From a virus (lineage: Duplodnaviria; Caudoviricetes), in the IMG/VR virus record IMGVR_UViG_3300044703_000023, positions 207-64,206 of that record: DNA of 64,000 nucleotides, one strand, 5' to 3'. The notes beneath the pieces were generated by a model. That model had not been told where the DNA came from, made no database searches, and saw only the letters and a program-made list of their open reading frames with translations. This document shows positions 1-64,000 of the stretch, piece by piece; positions within the stretch are counted from its first letter, which is position 1, and every line of letters begins with the position of its first letter. A program made the position numbers and the translations under genes.

Positions 1-1053
1 GAAGCGCGGCCCCTCAGTTCCATTGTTAAAGCCGTCGAGAGAATCGCTGCCAAGTAACGTTACGTTGAACTTCCGATCTATTGTGATTCCTGCATGGGTA
101 TAGTCCCGATGACTTAGGTGCATGGTAGCGCCGTTGGGCCAAGCTATAAACGCGGCGTTCAATGCCGCCGAGGTGGCCGCTCCTGCCGCTGCCGAGTCTG
201 CGCCCCACCATGCGATATGAAAATCCTTAAGGACGCTATTCCCCGTGAACGATGTTGTAATACCAGAAGCGAATATCTGGCGAGGTTCTGCTGACAGTGG
301 ACCAAGTATTGTCACGGTAGATGATCCGGTTAGGATTCCTTGTCCCTCAACCCTTACAGCAACAGTGGCGGGTATCGTCACATTTGACGCTACAGGCGTC
401 GCTGAGTCTACGACAATAGTTCCACCACCTAATAGACCTATGGCTGTTATAGCGGCATTTAGTGATGCGTATTTGCTGGTGTGGAGAAGGTAAGCAGGAA
501 CGAGGGGATCGCTTGCTTCAATGAAGGTTACGTTTGCTGCGATTGTAGGGTTAACCGAAGCCTTTGCACGTCCCGCCAGAGTCGTAGTGGCGTAGTTCAA
601 CGTCCCCAACGCCGTATCAACTGCTTGCTGAAGCATCAAGGCAAAGTCTGCCTTGCTTAGTGTCTCCGGATGTCTCACGGGTGAGGGGAGATGCTTTAGA
701 GTTTCCAAATAAAGCATCGTCAGCGGGCCGGAAGGATTTGCGGGAATCTGATAGTTGTCGAAAAGTAGCCCGTGGCGAATTCCCCTGGAATCGTAGATGC
801 CCGCTTGTATTCGCGCCGTACCTGGTTGACCGTCCGTGGTAGTGGGAAACGTGATCGCGGGAACAATTAAATCCCCACCACTGACAGACCATGTGTTAGT
901 GAGAAAGTAGTCTTTTGAATCAAGCGAGCCAGCCTTATATTTCGTGCCGTCAAGCGCCGTGAAATCTACGTTTGAGTAGTAACGAATAGTTCCCGAGGTA
1001 CCCACGTTTGACGCAGGGTTTCCGACAGTCATCTGGGCCAGTGTTGTACTCAT
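1..1053 (-). CDS. Tailspike / receptor-binding protein, N-terminal part (runs off window start; absent from ORF track)
   Basis: Own translation from ATG 1053: MSTTLAQMTVGNPASNVG...SKYASLNAAITAIGLLGGGTIVVD...WWGADSAAAGAATSAALNAAF...GPRF. No stop before base 1; pattern typical of a pectate-lyase-like beta-helix entry. Confidence 0.75.
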   Translation of the reverse strand, partial: MSTTLAQMTVGNPASNVGTSGTIRYYSNVDFTALDGTKYKAGSLDSKDYFLTNTWSVSGGDLIVPAITFPTTTDGQPGTARIQAGIYDSRGIRHGLLFDNYQIPANPSGPLTMLYLETLKHLPSPVRHPETLSKADFALMLQQAVDTALGTLNYATTTLAGRAKASVNPTIAANVTFIEASDPLVPAYLLHTSKYASLNAAITAIGLLGGGTIVVDSATPVASNVTIPATVAVRVEGQGILTGSSTVTILGPLSAEPRQIFASGITTSFTGNSVLKDFHIAWWGADSAAAGAATSAALNAAFIAWPNGATMHLSHRDYTHAGITIDRKFNVTLLGSDSLDGFNNGTEGPRF

Positions 1054-1665
1054 TTATGGCTTCTTCCCTAACGTGCCGGGTGCTCCAGCATAGGCCGCTC
1101 CAATTTGACCAGCAGCACCAAACCCTTGCTGTAATAATTGTGCCCATATACTCGGGGCCGGCCGGAAATTTGCCCAAGAATTAGTTGAGTTCTGGGAATT
1201 GTTTGACGCCATTCCCGCGAGGCCCATGCTTCTATTCTGCTGGAGACTCAATAGCGGTAAAAGGTTCCCTCTTACTTGCGCATCCTTCATCCTTACCCCA
1301 GTCTCAAACCCTCCTGAAGCATCTTGCTGTCTTTGATCGTCTTGCTGAGATCGGAGTAATTGAGAAAGCATCGGGTTAGAACCTTGCTGCCCTAATTGCA
1401 GAGCACCGATACCCATTCGTTCGCCTTCTTGTCTCTGAGACGCTTTGCCGTAAAGATCGAAATTCAATGCAGAGAGTTTGGAGTAGTCAACTGGACCGTC
1501 TTTCCCAGACGTGCCGTTAATCCAATCAAGGTTCTCTTTGTCGAGTGCGGTTTCAACAGGCTTCGGAGCCGCAGCGGCCGCCATTGCCGCGTCCTTCGCC
1601 GCGCGCTCAGCGGCCGCTTGGCGTTCGAGTTCAGCTTGTTTTGCTTTGTCTGTTTTCGAAGTCAT
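1054..1665 (-). CDS. Putative DNA pilot/ejection protein (P22 gp7-like)
   Basis: Ala/Gln/Gly-rich with amphipathic C-terminus GFGAAGQIGAAYAG; follows the GNAT and tail genes. Confidence 0.5.
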   Translation of the reverse strand: MTSKTDKAKQAELERQAAAERAAKDAAMAAAAAPKPVETALDKENLDWINGTSGKDGPVDYSKLSALNFDLYGKASQRQEGERMGIGALQLGQQGSNPMLSQLLRSQQDDQRQQDASGGFETGVRMKDAQVRGNLLPLLSLQQNRSMGLAGMASNNSQNSTNSWANFRPAPSIWAQLLQQGFGAAGQIGAAYAGAPGTLGKKP

Positions 1666-2022
1666 TTAACGTCTCCAAATAGTGCCGGGAACGGGAATGA
1701 AACCTAACTGATGAACGAGAAGGTCAACGTGTGGATTTGTCGTAACCAATAACTCAGCCATGTCTTCCGTGTTATGAGTTCTTAGCTTGTCTATCAACTG
1801 CGATGCGAGGCCATTGCCTCGATACTTTTTATCCACCCAAAAAGGACTTGCTACCCACGTTTTTTCAGCTCCTGCACATCCGACAATTCGATCTCCTTCA
1901 AACACCGCGAGAATAACCGATTGCTCAACTTTAGGTAGTGGGAGCACTTCGGACGATCCGCACTCCCTATAAGCGCGTTCGAGTTCAGGCCACCGCTCGA
2001 CTGGCAGAACCTCTATCTTCAT
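1666..2022 (-). CDS. GNAT-fold acetyltransferase-like morphogenesis protein
   Basis: AcCoA motif WVDKKYRGNGLASQL and C-terminal QLGF. Confidence 0.8.
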   Translation of the reverse strand: MKIEVLPVERWPELERAYRECGSSEVLPLPKVEQSVILAVFEGDRIVGCAGAEKTWVASPFWVDKKYRGNGLASQLIDKLRTHNTEDMAELLVTTNPHVDLLVHQLGFIPVPGTIWRR

Positions 2023-2588
2023 GAGATCAACCCGTGCCCAGTTGCTGTGCGTACCCTATTAAGCAGCGCATTCAGTTGCGCTTTTGTCTCATTCGCTAAC
2101 GTGATGACCGTGGCCAGGTCAGTAGCGTCAGCGGAGGCAACATCTGCGACCGCCGTTCCTCGCGCTCCAACGACTTTAGTTCCGGCAATCTTCAACGATG
2201 TCGTCAGATCGAGAGTCACGAAACGATCTGTCCATGCGCCGCTCGATACATGCCAGAGCTTGTTCTGATCGGTTGTGAAGAACAGACTTCCATTGTCATT
2301 TGCTGTAACCGTGATTGCTGCTCTCGTTGCGTTCGTGCCGACGTTGACTCCTACCAGGTACAGCCATTTAGTCCCGTCGTAGTAATAGAGCGTTGTGCGA
2401 TCAGTTGAGAAGTAGCGATCCCCTGACTGCCCTGATGACGGACGACTGGCATGTGCGCCAAAAGTGAATGAAGCGTCAGATGTCCCTATTGCCTGCCGCG
2501 GCGAAACAAAGTTCGCTACCGCTTCAGCCGACGCCCCGGCTTGCCGTTGGGCCATCGTGATATCAATATCGGGCGCCTCGTATTTCAT
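2019..2588 (-). CDS. Virion tail needle/fibre-like protein
   Basis: Two GD(R)YFxTD...W repeats and C-terminal LNALLNRVR..HGLI; lies in the tail module. Confidence 0.55.
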   Translation of the reverse strand: MKYEAPDIDITMAQRQAGASAEAVANFVSPRQAIGTSDASFTFGAHASRPSSGQSGDRYFSTDRTTLYYYDGTKWLYLVGVNVGTNATRAAITVTANDNGSLFFTTDQNKLWHVSSGAWTDRFVTLDLTTSLKIAGTKVVGARGTAVADVASADATDLATVITLANETKAQLNALLNRVRTATGHGLIS

Positions 2589-4369
2589 GTGATGTTTGAA
2601 CTAACCCCGCGAAGTCTCACGGCATCCGGCCCTGCGTCTCCAGTTCCGCAAGGCTGAGATATGAATACCTGATGCGACTTAGCGCCTCTTACGTTCGGCT
2701 TTTGAGTAGGTAGATGTTGTCGGGTAGCCGTTGGCGTTATCGTGCAAGTATCCTTCGCTGTTGTAGTGTCCCCATTGGTGAAAATCTTGACCGTGACGGC
2801 GTTTGTTGAGTCCGATCTAAGCCCTACTTCCATTCGCAGTATTTGATCAGCCTCAGAGCCAGAGAGATGGAGTTGGCCATAAACCTGATAAGTCATTCCC
2901 GTTCCGCTATTGAAGGTGTAGAGACGAATTGTTGTGCCATCGTTTGCGGCGAGCAATAGTCCACCAGAGACAGGTACGCAGGCACATAGGTTTCCCGTTA
3001 TCTTTATGCTCAAGTCAATCGGCGTATCCCATTTCTCACGTTGAGGATTGAACAGTAGAAGCGTTTGAGCATGACCGAATACGTCACGGTTATGATCTGA
3101 GTCGAAGCCTCCAACCACATTCGCCATCGTCCATCCGGCGGTATCGTCAGAAACGTCCATCGCAAAGTTCGTATCTGGTTCGCCCTTCTCGTCAATCCTT
3201 ACGAGTCCTCGTTTGCCTGTAGCCGCATAGAGTCTTCCACCTTCGCCCAGAAACCAGCCGTTCGGGCTTGCAATGCCCGTGGTGGGCCAGATGACTCTTA
3301 ATGAAAGAGGATTCCTTCCCCCGGTATACAGGAGAGCGGCCACATAACCCTCGCCAGCGATGTAAACAAACCCATCCGCTGCACGAGACAACACACCTTT
3401 GGGGGGAGCCGGAAGGAAGAGAAGGGAATCAGGTGGAAACGATTCGATGAATACTGGAAGCGAAACAGATATCGCGGTGCCAGGGCTTGTCGCTGTCACC
3501 CCTGCTGCGGTATCGCCATAGCAGCCGATAGCAGCGACCACATCCTCGATCGCGGCTGCAAAAACAGCAGCGGGGGGTGGGTAGTCAAGTATGGGAGCGA
3601 GGTTCTTACCAACCAACGATCCGTCTGCCCATTCCAACTCGACGGAGTTCGCTACTGTGTCAACGGTCGTAAGACTTGAGATTGCTATTTCGGTGAGTTC
3701 GTAGTCTGGACCAGTTGCGCCAAATCCTGCGGCTGTGACGCCTATTGCGATGCGATCAGCACCAACACTTGCCGCATAGGTTAAATCTGCTCCCGCGACC
3801 GTCAGGCGCATCTTAAAGCCGGAATTAACAATCACTGCTGATTGGGTGCTACGTCTTGATCTTCCTCCGGTAGCACCTCGCACAAACCAGATCACAGCAG
3901 AGTAGGTTCCTGCCATGATCGTTGAGGCTGACGGTGTGACCGCCAATGTGGGAGCGGTAGGTGGTTCTAAACCGAATGCGTAAGGCCCAGTTCCAGTGCC
4001 CGAATAACTACCCGACAGATAGAGAAGCATCTGCAAGGCAGTAGATGCGGCGACAGAACGATCTACACCACTAAGATAGAGTTCCCCCGAGCCAATGAAG
4101 CCAATAGCGCGCCCAATCAGTCCAATGACGTTTCCGATACCTGCGTGTGTCGCGTCCCCGAGGCCAGCGTAGGAGGCGTCAATGGCATTGAAGAGAAGGC
4201 GAGAACCTGAAACGGAATTGATTAAGGCTGGACCCTTGAAACATTGGCTCCGATTTTGTCCGAGGAAAAGGAGGTTCTTACTGCCGGCGGCACATTGACC
4301 TGGTTCGCCGCCAACTAAACTGGAGTTGGCAACGTAATGATCAAAGGTTGTCGTGGACAATACATCCAT
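2585..4369 (-). CDS. Tail hub / DNA stabilisation protein (P22 gp10-like)
   Basis: 594 aa, beta-rich, positioned after the adaptor genes. Confidence 0.5.
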   Translation of the reverse strand: MDVLSTTTFDHYVANSSLVGGEPGQCAAGSKNLLFLGQNRSQCFKGPALINSVSGSRLLFNAIDASYAGLGDATHAGIGNVIGLIGRAIGFIGSGELYLSGVDRSVAASTALQMLLYLSGSYSGTGTGPYAFGLEPPTAPTLAVTPSASTIMAGTYSAVIWFVRGATGGRSRRSTQSAVIVNSGFKMRLTVAGADLTYAASVGADRIAIGVTAAGFGATGPDYELTEIAISSLTTVDTVANSVELEWADGSLVGKNLAPILDYPPPAAVFAAAIEDVVAAIGCYGDTAAGVTATSPGTAISVSLPVFIESFPPDSLLFLPAPPKGVLSRAADGFVYIAGEGYVAALLYTGGRNPLSLRVIWPTTGIASPNGWFLGEGGRLYAATGKRGLVRIDEKGEPDTNFAMDVSDDTAGWTMANVVGGFDSDHNRDVFGHAQTLLLFNPQREKWDTPIDLSIKITGNLCACVPVSGGLLLAANDGTTIRLYTFNSGTGMTYQVYGQLHLSGSEADQILRMEVGLRSDSTNAVTVKIFTNGDTTTAKDTCTITPTATRQHLPTQKPNVRGAKSHQVFISQPCGTGDAGPDAVRLRGVSSNIT

Positions 4370-4948
4370 CTATTTCGCCAACACCTCAGCATCACTCATC
4401 AATCTTGGAGTCTTACTACTCATTGCCGCTTCGTTCTGCGCTATTGCATCGTTGTTCTTTAGAAGCCGTGAACGTAGCGGTCTTGCGTTCAGGTGCGGGC
4501 ATTTCGAGCAACCCACCAGGGATACCATGTCGTTGTGAATCGGGCTGAATATCTTTGCTACCTCGAAACGAGGCGTGATCGCGATGTCTTGTTCACCGAT
4601 CTTTGCTTCAGTGTCAGGGCAGTCGCACTTCTCCGCGTCGTCCATCTCTAAAGCCGTAACAATGCTTTCAAAGTATTCCGTTCTTACCGGATCAGGATGT
4701 ATCTTTGCTGCTAATGAATACTTTCCCTGCATGGCTAACGCATCAGCATAATTAGCTCGTGCGAGTTCCTGCGCGTCTGGATTGTCCTTTGCGGCGATGA
4801 TGTTTTGCTGCGCAGTCTTTTCCAATAACTCACCACGTCCGATAAGTCTCTCTGCTTCTGATAGGTGTCCACGACCGTGTGCGGCGAGAGCCAAATCTTG
4901 CCTTTGCGTTTCTGCGGCTTGCTGCTCTTCTGTGCCAACAAGCCACAC
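4370..4948 (-). CDS. Hypothetical protein (helical, CxC/CxxC)
   Basis: Contiguous ORF in the late operon; start uncertain. Confidence 0.55.
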   Translation of the reverse strand: MWLVGTEEQQAAETQRQDLALAAHGRGHLSEAERLIGRGELLEKTAQQNIIAAKDNPDAQELARANYADALAMQGKYSLAAKIHPDPVRTEYFESIVTALEMDDAEKCDCPDTEAKIGEQDIAITPRFEVAKIFSPIHNDMVSLVGCSKCPHLNARPLRSRLLKNNDAIAQNEAAMSSKTPRLMSDAEVLAK

Positions 4949-4964
4949 AGGGAATTGAAAAGTC

Positions 4965-5531
4965 TTAGGCAGCTTTAGTCACCATCCCTTGAGAAATGTC
5001 GATCATTAGTTCCAGCAGAATGGGCTCATGTGAAAACACCACATTTCCAATTAGCGGAGGGTATGCAGCTCTCACCGTGGCATCGCCGGTCAGGACAGTG
5101 CGATCATTCCCCTTCATCGTGAACAAGGTATTGTTCTCGACTGCGTAGTACGCGTACTCCTGTGAGCGCGACAGATCCAGCGCACTGGAGCTGCCTACCC
5201 GTCTGAGTTTCCCCTCTGCGTTTGTACTCGAAATAACATCGGGATGAGTAACCTTAACGATCTCAGATGGAATCATTGACTCGCTTGTCAGTGCAGTATG
5301 CGTAGCTAATGAACCTTGTCCGCTCGTTAAAGTTAAAGTTACGGTGAAGTTCTTACGGTAAATCTCTGCTTCCGTATCGCCGAATCGCTCTCTAACTCTT
5401 ATCGGTAGAAGTCGGAGAGCAGAAGGAACAAGGGTGGCAAGACGCGGGATAAGTGACGAGGGAATATCGGCCCCGGAAGACCGCAATCGCTCATAGGTAT
5501 CATTTGCTAACGACTCGACTGTATAGCTCAT
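4965..5531 (-). CDS. Head-tail adaptor-like virion protein
   Basis: 4-bp overlap with upstream gene; size and position. Confidence 0.45.
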   Translation of the reverse strand: MSYTVESLANDTYERLRSSGADIPSSLIPRLATLVPSALRLLPIRVRERFGDTEAEIYRKNFTVTLTLTSGQGSLATHTALTSESMIPSEIVKVTHPDVISSTNAEGKLRRVGSSSALDLSRSQEYAYYAVENNTLFTMKGNDRTVLTGDATVRAAYPPLIGNVVFSHEPILLELMIDISQGMVTKAA

Positions 5532-6211
5532 GCCGCTAAGACCACCGTTTCACTTGGGCCAGGTTCTCGCTTTAGTAGTTCTGCATAATCTGCTCTCGCA
5601 TCAGTAACTATGGTTGCCAGGGACGCGCCCATATCGCCTTCTTTGTAGCCGTCGCCGATTGATAGCCCTAAGAGCATGTCTTCGTCCGTTTCAGGAGATT
5701 GGCATGCACTCGAACGAGCAAACGTGGCTATCAACGCTTTCGCGTCAGAGCCCGTGTAGAACAGTTGCGATCCCCGCCGAATGTAATAGCCAGAAAGAAC
5801 GGAACTAGCCGCATCGTGCGCAGCTCCATACCGAGAACTAGTGTTTGCTCGCCATCTCTCGATGTCTGCCAATGACAGCGAAGCATCAAACTTTCCTGCC
5901 TTGTAATCTGAATCCGAAGAAACATATTTGATTGTGACTTGTTCGATTGGCCCTAAGTGATCTGGAATAGTGCTACCATGAGCAATGCTTGCCGAGAGGC
6001 CAAGAAATAGTGAGCGGTAGCCGTCACCAACTCTCGCTGCTCTGGCCGCGCAGATACGCGCATCCGCCGCAAGGATGATGTTCGTTAGTTCGGTATCATT
6101 GCGACGGGTATCCGTCACGCCAGATGTTATCCACGTCGCGGCGGTTGCGGCGTTTAAGGCGGCGATGAGTCTGCCGCGCACTGTTGCTAGGTCGCATCTG
6201 GTAATAGCCAT
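5528..6211 (-). CDS. Head-tail adaptor-like virion protein
   Basis: Late operon; N-terminal helix pattern (DTELTNIILAA). Confidence 0.45.
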   Translation of the reverse strand: MAITRCDLATVRGRLIAALNAATAATWITSGVTDTRRNDTELTNIILAADARICAARAARVGDGYRSLFLGLSASIAHGSTIPDHLGPIEQVTIKYVSSDSDYKAGKFDASLSLADIERWRANTSSRYGAAHDAASSVLSGYYIRRGSQLFYTGSDAKALIATFARSSACQSPETDEDMLLGLSIGDGYKEGDMGASLATIVTDARADYAELLKREPGPSETVVLAA

Positions 6212-6538
6212 TTAGGTTGATTCAAAACGGATGATTAACGTTTGATCGGCTGATTCATCTGTTCTCACGTAGCGGGAATTCAGCATTACCTCTGAGGATG
6301 TATCCGCGCTGTCACTATCTGAATCGCCCGGGTGTATCTGAGCGTCGAAGTTGCTAGATGTCATCGCGCTGTTGCCTACCTTAATTCCGCCATTTGCATC
6401 TGTGTTGGTGTCAGGGGATTGCAGTATTAGTCCCGTGACCCATCCGGTTATAGGCGCATTCGCCCCCAGGATGGTGGCAAGGTTGCGATTACTCGCGGCA
6501 GTTAGCCCCGTGGCTGCGGCTATTATTACAACGGGCAT
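6212..6538 (-). CDS. Small beta-rich virion protein
   Basis: GGAGGG RBS; late operon. Confidence 0.5.
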   Translation of the reverse strand: MPVVIIAAATGLTAASNRNLATILGANAPITGWVTGLILQSPDTNTDANGGIKVGNSAMTSSNFDAQIHPGDSDSDSADTSSEVMLNSRYVRTDESADQTLIIRFEST

Positions 6539-6548
6539 GAAACCCTCC

Positions 6549-7253
6549 TTACGGAATAAAGAATCTAGTTCGATCTATAAACGGATAACTGCGGCGCAGC
6601 CGAGGCGGTGTAAAGACTCTAGCTTTTGCGGCCACGCCTTTTTGTAGCCCTTTCTTAGTGAACCTCTGCCACTGCTCGTCACTCTTGGCTAAACGGGTCG
6701 CCAACACCTTGCCTACATCCATTCCCATTAGCTCGCGACACTGCGCGGCCGTTCTCAGCTTCAGATATGAATCGTAGAGATTGCCGATCTCAGTTGAGGC
6801 GGCTAATTCGGGATTATCATTCCCCCCGCGCTCGTACCAGACCGTTAGCGTGTGTGAAGAGTCGGGTTGCCACGAGACCTCCCCGTCTGCTCCTCGAAAC
6901 GTCACTGCCATCACCCCACCCATGCTTGCTTGTATCAAAGCATTCGGATCAACGATCTCCACAGGGTAGGAAATGTTTGTAGAAAGATCGGTTTGCAGTG
7001 TGACGTAAGAAGGCGCAGCCGAGTCGGGAGTAAGCGAGAAAGTAAACTCGTTCTCCGATAGTTGAACGGGCTGACTCGCTATCCGTCGTCCGCGATTCGT
7101 CAGTTCCAGATCGCGCAACATTTCATCTTCCGTCTCACATAGAACTTGAAAGACAAGCTGCTGCGGCAGACCGTTTTCCTTCAATGGCCTGTCGTCTGGA
7201 TTGCCGCAGTATTCATAAACTTCGGCAACGAGTTGAGAGCGTAGAACGGACAA
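6549..7253 (-). CDS. Head-tail adaptor-like protein
   Basis: Late operon position; TTG start directly after the previous stop. Confidence 0.45.
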   Translation of the reverse strand: MSVLRSQLVAEVYEYCGNPDDRPLKENGLPQQLVFQVLCETEDEMLRDLELTNRGRRIASQPVQLSENEFTFSLTPDSAAPSYVTLQTDLSTNISYPVEIVDPNALIQASMGGVMAVTFRGADGEVSWQPDSSHTLTVWYERGGNDNPELAASTEIGNLYDSYLKLRTAAQCRELMGMDVGKVLATRLAKSDEQWQRFTKKGLQKGVAAKARVFTPPRLRRSYPFIDRTRFFIP

Positions 7254-8168
7254 TTAGCCTACCTTCCGCGCCAACTGCTTCTCGCCTTGGGCCGCAAGCA
7301 GTTGATCCACCTTTGCTTCAAGCGCAGCACGGGCCTCGCGCTCTTGGGCCAATTCCGCTGACATTGATTCCGCCGCCGATTCTTCTTTCAATGCCCGCCT
7401 TGCGAGAATGTCGATAGCCGCACTATTCCCACCTCCGGCCATGCGATTAACGCGCTCAGGGACTTCCTTGTTTAACTGTCCACATATCCAGTGATGAAAT
7501 GGATTAGGATTAGATATCCCCGGCTTACCAACTTGAGCGTCGCTCATTGAGGTGATTAACGCTTCGTATTCAGCGTTCCCTCTCGTAAGCGCATCCTGCG
7601 AGCCGTTGAGAAGTATCTTTGCCAGTTCGCGAGCCTTGCCCTTATCTTCTTCGGGCAAATTGCTCTTATTGATTCGCTTCTCCGCGCCTGACGTGAACTC
7701 TTCCGCCATCTCGAAGATGCGGTACTCGAACGGCATCACCGTTTGGACGATCTGATTCACGCGCTCAAAGTCATCCATGCCGATCAGCGGTAGAAGAACT
7801 CGCAATCCTTCATCCTTGTAGCTGTCTCCCAATTCCGCTGCTTGAGCCTGCGCGTATTTCACGTATTCAATCTTGGGGATCATCTCGGAGTTCATGCTGA
7901 ATCCCTGCGAGTGTGAATCACCAATAGCAGAGCGATCAGGTTCCCAAGATGTAAGGTTGCTCAACGGGTAGGGAACGCATCGCTTGAATTCCGTCCACCG
8001 TTGATCGTGGTAGCCCAACTGAGACTTGATCTCCAGCGGCCCCATATTGTTGATTCGTTTGTAGAGCGTGCAGACCCAGTGCGTCAGGCTCTTTTTAGCG
8101 GTCTGCTCAGGCGTCGCATTGCCCCTTGGCGGTAATACAGTTGGAATAGCTGTCGCTGCTTCGTTCAT
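7254..8168 (-). CDS. Hypothetical protein with C-terminal coiled coil
   Basis: GAGGAG RBS; 304 aa. Confidence 0.6.
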   Translation of the reverse strand: MNEAATAIPTVLPPRGNATPEQTAKKSLTHWVCTLYKRINNMGPLEIKSQLGYHDQRWTEFKRCVPYPLSNLTSWEPDRSAIGDSHSQGFSMNSEMIPKIEYVKYAQAQAAELGDSYKDEGLRVLLPLIGMDDFERVNQIVQTVMPFEYRIFEMAEEFTSGAEKRINKSNLPEEDKGKARELAKILLNGSQDALTRGNAEYEALITSMSDAQVGKPGISNPNPFHHWICGQLNKEVPERVNRMAGGGNSAAIDILARRALKEESAAESMSAELAQEREARAALEAKVDQLLAAQGEKQLARKVG

Positions 8169-8184
8169 AGTCTCCTCCTCGCAT

Positions 8185-8931
8185 CTAGCGGGGTATAAAT
8201 TGTGGGTGGACAGCGCCGGTATAGATCGCGCCGCCCTGTTGTTGTCGTTGCCATTGAATCACCTGCCGCCGTTCAATTTCGCGGTCAGCTTGCTCCAATG
8301 AGTCGCGTTCGTTTTGTGGCGTCAGTTCCCATTGCCAGAGAGCGCGAGCCACTTCCAACGCTTCGTTATCGGGCGGGTGATAAGTTAAGTCTGCTCGTTC
8401 CAGGCGAAGCCAGTAGTCATAACACCCGTCAGATGGAAACTGATTGAGGAGCCGCTTGCCGCCGGCCTCGCGATTCTCTCGAGTGTAAGAACGTTTTGAG
8501 CCGCACTTATCACATGGCGGCACACTTCCAAGAAAGGCTAACGTCTCACGGCTACAAATAATTTCAGCGTCACAGCCTTTGCAGAAATAGAATTCCTGGA
8601 CAACATCCGGAGCGATCAGTGTTTGATACCGGCCACTTCTCTTTAAGAATTCAGGGGAACGCCATATCTCGATAATCCAACGGCGTTCACCTAACTGCTC
8701 TCCGGCAAATCCAAAGTCGAGATACTTGATCACCTTGTCGGCTTGCATTGGGTCTTCATAAGTCGGCCCCCAACGCATTACTAAGTTCGGCTCGCCAAAG
8801 CGACTCTTGCCTGCGATTCTTTGCAGCTCACGACGGAACCACTTCGCCTCCCCGTCGCTGATCACGTCGCTCTCATTCAGCACGGTAAGCGTGGAAGGTC
8901 TTGTCAGATCGTATTCAGGGACTTCTAGCAA
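8185..8931 (-). CDS. Hypothetical protein with CxxC...CxxC zinc ribbon
   Basis: CKGC...CDKC. Confidence 0.6.
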   Translation of the reverse strand: MLEVPEYDLTRPSTLTVLNESDVISDGEAKWFRRELQRIAGKSRFGEPNLVMRWGPTYEDPMQADKVIKYLDFGFAGEQLGERRWIIEIWRSPEFLKRSGRYQTLIAPDVVQEFYFCKGCDAEIICSRETLAFLGSVPPCDKCGSKRSYTRENREAGGKRLLNQFPSDGCYDYWLRLERADLTYHPPDNEALEVARALWQWELTPQNERDSLEQADREIERRQVIQWQRQQQGGAIYTGAVHPQFIPR

Positions 8932-9227
8932 ACCATTTCCTCGACTTCCGGTTCAGTTACTACCATCTGAATCTCTCTTTTGAATCGTGCATAGCAAAGC
9001 TCGCCATATCGCTTTGCCGTGGCATCCTTGTCGCCAACAATCGTATTCGCTACGTGCGCGAATGCAGAGTTAGCGCAACGGATCGCAATCATCTCTAAAG
9101 ACTCCGGTTCGTTGTCTGGATGCTGTCGCGCTTGGTGGAAGAGATTCACCGCGTCCTTCACGGTTGCGAGACACCATTTTTCAACAAGCGTTTTTTGAAT
9201 CGTGTTCATAGTAAAGAGGGGCGACAC
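8925..9227 (-). CDS. Hypothetical protein
   Basis: Overlaps next gene; likely start MNTIQK. Confidence 0.5.
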   Translation of the reverse strand: MSPLFTMNTIQKTLVEKWCLATVKDAVNLFHQARQHPDNEPESLEMIAIRCANSAFAHVANTIVGDKDATAKRYGELCYARFKREIQMVVTEPEVEEMVC

Positions 9228-9270
9228 CTGCCGCCCCTTCTTCGAAGGAGCACCGAATGGCGTCGGTGGT

Positions 9271-9813
9271 TTAGTCTCTCTGCACCGTCAAAGACAGACG
9301 GATAATTCCCGCTGACTTCGGCGTGTAAGTGCCCAGGGCGGTGATGACCACCCAAAGCCCTGATCCGCCGTCAGCGCATTGATAGTTGAACGGCAATCCA
9401 CTCGTTGTCGTGCTGTTTGCAGCGTGGCGAATCTGGCCCAACGTGCCGCCCGCCTGAGTAACTAGGATCGGAGGATCAATGTAGCCAAGATACGTTGACG
9501 GATTGGTTGATACCCCGGTGAACGCTGCGTTATCAGCGGCAGGGGTCAACACAGCGTTAAAGAGATGCAACCGAAACGTGGCCGTGGTAATCGTTTCCAA
9601 GTCGGAGGCTAACAAGAGTTCCATGATCCGACCTGATCCGCCGTTGAAACGGGCCGCATTAGGGAACGACATAGCGGCAGGCGTGGTGACTGGCCCAACA
9701 ACATCGCCTGTCGCATACTGGGTTGTATCCGAGGGGCGAGTAAAAACCGCCGTGATCCGTTTCTGGTCAATTATCGGCGCGAACTGATTTCCAAAGTTAT
9801 CAAAGTTAGGCAT
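9271..9813 (-). CDS. Virion (head decoration-like) protein
   Basis: TRPSDTTQYATGDVVG motif; beta-rich; directly after the capsid gene. Confidence 0.55.
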   Translation of the reverse strand: MPNFDNFGNQFAPIIDQKRITAVFTRPSDTTQYATGDVVGPVTTPAAMSFPNAARFNGGSGRIMELLLASDLETITTATFRLHLFNAVLTPAADNAAFTGVSTNPSTYLGYIDPPILVTQAGGTLGQIRHAANSTTTSGLPFNYQCADGGSGLWVVITALGTYTPKSAGIIRLSLTVQRD

Positions 9814-9896
9814 TTCGTTTTCTCTCCTCGCTCCTGCTTTATCGGAGCGTTTCTATGCCGCTTGGTAGGCGGTCGTTACCACCGCAAGAGTTTGAG

Positions 9897-9930
9897 CTTG
9901 GGCAAGATGAAACTCACCCAAGCTTGCCCA
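9897..9930 (-). terminator. Hairpin downstream of the capsid gene
   Basis: TTGGGCAAG...CTTGCCCAA inverted repeat. Confidence 0.4.
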
Positions 9931-9938
9931 AAGAACGC

Positions 9939-11207
9939 CTACATGCCACTCACATAGGGAAGGTTGATCAACGCCGACTGATTCGACCTGTTTTTGCACA
10001 ACAGATCGTACCTAGCGTAGTTCGCGTACTGGAAAGCATCGTACGGAGCGCCGCTTCCAGACTTTACCCACATCTTGTTGCCGTTGCCGTCATCCCAGAA
10101 CTTCGGAAGGACGACGTATTCAATGGCCCAGTCAGATAGGTACAGATCCCAAATGACAGACTTGGGAGCCTGGTTATCCAGCACCCATGTTTGCCCGTTG
10201 TGACTTGCGGCCCCGATGCCCAAATCAAACTTGGAAGCGTTCATGCCAATGATGCGCTGAAGGCCGTAAGTTGACGTGTAGCCAAGTTGTCGGTAGTTGA
10301 ATTCCTGCGTGGTGTGCGAGATGTAAGTTCGGCCACCCTTGCTCACATTTGCACCACTGCGCCGGCGGCGTTTAGCTTCCATCAAATCCAACATACCGGG
10401 AGTTAATGCCGTTCCACCGACTCCGGTAGAAGCGCCTGCATCCAGAATGGTGGCCTTGATTCCGCCATAGACTGCCGTATCCACGCCGAGGTAGGTAGAC
10501 GACGTTTCACTCACATGGTAGGGAATGCCGTGGGGCATCAAACCGTATGATCCATAGTGATGGGCCGTGTCGGTCGCTACTGCGTCAGTAGGAACGGTGT
10601 CGAAAGTAACGGTGTCGCCTGAGATTGAAACCACAGTAGAAACTGTGACTGCCCCAGACTGGTTATGCGCAACACCTGCGGAAGAGTAGAAGACGAGCCG
10701 TGCGCCAATCTGAATGTTCTCGGCGCCGTAGTCGCCTACGAAAGCAACCGTTCCAGACGATCCGGTGACAACTGTCCCGGCGACACCGATAGCGCCTGTT
10801 CCAGTGCCGTGCATCCAGAGGTTTTGCCAGTGACGAAAAGTTTTCTGATCAGACTCCATCGGCATCCGAGCGAACTTCACCAGATCGGATTCCGTAGCCT
10901 GATCGAGAACAGAGCGATTGATTTCGCCCATCATAAATTGATTGAGGTAGTAGATACGCAACTGGACGATTGCGGGAGTGCCAGCCAAGGGAAGCTGCCC
11001 ACCTTCGGTAATTGCGCCATAAGAAGCGTTCGGGACGACTTGAATCGGGACCCTGCGGCCAAGCTCATTGGTACGCTCCTTCTCACCCTTCATAAAGAGA
11101 TCAAAGGTTGGCGCTTCCTCATCCGTGCCGTTTAGAAACGCACTTCTGAGAACAGGCTCGATCCTTTCAGTCATCACCTTGGAGGCGGTGGCTACTGTAT
11201 ATGCCAT
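9939..11207 (-). CDS. Major capsid protein
   Basis: 422 aa after the scaffold gene; YGAITEGGQLP..G motif, late DNQAP, terminal RSNQSALINL, as in HK97-fold P22-like coats. Confidence 0.85.
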   Translation of the reverse strand: MAYTVATASKVMTERIEPVLRSAFLNGTDEEAPTFDLFMKGEKERTNELGRRVPIQVVPNASYGAITEGGQLPLAGTPAIVQLRIYYLNQFMMGEINRSVLDQATESDLVKFARMPMESDQKTFRHWQNLWMHGTGTGAIGVAGTVVTGSSGTVAFVGDYGAENIQIGARLVFYSSAGVAHNQSGAVTVSTVVSISGDTVTFDTVPTDAVATDTAHHYGSYGLMPHGIPYHVSETSSTYLGVDTAVYGGIKATILDAGASTGVGGTALTPGMLDLMEAKRRRRSGANVSKGGRTYISHTTQEFNYRQLGYTSTYGLQRIIGMNASKFDLGIGAASHNGQTWVLDNQAPKSVIWDLYLSDWAIEYVVLPKFWDDGNGNKMWVKSGSGAPYDAFQYANYARYDLLCKNRSNQSALINLPYVSGM

Positions 11208-11228
11208 TTAACTTATCTCCTGTCGTGG

Positions 11229-12446
11229 CTAAGCGGCTTTTTCCGCCTCGTCCCAGGTGGTAGGTTGTGCGACTTGCACGCCTACGCTTGAGCCGGGAGC
11301 AGGAGGTATGGGATTGGCCGCACGTGAATTGCCTTTAGACTGGTTGGCATACGCTTCGATCTCGCTAAGAATCGCCTGCACCTTTGCGCTTGCTTTGACA
11401 CTTTCAGCCGCGGCGCGAGCACGAACTTTCAGGTTGTCTTCCTCACGAAAAGCATTCTGAAATTCCCGGCGCTTGGTTGCCTCAAAGACGTAACTGACGA
11501 GCTTTGTATTCTCGTCAACGGCGTCGAAGGCGGCTTCAATGTTGTGCTTGCTAAGGATGTCGCGAGCGGCTTCCTTGAGGTTGGCTATCTTGGGCGGATC
11601 GTTGGGTTGCGCTTCCAGTCCGGAATCGCGAATCACCTCGTCCACAACACTCCACACGTTGTTATAAAGCTCGGTCTGCTTCTGTGAAATTTCAGCCTGT
11701 TGGGCTTGTTGCTCGTGAGTCGTAACCTTGCCGTTAACAGCATCAAACTGCTTTTGCAGGGTATCGACTTTCGCTTGAAATTCCGCTGCGATCCTTTGTT
11801 TCTCCTGCTCCTGAGCACTAACAACCTCTTGGAATCGCTGAGCGAGTTGCTCGTCCGACATTTGGTTGATCTGCTCGGGGGTTAGCGGAGAAGAAAGATC
11901 CGCAGGCTTTGCTGTTTGAGCGGGTGGTGGAGTAATAGTGGCGGGTTGGCCGTTCGGCTGTTGGCGACTCTTTGCCTCGTCAAAAGGTATGCCCAGCACT
12001 TCGGGGCTGTGGCGCTTAAAGATGTCGATAACGTGCTCGGTGTACCGAGACTTCGAACGGCTGAACAGATCGTCTCCGAATTCCTGAATGGGCTTCTCAA
12101 AGTCGAGGAAAGTGTGGACTGCTCTGGCGTCCTGATACTGTCGCTTCGCCCACCGCTTTGCAGCAGCAGTTGAGAGGGCGGCTATTTCAGGGGGATCGTC
12201 AGCCTCTGCCACATATTCGTCGGCTTTGGGAGTTTCCTTTACAGGTTCGGCGATCGGTTCTTGGCTTTCGCTTTCACGCACGGCAACTGGCTCAGCTTCA
12301 ATCTGAGGAGCTTCCGGTTTTTCAAGCGTTGGTGCTTCGGCCTCTGGAATCGGACTCGGAGCCACAGGCGCGGCTTCAACCGGAGCAGGTACAGGATCAA
12401 CCTGCGTCGCTACCGATGCTGAGTCCCAAGTATTTTCTGGCGTCAT
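11229..12446 (-). CDS. Capsid scaffolding protein
   Basis: Pro/Glu-rich N-terminus, coiled coil, C-terminal PTTWDEA; between portal and capsid. Confidence 0.75.
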   Translation of the reverse strand: MTPENTWDSASVATQVDPVPAPVEAAPVAPSPIPEAEAPTLEKPEAPQIEAEPVAVRESESQEPIAEPVKETPKADEYVAEADDPPEIAALSTAAAKRWAKRQYQDARAVHTFLDFEKPIQEFGDDLFSRSKSRYTEHVIDIFKRHSPEVLGIPFDEAKSRQQPNGQPATITPPPAQTAKPADLSSPLTPEQINQMSDEQLAQRFQEVVSAQEQEKQRIAAEFQAKVDTLQKQFDAVNGKVTTHEQQAQQAEISQKQTELYNNVWSVVDEVIRDSGLEAQPNDPPKIANLKEAARDILSKHNIEAAFDAVDENTKLVSYVFEATKRREFQNAFREEDNLKVRARAAAESVKASAKVQAILSEIEAYANQSKGNSRAANPIPPAPGSSVGVQVAQPTTWDEAEKAA

Positions 12447-12575
12447 AGTTTCCCTTTCCGCATCAAGCGGTAAGATTTACTGTCAGCCAGATTGGTAACA
12501 CGAAAATCAAACTTACGTTTTCGAGCGGCAGATTCAGATGGAAAATGAGGGATCGAGAAGCGTATAATTCAGGGC

Positions 12576-13060
12576 ATGGAATCACCACGAGTTATATGGC
12601 TGGAAGACGGCGAAGAATTTTGTGACCATTACTTTCTGATGGCCGAGCCTTGCGATGCGGAGTTTTGTCGAGTGGGTCGGCTAGCGAATCGGACTTTTGA
12701 GCGGGAAGGGAAGTAAGAGGTATGAATATCAACGAAATGATCAAGCAGGTTCACAGTCTCTTGGAAACTCCCCTGAGGTCAATGCTGCGATACTTGCCGC
12801 AGACGAGGCGTTTGTTCAGACCATGTTTCCTGAGGCATTCCGAGACACGCTCGATGCTGAATTCATTCTTGACGACATCTTAGACGCAGAGGAGATTGGA
12901 TGAACTGGAGTCGCCCGTTATTACCGCCCGCAGACGATTGGCCTGACAGCTACTTCTATATTCGCCCGCCTAAAAAGATGCGCCGTAAACTCGGACGTTT
13001 AATCAAACAAGGAAAGATACTCAAACAGCGTTATCAGTTGGCAGTTCCGCGCTCTAGTTG
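12576..13060 (+). other. Opposite-strand moron of 2-3 tiny ORFs between portal and scaffold
   Basis: TATAAT at 12563, then MESPRVIWLEDG... (ATG 12576), an acidic ORF ending 12903 and MNWSRPLLPP... (ATG 12900). Confidence 0.5.
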
Positions 13061-15697
13061 AGCAGCCGCATCCACTACCGCTGAATGCTCTTTCAACTGC
13101 GATTGAATGAGCGCGTCGTGTTCTTTCTTCTGCATCTCAACTTGCGCTTCATGTTCCCGATCATCCTGCTTCAGAGCGTGTTCGCCTAACGCCTGCGCCA
13201 CCATCTCTTGTTTCCCCTGCTCACCCGCTTGTGCGGCTTCGGCGTCTGCCTGCTGTTTCTGTTGTGCGGCCATCTGCTCTTGAGCGGCCATCTGGGGAGC
13301 CTGAGAAGCTAACTGTGCGGCACCCATTTCCTGAGCCTGTCCTACGACTCCCTTAGACAAATGCAAATCGTGAACTGTCTGCACGACCATTCTCAATAAT
13401 GTGTCGGCGTTTCTACCTTCATCAGACAGCCACCAATCTTGATAGAAGTCCCGGAACGCTTCATGCTGATCCATTGAAGGATTCACTCGTGCCCATTCTG
13501 CGGTATTAGCTAAAACAACTTGAACCATCTCCTCCGAAGCGGGGAAGCCCCCACCAGAAACAATCTTTGAGACGCGAGCATATTCCTCAATCCTCATGCT
13601 GGCATTTCTTTGCGCCGCGCCCCACTCGTCTACACTGAAGTCCTGGTTAAAAGCAGGAGCGATAATCGACAACATCTGCTTGTCACCCTTCACCTGTGCG
13701 GCCGCTTGAGCAAATCCTGCGGCATTCGCTCGTTCCTGCTGTGGCGTGGTTGGCATCCATGAACCATCGACCGGCTTAACGATAAAGTCGTTTCTTACGT
13801 CTGAATTGAAGAACGCTCTAACACCACGTTCCGTGTACTCGACTTCGCCTTTCTCATCGCACCTGTCTGCCATACCAAGAAAGGTTTCTGCGGTGTAATT
13901 TTCTCGCTCAAGCTCAAGGACTTGTTTGATCCACTCGGCTCCCGCAAAGGCTTGAAGTTTCCTGTTTGGGATCAGCCGACCGACAGCCTGATCTCTCGAC
14001 GCCTCAACTCCGGTAGCCGTGCCTAACTGCTTTGCATCTGCCGCACCCTGCATTGATAGTGATGACGTTCCGGCGGCATCTTGCAGGCTTGAACGCATGG
14101 CGTCACGGAAGCCATAGACATCGCCGGACAAGCCTTCTGGTTGGGTATGGCCTACGGCCCACGCCGCTACGTCATTAACCTCTGGTGGCGCTCCTTCTAC
14201 AATTCCAACTTGATTGATGCCGGGCATCTGCCCACCTTGGACCGCCCCACTGCGCATAAAGTCCCTGCCTGAAGCAAATTGATAATGATGCCCCACTATA
14301 AATGCGTTTTCATCGTTGATCGTATCTTGTGGGCCAAGTAAAGCTACCGTTCCTGATCCATGCTGTGCATGCTCTCTCAGTCCATAAACCACCTTTGTCC
14401 AGCACTTATTCTTGTTGGAAGGAAAGATATCGAGAACTGTCTGAGCAATACGTGCAACGCAACACCCTGAAGGGTACTGATCTACTGATAGCTTTGTTCC
14501 CGCAGGTAATGTCCGTCCATCGCCTAATGTCTCGTTCTCTTTGTTCTCGTATCGTTGATAGACTTTCGGATCAAGCCAAACCAGTTCACCTTCAATCTTC
14601 TCGAACTGCCCGCCGCCTGCGTCATCCGATGAAACGTTCCAGCCTGAATTAGAAGCCTGATTCTGCGCCTCGGAACGATGCCGACCTTCTGTCGATTCGA
14701 CGCTTGAGGGGATCTTCGTGTTAGGGAAGAATGCTTCCCAGTCGCACCGTCTCAGTACCAGTCGCCAGCGAATGAAGGAACTCGACTCAATGTCTCTTCC
14801 GTTCAGATCAATCTGCACCATCGTCGCATCAGGTCTTACTGTAACCACCCGCCCCGCAGGTCTCGACTTCTGTTCCGTCTGCATCCCCTCTGAACCAGGA
14901 GATTCTATTTCCCGAGTCTCAGTATCTCCGCAGTTTGGGCAATTCCAGCCTGCTACCTTAGTGGCCTCGTATCCAGCCTTTCTACTTTCTTCGTAGTCGT
15001 CTGCCTGTTGAGGATCGTAAGCGATGTCGGCCACTGTTTTAGCTACGGGTTTGGCTGGATGCGCAGAGATTCCGCAGGTGCGGCAAACTGTGTGGCTTTT
15101 GCCTTCCGTTAATTGCCTGACGACGCTTAACTCAACGCTTTTTTCTTGGCTCTCAGCATTCGGATCAAAGAACGTGTATCGGAAAGCTGTAGTTTTCAGC
15201 AGTAGAGACATATTCTCGCCCTGAATGAAGGGCTCAGTCTCAATGCGATCCTGATTGATTTCTATCCTGCGTTCGGCAAAATTAGCAGCTTCGCGCATCT
15301 CTGCGCTAAATTTGTTTGAGGCTTCGGGATGATATTCAATTCGATTGCGACACATCTCCATCTGGAGCTTATCGATCTGTTTTTTGTACTCATTATCTTT
15401 GGGAAGAATTTCTCCAGTAATTACCTGATTGTCTACCCACTCGCCGTTGCGTACTTCACCATCCCATCGCCCATCATAGTAAGCGACGCACCGAGTCATT
15501 TCATTGTGAATCTTTAGGTTCTCGTTCTGGTCAAGCGAGGCTATAGCATCAAGTGTTTTGTTGAGATACTTCAACAGCCGAGGGGCGTTAATACGCTCTT
15601 CTTGTCGCTCTTGAGTTAAGCGATCCGGCGGCTGATTAGGATCGCGAGGGACTAGCGCGCCGTGTGCGGACTCGAATTGTGAGACTTGAGCACTCAT
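13034..15697 (-). CDS. Portal protein
   Basis: 887 aa downstream of terminase; YYDGRW, TATGVEA..DQA and Gln/Ala-rich barrel as in P22-like portals; internal CRTC...CPNC. Confidence 0.85.
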   Translation of the reverse strand: MSAQVSQFESAHGALVPRDPNQPPDRLTQERQEERINAPRLLKYLNKTLDAIASLDQNENLKIHNEMTRCVAYYDGRWDGEVRNGEWVDNQVITGEILPKDNEYKKQIDKLQMEMCRNRIEYHPEASNKFSAEMREAANFAERRIEINQDRIETEPFIQGENMSLLLKTTAFRYTFFDPNAESQEKSVELSVVRQLTEGKSHTVCRTCGISAHPAKPVAKTVADIAYDPQQADDYEESRKAGYEATKVAGWNCPNCGDTETREIESPGSEGMQTEQKSRPAGRVVTVRPDATMVQIDLNGRDIESSSFIRWRLVLRRCDWEAFFPNTKIPSSVESTEGRHRSEAQNQASNSGWNVSSDDAGGGQFEKIEGELVWLDPKVYQRYENKENETLGDGRTLPAGTKLSVDQYPSGCCVARIAQTVLDIFPSNKNKCWTKVVYGLREHAQHGSGTVALLGPQDTINDENAFIVGHHYQFASGRDFMRSGAVQGGQMPGINQVGIVEGAPPEVNDVAAWAVGHTQPEGLSGDVYGFRDAMRSSLQDAAGTSSLSMQGAADAKQLGTATGVEASRDQAVGRLIPNRKLQAFAGAEWIKQVLELERENYTAETFLGMADRCDEKGEVEYTERGVRAFFNSDVRNDFIVKPVDGSWMPTTPQQERANAAGFAQAAAQVKGDKQMLSIIAPAFNQDFSVDEWGAAQRNASMRIEEYARVSKIVSGGGFPASEEMVQVVLANTAEWARVNPSMDQHEAFRDFYQDWWLSDEGRNADTLLRMVVQTVHDLHLSKGVVGQAQEMGAAQLASQAPQMAAQEQMAAQQKQQADAEAAQAGEQGKQEMVAQALGEHALKQDDREHEAQVEMQKKEHDALIQSQLKEHSAVVDAAAQLERGTAN

Positions 15698-15999
15698 TGA
15701 TTACCGTTGCTCCTTGCTGCCGCTGCCGCAAGTATTTCTTCCGCTGTAGGAACATGATTCGGGTCAGGGTTCTCTGCTAGGTAAAGTTTCTTGGCCGTCA
15801 TTCCTATTGGCGGCTGTCGCAGGGGCTCACTTACCTTCGCTGGCGGTGTGAATAACGGCGTGACGTTTACCTTCTGCAAGAGTTTCCCCTGCCACTCCCG
15901 CAATTCGCGTCGCAGACGTGCATTATCCCGCCGCTCGCGCTGATACAAACGTATCCACCCGGACACAGCGGGATTGAGAATTATTCGGGGGAACCTCAA
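15694..15999 (-). CDS. Hypothetical protein
   Basis: 4-bp overlap with portal. Confidence 0.5.
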   Translation of the reverse strand: MRFPRIILNPAVSGWIRLYQRERRDNARLRRELREWQGKLLQKVNVTPLFTPPAKVSEPLRQPPIGMTAKKLYLAENPDPNHVPTAEEILAAAAARSNGNQ

Positions 16000-16013
16000 A
16001 CGGAACCCTCTTT

Positions 16014-16493
16014 CTATGCGAACAGAAGCGAGCCGTCAGGCTTCGTTACCTTCGCCCATTCAGCCGGGGTCGAATCAGGCCCAAACCCTTCGCCAATCGC
16101 AAATGCATCGCCATCCTTCGGTCTAACCTGCATCCCCGTCCTTGGCGCAACAATGCCCAAAGGATTGACCGATGATAGACGCTTGGATGACTCGCTTGCA
16201 TTAGGATCACTCTGCGGGCTAATGCCCACATAAGGCCCACCGCCGTTGACGTGATCGTTGACCACGAATAGCTGCGACTTGAGAATCTTCCCGGCTAGCG
16301 AGTTATCGGCCGGCTGCTCGTCTTTCGCCTTGTCTTTAACGGCTTCCATGCTCTTGGCGTTTACCGTTGCGCCCGATTTACCGGCGGGATCAACTTGTGC
16401 GGCCAGTGCTGAAGCCGACTTCGAGTGATCGGTCGGGTCCTCGGGTGTTCCTGGTGATGCTTTCTTCGGTTTCTCGATATTCTTGTCTGCCAT
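16014..16493 (-). CDS. Hypothetical protein
   Basis: GGGAGG RBS. Confidence 0.6.
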   Translation of the reverse strand: MADKNIEKPKKASPGTPEDPTDHSKSASALAAQVDPAGKSGATVNAKSMEAVKDKAKDEQPADNSLAGKILKSQLFVVNDHVNGGGPYVGISPQSDPNASESSKRLSSVNPLGIVAPRTGMQVRPKDGDAFAIGEGFGPDSTPAEWAKVTKPDGSLLFA

Positions 16494-16536
16494 CGCTCTT
16501 TCCTCCCTGGAAATTGAAGGTCACTTGATAAGGGGG

Positions 16537-18666
16537 CTACCGCCTGAACCTGATTCTACTAGGAGCCACGAACTTACGTTCTGAGTTGGCACTTTCTGCT
16601 TCCATGCGTTTCAAGTAGAGGTCACGACTCTGAATCTTTGCTTGCTGGATTGCCGGGTCAACTTCTTCTTGAATTGCTGGCAGTCTGATTTCAGGCGCGA
16701 GTCTAGACTCCTTGCGCTCCGCCGCTGTTAGCGGGGCGACGCTTACTCCCCATCGCGCGAGCGCGTATCGCACGGTCGTAATGATGTCATCAAACACCGC
16801 CTTGGGGCGCATCTTCTGAACTGGCTTGCCTCGCTCATCGGGAGGAAAATGCCAAGAGCCGATCTCTGCTCTCAGTCTCTTGTATCCGCGCTGCGTTTTC
16901 GATGGCGTTACGAAATGGCTTGCGGATCGTTCGTTATAGGCAAGATCGTATTCACCGTTAGGTGCAACAAAATAAATTCTCGCACGTCCTTTAAGTGCGG
17001 GACGGAACGGGTTGGGCAAATGCTTGTCAGTTAGCTCGAAGTGGTACCGTAGCTTTGATACCCCACTAAAAAAATCAAGATCCGGAATATTCCAGTTATC
17101 GCCACACTGGGTCAGTAGAACTTCCTTGGGATCAGCAGCTTCATGGCTCATGTCATTGACGCCGGGTGTACGAGCCCACTTCTTATCAAGTCTGACTCCA
17201 AACTCCCGCTCAATCCCGCTGTAGTAACTGAACGCCTGCAATTCAGAAGCTCCGATAGGCTCTATAGGTAAAGCACAAAAGAAAAACAGTGAGTCGGTAA
17301 AAGGGAAGGCCGTTGATGGGCGAGCAAAGAGATTATACGCCCAAATGTGGGTGTCGTTTTCTGTCTTGGCTGATATTCCGTAATCTGAAACCCTGCCCCA
17401 CTTCCACGCGTCGGGAATCACGTATCGCCCATCCACGCCGTAAAAATATTGCGATAGCCGTGCGGATTCAAAGCCCGCCACTAATTCCTTCCAAGTGATG
17501 AAACAATACTCTTCACGGCAGTTCTTGATCACACGTCCTGGCTGTGACGCCTCATAGTTGCGATCAATCTCTTGCGCGATTTCCTCGTCCGTCATTGCGG
17601 GGCCGAGATAGCCGAAAGGTAACGCGTTATACCAACGCTTGTCGTACCAAGGATGCTCACGCCAATCCATTTCGAACTTTGCTGTCTTGCTGTCGTGCGC
17701 CAATTCCGAAAACTTATTGAACTTCCCTTGTACCGAGGACACATCGCAAATAGTGTTGGCCGTGCGAGAGAGAGAGGTATGTTGCTGATAGCCCCCGTTA
17801 GGCCACGCGGCTGACTCATCCTTTAATACGAACGTAGCCCGTCTCTGCCGACCGACATTAGCCGTGGGTGCGTCTCCCTGAATAATTGAACCGTTTTCTG
17901 CGTTCACCATCTGCATGAACGGCATATCTCTATCTAAGCTAAACCCTCTAGGTAGCAACTCGGTTGGCAGGAGTCGAAGCTGAAACCTCAGCTTCTCAAA
18001 CAATGTTCCTGGGTCTTTTTTGGAGTCAACGAGGTCTTCGTTTGCGGAGAGCGGCATGGCATAAAAATTTGCCCGATACCTCCACTGTTTCAGTACCCAA
18101 CGCAAAGCAATTTCAGTAGCTCCCATCGTTCGGCACTTTTCAACTACCCCTGACGTTCGCTTATCAAACGTAATGAACTCCAACCATTTGACATACCGCT
18201 CCTGAAACTCAAACGGCGATAACGGCATGACTGCTATCGGCGCGTCAGGCCGGGGGTCGATTGTCCAGGCGTAAAACTTAAACCAATGGAGAGTGTCAAC
18301 CTCGCACTTATAGTTCTCAGCCTTCCAGTTGGTTACAGAATCAAGGTACGTAAGACGCTCTTCTGCTATGTCGGCGGCCCGAGTCAACTGCCAATTAAGC
18401 AGATCGCGTTGGTACTCCCTGGCTCCGCGCTCAATCTCGTTTTGGGATTGTTCAATTAAAGGAAGGAGTTTGGCCTCTTCGGCAGAAATGAGGTGCCGGG
18501 CGCTAACACACTGTTCAAGCGCAGATAAAAGGAGGGGATTGGATTCCCGCCAACTCCTAGTGTGAGTACTCTGGCTGGCTCGTAACTTCTCCAGAAGTAT
18601 TTGCTTGGCCTCGGGCGGCAATGACCGCCAACTCCCGCTCAATATCGGAGTCGAGTTTGTTGACAT
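16537..18666 (-). CDS. terL: Terminase large subunit
   Basis: PFEFQ adenine motif, VEKCRTMGAT Walker A, FVLKDESA Walker B, C-terminal nuclease FDDIITTVRY. Confidence 0.9.
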   Translation of the reverse strand: MSTNSTPILSGSWRSLPPEAKQILLEKLRASQSTHTRSWRESNPLLLSALEQCVSARHLISAEEAKLLPLIEQSQNEIERGAREYQRDLLNWQLTRAADIAEERLTYLDSVTNWKAENYKCEVDTLHWFKFYAWTIDPRPDAPIAVMPLSPFEFQERYVKWLEFITFDKRTSGVVEKCRTMGATEIALRWVLKQWRYRANFYAMPLSANEDLVDSKKDPGTLFEKLRFQLRLLPTELLPRGFSLDRDMPFMQMVNAENGSIIQGDAPTANVGRQRRATFVLKDESAAWPNGGYQQHTSLSRTANTICDVSSVQGKFNKFSELAHDSKTAKFEMDWREHPWYDKRWYNALPFGYLGPAMTDEEIAQEIDRNYEASQPGRVIKNCREEYCFITWKELVAGFESARLSQYFYGVDGRYVIPDAWKWGRVSDYGISAKTENDTHIWAYNLFARPSTAFPFTDSLFFFCALPIEPIGASELQAFSYYSGIEREFGVRLDKKWARTPGVNDMSHEAADPKEVLLTQCGDNWNIPDLDFFSGVSKLRYHFELTDKHLPNPFRPALKGRARIYFVAPNGEYDLAYNERSASHFVTPSKTQRGYKRLRAEIGSWHFPPDERGKPVQKMRPKAVFDDIITTVRYALARWGVSVAPLTAAERKESRLAPEIRLPAIQEEVDPAIQQAKIQSRDLYLKRMEAESANSERKFVAPSRIRFRR

Positions 18667-19012
18667 CTATGGTAACTCTCTCACGGTAGGTTTCCGGCTT
18701 GCGGCCTTTAAGCAGGAAGATAAGCAACGTGTCGCTGTACTTGCGGATCATGCCACACTCTGAACCTTGATAGAACACCGGCTCATCCACTCCGGCAAAT
18801 GCGCGGCGCCGTGCCTCTTCTTCAAGCTCATCAGTTCCAAAATCAACTGCCTCTTCCCACGCTGCGGCAAACTCAGCGTCCTCGCTTTTCCAGTTGTAAA
18901 TCGTGCGTCGTGAGATTTCTGCTAGCTGACACGCTTTGGAAACGTTCCCGCCTGTCTCTCTGATCGTGGCGAGAATTCCCTTTTTTTTTAAGGTTGTGCC
19001 CTTTTGTGCCAT
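18557..19012 (-). CDS. terS: Terminase small subunit
   Basis: GNVSKAC..AEISRRTIYNW HTH, LEEEARRRAFAGVDEPVFYQG, YSDTLLIFLLKG..PETYRE. Confidence 0.9.
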   Translation of the reverse strand: MAQKGTTLKKKGILATIRETGGNVSKACQLAEISRRTIYNWKSEDAEFAAAWEEAVDFGTDELEEEARRRAFAGVDEPVFYQGSECGMIRKYSDTLLIFLLKGRKPETYRERVTIDVNKLDSDIERELAVIAARGQANTSGEVTSQPEYSH

Positions 19013-19249
19013 TTTGTAAGAATTACTCTCTACCCGTCGCCCTGTAAGACGTTTGCTCAAGTGTTCCCCGGACTGTTGCGTTCTCCCAGTCTTGGGCACA
19101 GAGAATCCCTGAGTAGGAGGAACCGTCTATTGTCTGGGTTATTAGGAATTGTCTTACCACAGAGGTAAGGATAGTGCAGATTTAGGAATTATTTATTTGG
19201 GATTACCGCGAGCGTTTTCCGTGTCCAGTTTTCCGCTGGGAACATGTAT

Positions 19250-19381
19250 ATGGAAAACAAATCGATTCATCATCGCATCGTCAGCCTTATCGTCTTGCTC
19301 TTAACGGCAATTACCGGAGCAAAACTCATTATAAATGAAGCGTTGTCGCTCATTCTGGCGATACGTGAGATGTTTCAGTGA
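19250..19381 (+). CDS. 43-aa membrane peptide (not in ORF track)
   Basis: MENKSIHHRIVSLIVLLLTAITGAKLIINEALSLILAIREMFQ. Confidence 0.45.
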   Translation: MENKSIHHRIVSLIVLLLTAITGAKLIINEALSLILAIREMFQ

Positions 19382-19807
19382 ATGAAACACAGAACCTAGG
19401 ACTGGGGTTTTTGTCTTCATTTACCGAATAGATGTGAAACTATTCACTACCGGAGAGCGCAACAAGGGCATCCCCTCGCGCGCGCCTACTTTATCTTGCT
19501 CTTAGGCTCTGGAAGTCTTGTCTACCTGATTGAGCAAAGAACGCAACTGAAGTTGTGCGGGAAATACTTTTATACACTGGACCAGACCGCGCGCATCTGG
19601 CTTGAGTTTCTTGGCGAGTTACGACCGGGACGCTGCCCTCAGTGCTGGATCGAGTACCAGCTCGTTGCCCGGAAAAGAGCACAGACCAATGTCCGTGAGA
19701 GAAACCGCTTTCCAGTATCACCCCTGACAACTTCCCTCGGTTGCGTGCTTTATTCACAACTTGTTTTAAGTTATCAGTTCGCATTTCAGTTCGTCGCCTA
19801 CCGCTGT

Positions 19808-20374
19808 TTAGGCCATGAAAAGCAGACCAAGTATCGGATTCGGTGAATCATCACTTGATGGCTTTTCAGATTGCATTTCACGGGCTATCTGGATTGTGTC
19901 TATCCGCTGGTGATAGTCCATGCTTTGCTCTTGCGGGTTGAGAGTGAGGTGTGGGCGGCGAAAACCGCCCTTTTTGTTAATTGCTTGTTTAGATAAGGCG
20001 TCGGCCTCATCGTTACGTTCACGCGGGATCCACTTCATCTGGACGTTTGGAAGTTGGAGCCTCAGAGTTATGGCCTCACGAAAGTAAGGCAGATAAAGCC
20101 CTTTCTTCGCTTTCCACTGTCGATTTAGCTGTTTGATTACTAAGTCAGAATCACCGTAGATAAGGGCTTCCGTAAGATTGTGGGCGAGTAGGTACTTGAG
20201 AACCGCGATGGCGCCAGCGTACTCAGCCACGTTGCAGGTCATCGCGGAGCCGTGGCCGACGTAGCCCGCTTCCGAGAAAAGAATGCGGCCATCACGTTTG
20301 ACGATTGCGCCATACCCGGCGTGACCGCCAGGGGACTCAGGACCGCATGCACCATCGAACCAGCAAGTGATCAT
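19808..20374 (-). CDS. rnhA: Ribonuclease HI family protein
   Basis: WFDGA, TCNVAEY, GDSDLV, WIPRERNDEADALS catalytic motifs. Confidence 0.92.
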   Translation of the reverse strand: MITCWFDGACGPESPGGHAGYGAIVKRDGRILFSEAGYVGHGSAMTCNVAEYAGAIAVLKYLLAHNLTEALIYGDSDLVIKQLNRQWKAKKGLYLPYFREAITLRLQLPNVQMKWIPRERNDEADALSKQAINKKGGFRRPHLTLNPQEQSMDYHQRIDTIQIAREMQSEKPSSDDSPNPILGLLFMA

Positions 20375-20535
20375 AAGAAGTTAAGAGAAAAGGCCCGCCA
20401 GAATCGTGTTACGCCGATCCTGACAAGCCCTGTACTCTGGCGAAGCTATTCAGATGTCATCGGAGTGCCCGCGTAACCGAACAGCCCCGCCCTACTTACC
20501 AAAAGAAGTCTGACACGAAACGGGGATTTAAGTTT

Positions 20536-20940
20536 TCAGTCTCCGAGAAATTCCGGCCATTCGTCTGCTCCCATTGATTGCTCAATATCGTAGATTGCCT
20601 TTTCCACCTTGAAACGGGCGGAGCAATCGGAAATCTCGTCGGACAGGTCAAGCCGTTTGAGGCGGGCGCGTAGCGACTCCAGTTTGCCCTGTCTATCGTC
20701 TATCTCAGGTGCTGTCTCTACTTCGGGCTGCTCATCGCTATTGGACTCCCAAGACGAATGTTGCAGCTCTTCCAGCGGAATCGGATTGTCTGGGATGATG
20801 CTGGCGCACCCGTCGTCAATTCCGTACACCATAAACGCGCCCAAATGCGGCATCTCCTTGAGAATCACGCGATCATCTACTTTGATTGGCTTCGGCTTGC
20901 GAGGGGCGCTTTTCCGTGGCATCACAGCACCTCCTGACAC
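20536..20940 (-). CDS. Hypothetical protein
   Basis: GGAGG RBS before MPRKSA. Confidence 0.55.
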   Translation of the reverse strand: MSGGAVMPRKSAPRKPKPIKVDDRVILKEMPHLGAFMVYGIDDGCASIIPDNPIPLEELQHSSWESNSDEQPEVETAPEIDDRQGKLESLRARLKRLDLSDEISDCSARFKVEKAIYDIEQSMGADEWPEFLGD

Positions 20941-21236
20941 TCAGCACAGTTCAACCGATGACCGCGAAGGTTCTCTACGATCCAGCCCGCATCAAAGCAC
21001 TGAATCGCCAACTGACGAGCAGTGCTTAACGCGGTCTGTTGCGCTTCACACTCGTAGCACCAACAGTCTCGCCAGATGATCGAGTTGGGCAGGTGCTCGC
21101 TTTCGGCAGCGATTACGGTTGTTAGTTCAGTGATTTGCTCTTCGCGGTATGCGATGAATTGCGCGGGCGTGAATTTATTGAGGTAGTCGAGGCTTGCTGT
21201 AAGTTGGCGAGTGGTTGTAGATTGAGCCTGTGGCAT
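20922..21236 (-). CDS. Hypothetical protein with CxCxxC...CxxC
   Basis: AAGGAG RBS; divergent from the XRE gene. Confidence 0.6.
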   Translation of the reverse strand: MPQAQSTTTRQLTASLDYLNKFTPAQFIAYREEQITELTTVIAAESEHLPNSIIWRDCWCYECEAQQTALSTARQLAIQCFDAGWIVENLRGHRLNCAECQEVL

Positions 21237-21322
21237 TGGTTACTCCTTAGACGGACGATTGATGTCGCTGGGCTCGGCAGTGTTGATAGCACTGACCGGG
21301 CCGTTATTCTGTCAACGCGGAG

Positions 21323-21382
21323 ATATTAACCGAATCGGTGAGTGAAAGTCAAGCTTGAAATTCACCCAATCGGTGATACAAT
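21323..21382. promoter_or_regulatory. Back-to-back sigma70 promoters with palindromic operators in the spacers
   Basis: Rightward TTGAAA-16-TACAAT; leftward TTGACT-18-TAATAT; operators ACCGAATCGGT and TCACCCAATCGGTGA. Confidence 0.7.
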
Positions 21383-21389
21383 GTGGCAC

Positions 21390-21626
21390 GTGACTCCAGA
21401 AGAATTAAAGCAGTGGCGAGATAAGCACGGGTGGGGGCAGCAGGAACTTGCCGAACGACTGGGCGTTCACCTTCAAACTGTTTCCAAGTGGGAACGTGAT
21501 GTCCAGGCGATTCCCCCTTACTTGGAACTAGCCCTCAAGACAGTCGAGCGTGAGAGCGGTACAGCGAAGTACACGCCTGAAATTGAACAGAAGATTAAGG
21601 CGAACCTCAAGCCTCGTAACCCCTAA
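21390..21626 (+). CDS. XRE-family HTH regulator
   Basis: MTPEELKQWR..HGWGQQELAERLGVHLQTVSKWER. Confidence 0.9.
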   Translation: MTPEELKQWRDKHGWGQQELAERLGVHLQTVSKWERDVQAIPPYLELALKTVERESGTAKYTPEIEQKIKANLKPRNP

Positions 21627-21703
21627 AACCTGAAGCGGCCCTTTACTTGGATTCACCTGGATTCCCTTGCAATCTCACTGTAAACGGGCGTAACCTACCA
21701 CCC

Positions 21704-22060
21704 ATGCGTCACCTCCGCCCTCTTGTTCTGCTTTTAGGTTGTATCGTCATAATGGGCATGGGTTTGTTCCCGCCATGGAAGTTTGTTTATGGCTTTAACC
21801 CACCTAGCTTCTATCGCGCGGCAATTCCTCTCAAGGCTGAACGCGCGGCTGGATACCACTACATTCTTTTTGACCACACTCCGACAGATCAGACTGAACT
21901 AGCAGCGCTGTTTGGACTTCCCAAAGACTGGACATCAGAGCCAAAGTATTTCGACATTCAAATAGATACCACCCGCCTCGGCACCCAGTTAATAGCCGTC
22001 GCGGTTTGCCTTGGATTGCTCTATGTCCTCATTGGAGAAATTTCCCATGAACGGCTTTGA
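21704..22060 (+). CDS. Two-TM membrane protein (moron)
   Basis: Two hydrophobic segments, LFPPW motif; own promoter TTGCAA-18-TAACCT. Confidence 0.65.
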   Translation: MRHLRPLVLLLGCIVIMGMGLFPPWKFVYGFNPPSFYRAAIPLKAERAAGYHYILFDHTPTDQTELAALFGLPKDWTSEPKYFDIQIDTTRLGTQLIAVAVCLGLLYVLIGEISHERL

Positions 22061-22340
22061 GTCTAATAAAGTCAATTGGTTCAAGTTTTGTTTTTGGTTC
22101 GTTGTGTGGGCAGCGGTTTTCGTGCTCATAGGAACGGCAGCGTCCTTTGTGATCGGCGTACTGCTCATCGGCTCTGAGAGAACAGTCTCAACATTCTTTG
22201 GCCTATTAGGTAATACGGGAACAGTGATCCTCTTTTTATGTATTGCGGCGGCGAGTCCTCTATTTGTCAAATGGTGGGACAGGGTTAGCGCCAAGCTATA
22301 TGATCACCCATCCAATCCTGATGACTACTTTTATAACTAG
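22047..22340 (+). CDS. Two-TM membrane protein (moron)
   Basis: GGAG RBS; two TM helices. Confidence 0.6.
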   Translation: MNGFESNKVNWFKFCFWFVVWAAVFVLIGTAASFVIGVLLIGSERTVSTFFGLLGNTGTVILFLCIAAASPLFVKWWDRVSAKLYDHPSNPDDYFYN

Positions 22341-25300
22341 CGCGCAGCTTGTCGGCTAATACTTCGTCGTAGCCCGCTCGTGGCGTCCCTTGGCTTGCGT
22401 GGTTCTCTTCGTCCGCCGGTAGCTATATCGTGTCGTACTTCTTGAATCAGCTCCCGTAACTCTTGCTGTTTCTTCTTAATGTCATCAGCCGTGGCTTCGG
22501 GCAGCGCTTTATACTGTGGCGTCTGGACGTATTGATCTAAAGCCTTTTTGATTGCTATGCCGCTGGCCTTTTGGCGAATCGCAAAGTCTCCCCTTGATTC
22601 GCCGTCCTTTGGCTTCATCACGCCAATGTCCATCTTTAACCGCATAACCTCATCCGCTCCTGGCGACGGTATTGAAGTTGCACTCCGAAACGGATCAACG
22701 ACAGAACCGCGAGGAATGGAAACGTCTTGACCGAACACGTTCTGCATTGCCGGTAGCGTTTGCCTCAACCCCGGAATCCGATATTCAAATTGTTGTCGCC
22801 CTGTTTTCTTCTCTCGCTCCTTTGTGTCTATCGCTTCTGCCGCCATCGCTACCGGAGACGGAATCAGGCGAGAGACTAACTGCCCTCCCGCGCTAGATGC
22901 TATCTGTTGAGCCTTGTCTCCGCTCTGGGCTGCTTGAATACTACTCTTAGCCATATCGGCCGCTTCCTTAATTCCTCTCAACAACGGATGCTCGCTGATC
23001 ATCTTTGCCAGTGCACCAGGGATAGCTGCTGGCCCTTCCTCGCTCATCGTTGCGCCTATGCCTAATAGCCACCCAACAATCGGGACGTTCGTAACCTGAT
23101 AGTACCGACCTTGAATGTAGAGTGAGCCATCCTGATAGCCCCGCGCTCGTTTGGCATTCTTGCTCTTATCGCTAACACCTGTCATCAGTCCCGCTTTATT
23201 CAATGCGGCACCTAACCCGATCAACGCATAAGCCGTCATGCCCCGACCAACGGCGCGGTTGAACGCTTCTCGCTGTGGAGCAGAGAACTTGCTGTCGATC
23301 ATTCGATAACCTTCAATCGGAATCTTTAACCCCGTATAGGTCAAAAGCGTGTCTGCAATGCTGTTTGACGGCCGCTTGGCGAAGGGCATGATCGCCGTTC
23401 GGCCTACCTCAAACGCCGGTCCCGCTCCGGGGATAGCCTTCAACGACGATCCCACGCGCGCCAACGCTTCACTAGTCGCACTTGGTGTCGCATACACCTG
23501 TCGCGCCGTATCCTGCAACGCCAACCCATGAATCAACTCACTCGGATTATTGACCAACTCTTTTATCCGAGCGTCGCGCATGGACTTGATGATCTGCTTA
23601 TCTCTGATTTCGTAGTCTGCTTGCTGTTCAGCGAACTGTTGCGCGATCTCTTTTGTCCTTCCGGTAAATTCCTCGCGCCCTGAAATATAATCCTGCGCTC
23701 GTTGGCCTATCTGATTTCTTGGCAATGAATCACTCTGCGCAAACACTCTTGCTCTGGCCTCTTGTCTCGCTGGATAGACCACTGAACGGATCAACGCTTC
23801 TTTCGCGCCGTACAGCCTTTGCATGATCGATACGCTCGCATCAATGTACGGATTCCCGGTTGGGCCTTCGTGGAAAGGAGCTAATCCTGTCGGGCTTGGT
23901 CTACCTCTAAGAACCGCGCCCATTTCTCGCGGCGCATTTCTAAGTCCGCCAATCGCCTTGATCACTTCCATTCCACTCGGCCCAGCAGACACGCGAGGCT
24001 TGCCAGCGAGTCTCGATACAGCAATGTCGGTGGCAGTTTCAGGGATTCGGGCAACGGCATCCATCGCCTGCTTGCCGCTCATGCCTGAAAAGATTCTTAG
24101 CCAACCCTTTGCCGTAAGTAGCGAATCACGGGCTAATGACATCGTGGCCTTGAACGCCTTATTCCGCTCCGCACTCTCAAGCATTCGGAAGTGGCGATCC
24201 AAGTCAACTCTTGCTTGTCTCTTTTGTGCGGTAGCGTCGGCTTTTTGTTGCAGGAGATCCGCGACGGCTTGCCGCGAGGGCTGCGCTCCCTGTCTCTCGA
24301 TTTGCGCAGCAGCACGTTTTTCAGAAAGTTCAGTTCTCAACCCAAGCCGTTCGTCTCTCGCTTGTTTATAAGCGTCTCGATAAATCCCGTTTAGATAAGG
24401 TTTGATTTCCTCTCCCAAATCCCTAACCATCTGACTAGACCACTCACCGAATCTGATTCCACCCTTAACGATCTTCTCAGCGCCGATCGTCACATAGTCG
24501 GCGTAGTGCGCAGTGATGTGTCCTGGAACTGGCCCGGTATTCTTAAACTCTAGCTCTCCCGCTGCCATCCTTGCCTTCGTCTCAGCAATGCGCTTTCTTG
24601 CTAGCTCCGCCTTGGATTCGAGGCGAGTAACAATCGTCTCAGTTTTAACGCGGGTAGAGCCGCGAGGCAGTGTTTTACCCTGCCTCAACTCTGCGATTTG
24701 AGTTTCGAGTGCGGCTATCCTTTGTTCCGCTTCCTGATGTTTGTTCGCCAACTCAGTGAGTATCTTCGCGTGCTCAACTGGTAGCTTCGCGTCTTCACCC
24801 GTGGTCTTTTTGACGATGCGCGTCCCTTCAAGTAATGCACCTGATGGCGAATACTTTTGCGCGAGGGATGCGGCCTGAACAGTTTGGCCGGCAGTCGTCA
24901 AATCACTGGCCAGCTTGGAATAGAGATCAAGAGCCTTAGCGTGTTTCTCACTTGACGTTACCGGATCAGAATCCCTCTGAGCGTCAGCAACAAGAGAGTC
25001 GGCAAGTTTCAACCCGGTAGCGACTTTTTCTTTGCTCGCGCCTTCATCCTTCATCACCCAGTCGTGAGCAGCTTGCGGATCGGCGGCAATACGAGCATCG
25101 GCCTTTTCAACGGCAGCCTTGTCCGTTAGTTCTTCGTAGTGGCGATCGTTACCAGCTTCGCGGCCTGACGCTTCGAGCGTTTTAGGGAATGAACGCTCAC
25201 GAATGACAGGCTCTCTTGTCAGCAGTGGCGGGGGTTCTTCTACCTTTGCCCCTCGAGGCTGAAGTTTAACGACCGGAGGAACTTCAGGCGCGGGAGCAAT

Positions 25301-28300
25301 CACCTTTTCAGGCGGCCCCACTCCCGCACCCGATTGTGCTCTCTCCGCTACAGAGGGAGTCACAATTTCAGAAGGTTTAGACACGGCTTCATTCCGCGTC
25401 TCTTGGGTTTTTGAAGAACGAAGCGACTCAAGGGTTTCGGGCCTCCAAACTACGACTACCTTTCCCATTGGACGATCTGAACCTGCCGTGGTGGGGAGAT
25501 CGCCAAAGTCTACAACCAATCCATCGTTCCCAGATTTCCGCGCCTCGGCGGTGAGGTCATGCAAGAGCGAATCGAAGTTGTAAGTTTGGTCATTGAGGAC
25601 TTCATAAGCACCGCCCCGTTCGTTCACAAACTCCCTAAAGCGAGCATCGGCTTCTTTGTCCGTGCCTTCAAAGTCGGGTTCTTCCTCTAGCCAATACTCC
25701 CACGCCTTGGCCTCTGCATCGTAAACCAGCGGGTTCTTCAGTTTGGCATGGAACTTTTCAGTCTTAGCGGTCGGCAGCGCGTCTGGACGATCTTCCCCAA
25801 ACAGACGGGCATGGGATTCAGACGAGGTTAGGTAAATTCCGGTTCTCGGATCTTCCAGTTTGGATTGGTCATGAACCCGATCCTCCTGAATACCTCGATA
25901 GAGAGTAATCGGCTTCCCTTGTTCGTCACTCAGCACGCTACCGGGTTGCGGGGCTTGAGCGTTTTCGGCAAGCGGCGTAGGTTGCCCCGCACGCTTATCT
26001 TCTGCCATTGCTTGAGATTCTGCTTCACGCGAAAGTGGACGGTCAAGCTTTCGGTTCCCCGACCGTGAATCAGAAGGGTTGACTACTTCTTGAGGGGAAG
26101 GCTCAGTACGACCTAAATATTGATTTACGAATTCCAAAAACTTCTTTGGAGTCGGGTTAGCCGCATTGTACGCTTTGGCATAATCCTTAAACTGTGAATC
26201 ATTAAGCGTATCAAGATACGCACTTGCCTCGTCCCGTGTTGTGAATGGTTTCTCTCCTTCTCTTACAGGAAGAGTGTCTACTTTCGGAGCGTTAGATTTC
26301 TGAAGAGACTGCCGGAACGCAGCACCTTGCTCATTGGTACTGCCAGGCTGAAGTGGTTGACCGAGACGCTTTTCAGCCTCCGCGTATAGCTTAGTGGCTA
26401 TACCTTGTCGGCGGTATTTGGGCTCAACAAAGACCTCAAGCGGGTAGCCGGCCTTGGTGTAGATAAGCCTTCCGACTTCTTGGTCGCCTTCAAAGGCTCG
26501 AACCGACTGCGCGACTTTGTTGTTGTAGAGATCGCCCATCTGTTCCAACGGGGTATGTTGGAAACTGACTTTTGCCGGCTTTCCTTCTGGAGGAGTTACT
26601 TCTTGAGGGGAAGGCGAAACACCTGTCTCGCCTCCTACGGGCAGAGTATCGGCAGGCTCTACGGAAGACTTAACTGGTATTGCAATGTTATTTCCTTTTC
26701 CGGTTAGCGCGGCACGTTTGATGACATGCTCTGATCCCGATTCGTCCACCACACGCACTCTGCCTTGACCGACGCCCTGTTGAGGCGCCTCGACTACTTT
26801 GCCGAAGTCTCTGTGCTGCCAGGCTTTTGGCTCAACATTGTTCGCCACCACGTCGGGCGCTGGGGGTCTTGATACTCCCTCAGCTGTTCGCGGGATCTCA
26901 TTTCTAATTCGCTCGGGTCGTTGGCTTGCTGTGCCAGTCTCCACGCTCTGCGCTGCTTCACCAGCAATCGGAGTCTCGGCCATCTGACGAATGTTATTTG
27001 CATTTCTTCTCCCTCCTAATATTTCAGGAACGCCAACCATTGTGGCATTTGTCAATCCAGTTACCGCCGCCTCTCGCGGAGATGCTCCTGACGCTAACTC
27101 AATCCCTGTAGATGCAGCACCAACTCCACCCGCACGAGTCAACGCCTTCGTTACGCCTTGACCAACACCAGGGACTTCAAACGCCGCTCCGGTCAACGCT
27201 CCATGTACTACGGCTTCAGGAACGTCTCTACCGCTTCCCCTAGCCCTTACGCCACTACCAGCACCGAAGGCCAGCGGAGCGGGGACACCAACGCTCATAG
27301 CAGCCAACTCAGGGACAGACGAGATGAACCCCGCGCCGACATCTTGTATAAACTTTGATACCGCGCCACGATTTGCGCCTTCTTCTTGTGCGGCCCGCTG
27401 TGCAGCCTCGGCTTTGATTCGTAGCGTGTCTGAACCTGTGACACCTGCACCAAACTCTGTTAATCCCGCTCCAGCTTTTGAGCCAAACTCCGCAAGCCAT
27501 TTATTAGCGTCTGCACCCTTCTGTCTCGCCCGCTGAATGTCTTGCTTGAACAGCTGTGTTTGGCGATCTATTTCTGGCTGATTCTTTGTGCGCCAGTCAG
27601 TCTCAACTTGCTCTCGTGCTACCCGATTGCGATACGGCTCTGAAGGTGCTCGATTCTGCAAATCACCTTCACGCTGATATGCAACACGATCTAACGGTTG
27701 CTCACCTTTCAAAACTCTTAGATCAATGTTGGTCGGGTTCTGTGTTGGCTGGCCTCGTTGACTTTCGTAAACAGGTCTCTCTAAATCAGCACGACTAATA
27801 GGCTGTCTGACTACCGGGCCTGCTCCGCTCTTAATCCCTGCAAACGCTCCACGAGGCTTCTGTACTCTTGGTTGTCTGGTAATTAGTGGGGGAGGATCAG
27901 TAAGGGCGGGGTTTGCTTGCGCGCCAACTTGGGCCAACTCGCTAACATTGGGATCAAGTGATGCTTGGGGGTCTGGTGACAAATCAATCGCGCCGATACT
28001 GAAATCCTCTTGTGCGGGGATCTGTCCTAAATGTTTTTTGTATGCCCCGTTGGTATAGGTGCTCCACGCTCTTAATCCCTGACGGTTGAACACGTCTAGC
28101 GCGGCCTTCGCGTTGCCTACCGGATCGCGTAACTGTTCGGGTGAGAATTGCGGGTGGGCCAAACGGTTAACCTGCAACAGACCATAACTGTCATCGGGAT
28201 ACTTTGCGTTGTGGGATAAAGGATTACCGGATGACTCAGCTTGAGCTATCGCCGTCATCGTGGGGATGTGTCGCTCAGCCCAACCTGCGGTACGCAGGGT

Positions 28301-28393
28301 GTCTGCTATCTGTGACACTGATAGCGAGCCGCGAGCAGTGGGCTTAGGCTTACTCTCAACTGCCCCGATAGAAAAATCTTCAGCATCAGGCAT
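22337..28393 (-). CDS. Large DNA-ejection / polyvalent protein (lytic transglycosylase + GNAT + ART-like + helical C-terminus)
   Basis: AIAQAESSGNP...DDSYGLLQVN; VEPKYRRQGIATKLY; DEQGKPITLYRG...GIYLTSS...LKNPL...GNDGLVV. Start reassigned to MPDAED. Confidence 0.85.
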   Translation of the reverse strand: MPDAEDFSIGAVESKPKPTARGSLSVSQIADTLRTAGWAERHIPTMTAIAQAESSGNPLSHNAKYPDDSYGLLQVNRLAHPQFSPEQLRDPVGNAKAALDVFNRQGLRAWSTYTNGAYKKHLGQIPAQEDFSIGAIDLSPDPQASLDPNVSELAQVGAQANPALTDPPPLITRQPRVQKPRGAFAGIKSGAGPVVRQPISRADLERPVYESQRGQPTQNPTNIDLRVLKGEQPLDRVAYQREGDLQNRAPSEPYRNRVAREQVETDWRTKNQPEIDRQTQLFKQDIQRARQKGADANKWLAEFGSKAGAGLTEFGAGVTGSDTLRIKAEAAQRAAQEEGANRGAVSKFIQDVGAGFISSVPELAAMSVGVPAPLAFGAGSGVRARGSGRDVPEAVVHGALTGAAFEVPGVGQGVTKALTRAGGVGAASTGIELASGASPREAAVTGLTNATMVGVPEILGGRRNANNIRQMAETPIAGEAAQSVETGTASQRPERIRNEIPRTAEGVSRPPAPDVVANNVEPKAWQHRDFGKVVEAPQQGVGQGRVRVVDESGSEHVIKRAALTGKGNNIAIPVKSSVEPADTLPVGGETGVSPSPQEVTPPEGKPAKVSFQHTPLEQMGDLYNNKVAQSVRAFEGDQEVGRLIYTKAGYPLEVFVEPKYRRQGIATKLYAEAEKRLGQPLQPGSTNEQGAAFRQSLQKSNAPKVDTLPVREGEKPFTTRDEASAYLDTLNDSQFKDYAKAYNAANPTPKKFLEFVNQYLGRTEPSPQEVVNPSDSRSGNRKLDRPLSREAESQAMAEDKRAGQPTPLAENAQAPQPGSVLSDEQGKPITLYRGIQEDRVHDQSKLEDPRTGIYLTSSESHARLFGEDRPDALPTAKTEKFHAKLKNPLVYDAEAKAWEYWLEEEPDFEGTDKEADARFREFVNERGGAYEVLNDQTYNFDSLLHDLTAEARKSGNDGLVVDFGDLPTTAGSDRPMGKVVVVWRPETLESLRSSKTQETRNEAVSKPSEIVTPSVAERAQSGAGVGPPEKVIAPAPEVPPVVKLQPRGAKVEEPPPLLTREPVIRERSFPKTLEASGREAGNDRHYEELTDKAAVEKADARIAADPQAAHDWVMKDEGASKEKVATGLKLADSLVADAQRDSDPVTSSEKHAKALDLYSKLASDLTTAGQTVQAASLAQKYSPSGALLEGTRIVKKTTGEDAKLPVEHAKILTELANKHQEAEQRIAALETQIAELRQGKTLPRGSTRVKTETIVTRLESKAELARKRIAETKARMAAGELEFKNTGPVPGHITAHYADYVTIGAEKIVKGGIRFGEWSSQMVRDLGEEIKPYLNGIYRDAYKQARDERLGLRTELSEKRAAAQIERQGAQPSRQAVADLLQQKADATAQKRQARVDLDRHFRMLESAERNKAFKATMSLARDSLLTAKGWLRIFSGMSGKQAMDAVARIPETATDIAVSRLAGKPRVSAGPSGMEVIKAIGGLRNAPREMGAVLRGRPSPTGLAPFHEGPTGNPYIDASVSIMQRLYGAKEALIRSVVYPARQEARARVFAQSDSLPRNQIGQRAQDYISGREEFTGRTKEIAQQFAEQQADYEIRDKQIIKSMRDARIKELVNNPSELIHGLALQDTARQVYATPSATSEALARVGSSLKAIPGAGPAFEVGRTAIMPFAKRPSNSIADTLLTYTGLKIPIEGYRMIDSKFSAPQREAFNRAVGRGMTAYALIGLGAALNKAGLMTGVSDKSKNAKRARGYQDGSLYIQGRYYQVTNVPIVGWLLGIGATMSEEGPAAIPGALAKMISEHPLLRGIKEAADMAKSSIQAAQSGDKAQQIASSAGGQLVSRLIPSPVAMAAEAIDTKEREKKTGRQQFEYRIPGLRQTLPAMQNVFGQDVSIPRGSVVDPFRSATSIPSPGADEVMRLKMDIGVMKPKDGESRGDFAIRQKASGIAIKKALDQYVQTPQYKALPEATADDIKKKQQELRELIQEVRHDIATGGRREPRKPRDATSGLRRSISRQAAR

Positions 28394-28394
28394 T

Positions 28395-29963
28395 TTAATC
28401 CACGATGGTCCAGCCCGCTTGTTTAGCTCTCGCCGCTTTTGCTTTCGCTTCCGTCTCCGACAACCCACCAGCGCGGGCCTTTGAGATCGAGAACGTGCCA
28501 GTCTCGCCACTGCTCGCTTCTGCCGGATACTTCAGCGCTTCGGCTTTTGCCGACGCCGATTTCTGCGACTCGCTAACCAGTGCCGCCTGTTCTGTCTCTA
28601 CCGTTTTCTGAACGCGATCCATTTCCTGCTTGAGAATAATTCGCCGCGGATCGTCCTCACTAACTGTTCCCATTTCAGTTAGCTGCTTTTGTAAGGCTGA
28701 CACCTGAGCGCTCGCCGTGTTCACTTTGCGCTGATGATCGGCGGCTGCAGCATCGGACGCGGCTGCTTGCGCTAGCGCTGCTGCGCGGCTTCCAGATTCC
28801 TTGCGATTCTCGCGGTTAATGCGCCCTTGTTCTCGTTGCGATGTTGCGTTGGCGTTCACTGCGGTGGTTGGGCTCACCTTATAGCCGTCATAATTAACGC
28901 GAGTATCAATCGCGGACTTTAATCCGTTGGGCGTTTTCTCATAAATAACGCCACCTTCGATCACGTATTCAGCGTCGTGCTTAGCACGGATCGGATTGCC
29001 CTGACGGTCTATTACCGGAGAAGCAGTACCGTTTTGAATGCTCTGGAGGTAACCGTTCTCGTCAGCCTGAATATGCGGAGCATAGGTCTGTGGTCGTAGT
29101 CGTTGAATGGTCTGCGCTTGCATATCGCCTATCTGCGCTCGTTCTTTTTGGATCGCAAACTCTCGGGCAAGTTCTTGATCTTGGTGGCTTAGTTCCTCTT
29201 GCCGTTGGTAGCGTGAAAGAGTGTTGGGACTAATCGCACCAATCGCCCCGCCCGTTACTGCCCCACCAACCGCCCCACCTAATCCTCCAGCAGCGAGCCC
29301 ACGCAACGCGCCCATACCTAATCCGCGTAAGAAAGACTTACCGCGAGAGGGCAGGTGCGGAGGTAAAACTTCCACGAAATTAGGATCGAGGGAGTTGATC
29401 TTACTGCTCGCTCCTGAATCGGCAGTCACGTTGCGACGGGTAATTAATCGATCAAGCGGACTCATCCCCTCAGTACTTTCGCCGACTCTCACTTGCATCG
29501 GCCTTGTTAGCATGGGCAAGTCGGGAGGCGGCGTAGCGGCGTCAGGAACCATGTTTACGTTTGGATTGGGTAAGGCAAGGCCCCGAGTGGGAAATGTTGG
29601 TGCGTTCATATCCGTCGAGTCCCCGTAATCCCAATTTGAGTACGAGGGCTTGAATTGATCGACCGCACGTCTCACTAATTCCATCTGCGGGATAGGATCG
29701 GCTGGGCCAACATTCGGAGAAGGCGAACGACTCAGCATCGGCGGAGGCTCACCAACATTCGGCGAAGGTGTACGATTCAGAACAGGCATTGGCTCATTCG
29801 CTACCGGCTGAACAGGAGGAGTCCTTGTGAGAATCGGCGGGGGAAGCTCGTTAACCATCGGCTGATCCACTGCGCTCTTCATCACCAGATTACGCAAGAG
29901 ACGCTTCTGCTCTTCCTCAGAAGGTGCAAGTGTTCTGGATAATGTTCTGAGTAAGTTGCTCAT
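28395..29963 (-). CDS. DNA ejection protein (P22 gp20-like)
   Basis: Pro-rich N-terminus, glycine zipper GLAAGGLGGAVGGAVTGG, coiled coils; ATG overlaps the upstream TGA. Confidence 0.6.
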   Translation of the reverse strand: MSNLLRTLSRTLAPSEEEQKRLLRNLVMKSAVDQPMVNELPPPILTRTPPVQPVANEPMPVLNRTPSPNVGEPPPMLSRSPSPNVGPADPIPQMELVRRAVDQFKPSYSNWDYGDSTDMNAPTFPTRGLALPNPNVNMVPDAATPPPDLPMLTRPMQVRVGESTEGMSPLDRLITRRNVTADSGASSKINSLDPNFVEVLPPHLPSRGKSFLRGLGMGALRGLAAGGLGGAVGGAVTGGAIGAISPNTLSRYQRQEELSHQDQELAREFAIQKERAQIGDMQAQTIQRLRPQTYAPHIQADENGYLQSIQNGTASPVIDRQGNPIRAKHDAEYVIEGGVIYEKTPNGLKSAIDTRVNYDGYKVSPTTAVNANATSQREQGRINRENRKESGSRAAALAQAAASDAAAADHQRKVNTASAQVSALQKQLTEMGTVSEDDPRRIILKQEMDRVQKTVETEQAALVSESQKSASAKAEALKYPAEASSGETGTFSISKARAGGLSETEAKAKAARAKQAGWTIVD

Positions 29964-30121
29964 CCTAGTGCTATCGCTAAGGTAAGAAAGAAGGCTCCAA
30001 GCCAACCTAAATTCACTCGGCTAGAGGGCACGTTCAGCGCAGCGAGGGCGAACAAAATCAACGCCGCAATCAGACAGATCAGCGATCCAGATGCAGAACT
30101 TAATGAAGCAGCTAAAATCAT
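29960..30121 (-). CDS. 53-aa two-TM protein (not in ORF track)
   Basis: AGGAGG RBS; MILAASL...LICLIAALILFALAALNVPSSRVNLGWLGAFFLTLAIALG. Confidence 0.65.
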   Translation of the reverse strand: MILAASLSSASGSLICLIAALILFALAALNVPSSRVNLGWLGAFFLTLAIALG

Positions 30122-30164
30122 TTCATCCTCCTGTGCTCACGTATCGCCTGTTCCGTCGCTCAAA

Positions 30165-30638
30165 TTATTCGTTCCACTCCGGCGGTGACGGGATTTCTTC
30201 TTGTCCGAATATCTCCGCATGCGTCTTTAGCTTGAAGGGTTGAAATTCTATCCTGCCTCTCAGTAGATCCTCGTCATCCCGAATACGGAATACGCACCGT
30301 TGAACTTCTGCCATTGCCGCATGCGCTCGGTTGCGAGCGATAACCTCCAACTCTTCCTTGTATCGCAACTGTTGACGTAGAAATTGGACCTCTTTCTCGT
30401 GCGCTACTCTACGTCTTTCGATGTACTGCTGATTGTCAATTAGCTGCTGCGATATTCCGGTAACCACCTTCCCTAAATTTACGCTTGCCTCTGTTCTGGT
30501 TCGCTCAATCTCACTGGGCGATTTCTTGGAATCAAGCCAAACCTTTATCCACCCTGAACTTCCAAATACGGCCGCAACAAGATAGAAGGGCCACACTTCG
30601 CGCCACGTACCGTGAGGGATTTCTGGAAAACCTTGCAT
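30165..30638 (-). CDS. Membrane-anchored coiled-coil protein (lysis-associated?)
   Basis: N-terminal TM then coiled coil. Confidence 0.5.
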   Translation of the reverse strand: MQGFPEIPHGTWREVWPFYLVAAVFGSSGWIKVWLDSKKSPSEIERTRTEASVNLGKVVTGISQQLIDNQQYIERRRVAHEKEVQFLRQQLRYKEELEVIARNRAHAAMAEVQRCVFRIRDDEDLLRGRIEFQPFKLKTHAEIFGQEEIPSPPEWNE

Positions 30639-30654
30639 CTCATTGCCGCGTTAC

Positions 30655-31209
30655 TTACTGACTGCGTACAAAGGCTGAGAACTCATCCACCTGCCGCTTA
30701 AGTCGGTTTACAAGTTGCAAGTCGTCAGCTTCGACCGCCTGCAGCTTTACCTTTCTGTTCCGGTAGCGACTGTCTGCGTCACTGCCAGGAAACGAATAGA
30801 ATCCGTATCGAACGGGCGCTTCGCCTAACAGCCCGTTCACAGGCAGTTCCTTTACCGACCACGCCTTACCCGTCTCGTCTCTCTTTTGCCGGGCCACATC
30901 CTCCGCTACTTCTCGATCTGTAAAGATGCCCATGTCATGCACGGCATGACCGCTGTACCAGCTCCACTTGAAATAAACCCACCGGATAAGGAATCGCCGC
31001 AAGGGAGAAGCGATATCCTCGATCCGTTCGCTCATGCAGAGATAGCAAGCAGAACGTAGTCCCGATAGCGGATGCAGTTCTTTCTCCAATGCGACCACGT
31101 TATCCGCCTCCACCTTTACCCGGACCTTGAACGTCTCCGGGTTGGGTATCTGTCGGCTGTGGATCAGTCGGAGTCGGCTTCGCCGGATGCTTCTCTGGCT
31201 TGTCATCAC
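30655..31209 (-). CDS. Hypothetical protein (true start probably near 31098)
   Basis: The 5' part of the ORF overlaps the upstream peptide gene. Confidence 0.5.
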   Translation of the reverse strand: MMTSQRSIRRSRLRLIHSRQIPNPETFKVRVKVEADNVVALEKELHPLSGLRSACYLCMSERIEDIASPLRRFLIRWVYFKWSWYSGHAVHDMGIFTDREVAEDVARQKRDETGKAWSVKELPVNGLLGEAPVRYGFYSFPGSDADSRYRNRKVKLQAVEADDLQLVNRLKRQVDEFSAFVRSQ

Positions 31210-31234
31210 GCTCTCTCTTGTCTTCGTCGCTCAT
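31100..31234 (-). CDS. 44-aa Pro/Gly-rich peptide
   Basis: GGGAG RBS; MSDEDKRERDDKPEKHPAKPTPTDPQPTDTQPGDVQGPGKGGGG. Confidence 0.5.
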   Translation of the reverse strand: MSDEDKRERDDKPEKHPAKPTPTDPQPTDTQPGDVQGPGKGGGG

Positions 31235-31395
31235 AGTTCTTGCTCCCATACTCCGGTCAAGTCCCTCAGCAACGGGAGCATTGCATCGGTGGTTGTTATC
31301 AGCTTCGCAACCGGCTTTATGCCCTTTGTCCAGATCACGCGGGCCGCTGTCAGTACTGCCGCGATTCCGAGAACAATGAGCGTCCATGCTGGCAT
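31231..31395 (-). CDS. 54-aa single-TM protein (not in ORF track)
   Basis: MPAWTLIVLGIAAVLTAARVIWTKG...; ATGA overlap with the next gene. Confidence 0.5.
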   Translation of the reverse strand: MPAWTLIVLGIAAVLTAARVIWTKGIKPVAKLITTTDAMLPLLRDLTGVWEQEL

Positions 31396-31407
31396 TCATC
31401 ACCTTGT

Positions 31408-31884
31408 TTACCTTACTGAATCGTGTTTCCGAAGACTTTCAATTACTTCCTCAGTGTTATCGTTCACAGGTAGCGAATCCCTGGTCGCTTCTTCCTCGCT
31501 CACTTCCCGAACTCGAATTATCTTTGCGTCTGAAATGCTACTGAATTGCTCCTCTGCGGCATCTTGATTGGGAGCAGATTGAATATCCACTGCTTCACCG
31601 TCGCCAGCGCTCCGCGCTACTATTTTCGATCGAAGCGTCGCAAGCATATCGGCTACCGCGTCCAGCGACTCAACCTTGTCAAAAATCATCCGCACAGGTA
31701 CCGCGATGTCCTCGCTGGATTTGCCGACGAACTCGTCGTTGCGCTCACCAATCACATGGACGGGTTGTGGAGCAAAAACCAGTTCGTTCTCATAGTCCTT
31801 ATCTACCGCCCGTGCGTTATGAATACCGATATCACCGCTGCCAAACTGAAGCACCAAACTGCCAAAAGGGTCGTAGTAAATCAT
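31408..31884 (-). CDS. Hypothetical protein
   Basis: GGAGG RBS; FGSGDIGI and MIFDKVESLD. Confidence 0.6.
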   Translation of the reverse strand: MIYYDPFGSLVLQFGSGDIGIHNARAVDKDYENELVFAPQPVHVIGERNDEFVGKSSEDIAVPVRMIFDKVESLDAVADMLATLRSKIVARSAGDGEAVDIQSAPNQDAAEEQFSSISDAKIIRVREVSEEEATRDSLPVNDNTEEVIESLRKHDSVR

Positions 31885-32051
31885 TTTCTTTCGCCTCCAT
31901 TCAGTTACCAACACGGTCGCTTCGAGCAGTGCGACCGTGACTTGACGCCTCGCGCTGCGTCCGTCGCCCTAAATCAAATTCTTCAACGTTAAACTCTTCA
32001 ACGTAAGTACCCATACACCCCAACCGCAATTATCCTCAGACATTGGACGGA

Positions 32052-32543
32052 TCATGGCTCCATCGCTTTCTTCAGTTCGTCAATTCGAGCCTTCAGGGTT
32101 TGTTCGGTAGCGGCAGACTCCGGTACCTGGGCGCCGCGCTTTACTCCAGCCCCGCTCGAGCCACCGTAGTAAATCTTGGCACTCTGAATTATTGCCCTTA
32201 AGATCGACTCGACCTGTTGCAGTCTTTGGTGCGATCCAAAGTGCCCGCGAGACTCAACCGTTTCAAATAAACCTTCAAACTTCTCGACTGCGTTTAGCTT
32301 GCAGGACTTGTCTGGGCAGGCGTCAATATCCTGCTTCAACGTCGCGGCGCCGTTCGCCAGGTCGCTGAAGTCCACGATCAACCCTGACTTGATCGACGGG
32401 GAGAGGGGCAGGGAACTGATAAGGGGACCGGACGCGGCAAGGATTACCCGCAACTGGCCGGCGAAACTTCCACCGCAGGCTTGAGTAAACAGGGAGAAAG
32501 AAATAAGAAGTGTGATTATGCTAGTGCGCTTTAGAGTTTTCAT
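32052..32543 (-). CDS. Lipoprotein (spanin-like?)
   Basis: Signal peptide with lipobox FTQA-C; next to the holin-like gene. Confidence 0.6.
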   Translation of the reverse strand: MKTLKRTSIITLLISFSLFTQACGGSFAGQLRVILAASGPLISSLPLSPSIKSGLIVDFSDLANGAATLKQDIDACPDKSCKLNAVEKFEGLFETVESRGHFGSHQRLQQVESILRAIIQSAKIYYGGSSGAGVKRGAQVPESAATEQTLKARIDELKKAMEP

Positions 32544-32545
32544 AT

Positions 32546-32854
32546 TCAGCCCTTTCCGACTATCGGCAATGCCGCTGCGTCTGCCTTGATCACGCTCATC
32601 GACGCACCCGCAGGCGCGAATCGCGCCGCTTCGATTAAATTGTGATTCGACTTCTTGCGGTACAGCGTGATCGCCAAGTCAATTCCCGCCGTGACAATCG
32701 CCCCGGCAAGTATCAGAAGATTTTCAGAGGTGAGAACAGAGTCGGCACGTAGGCCATGCTGGGCGAGGTAAACCGCTAGAAGCGTCAGGCCGCGATTAAC
32801 GTAGGTAATTGCCGTGCTCTTTAGAATCTCATCCCAAGACATCTGTAAGGCCAT
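32546..32854 (-). CDS. Putative holin
   Basis: 102 aa, two TM helices, basic tail YRKK. Confidence 0.6.
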   Translation of the reverse strand: MALQMSWDEILKSTAITYVNRGLTLLAVYLAQHGLRADSVLTSENLLILAGAIVTAGIDLAITLYRKKSNHNLIEAARFAPAGASMSVIKADAAALPIVGKG

Positions 32855-33207
32855 TACTTTTTAGCCCTCACTTTCTGATAAGAGAATCCCACGAAATAGA
32901 GATTTAAGTTTCAGGCAGAGCGATTTGGTGGGCGTTACGACGAGCGCGAGGCGGATCGTCACGGTGGGGCGGTCGCAACAAAAGCGCGACCGTCTTGGTA
33001 CCTTGAGTGCCGATGTCACGTTTATCCCACTTACTTAATCCGCCAGCCCAAGATTCAGTACACCAAATAGGTTATAAATAATTCGCTTGAAACGAAGGAA
33101 TTCTATGGACAAGTTACTTTCCCTGTGCGAAACTCTCCTTGTTCGAAAACGCGGGCCGCGACGATATACGCGGGGCGCTCGAAAGAGCAAAAAGGGAGAT
33201 AAAAAGA

Positions 33208-33434
33208 TGCCAGCAGTTACCAAAGGTTCTGAAAAGCAAATCGCGTGGGCCACGACAATCGTCGAACAAGAAGTAGCCCGCCTTGACCGTATGCTTGCTC
33301 CGATCCCACCCAAGGAAGAGCGAAGCGAAATCTTTCAAAAGCTCTACGGCGAGGAAATCGCCTTCGTTAAGGCCGTTCGGAACACTCTCGAAAAGCGCGT
33401 CCAGAGTGCTAAGTTCGTGATTGATACGACGTAA
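33208..33434 (+). CDS. GSEKQIAWA-motif phage protein, possibly truncated
   Basis: GGGAG RBS; KGSEKQIAWA. Confidence 0.6.
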
Positions 33435-33465
33435 CGTCCCAAGTCCGTGACGGTAACTGGAAATT

Positions 33466-33774
33466 TTGGTTGTTTACGGCGAGACGGCAGACGAGGCCGC
33501 CGCAAAGCTCAAGGCCCGTCTTGAGAGTGAATTTGACGGACAGGCGGCAGGAATGCTCCTCGCTTCCCGCGTCGTCGAAGTTCGTAAGCCCGCGACCGGC
33601 GAGAACTTGGGCCGTCAGTTTATTGGCACTGCTCAAGAGTTGAACCGCATGGGCGCTTCTTGGATTTGGGCAGACCGCGATCCCGCGAATTGGCCCGCAC
33701 GAATCGAGGGCTTCTATACCGACGAGGCTGGAAGCGCAGTGCTTTTCGTTCTCGACTGGAACGAAGAAGAATAG
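33466..33774 (+). CDS. Hypothetical protein (5' end possibly damaged)
   Basis: No RBS at the TTG. Confidence 0.45.
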   Translation: MVVYGETADEAAAKLKARLESEFDGQAAGMLLASRVVEVRKPATGENLGRQFIGTAQELNRMGASWIWADRDPANWPARIEGFYTDEAGSAVLFVLDWNEEE

Positions 33775-33778
33775 CCTT

Positions 33779-34039
33779 ATGGTCCGTCCAAGTTTCCCCC
33801 GCGAAAGCGGAAGCGATCTCATCGAGTCGCTTACTTGGGCGGGCTGCCAATCTTTGGAGGCTATCGTGACACCTGCACAAACAATCGAGAGACCCCGGGA
33901 GCTGTGGAAGTCGCTCTGCCCCGTGCCCGTCAAGCACGTCTTACGTGGCTATCGAATTCACGGCGGGTTTCCCGTGGTCGCAGCAGAGTACGATTCAGAG
34001 GTGGGACTAAAGACTAATCCGGAGGACGACGAATTTTGA
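33779..34039 (+). CDS. Hypothetical protein
   Basis: Operon continuity. Confidence 0.4.
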   Translation: MVRPSFPRESGSDLIESLTWAGCQSLEAIVTPAQTIERPRELWKSLCPVPVKHVLRGYRIHGGFPVVAAEYDSEVGLKTNPEDDEF

Positions 34040-34224
34040 TAAATACCACCGCAACCGTAGCAGCCGCCTTGGGGCTAAGCCCTCAGCGAGTGAGGCAAGC
34101 CATCAAGGAACTCAATATCACGCCGACGATGATCGGCAAGGCGATCGTGCTCAGTGACGCGGACGTGAAGAAACTCGCGAGGCGTAAGACCCAGCGCGGT
34201 CCAGTTAAGAAGGAGAAACGGTGA
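34036..34224 (+). CDS. Small HTH DNA-binding protein
   Basis: TTATVAAALGLSPQRVRQAI; GGAGG RBS. Confidence 0.75.
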   Translation: MINTTATVAAALGLSPQRVRQAIKELNITPTMIGKAIVLSDADVKKLARRKTQRGPVKKEKR

Positions 34225-34245
34225 ACGGAAAAAGTCGTAAAACCC

Positions 34246-34491
34246 TTAAGCATTCAGATGTTCTTCGCATAACTCACACGCAACACAGTCAAGAATCGAA
34301 ACGAGTACGACGGTATCTTGCAATCCCTTCGCAACTGCCTTTTCCGTTTCTTGGATTCGCTGCCGTAGTTCACCGGAGAGAGCGTATAACCAGTCTCGCG
34401 CGACTAAAGGGTTGAGGGACTCACCTTGGGAGACTCGTGCTAAGTGAAGGTCTACCGCGTCTAAGAGTCTCAATGATTCTTGGTTTGTCAT
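34246..34491 (-). CDS. Hypothetical protein
   Basis: GAGG RBS; C-terminal CxxCxxC. Confidence 0.5.
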   Translation of the reverse strand: MTNQESLRLLDAVDLHLARVSQGESLNPLVARDWLYALSGELRQRIQETEKAVAKGLQDTVVLVSILDCVACELCEEHLNA

Positions 34492-34907
34492 TTTAGCCTC
34501 TTGAGTATTCGAAGTATCGTAGAACCAAAGAAGATAGCGGCAGCAACGGCGACTATGATTGTGTTAAAGGTTTCCGTTGTCATTTCAGTAAGTTACGCAC
34601 TCGCACGCTCCCCTTATTTCCCTTGATCTCCTACCACTTTATAGAATAAGACCACTCAGTCCTGGGAGAGCTTTTTCAGTGCTCAGAATCGGTAGACGAT
34701 CTCGCTCGTACTCTTGTGCGAAGTAGTGAATGTGCTTCTTGGTTTCTTTACCACTCGAATGGCGCAACGTCACGTATTCCCCGCAGCCACTTGTGTTGAA
34801 ACCAACGATAAGTCACAATCCTGTCGTCACGTATGGCTTTCCATTGGCTTCCAACGGGCGCGGATTTCACAACCTCGATTTGTTCTTTGAACGCTTTCAT
34901 TCAACCC

Positions 34908-35828
34908 TCAGTGTGCATATTCCGTCTCTGGTCTGCTTATGCTGTAAGCACCACCATCCGGCGTTCCCACTCTGTGCAGGATCATTGACGGTGAGCCCCG
35001 TTGATCGTCACCTTTCCCGCCTCGAGGGATCCACTCATATAAGTTTTCTGCAACCAACTTGCCGACGATTTTAGTAACGGTGGATTTTTCAATGCCCGTG
35101 GTTTGCCGAATCGCTTTTTCGTCGCCGGCGCCGCGTTCGTCAATGGCGTTAATAACCAGTTCCCGATTTTCGGTAAATGCCAGCTGCTTCAGTTCGTCAG
35201 CAATTTCCTCTCGCCAGCCTCCGCAGACTCTACGCGCCCTTCCCTGGTTCGGACTCAGCTTTATGAAGTCCTCGGAAATGATCTGATCCATATGTAGAAG
35301 GTGCTCGCGCCAGTCGTTTCTAACCGCTCTCTTCGCCTTTTGAGTCGCTTTAGTGGCGCGTCGCAGGGATTGTTCCGATACCCATGCCTCAAGGTCATTC
35401 TTAGACATTCCGTTGGCCTTAGCGACCGCAAGAGCCTCAGACGGTTGGGTGTGGCGACAAGCTGCTTTGTGATGGCTGAAACTCAAAGATGTGTCCCGGG
35501 GCACAAATTGAAACGTCCGATAGGTGCGGGCCAGCTTACGGAGATAGTTGGGTGACAGATCCACGGCCGACGCCATCTGATCCATTGCCTCACCCTTCTC
35601 GCCATGCTTCTTGGTCAGCGATGCCACGACCGCGCCTTGTGACCAAAAGTGATCATCTATCCCCTCATCAACTTTGCGGAACGCGGCGATGTGCGCCTCG
35701 GTGCTCTCCGCATGAAACTCCAAAAGCCCGTTCTTGCCCTCGACAAACTCAAAGGCGAGGTCTTGCTGCATTTCGGGTTGGGGGATGGGTATTTCTAATC
35801 TTGTGGTCAACTTCTTTATCTCCCGCAC
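34908..35828 (-). CDS. LmbU-like DNA-binding regulator
   Basis: FWSQG...YLRKLARTYRTF..VPRDTSLSFSHH resembles the LmbU-family signature; HTH-like C-terminus. Confidence 0.55.
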   Translation of the reverse strand: MREIKKLTTRLEIPIPQPEMQQDLAFEFVEGKNGLLEFHAESTEAHIAAFRKVDEGIDDHFWSQGAVVASLTKKHGEKGEAMDQMASAVDLSPNYLRKLARTYRTFQFVPRDTSLSFSHHKAACRHTQPSEALAVAKANGMSKNDLEAWVSEQSLRRATKATQKAKRAVRNDWREHLLHMDQIISEDFIKLSPNQGRARRVCGGWREEIADELKQLAFTENRELVINAIDERGAGDEKAIRQTTGIEKSTVTKIVGKLVAENLYEWIPRGGKGDDQRGSPSMILHRVGTPDGGAYSISRPETEYAH

Positions 35829-35918
35829 GGTTTGGTTTAGTTGCGTTACAAAATCATTTAGTTTCAGGAGCGAATCGCGTAGCCACGTAAATGGTTTCGC
35901 GCGTGTCGCACACCTTGC

Positions 35919-36299
35919 TTATCGCGCAAGTCCGAAGTGCTCGAAGGCCCGCCAATAGTGTTCGGAGCCGAAAGGAATTCTCGCCGCCGCTGGAATCTTA
36001 TTAGCCATGCGCTCCGCTCCTGCCGGATTGAAGGAATGCACGATGATGCAAAGCGGCTGATCTTCAACTGGCATTTCATCTATAGCTTGCGCGACTGCGT
36101 ATCCGCTCACCTCGTTCGACTCACAAAACACTTCACCACCCAAATCGTGATCGAGCGATGCAATGTCGAAGTCGAGATGCGTGTCTAGCAACGCAATCGC
36201 GTCTTGAGCGGTTTCTGCGGTCAGCACTTCATGGCCTACGGTCTTTTCCATAAACTTTGCCGTGCGAATTGGATCGTCATCTAAGAATAGAATCTTCAT
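35919..36299 (-). CDS. Stand-alone receiver-like (cyclic-phosphate-processing REC) protein
   Basis: ILFLDDD.IR, SLDHDLG, SGYAVA, IVHSFNPAGAERM. Confidence 0.8.
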   Translation of the reverse strand: MKILFLDDDPIRTAKFMEKTVGHEVLTAETAQDAIALLDTHLDFDIASLDHDLGGEVFCESNEVSGYAVAQAIDEMPVEDQPLCIIVHSFNPAGAERMANKIPAAARIPFGSEHYWRAFEHFGLAR

Positions 36300-36561
36300 T
36301 TAGCTTGCCATCCTCGCGTGTTCCGCTTCTAACTACAATTTCAATCCAGGACTTGAAGGCTTACGTGCCGGGCAGTCCGCACGATGTCTCCCCCACAAGG
36401 TTGAGCGACTCCCTACACTCGCAACGATCAACGTGACTTCACAGTGCAAATCGTCCGCTATCGTTCGCATCTGAGTCTCCGAGACCTGCCCTTCCTTTTG
36501 GCAGTCGATTTCAATTACAGGACAGATGCACTCTGGCGCGGCGCTCGAACTGTCGCTCCTC

Positions 36562-37116
36562 TCAGCTTGCTCCTACCGGCTTGGGTGTTGTGTCTCTTGT
36601 CTGTATCTCGACAATCACGTTGTACGACCGCTCACCTATCGGCGTCTGTTCGTACTCAAAGGTGATTCTTGTATCGCCATCGTCCACGCCGATCTGCCTT
36701 GCAATCTGATCTCGGCAGGCTTTGAAACTGCCCGCGAGGTTGTCACTGTCCATCCGCTTTGGGCCAACCCGTGTGAGTCGTACAACACACGGCAGTTCAA
36801 CCCTGCGGCCCTGTAGCGCATTCAAGAACATCACGCCCATAGCCGTTTGCTGATCCTTCCGCCTCCGCATCTTTACCTGCCACGGCTCGCGGCTGCTTCG
36901 GTTGGCTTCGGATACAGTGCGGATCGGCGCGTCGAACACTAGATTGCGAATCATCCCTGGTGCGTTCCTACGAGGGGTAGAGGCTACCTGCTCCGTCTCG
37001 CGCTTTGGCGAGCGGGTCGGAGACACCCTTATGTTTGGGTTGGTTGTTCTGGTTTTCATTTCAAGACTTTTCATCTTCCTGTTCTTCTTCCACTCCTTCT
37101 CTGTTACTCGGTACAA
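36562..37116 (-). CDS. RusA-like Holliday junction resolvase
   Basis: SEAN...MDSDNLAGSFKACRDQIA..IGVDDGD; start uncertain. Confidence 0.75.
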   Translation of the reverse strand: MYRVTEKEWKKNRKMKSLEMKTRTTNPNIRVSPTRSPKRETEQVASTPRRNAPGMIRNLVFDAPIRTVSEANRSSREPWQVKMRRRKDQQTAMGVMFLNALQGRRVELPCVVRLTRVGPKRMDSDNLAGSFKACRDQIARQIGVDDGDTRITFEYEQTPIGERSYNVIVEIQTRDTTPKPVGAS

Positions 37117-37253
37117 AAATAAAATCCTCTAAGTTATGAAAACCAGAACCTTTCTTGCGAACGTTTACGACCTCTCCGACCCGCTGGCGAAACCGCCAGA
37201 CGGACTAACTAACCTCTGCTGTTTTGAAATGTTCGCGCACCATGCTCATTGCC

Positions 37254-37430
37254 TTATCCTATTTCGTCCACGTTTAAGGTAAGCAAAATGCCATCGCATC
37301 CAGCCGACACTTCACCAACTCCCGCAGTGTCATTCGCTTCCGGATCAAGACAGCACCTAACATCAGAATCAGGTGACATCCCACTATCCTGTAAAGCCTT
37401 AACCAGTTCGCCTAATGTCAGATTTTTCAT
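37254..37430 (-). CDS. Hypothetical protein
   Basis: GGAGG RBS; MKNLTLGELVKALQ. Confidence 0.5.
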   Translation of the reverse strand: MKNLTLGELVKALQDSGMSPDSDVRCCLDPEANDTAGVGEVSAGCDGILLTLNVDEIG

Positions 37431-37534
37431 TTCAGACCCTCCGCCAGTCAGTTCTTTATAAGTCAGGACGTTTTTCGCCACGCGCGCCCATATCTTCACG
37501 CCGATTAAGCCGATCATCAGCAACACTAAGGTCG

Positions 37535-38083
37535 CTATAAAGATATCTGCCACGCGCACTGGTTTTCTCTTTCTGACTCTGAATGAATCAGCCGATCTTC
37601 CGATTCGCCGCAAATCTCGCATCTGCCCATTGCGAGGCGCGACTTGAATTCATGTGGCACACTGGCCCTGTCTCGCTTCGCAATATCTTCAACCAGACTG
37701 CGTACGTCGGACGCCAGCCGTTCAGCTTGCACTTTGCTGTCAGGCTTCAGGTGAACAACCATCGTTAGCTCTGTGTTGTATTCGTTCGCCGTGACTTCAT
37801 AGCGAAACGGATCAAAGCACTCGGCAAAGTTGCCAACGTGAAAGGTCTCTGTTTGGATGGGCCGCGTCCCACTTAGGAGATTGCGTAACGCCGGAATGTC
37901 TTTCCACGGGATACTGATGGCCCAACTTGGGTTGTCACGATTGATTAACCGGATGCTGTGGCCTTCATTCCAGACGCAGGCAAACGAACGGTCAATGAAT
38001 TCCGTCGGGTCTTCCAACGGCGGCGAGACTAAGCCTGTGTTGCTCGATTCGTCTTTTTCTTGTGGCATATGGTGGCTCCTCAA
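37535..38083 (-). CDS. Hypothetical protein
   Basis: GAGGAG RBS before MPQEK; C-terminal H..CxxC..H. Confidence 0.55.
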   Translation of the reverse strand: MRSHHMPQEKDESSNTGLVSPPLEDPTEFIDRSFACVWNEGHSIRLINRDNPSWAISIPWKDIPALRNLLSGTRPIQTETFHVGNFAECFDPFRYEVTANEYNTELTMVVHLKPDSKVQAERLASDVRSLVEDIAKRDRASVPHEFKSRLAMGRCEICGESEDRLIHSESERENQCAWQISL

Positions 38084-38475
38084 CGTAGATTGTTTTACAC
38101 TTACTGCACATCCAATAGACCAAACCCAGCCAGCCCATCTTGTGACGTTTGGGACAGCGTAATGGGTTAGCGTGTTCCCAGTATGGGCTGCTCATTGGTT
38201 ACCGATCACCCCTGAATTCTTAATTTCTTCCCCTTCTTACGCTGCTAGTCCGTTAAGCTTCGACTTGCAAAGGCACCCTTGGCGGCGCAAGACCTCGTAG
38301 CGCTGTGATAATTCCTTCAGCGTATAACGTCTCCATTCTCCGTTAGGAGTGCCACGCCAGCACATCACCCCATTAATCAACCGCTCCTCGTAATACATCT
38401 GTTCTCCTCTCTCTTCTTACGCTGCTATAGGTAGCCAGATACACTTCGTTGAAATGGCGATTTATGTGTAGACAC

Positions 38476-38510
38476 GAAAATAGCCGACCGCCTGAAAAGC
38501 GACCGGCTAT
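38476..38510 (-). terminator. Intrinsic terminator downstream of the attP tRNA fragment
   Basis: ATAGCCG...CGGCTAT hairpin followed by TTTT on the minus strand. Confidence 0.6.
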
Positions 38511-38539
38511 CTGTTCTGTTAAGGTTTTATTTGAAAAAC

Positions 38540-38589
38540 TGGGGCGGCATGTGGGGCTCGAACCCACGACCTCCTGAACCACAATCAGG
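38540..38589 (-). other. attP core: 3' half of tRNA-His(GTG)
   Basis: CCTGA-TTGTGGT-TCAGG anticodon arm, GTGGG-TTCGAGC-CCCAC T arm, ATGCCGC-C-CCA; no D arm or 5' acceptor strand; about 155 bp upstream of the integrase. Confidence 0.9.
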
Positions 38590-38744
38590 GTTAGCATTAC
38601 AACCAGCCACAACCACACAAAGCCCTCCGCAACTAAAAACATCCGAATACCTTGATTATAGGCTCTTTGTGGCGTACCGTCATCAACTATTTCCAGTCCG
38701 CGACCACTCGAAACAGCAAACGAATTGGCGCACAAAGTGTAGAC

Positions 38745-39926
38745 ATGCCCCGCGAGCGTAAACTTCAAATCGTTGAGAAGCGCGGAAAGATTTATGCCCG
38801 CACTACCTATGTTGGCCTTGATGGGAAGCGTCACGCCATCTGGCGGGCAGGAAAGAACAAGACCGCCGCAAAGGATAATCTCCGCGAGGCGCTCCGCGAT
38901 CTGGAGAGAGAAGGCGACGGCGCCATGATTAACGCCAAGCGAACCTTTGGCGATTTGGCCGCATGGTATTCCAAGCGTTACTTGATTCCGCCGGAGTATC
39001 GCGATGGTCGCGTGGTTAAAGGAAAGCGATCCTGGCAGAACGAAACCTATCAACTGAAAGCAATCGTCGCCTACTTTGGCGGCTACAAATTGCGATCTAT
39101 TAGTCACGGTGAATTGGAGAAGTACAAGGAACACCGCCTTGCTACTCCTATCGTTTTCGAGCGTAAAGACCCGAAGGCCAAAGGCGGAAAGACTGTCACT
39201 CACCGGAACAGAACGATCACCACCGTCAACCGCGAGCTTATGGCGATCCGCGTGATGCTCAGAAAGGCACAGAAGGAGGGTTGGCTGCTCCGCATTCCCT
39301 TTGAGGAGCACGATCCGCTGATTAACGTGTCTGACGAACGGCGAAGAGACAGAACGCTGTCCTACGAAGAGGAGGCGCGATTGCTGGCTAGTGTAAGAGA
39401 CTTTGTGCGCCCGATTCTCGTGTGCGCCTTGGCGACAGGTATGAGACTGGGAGAAATTCTTAAGCTCGCGTGGCCGGATGTCGATCTGGATAATAGATTG
39501 ATTCGTATTCGCTCGACTAATACCAAAACCCAGGATGAACGCTACGCTCCGATCACCGCCCCGCTGCTCGCGGAGTTGAAGTCGCTTAAGGCTACGGCGC
39601 TGCCGGATGCTGAAAGAGTCTTTGGAATCAAGTCGAACATTAAAAGAAGTTTCCGCAGTGCGTGTGAACGCGCCGGAATCAAACATGGCGGCGTAGACGG
39701 TCTGACGTTTCACTCCCTGCGCCACACGGCGGCAACGAGAATGATTAAACAAGGGATGGACATTACCGCTGTGGCGAAAATTCTTGGTCATCGTCAGGTA
39801 TCTACAACCTATCGGTACGTTTCGGCGGATTCAGACATTCTTGATCGGGCAAGGGAAGCATTGTCATTTAGGCCGCAATCTTCTTCTCAAACCGCCGATG
39901 AAAAGACTCCACATGATCCGGACTGA
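38745..39926 (+). CDS. int: Tyrosine integrase
   Basis: TGMRLGE, TKT, FHSLRHT, LGH...TTYRY catalytic residues. Confidence 0.97.
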   Translation: MPRERKLQIVEKRGKIYARTTYVGLDGKRHAIWRAGKNKTAAKDNLREALRDLEREGDGAMINAKRTFGDLAAWYSKRYLIPPEYRDGRVVKGKRSWQNETYQLKAIVAYFGGYKLRSISHGELEKYKEHRLATPIVFERKDPKAKGGKTVTHRNRTITTVNRELMAIRVMLRKAQKEGWLLRIPFEEHDPLINVSDERRRDRTLSYEEEARLLASVRDFVRPILVCALATGMRLGEILKLAWPDVDLDNRLIRIRSTNTKTQDERYAPITAPLLAELKSLKATALPDAERVFGIKSNIKRSFRSACERAGIKHGGVDGLTFHSLRHTAATRMIKQGMDITAVAKILGHRQVSTTYRYVSADSDILDRAREALSFRPQSSSQTADEKTPHDPD

Positions 39927-40062
39927 GATACCACACCTTACGCCCTTCTTTGCAGTGATCGATTTCTCCATTGCGTCGCATCCTGGCAATGCTCTCCCGA
40001 TGCCAGCCAACCTCTTTAGCAAACTGCTCTTCGCTTAACACTTTTGTTTTTACTGCGCTCAT
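39868..40062 (-). CDS. xis: Excisionase (winged HTH)
   Basis: LSEEQFAKEVGWHRESIARMRRNG...GRKVWY; convergent with int. Confidence 0.75.
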   Translation of the reverse strand: MSAVKTKVLSEEQFAKEVGWHRESIARMRRNGEIDHCKEGRKVWYLSPDHVESFHRRFEKKIAA

Positions 40063-40096
40063 AGGCTTACCCCCAAAAAATATCCAAATCTTTTAT

Positions 40097-40780
40097 TTAA
40101 GACGCCTGCCCGTGTGGGCCATCATCACGGTCGTAGCTCGCTGCGCTCGTCTTGGTATCTTTAATCTTTGGCACGGCGAGCCGAAGCGGATCAAGGAAGT
40201 CTGACGGATAATTTCTGTCGGTTCGTGCGGGCATTACGATGCCAACAAAATCGTCACGCCCATATGCCATAACTACCGCCTGCGACTTCCCGTCTTTCAC
40301 GAACAGGTCGATAGGTGCGCCGACAACATCTCCGATGCTGCAAGCTTCAAGGTATCTACAGTTAAACGACAGCGGCGACGCTGTGTAAGTTTCGGGGATA
40401 ATCATCTGCCACTTAGGAAAACGGATGTCTGGTGCGTCGGCGATCAGGTCAAGGAACCGTGCTACAGCGGCTTCCTTGTATTTACCTCCTTGCATCGTTG
40501 CCTTAATCACGTCCACTGACCGATCTTCATTTACAACCAAAGCCCGCCCATCTTCACAGACCATTGATACCCACTCTCGCCAGAACAGATTGAACGGCTC
40601 GTCACACTTTCCTTCCGCGTCGCGGAAGATCGCCATCGTGTGACCGTTTGTTGCGATGATAAGAACGCCGCTCACTGGATGCGGCTCAAGGCGCACGGCG
40701 CTGAGCGTGTAGCGGCTTTCCTCTTTCGTTACGAACGCGCCAGCCTCGCGGTAGTAGCGAGCATCAATAGTTGCCTTCAT
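40097..40780 (-). CDS. DNA polymerase III beta-clamp-like protein
   Basis: EESRYTLSAV...IIATNGHTM, FPKWQMIIP, FNCRYL, GIVMPAR match clamp domains 2-3. Confidence 0.75.
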   Translation of the reverse strand: MKATIDARYYREAGAFVTKEESRYTLSAVRLEPHPVSGVLIIATNGHTMAIFRDAEGKCDEPFNLFWREWVSMVCEDGRALVVNEDRSVDVIKATMQGGKYKEAAVARFLDLIADAPDIRFPKWQMIIPETYTASPLSFNCRYLEACSIGDVVGAPIDLFVKDGKSQAVVMAYGRDDFVGIVMPARTDRNYPSDFLDPLRLAVPKIKDTKTSAASYDRDDGPHGQAS

Positions 40781-40858
40781 ATCCTCCACCCTTTCCAAGA
40801 CCGCGAAAGCGGCCACGACCGTACAGTTTCGTATCCAAGGTTTTATATCTTCATCAAA

Positions 40859-41140
40859 CTAAATTCTTGATGCGCTTACTGCCTTCGCTCTGCGTGGCTT
40901 TCTCGCGTGCCTAAGTGCCCAAACTCTTGTCGGTGTCTGCCAGCCCTGAAGCGTTAGAACCTGAAAATCCTCATCTTCCAACTCGGGATCAGTTAGTCGA
41001 ACGTCCTCAACGGTGAACTCAACTCCCCCTACTGGAAACTGTATCTTCAGCACGTGGCATCTCACCGTCCAACCCCACCTTAAAGCTCTCTCAATGGAGC
41101 CGTATGTTTGCAGCGACGTGTGAGTAACTTCGGCTTTCAT
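40859..41140 (-). CDS. Hypothetical protein
   Basis: GGGAG RBS. Confidence 0.5.
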   Translation of the reverse strand: MKAEVTHTSLQTYGSIERALRWGWTVRCHVLKIQFPVGGVEFTVEDVRLTDPELEDEDFQVLTLQGWQTPTRVWALRHARKPRRAKAVSASRI

Positions 41141-41627
41141 TCATGCTCTCCCCGTCTTGCTGCTTCCGATTCGTGAAATAAACGCCCGTATAGCGTTCTG
41201 GCCTTCGGTTATTCGTGGCGTTAGCGCACGCGCGCGAACAAAACTTTCCGCGACCGCGATCAATATGGGCTTGCGGTATTTCAAAAGACGCGCCGCAGCC
41301 ACAACGGACTGTCACGACTGGCTTAGCGGGTACTCTCTTGTTACGTGCCTGTTCCTCTACTGTGGCCCATCGGCAATTCGACGGTTCATAGTTTCCATTG
41401 GGATCAAGCCGATCCAGCGTGCGGCCTTCAGGACGTTCACCCATATCAGCGAGAAAGCAGGCGAACGACTGTCGCCATTGCTTGCAAACCGTGATGCCGC
41501 GACCGCCGTAAAGGTGGTAATCACCACGAGCGGGATTAAAGCAGCGGGTTTTCATCGCCACCCAGCTACGATAAGTCGGCGTCGTGATCTGCTTGCGGTT
41601 CACCTGATTGTGTACTTGTGGTTCCAT
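41091..41627 (-). CDS. HNH endonuclease (homing-type) with C-terminal zinc finger
   Basis: [40 protein letters not shown]. Confidence 0.9.
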   Translation of the reverse strand: MEPQVHNQVNRKQITTPTYRSWVAMKTRCFNPARGDYHLYGGRGITVCKQWRQSFACFLADMGERPEGRTLDRLDPNGNYEPSNCRWATVEEQARNKRVPAKPVVTVRCGCGASFEIPQAHIDRGRGKFCSRACANATNNRRPERYTGVYFTNRKQQDGESMNESRSYSHVAANIRLH

Positions 41628-41756
41628 AGATCGTCTCTCTTCTTGGCAGCCAATGTTCCTGATTGCACACGGGGCATTTACATCTGACGTGGCGATTTTC
41701 TTTCCCGCACTTGCAAAGCTCAGACGAAGACTCGAACTCGTGACCGTTCTCGCAAC

Positions 41757-42440
41757 TCACGCGGCTACTCCCAACGGTTGAATGTATCGCGCGCGTTCAA
41801 GATCCTCGGACGTTACGTGTACTGGCACTTCCCATGTGCTCAACTTCGGTGAAGCGTCCAACGGCGTCCCCGGCGCGTAGCGAACGATGATTGAATCGAA
41901 GATTGCGGGGTCCGCGCTCAGCTTCCCCTTGGTTAGCCACAGTTTTTGATTGATCCGGGGCGCACCATTCTCAAAGAACACAATCCGCTTGTCAGGGAAA
42001 ACCAGATCAGACGCGCCTTTCAGGATGTGAGTTTTGAAAGCTTTGGTCACTCGCAACGGTAAAAGAAATATTGAAGTGAACCCACAGTGCAAAGCGTTCG
42101 CCTTTGCAAGCGGAAGAATCTTCTGAATGAATGGGCCGTAAGGTGGATTTGAATATCCGCAGTGATTGAGCGATGCAGACCAGTCCCCAACACACTGAGG
42201 ATCGTCCGGCATGGTTACCGCTAACGCATCGTAGCCGCGTGGCCCGTACGGACTGTCAGGCCCAAACCAAACATCGCATAGATGACGTTGACTGTCGCCG
42301 GTAAGATCAATATCGAACGGGCCGTAATCTACATTCAACTTATCGAAGACTAGCGGCGGGGTCTCCCAACAAGCGTTTCCACTCGTGAGATCCGCTTGAC
42401 TGGTTCCGCTTACCATCTTGTCGCGTGTTGCTCTGTTCAT
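41757..42440 (-). CDS. Phage DNA N6-adenine methyltransferase (T1 Dam-like)
   Basis: WETP..VFDKL, FDIDL, SNPPY, RIVF. Confidence 0.85.
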   Translation of the reverse strand: MNRATRDKMVSGTSQADLTSGNACWETPPLVFDKLNVDYGPFDIDLTGDSQRHLCDVWFGPDSPYGPRGYDALAVTMPDDPQCVGDWSASLNHCGYSNPPYGPFIQKILPLAKANALHCGFTSIFLLPLRVTKAFKTHILKGASDLVFPDKRIVFFENGAPRINQKLWLTKGKLSADPAIFDSIIVRYAPGTPLDASPKLSTWEVPVHVTSEDLERARYIQPLGVAA

Positions 42441-42586
42441 GCTGTCGCCTCCCTTATCTCACCGTGAACCTTTTCCTTGTGCTCGTCGTGGGCCAAACAA
42501 GAATTCTTTTGTCTCCAACTGCAACTACTCCCTCTACCCAACCATCACGGTCGTACGCCTTTGGCTGTTGGTACGCCGCCCACCTC

Positions 42587-43312
42587 TCACGCTGTCGCCT
42601 CGATTGATACTTGCTCTGCGTTGAAGTCAAAAACTCTCTGTGACAGACGTTTCGCCGCAATCTCGCAATAGCGTTCCTCTATCTCAATCCCGATTGCTCT
42701 ACGCCCTAAATCCTTTGCGGCGCGGAGCGTCGTCCCGCTTCCCATGAATGGATCAAGGATCAAAGAGGCATCAGGAGCAAGACAAATACACCAGCGCATT
42801 AAGGCTGTTGGCTTTTGAAAAGGGTGTAACTTGCTACCCGATATAGCGATATTTTCTACTCCCGCTCTGCAGACTCCCTTCCATAAATGCCTGAACACAC
42901 GGGCGGGGCCTTTGATGTTCGTCCACGCTAATTCACAGTCAGCGTTGTCATCCGACGCCACGCCGACACGTTTATCCCAAACGAGCCAACGAGTCGCATT
43001 TGGTAATTTATTTGCGTAATGAATTGCTCCCCACAAAACGACGCTTGGAAAAGGCACAAGAAAACTAGGATCAAACGGCGCATCGTCGCCACGCATCAGC
43101 CCGTAGTCTCGATTGACAAGATATGTTCCCTTCAAAAGATTTCCCGACCCGCTGCGGTTTGCAGACTTCCCCATCGTGTTTGCTTTGCGCCCGTTGGCGA
43201 GTTGGTACTGAGGATCAGTAAGCATTAAATCAGCCTTCGGAAGAGACGGAAACACCTCGCGACAGTCGCCGTGGTAAATCGTGATCCCATCTTGTTCGTA
43301 GTAAGGATTCAT
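42587..43312 (-). CDS. Beta-class N4-C/N6-A DNA methyltransferase
   Basis: GDCRE, TDPQY (motif IV variant), HPFQKP, LDPFMGSGTT. Confidence 0.92.
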   Translation of the reverse strand: MNPYYEQDGITIYHGDCREVFPSLPKADLMLTDPQYQLANGRKANTMGKSANRSGSGNLLKGTYLVNRDYGLMRGDDAPFDPSFLVPFPSVVLWGAIHYANKLPNATRWLVWDKRVGVASDDNADCELAWTNIKGPARVFRHLWKGVCRAGVENIAISGSKLHPFQKPTALMRWCICLAPDASLILDPFMGSGTTLRAAKDLGRRAIGIEIEERYCEIAAKRLSQRVFDFNAEQVSIEATA

Positions 43313-43403
43313 ATCCTCAATCTCACCAACACGCTCAGCTTCGGAGCGGCTCACCGTAATCGTTCGTTACGCGCTCGTCGTAGCCCTAAATAAAAACTCT
43401 TCT

Positions 43404-43673
43404 TCACGCTGCTCTCCACCTCGACGCTGTAGCCTTCTTTGTTAAACTTGCGATCCCTTTAGGTCGTCCTGCCTTGCCTCGTGGTCTTTCTACTTTAGCT
43501 ATATCTGCCAACTGACTTGACCATGACTTTCCGCTGAAAAGTTTTGTTTCGCATGGTCCACAGATAACACCCTTTTCAAGTTCTAAAGCATCGGGATCAG
43601 AGTCAAAGATTTTCTTTCCGCAAGACTGGCCGGGGATGCCAATGCAGAAACCAATGAAACGTGATTCGCTCAT
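43404..43673 (-). CDS. Hypothetical Cys-containing protein
   Basis: ATGA overlap with the primase gene. Confidence 0.5.
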   Translation of the reverse strand: MSESRFIGFCIGIPGQSCGKKIFDSDPDALELEKGVICGPCETKLFSGKSWSSQLADIAKVERPRGKAGRPKGIASLTKKATASRWRAA

Positions 43674-44563
43674 GCTGCTAAATCCCTTCGCGGTCTTTCC
43701 CATACCAGGTCCTTAATCGACGCTTCGATCATTCGTCTGTTGCCGCCTCTGTTTAGAAACTCGCGAATATCTTTTACCGGCGGAATGTAGAGACAGTGCA
43801 TGACTGGCAACATGCTCTGTAGTTTCGCGGCGCCGTCCAGTCCTGCAATCCTGCCGTGAATGTCCGGCGCGTCGTTATCGGTCACGATCACAACCCGACG
43901 TGCTTTGAGACGACGCACAATTTTCAAGACTAAATCTTCCTGGCCTTGGCACGATGGTCGCCCTATCGCGTAGAGACCGAGTGAAAGAGCCGCCGCCAGG
44001 TCGGTTGGGCCTTCCACAATCCACAACGTGCCCTCAAAGTCGAACAGGTAAGGGTCAGGTAGAAATAAACCTTGTCGTGATCCCTTTACGGCCCACTTAG
44101 CGCCGCCACCTCGACATCTGATTCCAACCACCTGTCCCTCAGCACTACGCATGGGAAAGGTCCACGCGGGCGTAGCATGTGGGCGTTTCTCTAAGTCGAG
44201 TTGCCATTCCTTATTGGCCCACGCCATTCCAATCGCGGTTAGGGCGTCTGTATCTACCCCCAGAGCCACGCCTTCAACGTCTCGCTGCGCGTCGTTGGTC
44301 TTGTCAAACCAGCGCCGCCAAATCCTTTCGGCGTCTAGCGGGGGATCTTCGATTGCCTTCCTAATCGGCGCGATGTAACGGGGCGTATAGCCGTCCCCGG
44401 TCTTGTGAAGCCACCCGCCCATTGAATTATTCGACGGACGATCGGACTCTACGCGCATGCAAAGAGCCAAGCCGGCTTCAGGCGCATAGGTGCAGTAGTC
44501 AGGCTTTTCGCAGATCTTGCAGCGATCCTTTTTCGTCACCCTAATCCATTTGTAATACTTCAT
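43670..44563 (-). CDS. Toprim-domain primase with N-terminal zinc finger
   Basis: CKICEKPDYC, IVEGPTD, IVTDND, KDIRE. Confidence 0.85.
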   Translation of the reverse strand: MKYYKWIRVTKKDRCKICEKPDYCTYAPEAGLALCMRVESDRPSNNSMGGWLHKTGDGYTPRYIAPIRKAIEDPPLDAERIWRRWFDKTNDAQRDVEGVALGVDTDALTAIGMAWANKEWQLDLEKRPHATPAWTFPMRSAEGQVVGIRCRGGGAKWAVKGSRQGLFLPDPYLFDFEGTLWIVEGPTDLAAALSLGLYAIGRPSCQGQEDLVLKIVRRLKARRVVIVTDNDAPDIHGRIAGLDGAAKLQSMLPVMHCLYIPPVKDIREFLNRGGNRRMIEASIKDLVWERPRRDLAA

Positions 44564-44836
44564 GCCTGCAAAGCCCTTTCCACGGTCCATCCGCGTTTCA
44601 ATCGCTCTCGAATCGTTGACGCACCTATGTACCCTGCTCTTTCGATGTGGCCCACCGGCAGTTGTCGGGCGAATACCCTTTGTTGACATCGATCCGGTCC
44701 AGCGTCATTCCCTCTGGGCGCTCGCCCATGTCGGCAAGGAAGTTTTCAAATGATTCCCAACGTTCGCAGACCGTTATGCCGCGTCCACCATAGTGTGAAT
44801 ATGCTACGTGCCTGTAAGATCAACAAACTTCCTCAC
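44560..44836 (-). pseudogene. Degenerate HNH endonuclease
   Basis: Three out-of-frame pieces: MRKFVDLTG / [12 protein letters not shown]...[20 protein letters not shown] / STIRERLKRGWTVERAL. Confidence 0.8.
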
Positions 44837-46473
44837 GCTGCCACCTCCGGTCGCCGCCAATTATTTTTAGCTAGCGCGTCGATCATCGTCTTAGCCTGAT
44901 CGATAGTTAGGTCTCTCGTGTCATAGCCATGCTTCTGCAATAAGGCACACTGTTTGAGGCTTGCTAAATGTCCATCCCATCGCTTAAACAGTTCCGCTAT
45001 CACCTGACGCCCTTGTGCGTAGGTCATAGTCGCCGGATCAATCCCTTGCCGCCTCAACAGCGCAGCCTGTTTTTCACTAAGAGTTTTATTCTTATCCCAA
45101 CCTCGCTCTCTGGCGGGCTCAAGATGAAGTGCATCGAACGGGTTGATCGAGCGCGACGAATAAGTAGCGCGCGCTACAACCTTTGCCCTTCGCGCTGCTT
45201 CTCTTCGTTTCTGCTCTTCAATGTTTCGCTCTTCGGCTTGAACTACTTCCGCCATGTTCAAGGCCGTTCCCGCTTTCTTGGCCTTGGCAACGGCTCGCTC
45301 AATCGCTTCGTCGCTGACCTTGCCGCCCAAGATGTCTGCCGTGGTGATTAACTTGTGGCGTCCAGCGTTTCCGACAAAATCGATCACAAGCATCGTCGGC
45401 TTATCGCTGTTAGCGATGCTGGCGCGGCGTTCTTCTGGGGTTTCAAGTCCGTCAACGAGTCCTGGCAAGGGTCGGGTTGCGCGACCAACCATCTGAGAGT
45501 AGAGACAGCGCGATTTAGTCGGACGTGCCTGAACGATGATCTCAACTGCGGGGTTATCGTAGCCTTCGGTTGCCACGCCAACATTGACAAGAACCTGCGT
45601 ATCTCCGCTGCGAAACTTTCTGAACGTTTCGTGTCGTTGATCCTTCGGAGTCTTACCGCACACCCAATCGGCCATTCCTGGCTTATGACGGTTGAAAATC
45701 TCTGCGTATCGTTCTGCCTGTTTTACGGTCACAGCGAACACCAGCGTTCTTCGACCACCAATGATGTCGAGTGACGCGGAGACTATGCCGTGCAGGTTCT
45801 TTTCGGCTTCCATCACCAGGGCGAGGTCAGCGCCGTTCAAGTCGCCCGCCGTGGTGCGAATCGCGGAGAAGTCTAAGTCCTCGATCGTGACCATCTGCTG
45901 TTCAATCGGCACCAGCCAACCGTCAACGATCGCGTCGAGGATTTCATAGTCATACGCCACGCTCTGAAACACTTGCCCGAGCGCCTGTTCGTCTGCTCTG
46001 TCGGGAGTTGCGGTCACTCCGAGAATCTTGAGTCGTGGATTCTGTCGGTAGTGGTCCAGCACCCTCATAAAACTCTTGGCGGTAAAATGATGCGCTTCGT
46101 CGCAGATGACTACGCCGAAATCGTTTGGATCGAATCGTGCCATCCTGCCAGCGCCGCCATTACCCGCGATCTGAGTTTGGACGGTCGAGACCACTACTTG
46201 CTTTTGATTCCACAGATGATCGCCGGCCCACAAGTCGCCCATTTCCACTTCGGCATCGAGTCCGATTTTTTCAACGTGCTTGACGGCTTGGGATATCAGT
46301 TCTGAGCGGTGGGCCAGAATCAGCGCACGGGCCGGTTGCATGCGGCGAATGATTTCCGAGAACACAACCGTCTTACCGCACCCGGTCGGCATAACAAGCA
46401 ATGTCGAATCGTGCTCAAGCCATTCGTCAAACGTGGCTTCTACTGCCGTCTGCTGATAAGGTCGAAGTATCAT
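44833..46473 (-). CDS. Superfamily 2 (DEAH) helicase
   Basis: LRPYQ, PTGCGKT, DEAHH, TATP, TEGYD, QMVGRATR. Confidence 0.95.
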   Translation of the reverse strand: MILRPYQQTAVEATFDEWLEHDSTLLVMPTGCGKTVVFSEIIRRMQPARALILAHRSELISQAVKHVEKIGLDAEVEMGDLWAGDHLWNQKQVVVSTVQTQIAGNGGAGRMARFDPNDFGVVICDEAHHFTAKSFMRVLDHYRQNPRLKILGVTATPDRADEQALGQVFQSVAYDYEILDAIVDGWLVPIEQQMVTIEDLDFSAIRTTAGDLNGADLALVMEAEKNLHGIVSASLDIIGGRRTLVFAVTVKQAERYAEIFNRHKPGMADWVCGKTPKDQRHETFRKFRSGDTQVLVNVGVATEGYDNPAVEIIVQARPTKSRCLYSQMVGRATRPLPGLVDGLETPEERRASIANSDKPTMLVIDFVGNAGRHKLITTADILGGKVSDEAIERAVAKAKKAGTALNMAEVVQAEERNIEEQKRREAARRAKVVARATYSSRSINPFDALHLEPARERGWDKNKTLSEKQAALLRRQGIDPATMTYAQGRQVIAELFKRWDGHLASLKQCALLQKHGYDTRDLTIDQAKTMIDALAKNNWRRPEVAA

Positions 46474-47378
46474 TTTGATTTCTCACGCATCGCTTTTAAT
46501 TCAGGTGCTACAAAGCTCCGCCAAGCGAAGTCATCCAAGAATCCGCGCCCTTTACACAAGTTGCATTTCTTCCTTTGGTGGCCCTGGCAGGAAGTGCAGA
46601 CCGCGTGAGGAACGACGCACTTCACGCTCGTGTAGGCATTGTTCAGGTCAGCTAGAGTTGTGTTTGTAACGCTGGCAACGATCAGGTCTTGATCGTCAAG
46701 ATGCGATTTCAGTTCTGTACGAAGGCTGCTGATCCGCGACAACCAATCACGACCAATTTGTTCAGCGCGTTCCCAGTCAGGCAGAATGCTTTCAGGAATG
46801 ACGTAGCCAGTCTTGTCGAGGTGGGGTTTTTTGGTTTCTGCTTTCTTCTTGGTTTCGCGGGCTACCTCAGTCACGGTCTTTTTGCCGCTTGCGATCTTGG
46901 CTATTTCTTTGGGGGGAGCATCACGAAGCACCTCAGAAGCGCGCTGTACGCTGCGCCTGCTGACGCCTGCAAACGTTGCCGCCTCAGACTGAGAAACACC
47001 CTGTTTTTGCTGGGAAGGTTTGAGTAACGGGGGTTTAAATGCGCCACGTGGCGCATTTAATTTAGGCCGCCCTTTCGACATGTCCGCAGCCTTCGCCGCG
47101 ATTAGCGCACGCTGGCTTTCATTCAGATGGCGACGGTGAAAGTTTACTGATAGAACGTAAGCTAAAGGGTCTTCTCCGTTTAGACTTCTGTACTTTGGTT
47201 CAATGCCGATGATCTCGCATGCTCTGACTCTATTACGCCCATCAAGGAGTTTACCGTCGCACAGTGTCGCGGGCGCACGTTGACCGTTTTCGCGAATGTC
47301 TGCCACAAGTTCATCGAACGCGGATCCTTCCATCAGAGGGAACAGTGCCGCCAGCGAATGTTCTTTATAGTCCATCAA
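46470..47378 (-). CDS. ParB/Srx-like domain + HTH + CxxCxG zinc-finger protein
   Basis: FPLM, LLDGRNRVRAC, NFHRRHLNESQRA, SQSEAATFAGVSRRSVQR. Confidence 0.8.
   Translation of the reverse strand: MMDYKEHSLAALFPLMEGSAFDELVADIRENGQRAPATLCDGKLLDGRNRVRACEIIGIEPKYRSLNGEDPLAYVLSVNFHRRHLNESQRALIAAKAADMSKGRPKLNAPRGAFKPPLLKPSQQKQGVSQSEAATFAGVSRRSVQRASEVLRDAPPKEIAKIASGKKTVTEVARETKKKAETKKPHLDKTGYVIPESILPDWERAEQIGRDWLSRISSLRTELKSHLDDQDLIVASVTNTTLADLNNAYTSVKCVVPHAVCTSCQGHQRKKCNLCKGRGFLDDFAWRSFVAPELKAMREKSK
47035..47060. repeat. Perfect 26-bp palindrome
   Basis: TTAAATGCGCCACGTGGCGCATTTAA. Confidence 0.9.
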
Positions 47379-47389
47379 AAGTTTCTCTT

Positions 47390-47632
47390 TCAGTTGCGCG
47401 AGGCTTGATCGGCTTCCGCTGCGCGAATCATGCTATTAGCCGTCTCGGGAGACATCCCGTATTCTTTTTCTAAAAACACATCGAAAGTTGCGTGCCCGTC
47501 GTTGGCGTAAAGCTCATCATCGCGAATCTCTCGCAGAGCGTGCCCTATCCGAAGCTCTTCTTGTCGCACGCGGTTTGAGGTGGACAATAAATTTCCACCG
47601 TCCGCATAATCCGCTGCATGTTGTTTACCCAT
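47390..47632 (-). CDS. Hypothetical protein
   Basis: IGHALREIRDDELY...TFDVFLEKEYGMS. Confidence 0.6.
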   Translation of the reverse strand: MGKQHAADYADGGNLLSTSNRVRQEELRIGHALREIRDDELYANDGHATFDVFLEKEYGMSPETANSMIRAAEADQASRN

Positions 47633-47720
47633 ACTGAGTGTTCCCCTGGAGTCTTAATCCAATCCAAACCAAACTAAAGAGGCTCAAGTAACCCTCAAGC
47701 AGACGTGCAACTTTTGCTTG

Positions 47721-48089
47721 CTATTTTGCTTTACGTTTGCTTGCGATTTGCTGCGCTGTTTGCTTGCCACCAATTGCCCCTGCCGCTTGCCGCCCGCGCA
47801 TCTTGCGCGCCTCTTTCAGCATTCGTGCGTTGAACACGCGCCCGTTTCCATCGCTATCAAATTTCGCCATGATTGGCTTCTTAATGCGATCCCACGTTTC
47901 CTGATCGACGCCGCCCATCATTGCTAGCTCATCCTCGTCATTGGGCAGCGTGCCCGATGGCAGTTCATACCAGGAGCGAAAGAGAAGGGTCAGGTAAACG
48001 TCGCGCTGTTGATGCGTCATTCGTGCTCGGGTATTACTCCCAAGCCAATCGCTTGCGTACCAAAGAACGGCGGGTAATTTGTCCTTCAA
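47721..48089 (-). CDS. DUF1376/YdaU-like replication-initiator N-terminal domain
   Basis: WYASDWL, MTHQQRDVYLTLL..SW, LPNDEDELA, FNARM. Confidence 0.8.
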   Translation of the reverse strand: MKDKLPAVLWYASDWLGSNTRARMTHQQRDVYLTLLFRSWYELPSGTLPNDEDELAMMGGVDQETWDRIKKPIMAKFDSDGNGRVFNARMLKEARKMRGRQAAGAIGGKQTAQQIASKRKAK

Positions 48090-48382
48090 AAGAGAAAGCC
48101 TCTAACTAAGAGTGCCCAGCGGTTTGGCAACGTGTTCGGGTCAAGATACGAACTGGCCGGAACACTCTTAGGTAGAGGCTCGCTTGACCAGTGCCGACCG
48201 TTGCCACAGCCGGATTTGTAGAACCAGAAAGAGCCTACAACGATTTTGAGATTTATTTTTTGCCGCACGTTTTGAAGGAATGCCTGCCAAAAGTTTCCGC
48301 TTACTTTTGCCCTTGCCGGGACCGCCGAAGGGCCGAGGTAGTTTCCACCCTTCCTCAATTCAGCCCTCTGACGGTCCCGCAA
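48086..48382 (-). CDS. Hypothetical protein
   Basis: Fills the operon gap; start uncertain. Confidence 0.35.
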   Translation of the reverse strand: MRDRQRAELRKGGNYLGPSAVPARAKVSGNFWQAFLQNVRQKINLKIVVGSFWFYKSGCGNGRHWSSEPLPKSVPASSYLDPNTLPNRWALLVRGFLF

Positions 48383-48385
48383 GAC

Positions 48386-48988
48386 TCAGAACGGCACCCC
48401 GCCCGAAGGGGCCACGTCCGATTCGCGAATTTCGCTCTCCGGGGCACCGTTGACCATTTCCTCGTACTCGTCCGATCTTTTAATTAGATTTTGAATTCCG
48501 TCGCTTAGGCCGTTGAACTTTTCCCGATCAAACTCTTCCAGCCAAAAACTGAAGGACGGGTTTACTTGGGGAGGACATTCCATGCCTTTCGGAAGCCCAC
48601 TAACGCCCGCAACCTTTGTCTTGTCATTCGTGCCGCTTACGACCGTCAGCAAGCAGGGCACCCCTAAAATAGTTTCCCTGTCAAAAAAGTTTTCTTCTTG
48701 TTGCGTGAACGCACGTCCGCGCCACGCCTCCAGGTCCAACTTGAAGGTCGCTCGCTCGTTTTTCACTGAGTTGGTGTAGAACTTACTAGCAATGATCGGC
48801 CTACCTTCGTCATCGAGTTCCGTTGGAAGCTCCCATGAGACGATAATTTGATTACGTTTATTAGGCTTCCCTTGGTACTCGCCGTGCTGGGTCCCTATGT
48901 CAATAATCTTGATACACCTCGCAAGATGTGTCCCTACGGGAGCCTGAATAAAATTTCCTCCGCCTGAGTCGCTCGTGAACCTGCCCAT
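48386..48988 (-). CDS. Phage single-stranded DNA-binding protein
   Basis: PVGTHLARCIKIIDIGTQ...LEAWRGRAF; acidic tail ending VPF. Confidence 0.75.
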   Translation of the reverse strand: MGRFTSDSGGGNFIQAPVGTHLARCIKIIDIGTQHGEYQGKPNKRNQIIVSWELPTELDDEGRPIIASKFYTNSVKNERATFKLDLEAWRGRAFTQQEENFFDRETILGVPCLLTVVSGTNDKTKVAGVSGLPKGMECPPQVNPSFSFWLEEFDREKFNGLSDGIQNLIKRSDEYEEMVNGAPESEIRESDVAPSGGVPF

Positions 48989-49016
48989 ACGTCACCTTCT
49001 CCCTTGTGTGAAATGT

Positions 49017-49538
49017 TTAGAATCCAGCCGCAGTGGATGCGGTTTTTGCCGCTCGTTGCGAGTCCAACTTTTCGCTTAAACCCTTGAGTACTATTTCCAG
49101 ATCGTCAGTATCAAGAGTGCCCAACATGCCATCTAGCTTGAGATCAGTTTTTATGTAGCCATTGAGTGCCGCCGGCGTCATCGTTGGGATGTGTCCGGCT
49201 TTATTCAGCAATTCCCTGGCGTCGTTGATCTTCTCAAGCAACTGAGATCGCAAAACGCCGTCAGCTTTTTCAGGCGTCGGGTTTGGGTCGATCTCAGCCA
49301 CCTGAGAGTCAGCTTTCTTCGCCGCGTCTTGATCCTTCTTTCGATCGGAGATAAAGATGAATTGTTCTTTCGCGTCGATTACGACAGTTGCGAAACAAGC
49401 TTGTCGTGCGGAGTCGTCGTGAACACCAAAGCGATCACATATTCCGTAGGCAATCTCCGCGCATCCCATCAAGTGTTTGCCGTAAGGACTGTTGATGTAG
49501 GTACTCCCTGGAGCGGCTTCTGTTGTTTCCTCTGACAT
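49017..49538 (-). CDS. Hypothetical protein
   Basis: AAGGAG RBS. Confidence 0.6.
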   Translation of the reverse strand: MSEETTEAAPGSTYINSPYGKHLMGCAEIAYGICDRFGVHDDSARQACFATVVIDAKEQFIFISDRKKDQDAAKKADSQVAEIDPNPTPEKADGVLRSQLLEKINDARELLNKAGHIPTMTPAALNGYIKTDLKLDGMLGTLDTDDLEIVLKGLSEKLDSQRAAKTASTAAGF

Positions 49539-49556
49539 TTATTCTCCTTCTTAGAG

Positions 49557-50060
49557 TTAAAGAGTTGCCGGGGCGAATTGGCCGCTCGGCAGCCTTTCGC
49601 GTTGGCGTCGATTCTTTGCCTGATCGCTTCGGGTTGCCCATCGGCAGTTTGAAATCTCGTAGTTTCCGTTGTTGTCGATCCGCTCGATCTGCATATCGGA
49701 CGAGGGCTTGCGGCCCATGTCCGCTAGGAAGTTTTCAAACAGTTTCCAGCGAGCGCAGACCTTGATTCCACGTCCGCCATAGTCAATGAATGATTTGTGG
49801 TTGACGTTCTGACAGCGTTGCCGCATTGAGTGCCAGCAGATGTATTCCCGTGACGTAGAGTCCCCGTGTTTGTAATTGCGCTCTGATACGCCTTCGGAGG
49901 CTAAGCAGCCGCATGACTGGCTTTCGCCAGAACGAAGAGTCGTGTACCTGACCGTCTTGGTAATACCGCAGTCACAGAGGCAGACACATGCGAGCTTCAT
50001 GCTCTTGCGCGTCATGGAGACAACGACCCAACGGCCAAATCTCGATCCGGTTATGTCCAT
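49557..50060 (-). CDS. HNH endonuclease (homing-type)
   Basis: [46 protein letters not shown]. Confidence 0.9.
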
Positions 50061-50063
50061 TGT

Positions 50064-51398
50064 TTATGCCACCAGTTCTACGGGCTCGCGCACTTCCGAA
50101 ACCATGCCGTCCTCGATAATCACAGAGCATTCAGAGCCATGCGAAACTCTCTCAAGCCATAGTTGCCCGTTTTGCTCTTCCGCAATTTTGGCGATCAAGG
50201 CCAAGCCTTTTTCATCTATCAGCGAGGCGTTGCGAACAAGAGCGATTTTCAACCCGCCGCTCGTCGCGAAGCTGATCCCTACCGATGTCTCGATCTGCTC
50301 GCGTGACGACGCCTGTTCAAGCGGCAGACTGTTTAGCAGCACTCCGTCTTCTCCAAAAGACAATCCTTGAACCGGAAACTTCGCTTCAGCGAGACGTGCT
50401 TCTTTCTCACCATCGATCCCTTCGATGGCAAGCGTCAGCTTCATTGCGTCGGCGTTCTTGGCTCGAAGCTGTTTCGTTAAAGTCTTGTGCGCCTCTTTGT
50501 CGCGGATCTTCCTGTTGGTTTCTTCCGCGTTCTTGATGGCCTCTTTGAGCGAAGATGTGTCCTTGCTTTCGAACGCGCCGATTTCTCCGGAGAGACTGGC
50601 AGCGCGAGCGGCGTAATCGCTCATCGTCGCCGTGAGTTGCGCTTGCTCTTCCTTCATCGAGATTGCCCGTTGCCGCAATTCTTCGATGGCCTTTTCTCGG
50701 TTTGCGATCTCGTTCTGACATCGCTCAACTTCGCGCTCGGCGTCCGTCTTAGCGACGGCTAGTTGCGTAGCTTTTGCGTTGTGCTGTTCCGCTTCTTCGA
50801 TCTGGACCAAGAGCGTGTCAACTAAGACCGGGGCGTCGGGTATGTCTGCGTGTTCAGGGATACCCTCGATCTGTCCGTCTAGGTTCTTAATATCTCGATT
50901 GATCAGTGAACGCTCTTCGTAAAGCTGCTCGCGCTTCTTATCCAGATCGTCAAAGTTGATCCCCACGAGTTCCTTTAGTGTGAGCAGTTGTTTTTTTGGC
51001 TCCATATCAAGGAAGGCAAGAGGGTCAAACGAGAGCTTGCCGATCAACTTGTCGAGCACCGCTTGCGGCGAAGGAAACTTCGGGCCGTCCTTTGGTGTAA
51101 CGGTTAGCGTGCTTCCCGTCTTGGTAAACTTGCGCTCTACAACGAACTCACCAAGATCAACCTCGATTCTCGCGTGCTTGGCGCCGTTGCGAATCGGTTT
51201 CTCTGGAATTAACTTTCCGCCCCCCAGGGCATAAGCAATGGAATCAAGCGTGGAGCTTTTTCCTTGCTTGTTGTCGCCGCCGATGATTACCGTGTTTCCA
51301 TTCGGCGTGATAGTTACTGCCTGAACGCGTTTCACGTTCTCGACTGTTAGTTGAACTATTCTCAATCCTTCGCTATGACCGTTTCCATGCTGACTCAT
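50064..51398 (-). CDS. SMC/RecN-like ATPase
   Basis: ENVKRV, GDNKQGKSS Walker A, long coiled coil, QASSREQ signature. Confidence 0.85.
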   Translation of the reverse strand: MSQHGNGHSEGLRIVQLTVENVKRVQAVTITPNGNTVIIGGDNKQGKSSTLDSIAYALGGGKLIPEKPIRNGAKHARIEVDLGEFVVERKFTKTGSTLTVTPKDGPKFPSPQAVLDKLIGKLSFDPLAFLDMEPKKQLLTLKELVGINFDDLDKKREQLYEERSLINRDIKNLDGQIEGIPEHADIPDAPVLVDTLLVQIEEAEQHNAKATQLAVAKTDAEREVERCQNEIANREKAIEELRQRAISMKEEQAQLTATMSDYAARAASLSGEIGAFESKDTSSLKEAIKNAEETNRKIRDKEAHKTLTKQLRAKNADAMKLTLAIEGIDGEKEARLAEAKFPVQGLSFGEDGVLLNSLPLEQASSREQIETSVGISFATSGGLKIALVRNASLIDEKGLALIAKIAEEQNGQLWLERVSHGSECSVIIEDGMVSEVREPVELVA

Positions 51399-51554
51399 AA
51401 TTTTTCCTTTCTTTGCCAAACCTTCTCCACTCAAAAGAGTTTTCTTAGTCGATGAAAATCAAAATCCTTCTTTTCAATGCTGCATAAGAACCAACTGGGC
51501 TATCATCACGGTCGTACCCGCCCTATAAAGCGGGCGGTGCTGGTGAGCGGTTTC

Positions 51555-51998
51555 TTATGCCGCAACCGCAGACGCCTTCTCAGCGCAGATAGCGATCATT
51601 CCCATTCCGGCCATCTGCTGTGCCAGCGGATCGCTGGGCGAAATTCCAAGCATCGTTGTTGGCGTGAGCAACTTCCACAGCCCAAGAACCGCGCCCAAAC
51701 CCATGAGCGTTAACGCAAGCCCCTGATCGCCAACCCACCCGCCAAGCTGAAGGTAGTTATGCTCTTGCCCGTCAAATAAGTTGACATCGGTAAACGACCC
51801 TTGCTTGTTATCGGCGATAAGTTGTCTTAGCGTTGCCGGATCGGGATTGTCGTAGGCGGCAACCTTGAAAAACACAACGTCGGCGGTATGGCCCTGCGGT
51901 TGTTTTGTTTCTGGATTCTCAGGCGCATCACAGCACTTGCCGCAAGTACACGCACCACGAATCGAATGAGCCACGATGTAATCAATCAGTTCTTTCAT
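51555..51998 (-). CDS. Hypothetical protein
   Basis: GGAGG RBS; CTCGKC, YLQLGGWVGDQGLAL. Confidence 0.65.
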   Translation of the reverse strand: MKELIDYIVAHSIRGACTCGKCCDAPENPETKQPQGHTADVVFFKVAAYDNPDPATLRQLIADNKQGSFTDVNLFDGQEHNYLQLGGWVGDQGLALTLMGLGAVLGLWKLLTPTTMLGISPSDPLAQQMAGMGMIAICAEKASAVAA

Positions 51999-52072
51999 AA
52001 GCCTCCAAGCCTGTTACCAAGACCGCGAAGCGGCCACAACCGTGAACGTGCGCCTCGTGCTGCGCCGTTCGC

Positions 52073-52303
52073 TCACCAAAAACGTATCCAATCAATGCCG
52101 TCAAACTCAAAAGCAAGAACGAAGATCACAATCGCAAACAGTCCAAGTGCTGCCAGTAACATTCCATACTTACGATCATTAACGAGGACTGAATCAGCTT
52201 CTCGTGTTGCGCTTCTTACTGCTCTGTCGCGATCTGGAATCTCTAGCGTCCACGGTCTAACTCCACGATGCTTGATGATGTCGAGCTGTGATCGTTCAGA
52301 CAT
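52073..52303 (-). CDS. Small membrane protein
   Basis: AAGGAG RBS; one TM. Confidence 0.55.
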   Translation of the reverse strand: MSERSQLDIIKHRGVRPWTLEIPDRDRAVRSATREADSVLVNDRKYGMLLAALGLFAIVIFVLAFEFDGIDWIRFW

Positions 52304-52352
52304 TTGTTTTTCTCCTTCAGTAAGAGAGGTAGACCAAAATCAGTCAGTCTGC

Positions 52353-52742
52353 TCATGCAGGTGAAAGCTCTTCAATCAACACTTCGATCCGCTTGGCTGC
52401 TTGCCTTGGCGTTTTCAGCGTAAAGTCATGGAATAGCGGGTGGGCTTCGTCAGGCGTCAGACCCAACTCCCTTGCGGCGACAAGCAACGGCCTTTCAACG
52501 ACGTGATACCCGTTTGGCGAAACGTAGTCGAAGTCTAATCGTCCAAAATCGCCAAAGCTCTTGGGTACCACGTCCCGCCTTAAGCGCATCTTGTAGCCAG
52601 CGAGATCAAGCGCGTGGCCCGCAATACACATTGCTGTGCCGCATTCGGTGCGCTTAGCAACGACGCGCATGTTGAAGTGTTTCTTGTGGCGCATTCGTAG
52701 AAATCGAGTTCGCAGCTTCTTAAGTAGTTCAATGTTTGCCAT
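52353..52742 (-). CDS. Hypothetical phage protein
   Basis: CGTAMCIAGHA...AARELGL...LF. Confidence 0.65.
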   Translation of the reverse strand: MANIELLKKLRTRFLRMRHKKHFNMRVVAKRTECGTAMCIAGHALDLAGYKMRLRRDVVPKSFGDFGRLDFDYVSPNGYHVVERPLLVAARELGLTPDEAHPLFHDFTLKTPRQAAKRIEVLIEELSPA

Positions 52743-52747
52743 TTCAC

Positions 52748-52972
52748 TCACCCCTCTTCTTTCCTGACACGATGAACCGAAAACTTTTGGTAGCGGGGAA
52801 CGACGCCCTGCCCGCGCCGGTGTTCCCCTTTCGTTAGTGAGCCTTCGCCAACTACCTTGATACCTTCTTGGCGCAACCATGCTGACAGGCCATGTTGTTG
52901 CGTTGCTTGCAATGCCCCGGTAGCCACGAGCATTTGCGGCATGTCCTTGCGCGGCGGGATTGGATACTTCAC
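52748..52972 (-). CDS. Hypothetical protein
   Basis: Operon continuity. Confidence 0.4.
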   Translation of the reverse strand: MKYPIPPRKDMPQMLVATGALQATQQHGLSAWLRQEGIKVVGEGSLTKGEHRRGQGVVPRYQKFSVHRVRKEEG

Positions 52973-52994
52973 CCGCTTAGGCTCTAGTGGAATG

Positions 52995-53310
52995 TCAAAA
53001 AAAATGAATTGCGCGAGTGCGAACAGGGACGTAGAAGTGATCTAGGCTAAGACGCCCCACCGCCCGCTTTCGAGAGCGGACACTCGCGCAAACTGATTGT
53101 GGCGAGGTTGAATGCGACCACGCGCTTATCACGCACCCAACTTCAACGCGCCACAGGGCGGCTTTATGTGCGTAGCCACAATTTCCGCTGCGCACCCAAC
53201 AGCACGTTTCCCAACCACAAAATCAAAGAACCGAAAAATGAATTGCGCGACCCGCAGGGATTACCAACTTCGAACCACGGGACCGTCAGCCGTGAACCGC
53301 ATTGGCTCGC
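52995..53310 (-). ncRNA. Cluster of putative structured RNAs
   Basis: Stems TTGCGCGAGTG/CACTCGCGCAA and TGTGGCG.GTTGAA/TTCAAC.CGCCACA; duplicated TCGCGCAATTCATTTTT ends. Confidence 0.45.
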
Positions 53311-53366
53311 CTGTAATTTTCAGGTAGCTATCCCACTCATCAATGAAACGAACGAGGCGACTGCGC

Positions 53367-53642
53367 TCAATGTAGGAAGGGTTGTCGTAAAATGATCGGC
53401 GACTCTCCTGGCACGAGCGTCATGTGGCGCGAGCCGCGTGTTCCGATTTTGCGAGTAAAGAAATAACCGCCCATCGCCATGACAAATTCATGAAGCTCGG
53501 AGTGCTTGCGGAGTATTTCTCGCGCCTGCTGTTCCACGAACACCGACGCGGCCTTCGAGGCTTTGCCGTAGTGGCTTTCAATTTCCTTTTCGGGTCTCAT
53601 CCTGCTTTGCCTCAAGAACTGAAATCTACAGGGTGCGCTCAA
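53367..53642 (-). CDS. Hypothetical protein
   Basis: Probable start MRPEKE; EFVMAMGGYFFT. Confidence 0.45.
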   Translation of the reverse strand: MSAPCRFQFLRQSRMRPEKEIESHYGKASKAASVFVEQQAREILRKHSELHEFVMAMGGYFFTRKIGTRGSRHMTLVPGESPIILRQPFLH

Positions 53643-53976
53643 ATAATTCCGGGGCTGCGTAGAGGCGCGATCTGTGCAGAAAGAACCTTTTCCGCAGCCC
53701 GTTCTCAGGCTTCACCCGAGCCTGAAACTCAAATCTGTCTACCTTCTGTCGCATGGGCGATTCGCCTCACTGTCCGGTCTAACCAAAAGCACTTAAAGAA
53801 CTTTGACGGAAGCATGAAACCCTTCGGGGATAGCCTTAACAAAAACTTAACTTGCAATCACTTTTGGAAGTTGTAGGGTGGGAATATCACTTAGGCCCAC
53901 CGCTTTTTTGGGTCTTTTAGGGGCGTATGCGGTGTCAGCCGTATGCGCCTCAGTTTTTCTCAGGCTGCGTACTCAA

Positions 53977-54159
53977 TCACGTTGTGGGTTTCCTTAGCGC
54001 CGCCTGAACTTGCGGAGCGTTCTCAATGAGCATTCGGACGAAGCCAGACTTAGACCGATTGTCCTTGTCACTGGCGACTTCCACGGCGCGGGCAACGTGC
54101 GGCGGGACCAGCGCGCCGACCATTTCTAATTCGGGTTTCTTTTTCTTTTTAGTAGCCAC
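53977..54159 (-). CDS. Cro-analogue, ribbon-helix-helix protein
   Basis: EMVGALVPPHVARAVEVASDKDNRSKSGFVRMLIE; first gene of the leftward early operon. Confidence 0.75.
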   Translation of the reverse strand: MATKKKKKPELEMVGALVPPHVARAVEVASDKDNRSKSGFVRMLIENAPQVQAALRKPTT

Positions 54160-54166
54160 GAACGAC

Positions 54167-54210
54167 CTTATACCTTAAAGGTTCTTAAAAAGCAACAAGA
54201 TTCTTAAATA
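54167..54210 (-). promoter_or_regulatory. Leftward early promoter with operator
   Basis: TTGCTT-tttaagaacctttaagg(17)-TATAAG, then 7 nt to GTG 54159; second site AAGATTCTTAAA near 54197. Confidence 0.75.
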
Positions 54211-54258
54211 ATATAAATCTATCTTCCAAACCCTCAGAAATGTTAATGAAGTGGAAAT

Positions 54259-54546
54259 ATGCCTAAGGAAAAACGTAACAAGATGATCGGCGCTCTTGTG
54301 CCCCCGTCGATCAAGAAAGAAGTTGAGGCGATTTGCGTAAACGAGGATCGCTCTATCAGTACGGTAGGCTACATGCTGCTAATGAGGGCGTTGGAGCTTT
54401 ATCGACTGGATGGCTCGCTGAGAAACAACGAAAGCCTTCTGTCTATCGTTGCAGGGCTAGCTGAAGACCTTTACTCAACCCCGGAACAGAAGAAACCCGA
54501 TGCCGCCGCAAAGCAGTCAAAAGTCAAACTGAGACGTACCGCGTGA
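54259..54546 (+). CDS. Putative immunity repressor, ribbon-helix-helix
   Basis: KMIGALVPPSIKKEVEAICVNEDRSISTVGYMLL; paralogous to and divergent from 53977-54159. Confidence 0.75.
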   Translation: MPKEKRNKMIGALVPPSIKKEVEAICVNEDRSISTVGYMLLMRALELYRLDGSLRNNESLLSIVAGLAEDLYSTPEQKKPDAAAKQSKVKLRRTA

Positions 54547-54977
54547 AACTTGCTCGTCCCTGCCATTGGTGCGACGCGGGAACCGCCCTTGACGCGGGTC
54601 GGTTATGCGCTCCCTGTCGTAACGCGGCAAGCGGTCTTGGGCGGCTCTCACTAAACGAACTGGACGCCTTGCCTTACGGCGTTATGTCGGTTGATCTTCA
54701 GGGCAACATCTTGGCCGTTAATCGCCCTGAGCAGGAGTTCGCCAAAATAACCCTTGCGCAGTCGCTCGGTAGGAATTTCTTCACTGAGATCGCGCCCTGT
54801 GCCCAGGTACGCGGATTCAAGAGTCGATTCGAGGCCTTTATCAAAAGCGGTCGGGCCGTGCATGGCTTCCGCTTTACCTACCGTTTCCCTAACGGCCCTA
54901 TTGTCGTGGTAATAGAACTCGTTAGAGCGTCCGAAAAGACCGTTATTATTGCCAGGCGTATTCCTGCCAGCCGCTAA
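54543..54977 (+). CDS. pyp: Photoactive yellow protein (PYP)-like PAS protein with N-terminal Cys4 motif
   Basis: Gap-free match to Halorhodospira PYP residues 15-79 (recalled): LDALPYG..VD..GNIL..N..E...GRNFFTEIAPC; Glu46 and Cys69 equivalents kept. Confidence 0.9.
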   Translation: MKLARPCHWCDAGTALDAGRLCAPCRNAASGLGRLSLNELDALPYGVMSVDLQGNILAVNRPEQEFAKITLAQSLGRNFFTEIAPCAQVRGFKSRFEAFIKSGRAVHGFRFTYRFPNGPIVVVIELVRASEKTVIIARRIPASR

Positions 54978-55042
54978 CCACTCACCGAACCCCTGACAGT
55001 TAGTAAAAACTCCTAACAAAACTGGCACAAGCCTGGACGGCG

Positions 55043-55101
55043 AAAGAATCTTTAAGAAGTTTGCGAATTAAGTTGACACCTTTAAGGTTCTTTAATATAC
55101 T
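55043..55101 (+). promoter_or_regulatory. Rightward early promoter with operators
   Basis: TTGACA-cctttaaggttctttaa(17)-TATACT, then 7 nt to GTG 55109; extra site AAAGAATCTTTAAG at 55043. Confidence 0.85.
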
Positions 55102-55108
55102 GCTGCGC

Positions 55109-55663
55109 GTGGACACCAAGGCTACAGACAATTACCGACCTTCCCGCTCCGAAAGAATAGCCATGCGGAACTTCGTGCTTCGCCACTTGCTACTGCTCTC
55201 GGATTTGGAGATTGCGGTTTTGGTTATTCGGTACACCGCACTGGGCAACCGCTTTTTACCGAGCTGGAAGCAGATAGCGCCGTTGGTTAACGAGGACTGG
55301 CAGACGGTGAAGAACGTCCACGATATGACATTGCTGCTATTGGCGCGGCGAACCGAAGAAAAGTATCTACCTCATACCATGTGGGACTTACAGGCAGACG
55401 TTGAAAAGGTCAAAGAGGACGCACGGCGCAAGAGTGCCGGTGCAATGCAGTCGGGACGGCTGGTGAAGCAACCCTGTCAAAACTGCGGCGCGGGCGCTGA
55501 ATTCTCAGAAGGCCATCACCGTAATTATTTCAAGGCGCTCGCGGTTACGTGGCTATGCCATCCCTGCCATCTGGCGGAACACGCAGAGAACCATCAGATA
55601 AACGGCGCGATGCTAATCCCGACGAGCGAGATTTTAGAGAACCATGAACGGCTCGGACTGTAG
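55109..55663 (+). CDS. HTH-like + HNH-like zinc-finger protein
   Basis: LSDLEIAVLVIRY...SWKQIA (sigma region 4-like); CQNC...EGHHRNY...WLCHPCH. Confidence 0.65.
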   Translation: MDTKATDNYRPSRSERIAMRNFVLRHLLLLSDLEIAVLVIRYTALGNRFLPSWKQIAPLVNEDWQTVKNVHDMTLLLLARRTEEKYLPHTMWDLQADVEKVKEDARRKSAGAMQSGRLVKQPCQNCGAGAEFSEGHHRNYFKALAVTWLCHPCHLAEHAENHQINGAMLIPTSEILENHERLGL

Positions 55664-55675
55664 CGCTAGGAGATT

Positions 55676-55930
55676 TTGATACTCGTCATGGAAACGAACG
55701 GATCACAGATAGGCAAACTGAAAATGACAACCACACAAATTATTAAACGCTGCACAGAGAAGTTGGGCATGACGCCCGACGAGGCGAAGTGGGTAGCAGA
55801 AAATCTCTATACCTACGAGTGTCCCGATTGGTCTGAGTGGTCATGGCAGCAAATCGACACATGCCTTAGAGGCGTTCTGTTTTTCAGAGGCAAGACAGAC
55901 ACTGAAGTGATGACGGCGTTAGCGGGATGA
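55676..55930 (+). CDS. Hypothetical protein
   Basis: PDWSEWSW; ATGA overlap with the MTase. Confidence 0.55.
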   Translation: MILVMETNGSQIGKLKMTTTQIIKRCTEKLGMTPDEAKWVAENLYTYECPDWSEWSWQQIDTCLRGVLFFRGKTDTEVMTALAG

Positions 55931-56655
55931 ACTTCGGATCGCTCTTTTCAGGTATTGGCGGAATGGATTTGGGGCTTGAGCGCGCGGGAATGGAGTGCGC
56001 GTGGCAGGTTGAAATTGATCCCTTTTGTCGCAAGGTTCTAACGAAGCATTGGCCTAACGTACCAAAGTTTAACGATGTCAGAGAAGTTGGAAAACACAAT
56101 CTTGAACCAGTTGACCTTATCGCAGGCGGGTTCCCCTGTCAGCCTTTTTCCATCTGTGGAAAGCAACTCGGATCGGGGGACGCTCGATACCTCTGGCCGG
56201 AAATGCTTCGAATCATTTCTGAGATTAAACCCCAATGGGTTGTCGCAGAAAACGTTTCTGGCCTCGCTTCTAACGGCGGAGTTGAGCTTGAACGAGTGTG
56301 TAGCAGCTTGGAGCTTGCGGGGTATCAAGTGTTCCCGCCGCTTAATCTTCCAGCTTGCGCTTTTGGCTTACCAACCTTGGAACGGCACCTCTGGATTATT
56401 GCAACGACCGCTAGCGAGCGACTCCAAGGGCGCGAAGAAATCCAGGACGCGAACAACCGAGATGAAGGGCAATTACCGCGAGCAAATCAGGGAGTCGATA
56501 AGCGATGGCATTTATCCGAATCCAGAGTTTACCGAAGCCGTAAAGGGATTCCCTATCTCTTGGAGCGAAATCACGGACTAGGAAACGCAGTACCGCCGCC
56601 TATGGCGAAGTGGATCGGGCAAAGGATTCAAGAGACAAGCGCATTAAGCGGATAA
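55927..56655 (+). CDS. dcm: C5-cytosine methyltransferase, alpha subunit
   Basis: SLFSGIGG, GGFPCQPFS, ENV, RHLWIIA, LGNAV; motif IX absent. Confidence 0.93.
   Translation: MNFGSLFSGIGGMDLGLERAGMECAWQVEIDPFCRKVLTKHWPNVPKFNDVREVGKHNLEPVDLIAGGFPCQPFSICGKQLGSGDARYLWPEMLRIISEIKPQWVVAENVSGLASNGGVELERVCSSLELAGYQVFPPLNLPACAFGLPTLERHLWIIATTASERLQGREEIQDANNRDEGQLPRANQGVDKRWHLSESRVYRSRKGIPYLLERNHGLGNAVPPPMAKWIGQRIQETSALSG
56075..56581 (+). CDS. C5 methyltransferase beta subunit in overlapping +1 frame
   Basis: Ends PNPEFTEAVKGFPISWS (motif IX-like); M.EcoHK31I-type arrangement. Confidence 0.75.
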   Translation: MSEKLENTILNQLTLSQAGSPVSLFPSVESNSDRGTLDTSGRKCFESFLRLNPNGLSQKTFLASLLTAELSLNECVAAWSLRGIKCSRRLIFQLALLAYQPWNGTSGLLQRPLASDSKGAKKSRTRTTEMKGNYREQIRESISDGIYPNPEFTEAVKGFPISWSEITD

Positions 56656-56678
56656 GTTTCAGCCAAACAGGAGACTAC

Positions 56679-56954
56679 ATGCCAGAAAAGAATTCAGATC
56701 AGGTGGTAGATGAAAACCAGAACCGAGGAAGCCTCGACATCACGGAAGGTAAAGACAGTCTGGTTGCGGTAGCGAAGAAAGATGATCGGTTTGATTCTGT
56801 GGTTGGCGCATTCGACGAGGTTGAGCGACTAATCGGCTGGCTTGGCTATATCCGGGAAAATGAATATAGCCCGAGCGAGAGAAAAAGACTGATCTCATCG
56901 GCCAAAAGGTTCGCAGAAATTGCGCAGCCGATCGCGAGTAAGCATCTCGATTGA
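56679..56954 (+). CDS. Hypothetical protein
   Basis: AGGAG RBS; N-terminus encoded by a repeat copy. Confidence 0.55.
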   Translation: MPEKNSDQVVDENQNRGSLDITEGKDSLVAVAKKDDRFDSVVGAFDEVERLIGWLGYIRENEYSPSERKRLISSAKRFAEIAQPIASKHLD

Positions 56955-57015
56955 GGTTCTAATCAGCACGCGCTCTTCTTGCGCTCGTCGTTGGCCAAAC
57001 AAATAAGAGGTAGAA

Positions 57016-57369
57016 ATGGGAAGCACTGAAATTGACGACTGTCCGAGAGTAAAACTTTTCCTGGCTTGGGAGTGTCCGACTTGTGGAGGACTAAACATCT
57101 ACAGCGAGGGCGAGGAGCGACAACGTGCATGCCGATGCGGGACACGAGTAGCTGTCGGCGCTCGCTGGGTTGATGACTCCCGCGCCGCACTGATCGCCGC
57201 TGCAAAAGCCGCACTGGAATACGTTGACGGTTTAGACGAGGACACGCCAGTTGATACGCAATGTACAGAATGCGTTCAAGGCACTGTCTATTACACCAGG
57301 GGAACACCGCGTCCTGAACTTTGCTGGATACACCAGCTTCAGGCTGCAATACGAAAGGATGGTCAGTGA
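57016..57369 (+). CDS. Cys-rich hypothetical protein
   Basis: GAGGT RBS; CPTC, CRC, CTEC. Confidence 0.6.
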   Translation: MGSTEIDDCPRVKLFLAWECPTCGGLNIYSEGEERQRACRCGTRVAVGARWVDDSRAALIAAAKAALEYVDGLDEDTPVDTQCTECVQGTVYYTRGTPRPELCWIHQLQAAIRKDGQ

Positions 57370-57575
57370 TGGATAACATTTATTTGAGGGGCTCAGAAGA
57401 TGTGCGAAACGCGGGCAGTGCGATGCGCGAAGCGGCGGCAGAAATGTCTCGTGCCGCAATGAATATTCAAGGCACGGCAGACCAGCAGCAACGGTTCCTT
57501 GATGACTGGCTTATGCGCTTTACCGATACCGTGGAGACACTCGCCCAAACGCTCGCGGTTAAGGAGGCGAAATGA
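57369..57575 (+). CDS. Hypothetical protein
   Basis: MDNIYLRGSEDVRNAG. Confidence 0.55.
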   Translation: MDNIYLRGSEDVRNAGSAMREAAAEMSRAAMNIQGTADQQQRFLDDWLMRFTDTVETLAQTLAVKEAK

Positions 57576-57769
57576 GTACACGCGAACAGCGAATCAACGC
57601 GCTGCCAGAAGAACTCTTGATTGAAGCTAAGCGTGAACTTGAATGTCAGGAATGGTTCATCGCACTGCCAGATAACGCCAGCGAGGACGAGGCCGTGTTC
57701 AGCCTCGCGCTGGAAATGCAAGAAGCAAGAGCAGAGAGGGAAGCGGCTTAGTGGAATAGAAAGAAGTGA

Positions 57770-58075
57770 GTGGACGTGGGCCATAACACAGTAAAGAACG
57801 CAAGCGGAAAAGCGGTGACAATCGAGGAGGTCGAAGAACTCTTTAGTTTCTTGCAGGGCAACGAAGTTGAGGGCATTCATTGCGAATTTATGCCAACCCT
57901 AACGAAGCAGGAAGCATTCTCTGTTGTTTACTTTTTGCAGGAGCATATGAACTTGTTGCCGGACTCTGTTGAGCAGTGCTTGGAATGCCTAACTCTGGTC
58001 GATAACGACTCCGAGGGGTACTACAAAGAGGGTGTTGGGCACTACTGCGACAACTGTTCACTGCAAGTTGAATAG
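57770..58075 (+). CDS. Hypothetical protein with CxxC pairs
   Basis: AFSVVYFLQEH, CLEC, CDNC. Confidence 0.55.
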   Translation: MDVGHNTVKNASGKAVTIEEVEELFSFLQGNEVEGIHCEFMPTLTKQEAFSVVYFLQEHMNLLPDSVEQCLECLTLVDNDSEGYYKEGVGHYCDNCSLQVE

Positions 58076-58096
58076 GGGCAGCTTAGATTACTGGAA

Positions 58097-58402
58097 GTGA
58101 AGGAGAAAGAAATGGACGATTCAAATAATGAAAACCAACCCGCTCAACGGTGGACTTCCGGACTCTATACCGAGCCTCGAATAGTGTTCGTCTTTCGAGA
58201 TGATGAGTTCGATCACATTTTGCGATCCGTTGATGGCTGGCCCTACGACAAGCGCGATTTATTTCTAACTGAAAAAGAGGCGATCAGTGCCGCGAGAAAG
58301 TTAAGCATTGCGGAGATCGACCGCCAACAGAAACGAGTCAACGCACTTGATGAGCGTTACGACGCCATTGAAGACGCAGAGATGGCCCAAGCAAATGGAT
58401 AA
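58097..58402 (+). CDS. Hypothetical protein
   Basis: AAGGAG RBS before MDDSN. Confidence 0.55.
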   Translation: MKEKEMDDSNNENQPAQRWTSGLYTEPRIVFVFRDDEFDHILRSVDGWPYDKRDLFLTEKEAISAARKLSIAEIDRQQKRVNALDERYDAIEDAEMAQANG

Positions 58403-58676
58403 GTGCGATTGGCATAAGGACGATCAGCCTGTCCATCCATATATAGGGTGCGAGTTTTGCGGGACAATGCTCTCCACCAAAACTTGCGCCGGCTGCCGCC
58501 AGGACTTCCTCGACTGGGAAGATCACTCGTTCGACGACATTATCGCGGGACCATATTGTTCTCTGAGTGGGGATTTGATGTGCACGAGATGTGGTCCACA
58601 GAGCGACGCTAGAGCAGAAGATGCAGAAGATGCCGAGAGCGAGGCTTACGAAGATATATGGCTCGACGAGGTATGA
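58395..58676 (+). CDS. Acidic Cys-rich hypothetical protein
   Basis: MDKCDW...CEFC, CAGC, CTRC. Confidence 0.5.
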   Translation: MDKCDWHKDDQPVHPYIGCEFCGTMLSTKTCAGCRQDFLDWEDHSFDDIIAGPYCSLSGDLMCTRCGPQSDARAEDAEDAESEAYEDIWLDEV

Positions 58677-58700
58677 GCCTATTCAAGCAGAGGAGATTCA

Positions 58701-59159
58701 ATGAGACGCAAGACGGGTGAAGAGTTGAGGTCCGCACTTGAGGCAAAGCGAGCCTTTTATCGCGAGTGCGTTGTCGAAGTGCCGGGCTGGATGCCTGAGG
58801 TTGTAGGCATCTTTATCGGCGGGTGCGTTGCTCGCGGCGTCGGATCTTCGTTCCGCGCGCAAGCCCACGCGCACAACTCCCGAGTGCTAAAGACTCGGTT
58901 TGACATAAACACGGGATGGATTTGCATTCGTTCTATCGCTCGCCTGGGAAAATATCACGCGGTGGCGCAAGGCGATGGTTCTACCCTGATCGTTATTGAC
59001 AAAGCCTCACGGCTCTTAATGCATGAATACGCGCACATACTCTGTGAAGGCCACGGCCATGATGATAAGTGGCGCAAGACCATGAAGCGATTAGGGCAAC
59101 CACTGCCCGCCCAGTATCAAAAAGGAATCGCGGAATGGAATGATAAGTGGGAATTGTAG
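58701..59159 (+). CDS. SprT-like HExxH metalloprotease
   Basis: LLMHEYAHIL...HGHDDKW. Confidence 0.75.
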   Translation: MRRKTGEELRSALEAKRAFYRECVVEVPGWMPEVVGIFIGGCVARGVGSSFRAQAHAHNSRVLKTRFDINTGWICIRSIARLGKYHAVAQGDGSTLIVIDKASRLLMHEYAHILCEGHGHDDKWRKTMKRLGQPLPAQYQKGIAEWNDKWEL

Positions 59160-59206
59160 GCTGTGGCCCACTCAGAAGTGTGAGCCAAACAAAATAAGGG
59201 AGAGAA

Positions 59207-59674
59207 ATGGAAGATAAGAAGCTAGTGGACGAGGGGCAGAACCCTTCTATTCCAGAGAACACGGATCGTAAAGACAGTTTGGTTGCGGTTGCCCCGCCGT
59301 TCACAGAGGGGCCGTGGAAAGTTGAGACGCCACGCGACCGTGAGGACTCGTTGTCGGACGAAGGCGATCCAGAGTGGGACGAATCCTATCCTAAAGGCGT
59401 TACGGTTCGTGCTGCGTGGGCCACCCCGCGAGAAGGATTACTAGGATACGAAATCTGCCGGATGGCGGGCGTTCACAAGCGCACACTGCCTAACGCCCGA
59501 CTGATAGCCGCCGCTCCTGCGCTTTATGAGCGACTAAAGGACGTGCTGCAACGTTGCGCAGAGCGCGAAGTCTTCATGTGTGACGACTTTGCTCACGATG
59601 GCGATTGCAACTGTGAGGGAGACAAAGCGTACGCCGCGATTGCGTTGGCATCAGGCCAGATGCCGCCTCGCTGA
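59207..59674 (+). CDS. Hypothetical phage protein (TxGPW...NARLIAAAP family)
   Basis: FTEGPW, NARLIAAAPALY. Confidence 0.7.
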   Translation: MEDKKLVDEGQNPSIPENTDRKDSLVAVAPPFTEGPWKVETPRDREDSLSDEGDPEWDESYPKGVTVRAAWATPREGLLGYEICRMAGVHKRTLPNARLIAAAPALYERLKDVLQRCAEREVFMCDDFAHDGDCNCEGDKAYAAIALASGQMPPR

Positions 59675-59841
59675 AAGCGGGCAAACAACCGTGATGACGG
59701 GGTAAAGGTGTTCTACCCCTCGTCCCCAAAAAGTATTTATGAGATGACGATCAAGATTTATTTAGCGTACGACGAGCGCGTAGCCACGACTAAGGTTATG
59801 CGCGTATCGCGCACCCTGATTTTACTAACTGGAGGATCGCA

Positions 59842-60258
59842 ATGGGACAGTCAACAGATGGATGTATTGCCTATGGCGTCGTGTTCGAGGATGGCTACGA
59901 ATTTCCGTGGGATGCCGAGCCTTTTAACGGCGACTTAGAAGAATGGTGGCGAGTAGAGCAAGGGTTTGATGCGAGCAAGGGCTATCCCGCCGAAGGGTGG
60001 CTTGATTATCAAAAGCAGTTCGACGCTGCGCACCCTCTTCCGGCACAGGTCGAAAACTATTGCTCTGGCAATTATCCAATGTGGCTACTGGCTGTGCCGT
60101 CTAGTCGCCGTTCTGCCTCGCGGGGCGAGCCTGAAAAACTCGACGCGCTACCAGATGTAACGGAAGCGGAAAAAACCGCGTTGCGAGAGTTTTGTGCCAA
60201 GTATCAGTTGACCCCGGAGAAAGCAGAGGGATGGTATCTCTATAGCTACTGGGGATAG
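59842..60258 (+). CDS. Hypothetical protein
   Basis: GGAGG RBS; MGQSTDGCIAYG...WYLYSYWG. Confidence 0.7.
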   Translation: MGQSTDGCIAYGVVFEDGYEFPWDAEPFNGDLEEWWRVEQGFDASKGYPAEGWLDYQKQFDAAHPLPAQVENYCSGNYPMWLLAVPSSRRSASRGEPEKLDALPDVTEAEKTALREFCAKYQLTPEKAEGWYLYSYWG

Positions 60259-60333
60259 CGCGAGCGTACCAACACGGCGAAGCCGGTACAACCGTGATGA
60301 TGGGCCAGTCGCTCGCGGTAAGCCCAAAATAAA

Positions 60334-60759
60334 ATGCTGAAACAGCGAACACAACTCAAGAGAGTTAGATTCAAGCGTCCCCACGTAGCTAAATCAGGAG
60401 TTGGCGGGGCTACGGCGAGCGCGTACCCCAAGATTAGGGATCGCCAAGACATCAGAGGTTCAAGGTCGCTGCGGGTTGGAAAGAAAGGCCGCGACTGGAT
60501 TGCTGTGCGGCGCCGCCTTAGCGCAGAGTTTGCCGCCAGGGGCATCGTGTCCTGCGAGCTAGGCTATGAGTCATGTTGGGGACAAACGGCGTTGGGGTGG
60601 GCACATGGCCGCAAGCGTCGGCACTTAAAAGACAACGAGCTGGAGACGCTGGTAATTCTTTCCTGCAACCCTTGTCACGACAAGATTGAGTATCTGCCGC
60701 CGGCTGAAATGTTGGCGATTGTTCAGGACGTTATCTCCAATAGAAGAAAGGTTGCATAG
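60334..60759 (+). CDS. NinG/HNH-like nuclease
   Basis: CE....C, WAH.RKRR, LSCNPCHDKIE. Confidence 0.6.
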   Translation: MLKQRTQLKRVRFKRPHVAKSGVGGATASAYPKIRDRQDIRGSRSLRVGKKGRDWIAVRRRLSAEFAARGIVSCELGYESCWGQTALGWAHGRKRRHLKDNELETLVILSCNPCHDKIEYLPPAEMLAIVQDVISNRRKVA

Positions 60760-60954
60760 ATGGCAAAGAATAACGAGACGCCGAAAGGATTTACATGCGA
60801 GTGCGGCGAGTCCCACGCCTTTGGTGTGTACGTGTTCGCGCATTGGGATGAGGCGTTAACTCACACATGCGACTGCGGACGTAAGCATGTTATCCGCAGC
60901 GGGCTGGCAACGCTCATCAAAGAAGCGAAGAACTTGCGGAGTAGAAAGCGATAG
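60760..60954 (+). CDS. Small zinc-ribbon protein
   Basis: CECG...CDCG. Confidence 0.55.
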   Translation: MAKNNETPKGFTCECGESHAFGVYVFAHWDEALTHTCDCGRKHVIRSGLATLIKEAKNLRSRKR

Positions 60955-61124
60955 AGGCTACTAACCAAAAATAAATCAGATTCAGAATTCAGGTTAATGA
61001 AGAAGTAGAACCAAGTAAAAAGCATTCAGGTTAATGGGAACAGAACCCTTCTAGCCCAGTTCACGGATTCGCGCATATTGCGCGCCCTGCTTCTAGCGGA
61101 TGAACTCTTTTCTAACTTACGTTT

Positions 61125-61523
61125 TCACGGCGCGCCGCAACTATTAAAACTCGTTACACTAAGCGCATGGGCATTCACCGTTGTTGATAGTTCGGGCGGC
61201 ACGGTCTCAGCCACAACCAACGTTATTCGGTTCTCAGCCCGCGAAGTTCTCAGAACTACGTTCGCTGAGTTAATAACATCCCGCGTGTTGTCCATAGTGG
61301 AATCTACATTGCCACCAATCTGAATTTCAAACGGGCTGGATGCGGAATCTCTGAAAGTAAATACCGCTTCTCCAATCGTGAGCGTGTTTCCATCCTGCGG
61401 TAAAGAATCTCCAATAAAGACAATTTCAGCCAAGAGGAATGGATGCGGGTGTATTCCATCGCCATCAATGTCGAGGAACTGAGTGTCAGAGATAAATCGC
61501 GCGCGGATGAGTGTGAGTTCCAT
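61125..61523 (-). CDS. Putative virion accessory protein
   Basis: DGNTLTIGEAVFTF beta pattern; last gene of the late operon. Confidence 0.5.
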   Translation of the reverse strand: MELTLIRARFISDTQFLDIDGDGIHPHPFLLAEIVFIGDSLPQDGNTLTIGEAVFTFRDSASSPFEIQIGGNVDSTMDNTRDVINSANVVLRTSRAENRITLVVAETVPPELSTTVNAHALSVTSFNSCGAP

Positions 61524-61527
61524 AGCG

Positions 61528-62439
61528 TTAGTAAACGTATCCAAACACGTCGATCACAACTGTTGCTGTGATTGATGTGTCGTTAAAGGCACAACCGAAC
61601 ACGTCGGCTGCTGTGCCGATCTTCCAAACGACGTTTGAGCCATTACTAATCTGAGAGAAGCCAAGCGCAACGGTGGCGTCGGTGATTCCGGTAAGTGGCT
61701 GTGCACCTATGCTCCCAAAGTCGCTCACGCCCGCGTTGAACCCAAAAAACATCGCATCGCCCATTGTCGCTAAACTTGCGCTTGCGTTTCTTAGAATCAC
61801 TTTCGTAATCACACAATGCTTCAGCGCGGGACAGGTATAAAGAGGCTGTTTAGTGCCCACGTTCGTATCGACGGTGGTAGTCGAGAGAAGCGTATCCGCG
61901 AAGTCTTGAATGCTCGCCGCTGTGACTGTCGCGCTCGCTGGAGTTTCACTAACCCAGTCTGTTCCGTTTGACGTGAGTACGTTGCCATCTGTACCGGGTG
62001 CAACACTGGGAACATTGTGAGAATCATTCAGACCTTTTGGAGTAACGAACTTAGTATCGTTTGTTCCTGTATCTATCTCTGCTCCCGTGGCTTTGACTGG
62101 CACTGTTCCTATGCTGAACGGCCCGCTCCAAACATTCGTACTTAGACAGACGTATTCGCCTTCACTGCCGCCGCCAGTCTTAACAAACACATCATCGGGA
62201 GAACAGGTTGCGGGGAGAGTCGCACCGCCGCGAATCTTGCGGGCCTTATTGCTTATCACTTGGCCCACCATCAAGAAGGGAAGGAAGGGAACGCCAGCTT
62301 GAGGCCGATAGATACCAAGCACGATCATGGCAACGAGGCCCAAGAAGATAAGACAAGGTGTGCGATACGCGCAGAACCGTGAACTCTCGCCTCGCGCTCG
62401 TCGTTCGCTCAACATAGTTCTATTCATATTGTTTTTCAT
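61528..62439 (-). CDS. Tail-fibre-like protein
   Basis: LPATCS.DDVF, ATGAEIDTGTNDTKFVTPKGL, GTDGNVLTSNG fibre motifs; start uncertain. Confidence 0.65.
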   Translation of the reverse strand: MKNNMNRTMLSERRARGESSRFCAYRTPCLIFLGLVAMIVLGIYRPQAGVPFLPFLMVGQVISNKARKIRGGATLPATCSPDDVFVKTGGGSEGEYVCLSTNVWSGPFSIGTVPVKATGAEIDTGTNDTKFVTPKGLNDSHNVPSVAPGTDGNVLTSNGTDWVSETPASATVTAASIQDFADTLLSTTTVDTNVGTKQPLYTCPALKHCVITKVILRNASASLATMGDAMFFGFNAGVSDFGSIGAQPLTGITDATVALGFSQISNGSNVVWKIGTAADVFGCAFNDTSITATVVIDVFGYVY

Positions 62440-64000
62440 TAGAGTTGATACCAGTTTGAGCCTCTGCGAATGAACTGGTAAATCAGGCCATTCGTTGCTA
62501 CGACATTTGCACCCGTGCGCGTAAGTATTCCTGATCCGTTGACGAAAGTAGTGTTAACGTCTCCAACCCTCACCCGAAGAATCTGACCAACTACCGGATC
62601 GTCAAAAGTTGAGATCAATGTTGCTCCTGCATTAGCAGTAACAAAGTCACTTGCTCCTATTACGCTTGGAGTCGTATCGAGGGAGGTAAATGATCGTTCA
62701 ACAATAAACGACTCCGCGCCCGTTAGCTTAATGCCGCCCGTCTCGTTGAATGTCGGCACTGTATAGGTTAACGCTGCCGCCGGATTCACTATGATGTCAT
62801 AGGTTCCCACCGCTCCCACGCTCGCCACTAGCCGCGTACCGCCAGGGGAAAGTGAACGCTCAACAATGTCGTAATTAGTTGCGTTTGGTGATTGCGTCCA
62901 AGTCAGACGAATTAAGTTCGAAGCCGAGAGGGTCGCGTTGGACGTTGTTACGACTATCTCGTTGGACGCGAGAGTCCGGTTGCCCGCCACATCTTTGGCC
63001 ATTACCGCAAAAACGTGGGTGGTCGCGCCCCCCGTGCCAATCACTGAGTAGCTTAGATCCGAAATCGCAGCCAGTCCCGATAGCGTGACCTCGCCGGTGC
63101 CCATAACGGGCAGATTGTTCACGATACCTATCAACGGACGTGGGGCGCCCGTTGACATGCTGCCATCCAACGTTAGGCTTCGATTGTTCAGAACGTCAGA
63201 GTGAGAACCCACCAAACGGAACCCAAAACTATCCGCAGCTTGGCCCGTCCGAAACGTATTCAGACCCGCATCAAGCAGGGGCTGTGTTATTGTGCCGCCC
63301 CCGGTGCCCACGGTGTTCTGGTCCCACAGCACCGAACTCGCTCCCGCTTGGTCTCTAATGAACGTCGCCACCCATAATTCGGAGTAACCTTGAAGGCTAC
63401 AGCCGATTACAGACAGACGAATGGCGTTCCGAACATTAAAAACTGGAGCTGTCGTGGTGTTAGCTGTAGCGGTTTGCCCGCCACGAAGGGAATTGACTCG
63501 TCCTCCAATTATGGTGACTGGAGTAAAGCCGCTCCCAATCAGGTCGAGGTACTGAGTGTTGTCCTCGCCGTCATCCCCGATCATGGTGATAGCGTCAGAC
63601 ACAATGCCATAGGCTATTACCGAGTTTGACGTGAAGGTATTGTTAACGCCTCTAAAGCTGCCACCTGCCAGTTCAATGGCCTTGTCAAACCCAGTGAGCG
63701 ACGTATTACTTATTCGTATCTGCTTAACGTTAATGTGATCGAGAAAAATGCCAGTGCCTGATTGATTTGGATACGCCCCTCCCCCACCGTAAAGCTTGCA
63801 ATCCTTGATCTGGTGGAACTCATTATTTGCCCCCGAAGCGTTCTCGATCGTGAGTCCTTTATAGGCTGCGCGAGTGGTGTTCGCGACGACAAAAAGCGAC
63901 TGGAAGACGTTCTGTGATGAGATAGGCGGGTAGCCGCTGTTGACCATCGTCACATATATATTCCTGGCTGGGCCGGCCGCTCCTAAGGTCGCCGCTCCGT
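62439..64000 (-). CDS. Tailspike C-terminal part (frame open to window end)
   Basis: Beta-helix-like N/G/T-rich repeats, Fn3-like LTWTQSPNATNYDI; no upstream stop up to 64000. Confidence 0.75.
   Translation of the reverse strand, partial: GAATLGAAGPARNIYVTMVNSGYPPISSQNVFQSLFVVANTTRAAYKGLTIENASGANNEFHQIKDCKLYGGGGAYPNQSGTGIFLDHINVKQIRISNTSLTGFDKAIELAGGSFRGVNNTFTSNSVIAYGIVSDAITMIGDDGEDNTQYLDLIGSGFTPVTIIGGRVNSLRGGQTATANTTTAPVFNVRNAIRLSVIGCSLQGYSELWVATFIRDQAGASSVLWDQNTVGTGGGTITQPLLDAGLNTFRTGQAADSFGFRLVGSHSDVLNNRSLTLDGSMSTGAPRPLIGIVNNLPVMGTGEVTLSGLAAISDLSYSVIGTGGATTHVFAVMAKDVAGNRTLASNEIVVTTSNATLSASNLIRLTWTQSPNATNYDIVERSLSPGGTRLVASVGAVGTYDIIVNPAAALTYTVPTFNETGGIKLTGAESFIVERSFTSLDTTPSVIGASDFVTANAGATLISTFDDPVVGQILRVRVGDVNTTFVNGSGILTRTGANVVATNGLIYQFIRRGSNWYQL

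Follow-up and report, generated by a model that had tools for sequence, protein, structure and literature searches.

Integron gene cassettes carry one attC site each, all in the same orientation and with complementary R'' and R' boxes, and each pdif site of Acinetobacter plasmids is a XerC/XerD dyad, 28 bp long, that includes a 6-bp spacer. T4-like phages carry promoter-early stem-loop (PeSL) cassettes (PMC2839356, PMC4122927), described, in the sections of these reports used here, as regulatory cassettes proposed to mediate modular gene shuffling (PMC2839356). The SAS/ESAS repeats of Cluster K mycobacteriophages are limited to non-structural genes, according to the portion of the report cited (PMC3203893).

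Here we describe a hairpin-repeat pattern at accessory-gene edges that is real and unusual. It lies in the complete ~64-kb genome of a temperate soil phage with an integrase, an Xis-like ORF and a switch region; the window, meaning the whole stretch of DNA analysed, is 64,000 nucleotides long. The family comprises 14 copies of a degenerate ~70-nt element spanning 31.9-62.4 kb, in which TACCAASAC is followed by a variable mini-hairpin, then ACRACCGTGA and a variable outer part with an A-rich end. Two or three partial copies accompany them (42460-42507, 60405-60439, 56980-57005). The structural half, below 31.9 kb, contains none (best match E 0.77 with nhmmer and 2.2 with covariance model R1), in line with the initial annotation, which had seen no copies in the head/tail core.

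An nhmmer profile recovered 14/14 copies (E 2e-12 to 3e-4), as did covariance model R1, run sequence-only with filters off (E 6e-13 to 6e-4), although recovery and E-values are circular by construction, the profile having been built from these 14 hand-picked copies. This circularity is what speaks for chance similarity or an assembly artefact, an explanation that we regard as highly improbable. An unsupervised repeat search of the genome lists the family's shared blocks without prior knowledge, and three composite motifs are found 2, 4 and 4 times where 0.00-0.01 would be expected, more often than in any of 100 shuffles. TACCAASAC with at most one mismatch occurs 28 times against 15.3 expected, a count reached in 0/100 shuffles. 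The assembly closes through a 127-bp overlap at a depth of about 132, and sequence identical to this genome across two copies (51872-52101 and 60204-60356) is present in a second soil run.

The copies, the genes they bracket and the integrase region are as follows, with coordinates in the window and the circularity above applying to the E-values of copies:

31907-31983, plus: full copy (E 7e-11), outer part type 2; 5' position, the hairpin end lying 21 nt before gene 31408-31884 begins
32922-33000, minus: full copy (E 4e-7), outer part type 2; divergent intergenic region between 32546-32854 (minus) and a plus-strand operon beginning near 33208
35858-35922, minus: full copy, hairpin subtype B (E 4e-7); 3' position, directly adjoining the cREC_REC stop codon
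35919-36299, minus: gene for a cREC_REC receiver-domain protein (PF20274, E 6e-16)
About 38540-38590: attP candidate resembling a tRNA 3' end, just upstream of the integrase
38652-39926, plus: Xer-like tyrosine integrase, the sole recombinase found
40086-40159, minus: full copy (E 2e-8), outer part type 1, with the family's weakest hairpin; 3' end of the RusA-like gene, whose ORF extends about 60 nt into it
40097-40780, minus: bracketed gene, RusA-like Holliday-junction resolvase family (phrog_3007, E 3e-16; profile match stops at residue 189 of 227)
40793-40865, plus: full but degenerate copy (E 8e-5); 5' position, 12 nt before gene 40097-40780 begins
42460-42507, plus: partial copy, ACCGTGA and type-2 outer part without hairpin (E 0.033 nhmmer, 2.5 covariance model); ACCGTGA abuts the ribosome-binding site of the Dam-like gene 41757-42440
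42502-42574, minus: full copy (E 3e-8), outer part type 1; 12 nt past the methyltransferase stop (3' position)
42587-43312, minus: bracketed gene, N6/N4 DNA methyltransferase (N6_N4)
43326-43397, plus: full copy (E 8e-9), outer part type 2; fills the gap from the stop of 43404-43703 to the methyltransferase start (5' position)
51463-51537, minus: full copy (E 1e-8), outer part type 1; about 10 nt past the stop of 51555-51998 (3' position)
51555-51998, minus: bracketed gene, 147 aa, no family match
52015-52087, plus: full copy (E 6e-13), outer part type 2; 5' position, 16 nt before gene 51555-51998 begins
59662-59738, plus: full copy (E 7e-7), outer part type 1; 3' end of gene 59207-59674, whose stop codon lies within the hairpin loop; tail-to-tail with the next copy
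59757-59823, minus: full copy, hairpin subtype B (E 8e-8), outer part type 2; 5' position, about 20 nt before gene 59842-60258 begins
59842-60258, plus: bracketed gene, 138 aa, no family match
60267-60338, plus: full copy (E 1e-12), outer part type 1; 8 nt past the stop of 59842-60258 (3' position); its A-rich end contains the ATG of ORF 60334-60759
60405-60439, minus: marginal partial copy, type-2 outer part alone (E 0.009 nhmmer, 0.09 covariance model), inside ORF 60334-60759
61031-61095, minus: copy, hairpin subtype B (E 6e-4); about 25 nt past the stop of 61125-61523 (3' position); a hybrid, with an outer part similar to the beginning of the coding region of gene 59207-59674 up to CACGG
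61125-62439, minus: two bracketed genes, 61125-61523 and 61528-62328 (or -62439), one weak tail-collar-fibre match
62352-62423, plus: full copy, hairpin subtype B (E 2e-12), outer part type 2; upstream of ATG 62328, or intra-ORF if the start is 62439

By the gene calls made in this analysis, 13/14 copies have a start or stop codon no more than about 25 nt from their hairpin-side end, six of them lying upstream of starts and seven at or after stops; copy 32922-33000 has no adjoining start codon and falls outside this 5'/3' scheme. Five inverted pairs turn their hairpin ends inward around one gene each (two genes in one case), for which random orientation gives (1/4)^5, about 0.001 by hand arithmetic, before allowing for other notable patterns. 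The bracketed genes are accessory in kind, including the methyltransferase, cREC receiver, RusA-like protein and ORFans.

The architecture put forward in the initial annotation, with single accessory genes between inverted copies whose hairpin ends face them, is real, and five of its eight brackets are fully supported (40091/40793, 42510/43324, 51450/52015, 59755/60267 and 61030/62351); the other three are not. The model recovered 12 of the 16 positions paired there (35855, 40091, 40793, 42510, 43324, 51450, 52015, 59655, 59755, 60267, 61030 and 62351). Unrecovered at E<=10 were 36394, the proposed upstream partner for the cREC_REC gene, and 56705 and 59225, which are N-terminal coding parts of the paralogous genes 56679-56954 and 59207-59674; 56940, listed as a copy, is a partial CGCTCGTCGT match alone (E 0.15, nhmmer). 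Two full copies, 31907 (plus) and 32922 (minus), lie beyond those pairs. The REC-like and MTase labels correspond to cREC_REC and N6_N4, the gene called clamp-like matches a RusA-like resolvase PHROG instead, and the tail label for 61125-62439 has the one weak match as its basis.

A role in gene expression or at gene boundaries is suggested by several features of the repeats. The inverted part common to a pair is gene-proximal, and outer parts depend on where a copy lies with respect to transcription. No direct repeats or target-site duplications were seen in the flanks inspected, and pair members are not mutual best matches, the strongest inverted matches linking different cassettes. The type-2 (CGCGCTCGTCGT-like) outer part occurs in 6/7 upstream copies versus 1/7 downstream copies (Fisher two-sided about 0.03, hand calculation). 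With a mean column identity of 47%, the copies are old and diverged, yet motifs and pairing are kept, a pattern more in keeping with selection on function than with a recent burst.

Stem sequences differ while pairing is retained, as had been claimed. In 8 copies with 3-nt loops, 31/32 cells are paired against 67% in shuffles (31/32 reached in 0/500) and both sides have changed in 3/4 pairs, a test biased in that the 11-mers were picked by eye as hairpins from 8/14 copies. Loops in these copies are purine-rich (GAA, AAA, ATA, ACA) and stay on the same element strand regardless of transcription direction; transcripts of 5' and 3' edges thus carry complementary versions, which argues against a single RNA-binding factor. 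Whole-element folding was no better than shuffles (z -2.2 to +0.6, 15 sequences), many stems are just 4 bp, and in the folding of one entire cassette the two cores do not pair. A consensus scan found no sigma-70-like promoter within the 14 copies, and one of the 14 is intrinsic-terminator-like (59799-59813); elsewhere the phage has a canonical promoter (55073) and terminator (53920).

Short, conserved, asymmetric motifs that are intergenic and confined to the non-structural part would also suit stoperator-like operator or roadblock sites for a phage DNA-binding regulator, without a role in gene exchange. Placed in both orientations, such sites would shield individual genes within the prophage or at an early stage of infection. 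The phage is temperate, and lineage specificity would match co-evolution with a phage-specific binding protein. We nevertheless consider such operators quite doubtful, as stem covariation shows selection on intra-strand pairing that a double-strand-binding repressor does not need, a candidate regulator was not found, and an operator of about 70 nt would be a long one.

Three features fit recombination at the element: the partial copy 42460-42507 is cut exactly at ACCGTGA, the hybrid 61031-61095 is joined at CACGG, and subtypes are mosaic, hairpin subtype B being combined with different outer parts. These breakpoints, together with the inverted bracketing of single genes, could reflect dedicated structure-dependent recombination sites that allow capture, inversion and exchange of single-gene cassettes. 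A phage enzyme would read the frame and hairpin at a junction or on single-stranded DNA that has folded, the candidates being the Xer-like integrase, the RusA-like resolvase or an HNH endonuclease (at least two HNH-family genes are encoded). Covarying stems within conserved flanks, strand-bound purine loops and the GCGAAGC-type loops, which form unusually stable DNA mini-hairpins, support this idea. We judge it unlikely, however, given that the integrase adjoins an ordinary tRNA-type attP candidate and scores 65.8 bits against a 265-bit integron-integrase cut-off, with the Xer cut-off also far above its score, and that the phage protein scan gave no match to resolvase or invertase families. 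In our reading of the alignment of copies, the hairpin flanks are not complementary, lacking attC-like R box pairing, and an 11-6-11 dif-like dyad is absent; outer parts also vary with transcription direction. A methyltransferase homologue with 74% identity in another viral contig is without such flanks, and the family occurs in no other genome searched. As the initial annotation read them, the repeats may be recombination sites or mobile-element ends for swapping accessory genes.

Copies also overlap coding ends (the C-terminal end of the RusA-like gene, the 59207-59674 stop codon and perhaps the N-terminal part of 61528-62439), and at 42460-42574 and 59662-59823 two copies stand tail to tail, much as in REPIN-like doublets. 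Bracketing might then be a by-product of the insertion preference of selfish small repeats of MITE, MIC or REP type that have spread through this genome and favour gene ends, and MITEs shared by phage and host have been reported, in the part of the source drawn on (PMC11602168). Absence of the family from the nearest relatives agrees with such mobility, which still seems rather improbable to us in view of the low identity between copies, the lack of target-site duplications in the flanks inspected, the inner rather than terminal shared part, and best matches that span different cassettes. No transposase was found among the proteins scanned (some small ORFs fell outside the scan), and 126 genomes (5 + 121) of the likely host group, Pyrinomonadaceae (Acidobacteriota), held no convincing copy.

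Among phages, neither the nearest relatives nor the other viral contigs searched contain a copy, nor do the loci with homologues of three bracketed genes. Nor is an analogous repeat family present in the closest complete relative. No relative is near enough to place gene gain/loss breakpoints; the best (77% amino-acid identity in the helicase, 46% in the primase) also lacks a non-bracketed control gene.

We tentatively favour, at somewhat less than even confidence, the reading that the repeats delimit moron-like genes as gene-boundary modules and at the same time serve as homology patches, like PeSLs. Each module would consist of a small hairpin, free in sequence, set in a short conserved frame (TACCAASAC ... 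ACRACCGTGA); the modules would be private to this phage lineage and mark the points at which moron-like accessory genes are spliced into long early and late operons. One version would sit between the preceding stop codon and the accessory gene's ribosome-binding site, the inverted version directly past its stop codon. The modules may provide local nucleic-acid structure at both gene edges, since a hairpin survives inversion and would form in the transcript at either one, and shared patches for homologous or microhomology-driven recombination from copy to copy, through which single genes might be added, swapped or inverted, as has been reported for the PeSL cassettes of T4-like phages. Both the effects on transcripts and recombination at these sites are inferred.

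This boundary-module reading is favoured by the confinement of all copies to 31.9-62.4 kb, their gene-edge positions, the five inward pairs, the position-dependent outer parts, the covarying stems and the motifs kept through divergence; by mosaic, truncated and hybrid copies, all of which fit exchange between copies; and by the accessory character of the bracketed genes and the published PeSL and SAS/ESAS analogues, as far as the cited sections describe them. It is weakened by the scarcity of promoter- and terminator-like signals in copies of a phage that has canonical ones, by the folding results and short stems, by complementary loops at the two edges, by coding overlap and the misfit copy 32922-33000, and by a closest complete relative without copies, unlike the cluster-conserved SAS/ESAS of the cited excerpt.

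Compared with known systems, the repeats resemble attC sites in that structure counts for more than sequence, short conserved motifs flank a variable stem and an Xer/IntI-like tyrosine recombinase is encoded nearby, but differ in having two inverted copies per gene, non-complementary flanks and an integrase far below the integron cut-off. They share with pdif modules the enclosure of one or few genes between sites in alternating, inverted orientation, whereas a conserved frame around a variable hairpin replaces the dyad. MITEs, mobile insertion cassettes, REPs and REPINs, in the passages cited, are likewise short, non-coding, hairpin-capable repeats, sometimes inverted doublets or carriers of passenger genes (PMC3116915, PMC11602168); the phage family departs from them in its missing outer terminal inverted repeats and visible target duplications, its low copy identity, and the absence of a detected transposase/RAYT or host-genome copy. 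As with SAS/ESAS, a hairpin-capable inverted-repeat motif with a variable spacer lies just upstream of the translation start of some non-structural genes; ESAS, by the same partial account, has a single orientation, is tied to a 13-bp start-associated sequence and is conserved across its cluster, whereas the repeats here also mark 3' gene ends, inverted, and are missing from the nearest relatives. PeSLs, as characterized in the sections used, carry a consensus sigma-70 promoter, all lie along transcription and act as terminators, while the repeats here have no promoter-like site or U-tracts and occur in both orientations as inverted brackets. Within the same published description, the two nevertheless share a repeated composite motif with a stem-loop, which occupies the interval between the preceding stop codon and the ribosome-binding site of small accessory genes, a concentration in plastic non-structural regions and a proposed role in modular gene shuffling.

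We identify in this phage a family of degenerate, roughly 70-nt hairpin-containing repeats, together with an architecture in which inverted copies bracket genes. Both are real and, within the scope searched, unique to this phage. Unsupervised repeat finding already lists blocks common to the copies, 14 of which were aligned and used to build profiles. Read in its own orientation, the element opens with a 5' flank (TACCAASAC, or RCARGGTG in subtype B), continues through a hairpin with a stem of 3-9 bp and a loop of 3-10 nt into a core, ACRACCGTGA, and then takes one of two outer parts: type 1 begins TGATGGSCC and could form a second small hairpin, and type 2 carries a CGCCTCGCGCTCGTCGT-like sequence. 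The element finishes A-rich (AAATAAAA-like). The profiles recover all 14 copies (E 1e-12 to 6e-4) with only marginal extras; because this recovery is circular, independent checks were run. For three composite motifs, shuffles lead one to expect 0.00-0.01 occurrences and the window has 2, 4, and 4, and the 9-mer flank, with one mismatch allowed, is seen 28 times against 15.3 expected, a count reached in 0 of 100 shuffles. These motifs exceed the shuffled controls against which the initial annotation had proposed to measure the copies, and we consider chance a very improbable source of the family.

All copies are confined to 31.9-62.4 kb, and profile searches of the structural half of the window give no credible copy, in agreement with the earlier observation that the head and tail core lacks them. 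Of 16 pair positions listed at that stage, 12 are recovered and four fail: 36394 is absent even at E 10 with filters off and is by eye a relic at most, 56940 is only a partial outer-part match, and 56705 and 59225 are N-terminal coding regions of two paralogous genes that differ at what look like synonymous positions. These paralogous N-termini (genes 56679-56954 and 59207-59674) share 38 nt at 84% identity; this sequence appears again, as non-coding DNA, within the outer part of the copy at 61031-61095.

Copies of the element and the genes beside them (gene ends from ORF lists and reading of the sequence)
31907, 40793, 43326, 52015, 59757, 62352: upstream copies, hairpin end 11-21 nt before the start codon (62352 counted on the assumption of a start at ATG 62328)
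35858, 40086, 42502, 51463, 59662, 60267, 61031: downstream copies, hairpin end at the stop codon or at most about 25 nt past it
32922: copy in a divergent intergenic region, in neither class
40097-40780: bracketed gene, RusA-like resolvase (PHROG match)
42587-43312: bracketed gene, N6/N4 methyltransferase
51555-51998: bracketed gene, no family
59842-60258: bracketed gene, no family
61125-62439: two bracketed genes, weak tail-collar match only
35919-36299: cREC_REC gene, downstream copy only

Upstream and downstream copies, with hairpins inward, surround five genes or gene pairs, and in the upstream copies the ribosome-binding site sits between the hairpin end and the start codon. The initial annotation had described inverted pairs with hairpin ends facing the gene; this holds for the five pairs and fails for the cREC_REC gene, which has its downstream copy only. 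The gene it called clamp-like (40097-40780) is instead the RusA-like resolvase match, and of its two tail genes at 61030/62351 the bracketing of two genes stands, with a weak tail-collar match as the sole basis for the label. Under random orientation, five inward pairs have a probability near 0.001 by hand arithmetic, a value to be read knowing that other patterns could have seemed notable. Occupied gaps are adjacent four times against about 2.6 expected (an estimate, with 13 of about 60 gaps occupied), which by itself is not striking.

The outer part follows position, a feature absent from the initial annotation. Type 2 is present in 6/7 copies of the upstream group versus 1/7 downstream copies (Fisher two-sided about 0.03, hand calculation on the alignment), where the group of seven comprises the six upstream copies and 32922, which has the same direction and lies 200 nt from the start at 33208. 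The inverted part common to a pair consists of the gene-proximal flank, hairpin, and core, and the distal parts differ. In three gaps (42460-42574, 59662-59823, and 60267-60439), the tail of a downstream-type copy faces that of a following upstream-type copy or fragment. Some copies meet coding sequence: the RusA-like ORF extends about 60 nt into copy 40086-40159, past residue 189 of 227, where its family profile stops, the stop codon of 59207-59674 lies within a hairpin loop, and copy 62352-62423 is translated if 61528-62439 begins at 62439. Two of the bracketed genes, 40097-40780 and the methyltransferase, are indistinguishable from their neighbours in GC content.

Whole elements fold no better than shuffles (z -2.2 to +0.6, 15 sequences), so the hairpin claim rests on position and covariation. 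By eye, the hairpin occupies the same place in 13 of the 14 copies, with at least eight different stem sequences; that of copy 40086-40159 is weak. RNAalifold returned no consensus structure on the MAFFT alignment because hairpins of unequal length are misaligned there, and for this reason a sequence-only covariance model was built from the 14 copies and pairing was tested on an ungapped subset, the eight copies with 3-nt loops. In these eight, pairing holds for 31 of 32 cells, compared with 67% for shuffled sequence (0 of 500 as high), three of the four stem pairs vary on both sides, and slid controls fall to 12-63%, in a test biased toward pairing because the 11-mers were hand-picked as hairpins and four of the eight belong to the related subtype B. 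Subject to that bias, the covariation bears out the earlier description of stems that vary in sequence while pairing is kept. The loops in this set (GAA three times, ATA three times, AAA, and ACA) are always purine-rich on the element's own strand, regardless of the direction of neighbouring transcription. Stems are often just 4 bp, and DNA mini-hairpins of the GCGAAGC type are stable.

Such short stems argue against a simple promoter or terminator, as do the lack of a promoter-like site in any copy, the terminator-like appearance of just one copy, and the fold of one whole cassette, which leaves its two copies unpaired. A panhandle formed by the two copies of a cassette, 5' with 3', within a single transcript was likewise rejected: the minimum-energy fold of 51455-52095 leaves the cores unpaired (z +0.65). 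Sigma-70, sigma-54, ECF, and T7-like promoters were considered by eye for the outer part, with no match. Hairpin promoters of the N4 type belong to phages that encode a virion RNA polymerase; the virion-type polyvalent protein of this phage (22337-28510, 2057 aa) has SLT lysozyme-like, GNAT acetyltransferase, and ADP-ribosyltransferase (ART-PolyVal) domains only, gives no PHROG and no PDB sequence match, and has a C-terminal part of ~1000 aa that no family matches. An RNase H/RVT_3-like gene (19808-20374) is situated between the gene for this protein and the terminase region. That the copies are roadblock sites for a regulator seems to us improbable.

We then consider where else the family occurs. 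By helicase, the relatives are a complete 62-kb genome (G001, 77%), a 6.5-kb fragment (81%), and a provirus (68%). The covariance model finds no copy in the helicase-relative loci or in the whole records of three related phages (G001-G003), repeat analysis of G001 reveals no analogous family, and two exact-pattern scans of viral contigs (11 and 9 loci) give 0 matches to the model. Homologues of three bracketed genes were located (methyltransferase, 10 loci, best 74%; the 138-aa protein, 42%; the 147-aa protein, 48%), and the element is not in their flanks; the 74% methyltransferase homologue directly abuts its neighbours. The sole model match near methyltransferase homologues, 1.2 kb off, GC-rich, and without the motifs, was rejected. 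Queries with the RusA-like gene for viral relatives and with a 456-aa protein in a metagenome scan found no relative.

On the host side, five genomes with an attB-like tRNA end are without a match at an E threshold of 0.01, with 150 scored in each out of about 1000-1600 first-look candidates. Of 121 genomes of the likely host family, 16, the unpublished G021 and G118 among them, carry weak matches (E 9e-4 to 9e-3), one or two per genome and 17 in total. Ten of the 17 were inspected; they are 62-83% GC and lack the 5' flank, and five of the ten are one conserved segment. We read these weak matches as false positives, being GC-rich with the 5' flank missing. The scan of related phages and likely hosts proposed in the initial annotation thus adds no copies. 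For MITEs, copies in the host genome and a cognate transposase in phage or host would be expected; in the likely host family, 0/5 and 16/121 genomes have matches, the latter weak. We judge an origin as selfish MITE- or REP-like repeats rather unlikely.

Over the 20 kb compared, DNA similarity to G001, the nearest complete relative, is restricted to some 2.2 kb around the helicase and a single identical stretch of 34 bases; against the nearest relatives the primase has 46% amino acid identity and the helicase 77-81%. All four bracketed genes tested are absent from G001-G003. Of three non-bracketed controls in G001, the helicase and primase are present and the 456-aa gene beside one cassette is absent, so the absence of bracketed genes says nothing specific. 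Contigs of two soil runs, one of which may be the source, with a contig depth of about 132, show no joint at any repeat over 42450-62449, which is uninformative either way because rare rearrangements are invisible in contigs. Identical low-depth pieces spanning two copies in a second soil study indicate that the repeat sequence is not an assembly accident, and nothing beyond that. None of the runs listed is RNA data containing the phage.

Two further observations concern G001. In it, a 24-nt unit is repeated about 15 times in tandem (locus L001, 966-1492), an array that is missing from the window. The 34-base stretch, 100% identical between window 33171-33204 and G001 locus L040 7619-7652 in phages that otherwise share little DNA, is the leader of the first gene of a small plus-strand operon, with a GCTC-GAAA-GAGC hairpin followed by a ribosome-binding site; in G001 a TTGACT-17-TATAGT promoter precedes it. 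The stretch resembles a conserved operator, translational or RNA.

The record is a single contig of 64,206 bases, of which the window covers all except 206, and a 127-base overlap of its ends marks the assembly as circular and complete at about 64.1 kb. Megablast of the window against the phage collection gives no match and the best cultured-phage helicase is 35% identical by protein; as judged by such comparisons, the phage has no close cultured relative. A tRNA gene search and an Rfam scan at gathering threshold return nothing in the window. The predicted layout is that of a temperate phage.

Integration and switch features
38652-39926, plus strand: Xer-like tyrosine integrase (protein family models)
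38540-38590, antisense: likely candidate attP core, tRNA-3'-end-like, just upstream of the integrase
39868-40062: Xis-like ORF
54.1-55.1 kb: switch region (consensus sigma-70 promoter, 55073; strong terminator, 53920)

The divergent genes of the switch region (54160-55100) are surrounded by candidate operators, repeats of a AAGGTTCTT(T)AA-like sequence, and the region also contains a PAS-domain ORF (54543-54977). Exact matches to 32 bases of the tRNA-like segment are present in 15 genome records, of which 13 are labelled Acidobacteriota, including eight Pyrinomonadaceae, and the two runs that hold the phage are both soil metagenomes. From this attP identity and the soil runs, we infer that the host is probably a soil Blastocatellia or Pyrinomonadaceae bacterium.

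Several features point to recombination at the repeats. Subtypes are mosaic, with the B hairpin paired with different outer parts. The fragment 42460-42507 keeps its outer part, is cut at ACCGTGA, and runs directly into the ribosome-binding site of a Dam-like gene. Copy 61031-61095 has a hybrid outer part, resembling codons about 10-17 of 59207-59674 as far as CACGG and continuing from there into the B hairpin. The phage also encodes enzymes for DNA structures and breaks: the RusA-like resolvase, itself bracketed, and HNH genes.

HNH genes
41091-41627: HNH-endonuclease family (phrog_374/3377)
49557-50060: HNH-endonuclease family (phrog_374/3377)
60334-60759: possible third gene, HNH-like by reading of the sequence, no family match

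A 71-nt segment in the primase-helicase gap (44724-44794) is 80% identical to part of HNH gene 49557-50060 and may be the remnant of a third homing-endonuclease-like gene. Besides the bracketed N6/N4 enzyme (42587-43312), the genome encodes a Dam-like methyltransferase (41757-42440) and a C5 cytosine methyltransferase ORF (55927-56655) that covers only positions 1-169 of a 324-position profile and could be a truncated or split gene. Unrelated to the family is the longest inverted repeat of the window (36979-37023/37173-37217; 45-nt arms, 80% complementary, 149 nt apart).

These traces would suit a dedicated structure-specific recombination system, the idea of the initial annotation. A site-specific or transposon-like system is opposed by the integrase, which has an ordinary attP candidate and scores far under integron and Xer model cut-offs (its top model, XerA, gives 98.7 against a cut-off of 220), and by the absence of any serine recombinase (resolvase/invertase) in a family search of the phage proteins and of any transposase among the proteins scanned. 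No direct repeats flank the copies in the sequences read, pair members are not mutual closest, and the best inverted matches (repeat-finder blocks I8, I9, I14, and I15) join different cassettes. The copies are old, to judge from a mean column identity of 47% in the 14-copy alignment, and their outer parts depend on transcription direction. We regard a dedicated system as unlikely. Less likely still would be sites of a previously undescribed phage gene-cassette system, in which an enzyme (the Xer-like integrase, the RusA-like resolvase, or an HNH nuclease) would recognise, on folded or junction DNA, the conserved frame that surrounds a stable DNA mini-hairpin, and pairs of inverted sites would allow single counter-defence or accessory genes within operons to be captured, flipped, or exchanged. 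Such a system, if real, would be a functional parallel of integron and pdif cassettes, unrelated in sequence and geometry.

We propose, tentatively and with somewhat less than even confidence, that the repeats are gene-boundary modules of moron-like accessory genes. They would supply structure at both edges of an accessory gene, and shared sequence where genes can be exchanged.

Phage genomes are mosaics, yet the entry and exit sequences of individual accessory genes in operons have, to our knowledge, been identified in very few lineages, with the PeSLs of T4-like phages as the main example. This uncultivated phage, probably of soil Acidobacteriota, offers a clean, countable case of genes delimited on both sides by an inverted structured element. 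Should the element act as a boundary for recombination or expression, it would provide a handle to predict exchangeable cargo genes, here including a methyltransferase, a cyclic-phosphate receiver domain, and a junction resolvase, and a new example of sites defined by structure rather than sequence. As no more than a regulatory repeat specific to this lineage, it would be an ordinary though tidy addition to known phage repeats of that sort.

In attC sites, complementary R''/R' core boxes at the site ends pair in the folded strand, whereas the flanks TACCAASAC and ACRACCGTGA are not complementary; by reading, an extra GTAC-type outer stem occurs in only 2/14 copies (60267 and 42502). Integron cassettes carry one site each in a single orientation and depend on an IntI-type integrase, whereas here copies lie on both strands, five genes or gene pairs have two inverted copies, and the phage integrase is far under the TIGR02249 cut-off (65.8 vs 265 bits). 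The pdif site is 28 bp, with two 11-bp arms and a 6-bp spacer. The element shares with pdif/Xer modules an alternation of site orientation, here as five hairpin-inward pairs around one or two genes, but has no conserved dyad of 11-6-11 geometry, its only dyad being the variable hairpin with 3- to 10-nt loops. MITEs and mobile insertion cassettes have outer terminal inverted repeats, whereas here the common inverted part is gene-proximal, the outer parts differ between upstream and downstream copies, and no target-site duplication is seen in the sequences read around the copies. REPs and REPINs, which have an associated RAYT transposase, occur in many copies on bacterial chromosomes, unlike this element in genomes of the likely host family. 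Of the 14 copies, only 59799-59813 is listed as an intrinsic terminator (GC-rich stem and T-run). SAS/ESAS repeats keep one orientation and are conserved across related phages, whereas here both orientations occur and G001, G002, and G003 have none. PeSLs, like the element, are intergenic repeats with a stem-loop that precede accessory ORFs in plastic regions, but contain a consensus sigma-70 promoter, whereas 0/12 promoter-like sites at 31-64 kb fall in a copy; breakpoints of indels and replacements among close relatives are a further mark of PeSLs. The PeSLs of T4-like phages are closest in logic (PMC2839356, PMC4122927) and ESAS closest in look (PMC3203893); the present element is set apart from both by its inverted 5'/3' arrangement, its promoter-free composition, and its restriction to one lineage.

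Follow-up and report, generated by a model that had tools for sequence, protein, structure and literature searches.

The putative switch region and its genes

The window, i.e., the whole stretch of 64,000 nt analysed here, belongs to a phage of about 64 kb whose IMG/VR record is complete with terminal repeats. In its putative switch region, the gene for a PYP-like protein with a zinc-ribbon-like N-terminus (Zn-ribbon PYP, hereafter Zn-PYP) follows the gene for an RHH-like putative repressor (RHH95), and a second RHH-like gene is transcribed divergently. The features are as follows, with residue numbers referring to Zn-PYP:

38541-38590, minus strand: attP core, the 3' half of a tRNA-His(GTG) gene (from the sequence)
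38652-39926, plus strand: tyrosine integrase (PF00589, E 1.6e-32 in the record and E 2.7e-30 on the ORF)
53977-54159, minus strand: 60-aa RHH-like protein in a Cro/Mnt-like position, encoded first in the leftward unit
54160-54258: divergent control region with operator-like copies and candidate promoters
54172-54189: 18-bp operator-like copy with the 11-bp palindrome ACCTTAAAGGT (repeat family D1, inverted pair I12)
-35 at 54195-54190 and -10 at 54172-54167, minus strand: candidate leftward promoter TTGCTT-17-TATAAG (read by eye, 8/12, under the scan threshold)
54185-54212, plus strand: candidate rightward promoter of the divergent region (promoter scan 9/12)
54191-54208: degenerate operator-like copy (repeat family D1)
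54259-54546, plus strand: RHH95, 95-aa RHH-like putative repressor without a peptidase domain (ORF list)
54543-54977, plus strand: Zn-PYP gene, 144 aa, GTG start (ORF list)
within 54561-54617, plus strand: zinc-ribbon-like cysteines C7, C10, C22 and C25
54633-54929, plus strand: PYP-like PAS core, residues 31-129 (PDB sequence alignment)
54729-54731, plus strand: gag codon of E63, equivalent of Glu46 (codon checked)
54798-54800, plus strand: tgt codon of C86, equivalent of the chromophore Cys69, in NFFTEIAPC (codon checked)
55044-55055: operator half-site (repeat families D1/D2)
55073-55101, plus strand: rightward promoter TTGACA-17-TATACT (promoter scan 11/12)
55078-55095: operator copy in the spacer of the rightward promoter (repeat families D1/D2)

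The GTG of the Zn-PYP gene (54543-54545) overlaps the TGA of RHH95 (54544-54546) as GTGA, 4 nt, just as an earlier note on this DNA had read it. Judged by this layout, Zn-PYP is co-transcribed with RHH95 and is probably also translationally coupled to it. The same note had placed the pair between two outward promoters, and both can be located, the rightward one by the scan and the leftward one by eye only. The pair is flanked by promoter regions that bear putative operators; the motif AAGGTTCTTWAA, with at most one mismatch, is found five times in the window versus 0.46 expected, a count reached in 0/100 shuffles, and three of the five matches fall within the switch.

For the proposal that RHH95 is an RHH repressor there are findings on both sides. 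RHH95 and the 60-aa protein form a paralogous divergent pair (38% identity over 39 aa, BLASTP E 1e-7) and RHH95 weakly matches the Arc-like repressor family phrog_3431 (E 0.0011, residues 14-50), yet it has no Pfam or NCBIfam match and a PDB profile search returned 0 matches. The AF2 monomer model of RHH95 is poor (pLDDT 64), its single homologue, P0156, is 62% identical, and the 60-aa protein matches no Pfam, NCBIfam or PHROG family. The lack of an S24 peptidase domain, likewise claimed earlier, extends beyond the repressor: neither S24 nor M78 peptidase domains occur anywhere in the phage, and thus no classical induction sensor is visible. The phage also encodes a second regulator, an XRE HTH at about 21405-21515, so either regulator may hold lysogeny.

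From its integrase and tRNA-His attP, the phage is judged to be temperate. At the attP core, an Rfam tRNA match (38545-38608, minus strand; 22.1 bits, E 0.077) lies below gathering, ARAGORN detects no whole tRNA, and the 50-nt core is matched in 1/401 Acidobacteriota genomes, with 2 mismatches. Acidobacteria as the host group is an idea suggested only by the nearest chromosomal Zn-PYPs. Window DNA is present in sequencing runs of two studies, labelled as soil metagenome. One may be the source, with the switch stretch whole and identical in a 57,986-nt contig; the other has three short identical pieces only (53900-53977, 54107-54336 and 55127-55200), which leave the PYP ORF uncovered. No RNA sequencing runs are listed among those carrying window DNA, and no close kin of the phage turned up in IMG/VR in probes with its 161-aa HNH-like and 456-aa SbcC-like proteins.

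A zinc-ribbon subfamily within the PYP branch

The identification of the 144-aa protein as a PYP was upheld by HMM searches, in which it matches NCBIfam TIGR02373 (photo_yellow) with E 1.2e-18 and the generic PAS model PF00989 of Pfam with E 3.5e-8. Its 67.4 bits against TIGR02373 are under half of the curated equivalog cut-off of 143.05, and the other six phage Zn-PYPs score 77-96 bits; according to the main text of Xing et al. 2022 (PMC9664959), this model spans only ~20% of PYP homologues. A PDB sequence search returned 36 distinct sequences at E<=1, the best 33 of which are PYP, the Ppr PYP domain or PYP-derived tags, with 1mzu (Ppr PYP domain) on top (E 2e-14). In line with this, the AF2 model (pLDDT 87.8, pTM 0.81) retrieves from the PDB by Foldseek about 36 rows to rank 39 that are all PYP, Ppr-PYP or PYP-derived tags (target TM 0.76-0.85; rmsd 2.1-2.9 Å, best ~2.2), and the first generic PAS domain appears at rank 40. 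A chance PAS resemblance is ruled out because PYP structures outrank every other PAS domain. A fold search of BFVD gave nothing but generic viral PAS proteins at <=18% identity. Together, these matches and the predicted fold make the protein a true PYP-branch PAS protein.

The gap-free alignment to PYP described before stands for residues 31-129, which align to residues 14-112 of H. halophila PYP (offset +17), but not for residues 1-30, a CxxC...CxxC zinc-ribbon-like extension that lies outside the alignment and is absent from PYP. By its sequences, the subfamily is one in which a four-cysteine zinc ribbon takes the place of the PYP N-terminal cap. Both photochemical residues named in the earlier note, Cys69 (C86) and Glu46 (E63), are indeed kept in the gapless PDB alignment, and both codons were confirmed. 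E63 and C86 are invariant across 30 aligned Zn-PYPs, and each of the four zinc cysteines is retained in at least 90% of them, a pattern that we count in favour of selection on the photochemistry residues.

The rest of the pocket is more variable. In the window Zn-PYP, the Tyr42 position is occupied by Val59, the Thr50 position by Ala and the Arg52 position by Ile; Val at position 42 recurs in 3/30 aligned Zn-PYPs and in 3 of 135 motif instances. In all six other phage Zn-PYPs, position 42 is Phe and position 50 is Ser, and the window pocket (Val42, Ala50) is the least canonical among the seven phage copies. As stated in the main text of Xing et al. 2022 (PMC9664959), the PYP family is defined by Cys69, Tyr42 and Glu46 are never lost together, and photoactive PYP tolerates Y42F, with the hydrogen bond passing to Thr50. 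The window protein agrees with the second of these rules, Glu46 being kept and Tyr42 lost.

Recurrence behind phage regulators and fusion to DNA-binding regions

The regulator-then-Zn-PYP slot recurs in six further phage or prophage loci (L002, L085, L140, L141, L142 and L143). In 7/7 phage or prophage loci with Zn-PYP, the gene lies directly 3' of the regulator gene(s) on the same strand, at distances of -4, -4, -4, -11, -20, +9 and +25 nt, so that start-stop overlaps occur at five of the seven. All 21 pairs of Zn-PYPs among these loci are homologous (29-59% identity, E<=3e-25). The RHH-pyp synteny that the earlier note had proposed to look for is present as a conserved slot, with regulators of varying kinds: an S24 regulator domain is common to L085, L140, L141 and L142 (RHH-S24 or HTH-S24, with RHH-S24 in L085), L002 has the order XRE, M78 ImmA-like peptidase, Zn-PYP, and the regulator of one locus is a 237-aa protein without family assignment. 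RHH95 matches none of the regulators of the other six loci. An HMM built from the four S24 repressors recovered just those four among 128 loci, a trivial outcome of a narrow model.

That Zn-PYP might stand in for the missing S24 domain does not hold in general. As a general replacement it is rejected because Zn-PYP and S24 co-occur in four loci, and the ImmA locus carries a PYP as well.

Besides the split arrangement, 13 metagenome protein clusters carry a DNA-binding-like N-terminal extension, the Zn-ribbon and PYP, in this order, in one chain. The extensions are mostly RHH-like by eye; Pfam, run on 30 members, confirmed one HTH_3 (4.4e-9) and one RHH_5 (0.0011). The N-terminus of P0022 matches the DNA-binding end of the L085 RHH-S24 repressor (44% over 99 aa, E 1e-21), and P0023 matches the N-terminus of the L140 S24 repressor (38% identity over 60 aa, E 7e-9). 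Judged by these alignments, PYP in P0022 and P0023 occupies the place of the S24 sensor/dimerisation domain. In a tree of 46 rows, the 13 fusions group together as a single clade (95/89), which nests with six phage PYPs (clade 80/82), and the window PYP forms a separate clade with P0001 and P0010, whose link to the main repressor-associated clade is without resolution. RHH95 is not detectably related to the repressor regions fused to PYP, and among IMG/VR records 24 pattern matches to fused forms yielded none that was confirmed.

A proposed sensor partner of the repressor, and the alternatives

Family membership, fold, the conserved Cys and Glu, the gene overlap, the operator repeats, synteny and the fusions come directly from the computation. 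The most likely reading of them, to which we tentatively give a probability of about 0.45, is that Zn-PYP acts on or with the repressor, as the signal-sensing partner of RHH95. One transcript would yield both the repressor and Zn-PYP in the lysogen, and Zn-PYP would carry on Cys86 a thioester-linked p-coumarate-type chromophore, provided by the host or derived from p-coumarate of plant origin in the soil. Blue/near-UV light, or another change of chromophore state, would be the trigger, and triggered Zn-PYP would alter the occupancy of the 18-bp operators by the repressor at the leftward and rightward promoters. A signal that weakens repression may be the more natural direction, by analogy, since in the fusions PYP replaces the S24 domain. 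Chromophore binding, light response, repressor contact and the direction of effect are steps that we infer, and an input of light or p-coumarate into induction, as suggested earlier, would be purely conjectural. A complex prediction with two RHH95 and one Zn-PYP scored 0.00 against a mark of 0.32, which decides neither way. That light is the signal which moves the switch appears doubtful to us. Equally doubtful is the fuller picture of a temperate soil phage lineage in which PYP would serve as the sensor module of the lysogeny repressor, split or fused in place of S24, and light would shift the switch without DNA damage. Nevertheless, the regulator-Zn-PYP arrangement is repeated in other phages, and some phages may therefore use light, or a signal related to it, in deciding whether to stay dormant or to kill.

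What lies behind a prophage repressor is often cargo, like rexAB, which rides behind cI in lambda. Zn-PYP could likewise be a lysogenic-conversion or exclusion-type accessory gene of the immunity operon that rides behind the repressor and leaves the switch untouched, so that the lysogen gains a host-type photoresponse or host Zn-PYP signalling is disturbed; this is possible, though on the unlikely side. The likeness to the position of cI-rexAB drawn before is correct insofar as Zn-PYP sits behind the repressor between the promoters, but it fits such cargo equally well. Conservation of the repressor operon ends with Zn-PYP; what follows it in the other loci is a convergent gene or genes for small membrane or secreted proteins that vary. 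Zn-PYP is also rare, being found by pattern search in six IMG/VR records, in none of 50,697 GenBank phage records and in only 1/75 IMG/VR loci with such an S24 repressor. Genes of the subfamily also stand alone on the chromosomes of Geothrix, Holophagaceae, Blastocatellia and Gemmatimonadota, in Geothrix and one Blastocatellia MAG beside housekeeping genes; Zn-PYP can therefore work without a phage repressor, and probably has a host pathway. Co-transcription of exclusion genes with a repressor has been documented, e.g., in phage Fc02 (PMC9936078). Cargo, however, offers no reason for in-frame fusion to a repressor DNA-binding domain, yet there are 13 fusion clusters, two of them (P0022 and P0023) demonstrably built on phage-repressor N-termini. 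Nor does it sit easily with a slot that is kept while the regulator type changes, or with the start-stop overlaps, which suggest stoichiometric co-production.

Soil is a habitat in which light is limited and plant phenolics are common, and window DNA is found in runs labelled as soil metagenome. A repressor-coupled sensor might accordingly respond, via the conserved Cys and Glu, to redox, a small molecule or the availability of p-coumaroyl-CoA instead of light, which we regard as quite unlikely. One argument for it concerns chromophore supply: neither TAL nor a PYP-type pCL was detected in the phages or in 5/5 Zn-PYP bacteria. The window phage and the L002 record have no aromatic ammonia-lyase (PF00221) or AMP-ligase (PF00501), none of the five bacteria with chromosomal Zn-PYP has a PYP-type 4-coumarate-CoA ligase (TIGR02372) over cut-off (best 60 versus 334.7 bits), and the one lyase tested in each of four such genomes is a HutH equivalog in 4/4. 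Generic acyl-CoA ligases, however, are found in all five genomes and could activate exogenous p-coumarate. TAL adjoins 10% and pCL 30% of PYP genes, according to the main text of Xing et al. 2022 (PMC9664959), where redox sensing is also proposed for some PYP variants; such neighbour genes, a feature of some PYPs, are absent beside the PYP gene of the window phage. Val42 and Ala50 of the window copy would suit a non-light sensor, but 6/7 phage copies have Phe42 and Ser50, of which the former is tolerated in photoactive PYP (main text of PMC9664959), and the signature of the p-coumarate photocycle, Glu46 plus Cys69, is invariant in all 30 aligned sequences. The atypical pocket, the score under the family cut-off and the rarity might suggest a host gene that was captured and is now decaying or without function, but this is very improbable given an intact frame, a relative (P0001) 77% identical on another contig, key residues kept across seven loci at merely 29-59% identity and a confident AF2 fold prediction.

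The PYP-family gene behind a phage repressor is real and rare, and its mechanism can only be inferred. An earlier statement that no phage with a repressor-PYP arrangement had been described agrees with the literature searched. The main texts of two PYP family surveys (PMC9664959 and PMC12826048) describe no PYP with a DNA-binding output and do not contain the words phage or virus. The downstream partners of PYP are still largely unknown, as the main text of Xing et al. 2022 (PMC9664959) puts it, and a PYP apparently wired to DNA-binding repressors would offer a concrete, testable partner. Were the sensor-partner reading true in its photoreceptor form, this would be the first phage switch gated by a photoreceptor and the first direct DNA-binding output for PYP. 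Known non-SOS induction inputs are chemical, e.g., quorum signals and arbitrium; a light or plant-phenolic input, if true, would be a new class of induction cue and would bear on the influence of sunlight on lysogeny in soils and surface habitats. Photoactivity in the fused RHH-Zn-PYP proteins would make them compact natural repressors for optogenetics. Even as cargo, Zn-PYP would still be the first PYP-family gene reported from phage genomes, within the literature searched, and an example of photosensory genes carried by phages from one soil bacterium to another.

Zn-PYP shares with H. halophila PYP and the Ppr PYP domain (1mzu) the PAS fold, the GxNFFxxxAPC motif, the chromophore Cys and the proton-donor Glu, and differs from H. 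halophila PYP in its zinc ribbon in place of the N-terminal cap, in Val42, Ala50 and Ile52, and in being encoded by a phage behind a repressor with no TAL or pCL gene nearby. Among phage switches, its co-transcription behind a maintenance repressor resembles lambda cI-rexA-rexB. P22 immI (mnt/arc-ant) has a pair of divergent RHH regulators, like the RHH-like pair in the window, and ImmR-ImmA of ICEBs1 and phi105 is a repressor encoded with a post-translationally activated partner, resembling the XRE, ImmA and PYP order in L002; we know of no PAS or photoreceptor-type partner in lambda, P22, ICEBs1 or phi105. VqmA_Phage is a quorum-sensing receptor with PAS and HTH domains that triggers lysis; its ligand is a diffusible autoinducer, and the gene that it activates encodes an antirepressor. 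In vibriophage VP882 this phage-encoded PAS sensor feeds an environmental signal into the lysis-lysogeny decision (PMC8284805 and PMC12802170). Unlike VqmA_Phage, Zn-PYP has the signature of a covalent chromophore and is found in the repressor operon or fused to a repressor DNA-binding domain. EL222 (LOV-HTH), BluF/BluR (YcgF/YcgE), AppA/PpsR and CarH are light-regulated bacterial repressor systems, in which the photosensor either shares a chain with a DNA-binding domain or works on a separate repressor, as its partner or antirepressor; to our knowledge, none of them is PYP-based or phage-borne. Their photosensors are of the LOV, BLUF and B12 types, whereas here the type is PYP, and a like logic may underlie the fused and split forms of Zn-PYP.

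The PYP-like gene and the switch region

The source IMG/VR record (64,206 bp) carries direct terminal repeats and a completeness rating of 100%, and the window covers nearly all of it. A tyrosine integrase gene, next to which lies a tRNA-His gene's 3' half, marks the phage as temperate. In the ORF list, genes run leftward from about 54159, in a unit containing an SbcC-like ATPase, a helicase and a primase-like gene, and rightward from 54259, in a unit containing an HNH-type endonuclease and a C5 methyltransferase. The features concerned are:

38652-39926, tyrosine integrase, adjoined by the tRNA-His 3' half
53977-54159, minus strand, 60-aa divergent paralogue of RHH95
54172-54189 and 55078-55095, 18-bp operator-like element with an 11-bp palindrome (repeat search)
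54191-54208 and 55044-55055, weaker copies of the 18-bp element (repeat search)
54195-54167, candidate leftward promoter with an operator-like copy in its spacer (read by eye, 8/12, sub-threshold in the promoter scan)
54259-54546, plus strand, RHH95, a 95-aa putative repressor
54543-54977, plus strand, Zn-PYP gene, GTG start, 144 aa
55073-55101, near-consensus rightward promoter, its spacer enclosing the operator-like copy 55078-55095

The earlier note had proposed that a gene related to photoactive yellow protein (PYP) is built into this switch; the observation is confirmed, and assignment to the PYP family is sound apart from the following exceptions. The 144-aa protein matches both the Pfam PAS model (E 3.5e-8) and the NCBIfam photo_yellow model (E 1.2e-18), but its photo_yellow score, 67.4 bits, lies below the curated cut-off of 143.05. 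The gapless PYP alignment holds for residues 31-129 (against PYP 14-112) but not for residues 1-30, which are non-PYP and contain two CxxC pairs (C7, C10, C22 and C25); zinc-ribbon families are assigned by Pfam in several relatives, and we refer to the protein as Zn-PYP. As the note stated, the chromophore Cys69 aligns with C86 (in NFFTEIAPC) and Glu46 with E63, and in the PDB sequence alignment Tyr42, Thr50 and Arg52 are substituted by Val, Ala and Ile, respectively (PYP residue roles as described by Xing et al. 2022, PMC9664959). A PDB sequence search returned 36 sequences at E<=1, the best 33 being PYP, the Ppr PYP domain or PYP-derived tags. Foldseek comparison of the AF2 model (pLDDT 87.8, pTM 0.81, 108-row alignment) with the PDB lists about 36 matches to rank 39, all PYP, Ppr-PYP or PYP-derived tags, with target TM scores of 0.76-0.85 and, for the best ones, an rmsd of about 2.2 Å over 116 columns; non-PYP PAS domains enter from rank 40.

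The start of the Zn-PYP ORF indeed overlaps the stop end of the RHH95 ORF by four bases. RHH95 shows a weak Arc-like PHROG match (E 0.0011), and the product of the divergent 60-aa gene is its paralogue (38% identity across 39 aa, E 1e-7). The core operator-like motif has 5 matches against 0.46 expected, and at least 5 occurred in none of 100 shuffles. In line with the claim that the repressor lacks an S24 (LexA-type) peptidase domain, neither an S24 nor an M78 (ImmA) domain was found anywhere in the phage. A second small XRE-type HTH regulator (about 21405-21515, plus strand; PF01381, E 2e-11) lies far from this switch and may mark a secondary immunity region. Given this second regulator, the RHH pair is the leading, not the sole, master-switch candidate. 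The first gene past the strong rightward promoter encodes an HNH-type endonuclease-like protein (55061-55663, plus strand; phrog_2340, E 1.8e-13). Shortly downstream of the leftward 60-aa gene lies a strong terminator-like hairpin (53920-53961, plus strand, 14 pairs) with a plus-strand T-run; read on the minus strand, it has no U-tract.

The same slot in other phage loci

Pattern scans of IMG/VR identified a true Zn-PYP in five further records (L002/L004, L140, L141, L142 and L143), and a sixth further locus, L085, came from a 283-kb metagenome contig. In all seven loci, including the window, the PYP gene directly follows one or more regulator genes on the same strand, with a small divergent regulator gene on the opposite side, beyond which L085, L142 and L143 carry a ParB-like gene. 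The RHH-pyp synteny that the note proposed to look for recurs as a regulator-PYP order, and the type of upstream regulator varies: an S24 repressor whose N-terminus is RHH-like or HTH in L085, L140, L141 and L142 (E 7e-21 to 1.9e-12 for Pfam S24), a 237-aa protein without family assignment in L143, and the 95-aa RHH protein in the window. L002 comes from a phage of 68 kb that has terminal repeats; there an XRE repressor gene is followed by genes for an M78 ImmA-like peptidase and then Zn-PYP (6957-8441). The window regulator matches none of those in the six other loci, pairwise identity among the PYPs is 29-59% (21 pairs), and the distances from upstream stop to PYP start are -4, -4, -4, -11, -20, +9 and +25 nt. 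Integrases are present in three of the six Zn-PYP IMG/VR records, and one of the six is classed as a provirus; a tyrosine or serine recombinase was looked for in the L002 record and none was found. A tblastn search of 50,697 GenBank phage records gave no Zn-PYP match.

Fourteen other stretches from the IMG/VR scans were dismissed as chance matches. A stretch of about 100 nt, near-identical across ten unrelated-looking viral contigs (L145, L147-L154 and L156), several of them giant-virus-sized, is a chance motif match, with a stop codon in the matched frame, and probably represents a repeat or mobile element that these contigs have in common.

Relatives and repressor fusions

A full HMMER pass over 1.84 billion representatives retrieved 747 relatives with E<=1e-3, of which 212 also reach E<=1e-10, the zinc ribbon being common to many. 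Across 30 aligned zinc-ribbon relatives, Glu46 and Cys69 never vary and the four cysteines are retained in at least 90%; the residue at Tyr42 is Tyr in 19 sequences, Phe in 7, Val in 3 and Leu in 1. The PYP fragment P0001 is 77% identical to the window Zn-PYP, and RHH95 has one homologue, P0156 (62% identical), whose contig equals that of P0001 in length (2,348 bp).

Thirteen representative clusters, all metagenomic (10 looked up), carry an N-terminal extension followed by the zinc ribbon and PYP. The extensions are mostly RHH-like as judged by eye; of the 30 members scanned with Pfam, one was confirmed as HTH_3 and one as RHH_5. The first 99 residues of one fusion, P0022, share 44% identity with the DNA-binding end of the S24 repressor from L085 (E 1e-21), and P0023 aligns with the S24 repressor of L140 at its N-terminus (38% identity across 60 aa, E 7e-9), so that PYP occupies the place of the S24 domain in these fusions; P0049 matches L142 at only E 0.023. 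In a tree of 46 selected rows (8 phage-located, 13 fused, 12 stand-alone, 6 chromosomal and 7 outgroups), which covers part of the 150 listed matches, all 13 fusions form a single clade (95/89) that joins six phage PYPs and two stand-alone proteins (80/82). The window PYP groups with P0001 and P0010 (98/95), with no resolved link to the larger clade. In P0006, a metagenome protein of 1174 aa, the C-terminal half contains a tandem array of four canonical PYP domains, all of which keep Tyr42, Glu46 and Cys69.

Stand-alone chromosomal copies occur in four Geothrix species and in Holophagaceae, Blastocatellia and Gemmatimonadota MAGs, and the two examined closely adjoin housekeeping genes, malic enzyme in one and purE in the other. 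In cultured Geothrix (L013, 8001-8411; L007, L008 and L010) the gene adjoins that for malic enzyme, a PYP-type coumarate-CoA ligase is absent and the sole lyase is of HutH type; these species offer a tractable system for studying what the subfamily binds.

Chromophore supply and possible roles

Because the slot recurs behind unrelated regulators and in-frame fusions to repressor DNA-binding domains exist, a functional tie of Zn-PYP to the repressor is the best single reading, tentatively held at a probability of about 0.45. The same two observations favour this tie over a serious rival, that Zn-PYP is a cargo gene, which we consider possible though rather unlikely. The bolder reading, that light is the cue that moves the switch, is doubtful. 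Several results count against a working photoreceptor. The sequencing runs containing window DNA come from two studies, one of them probably the source, and are labelled soil metagenome. Neither an aromatic ammonia-lyase nor an AMP-ligase was found in the window phage or the L002 record. None of five bacterial genomes with chromosomal Zn-PYP has a PYP-type coumarate-CoA ligase over the cut-off, their ligase matches being generic tails as in control genomes; each has one lyase, and all four scored are HutH equivalogs. A generic ligase acting on exogenous p-coumarate might supply the chromophore.

Among the papers listed by literature searches on photoactive yellow protein and phage, none concerns a phage-encoded PYP, and among those listed on photoreceptors and temperate-phage lysogeny, or on photoreceptors, blue light and prophage induction, none is relevant. 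The words phage, virus, zinc, ribbon and helix-turn-helix are absent from the main texts of Xing et al. 2022 (PMC9664959) and Dohmen et al. 2025 (PMC12826048), as are repressor, LexA and DNA-binding from the latter. Clade A PYP genes often adjoin transcriptional regulators, according to Xing et al. 2022 (PMC9664959).
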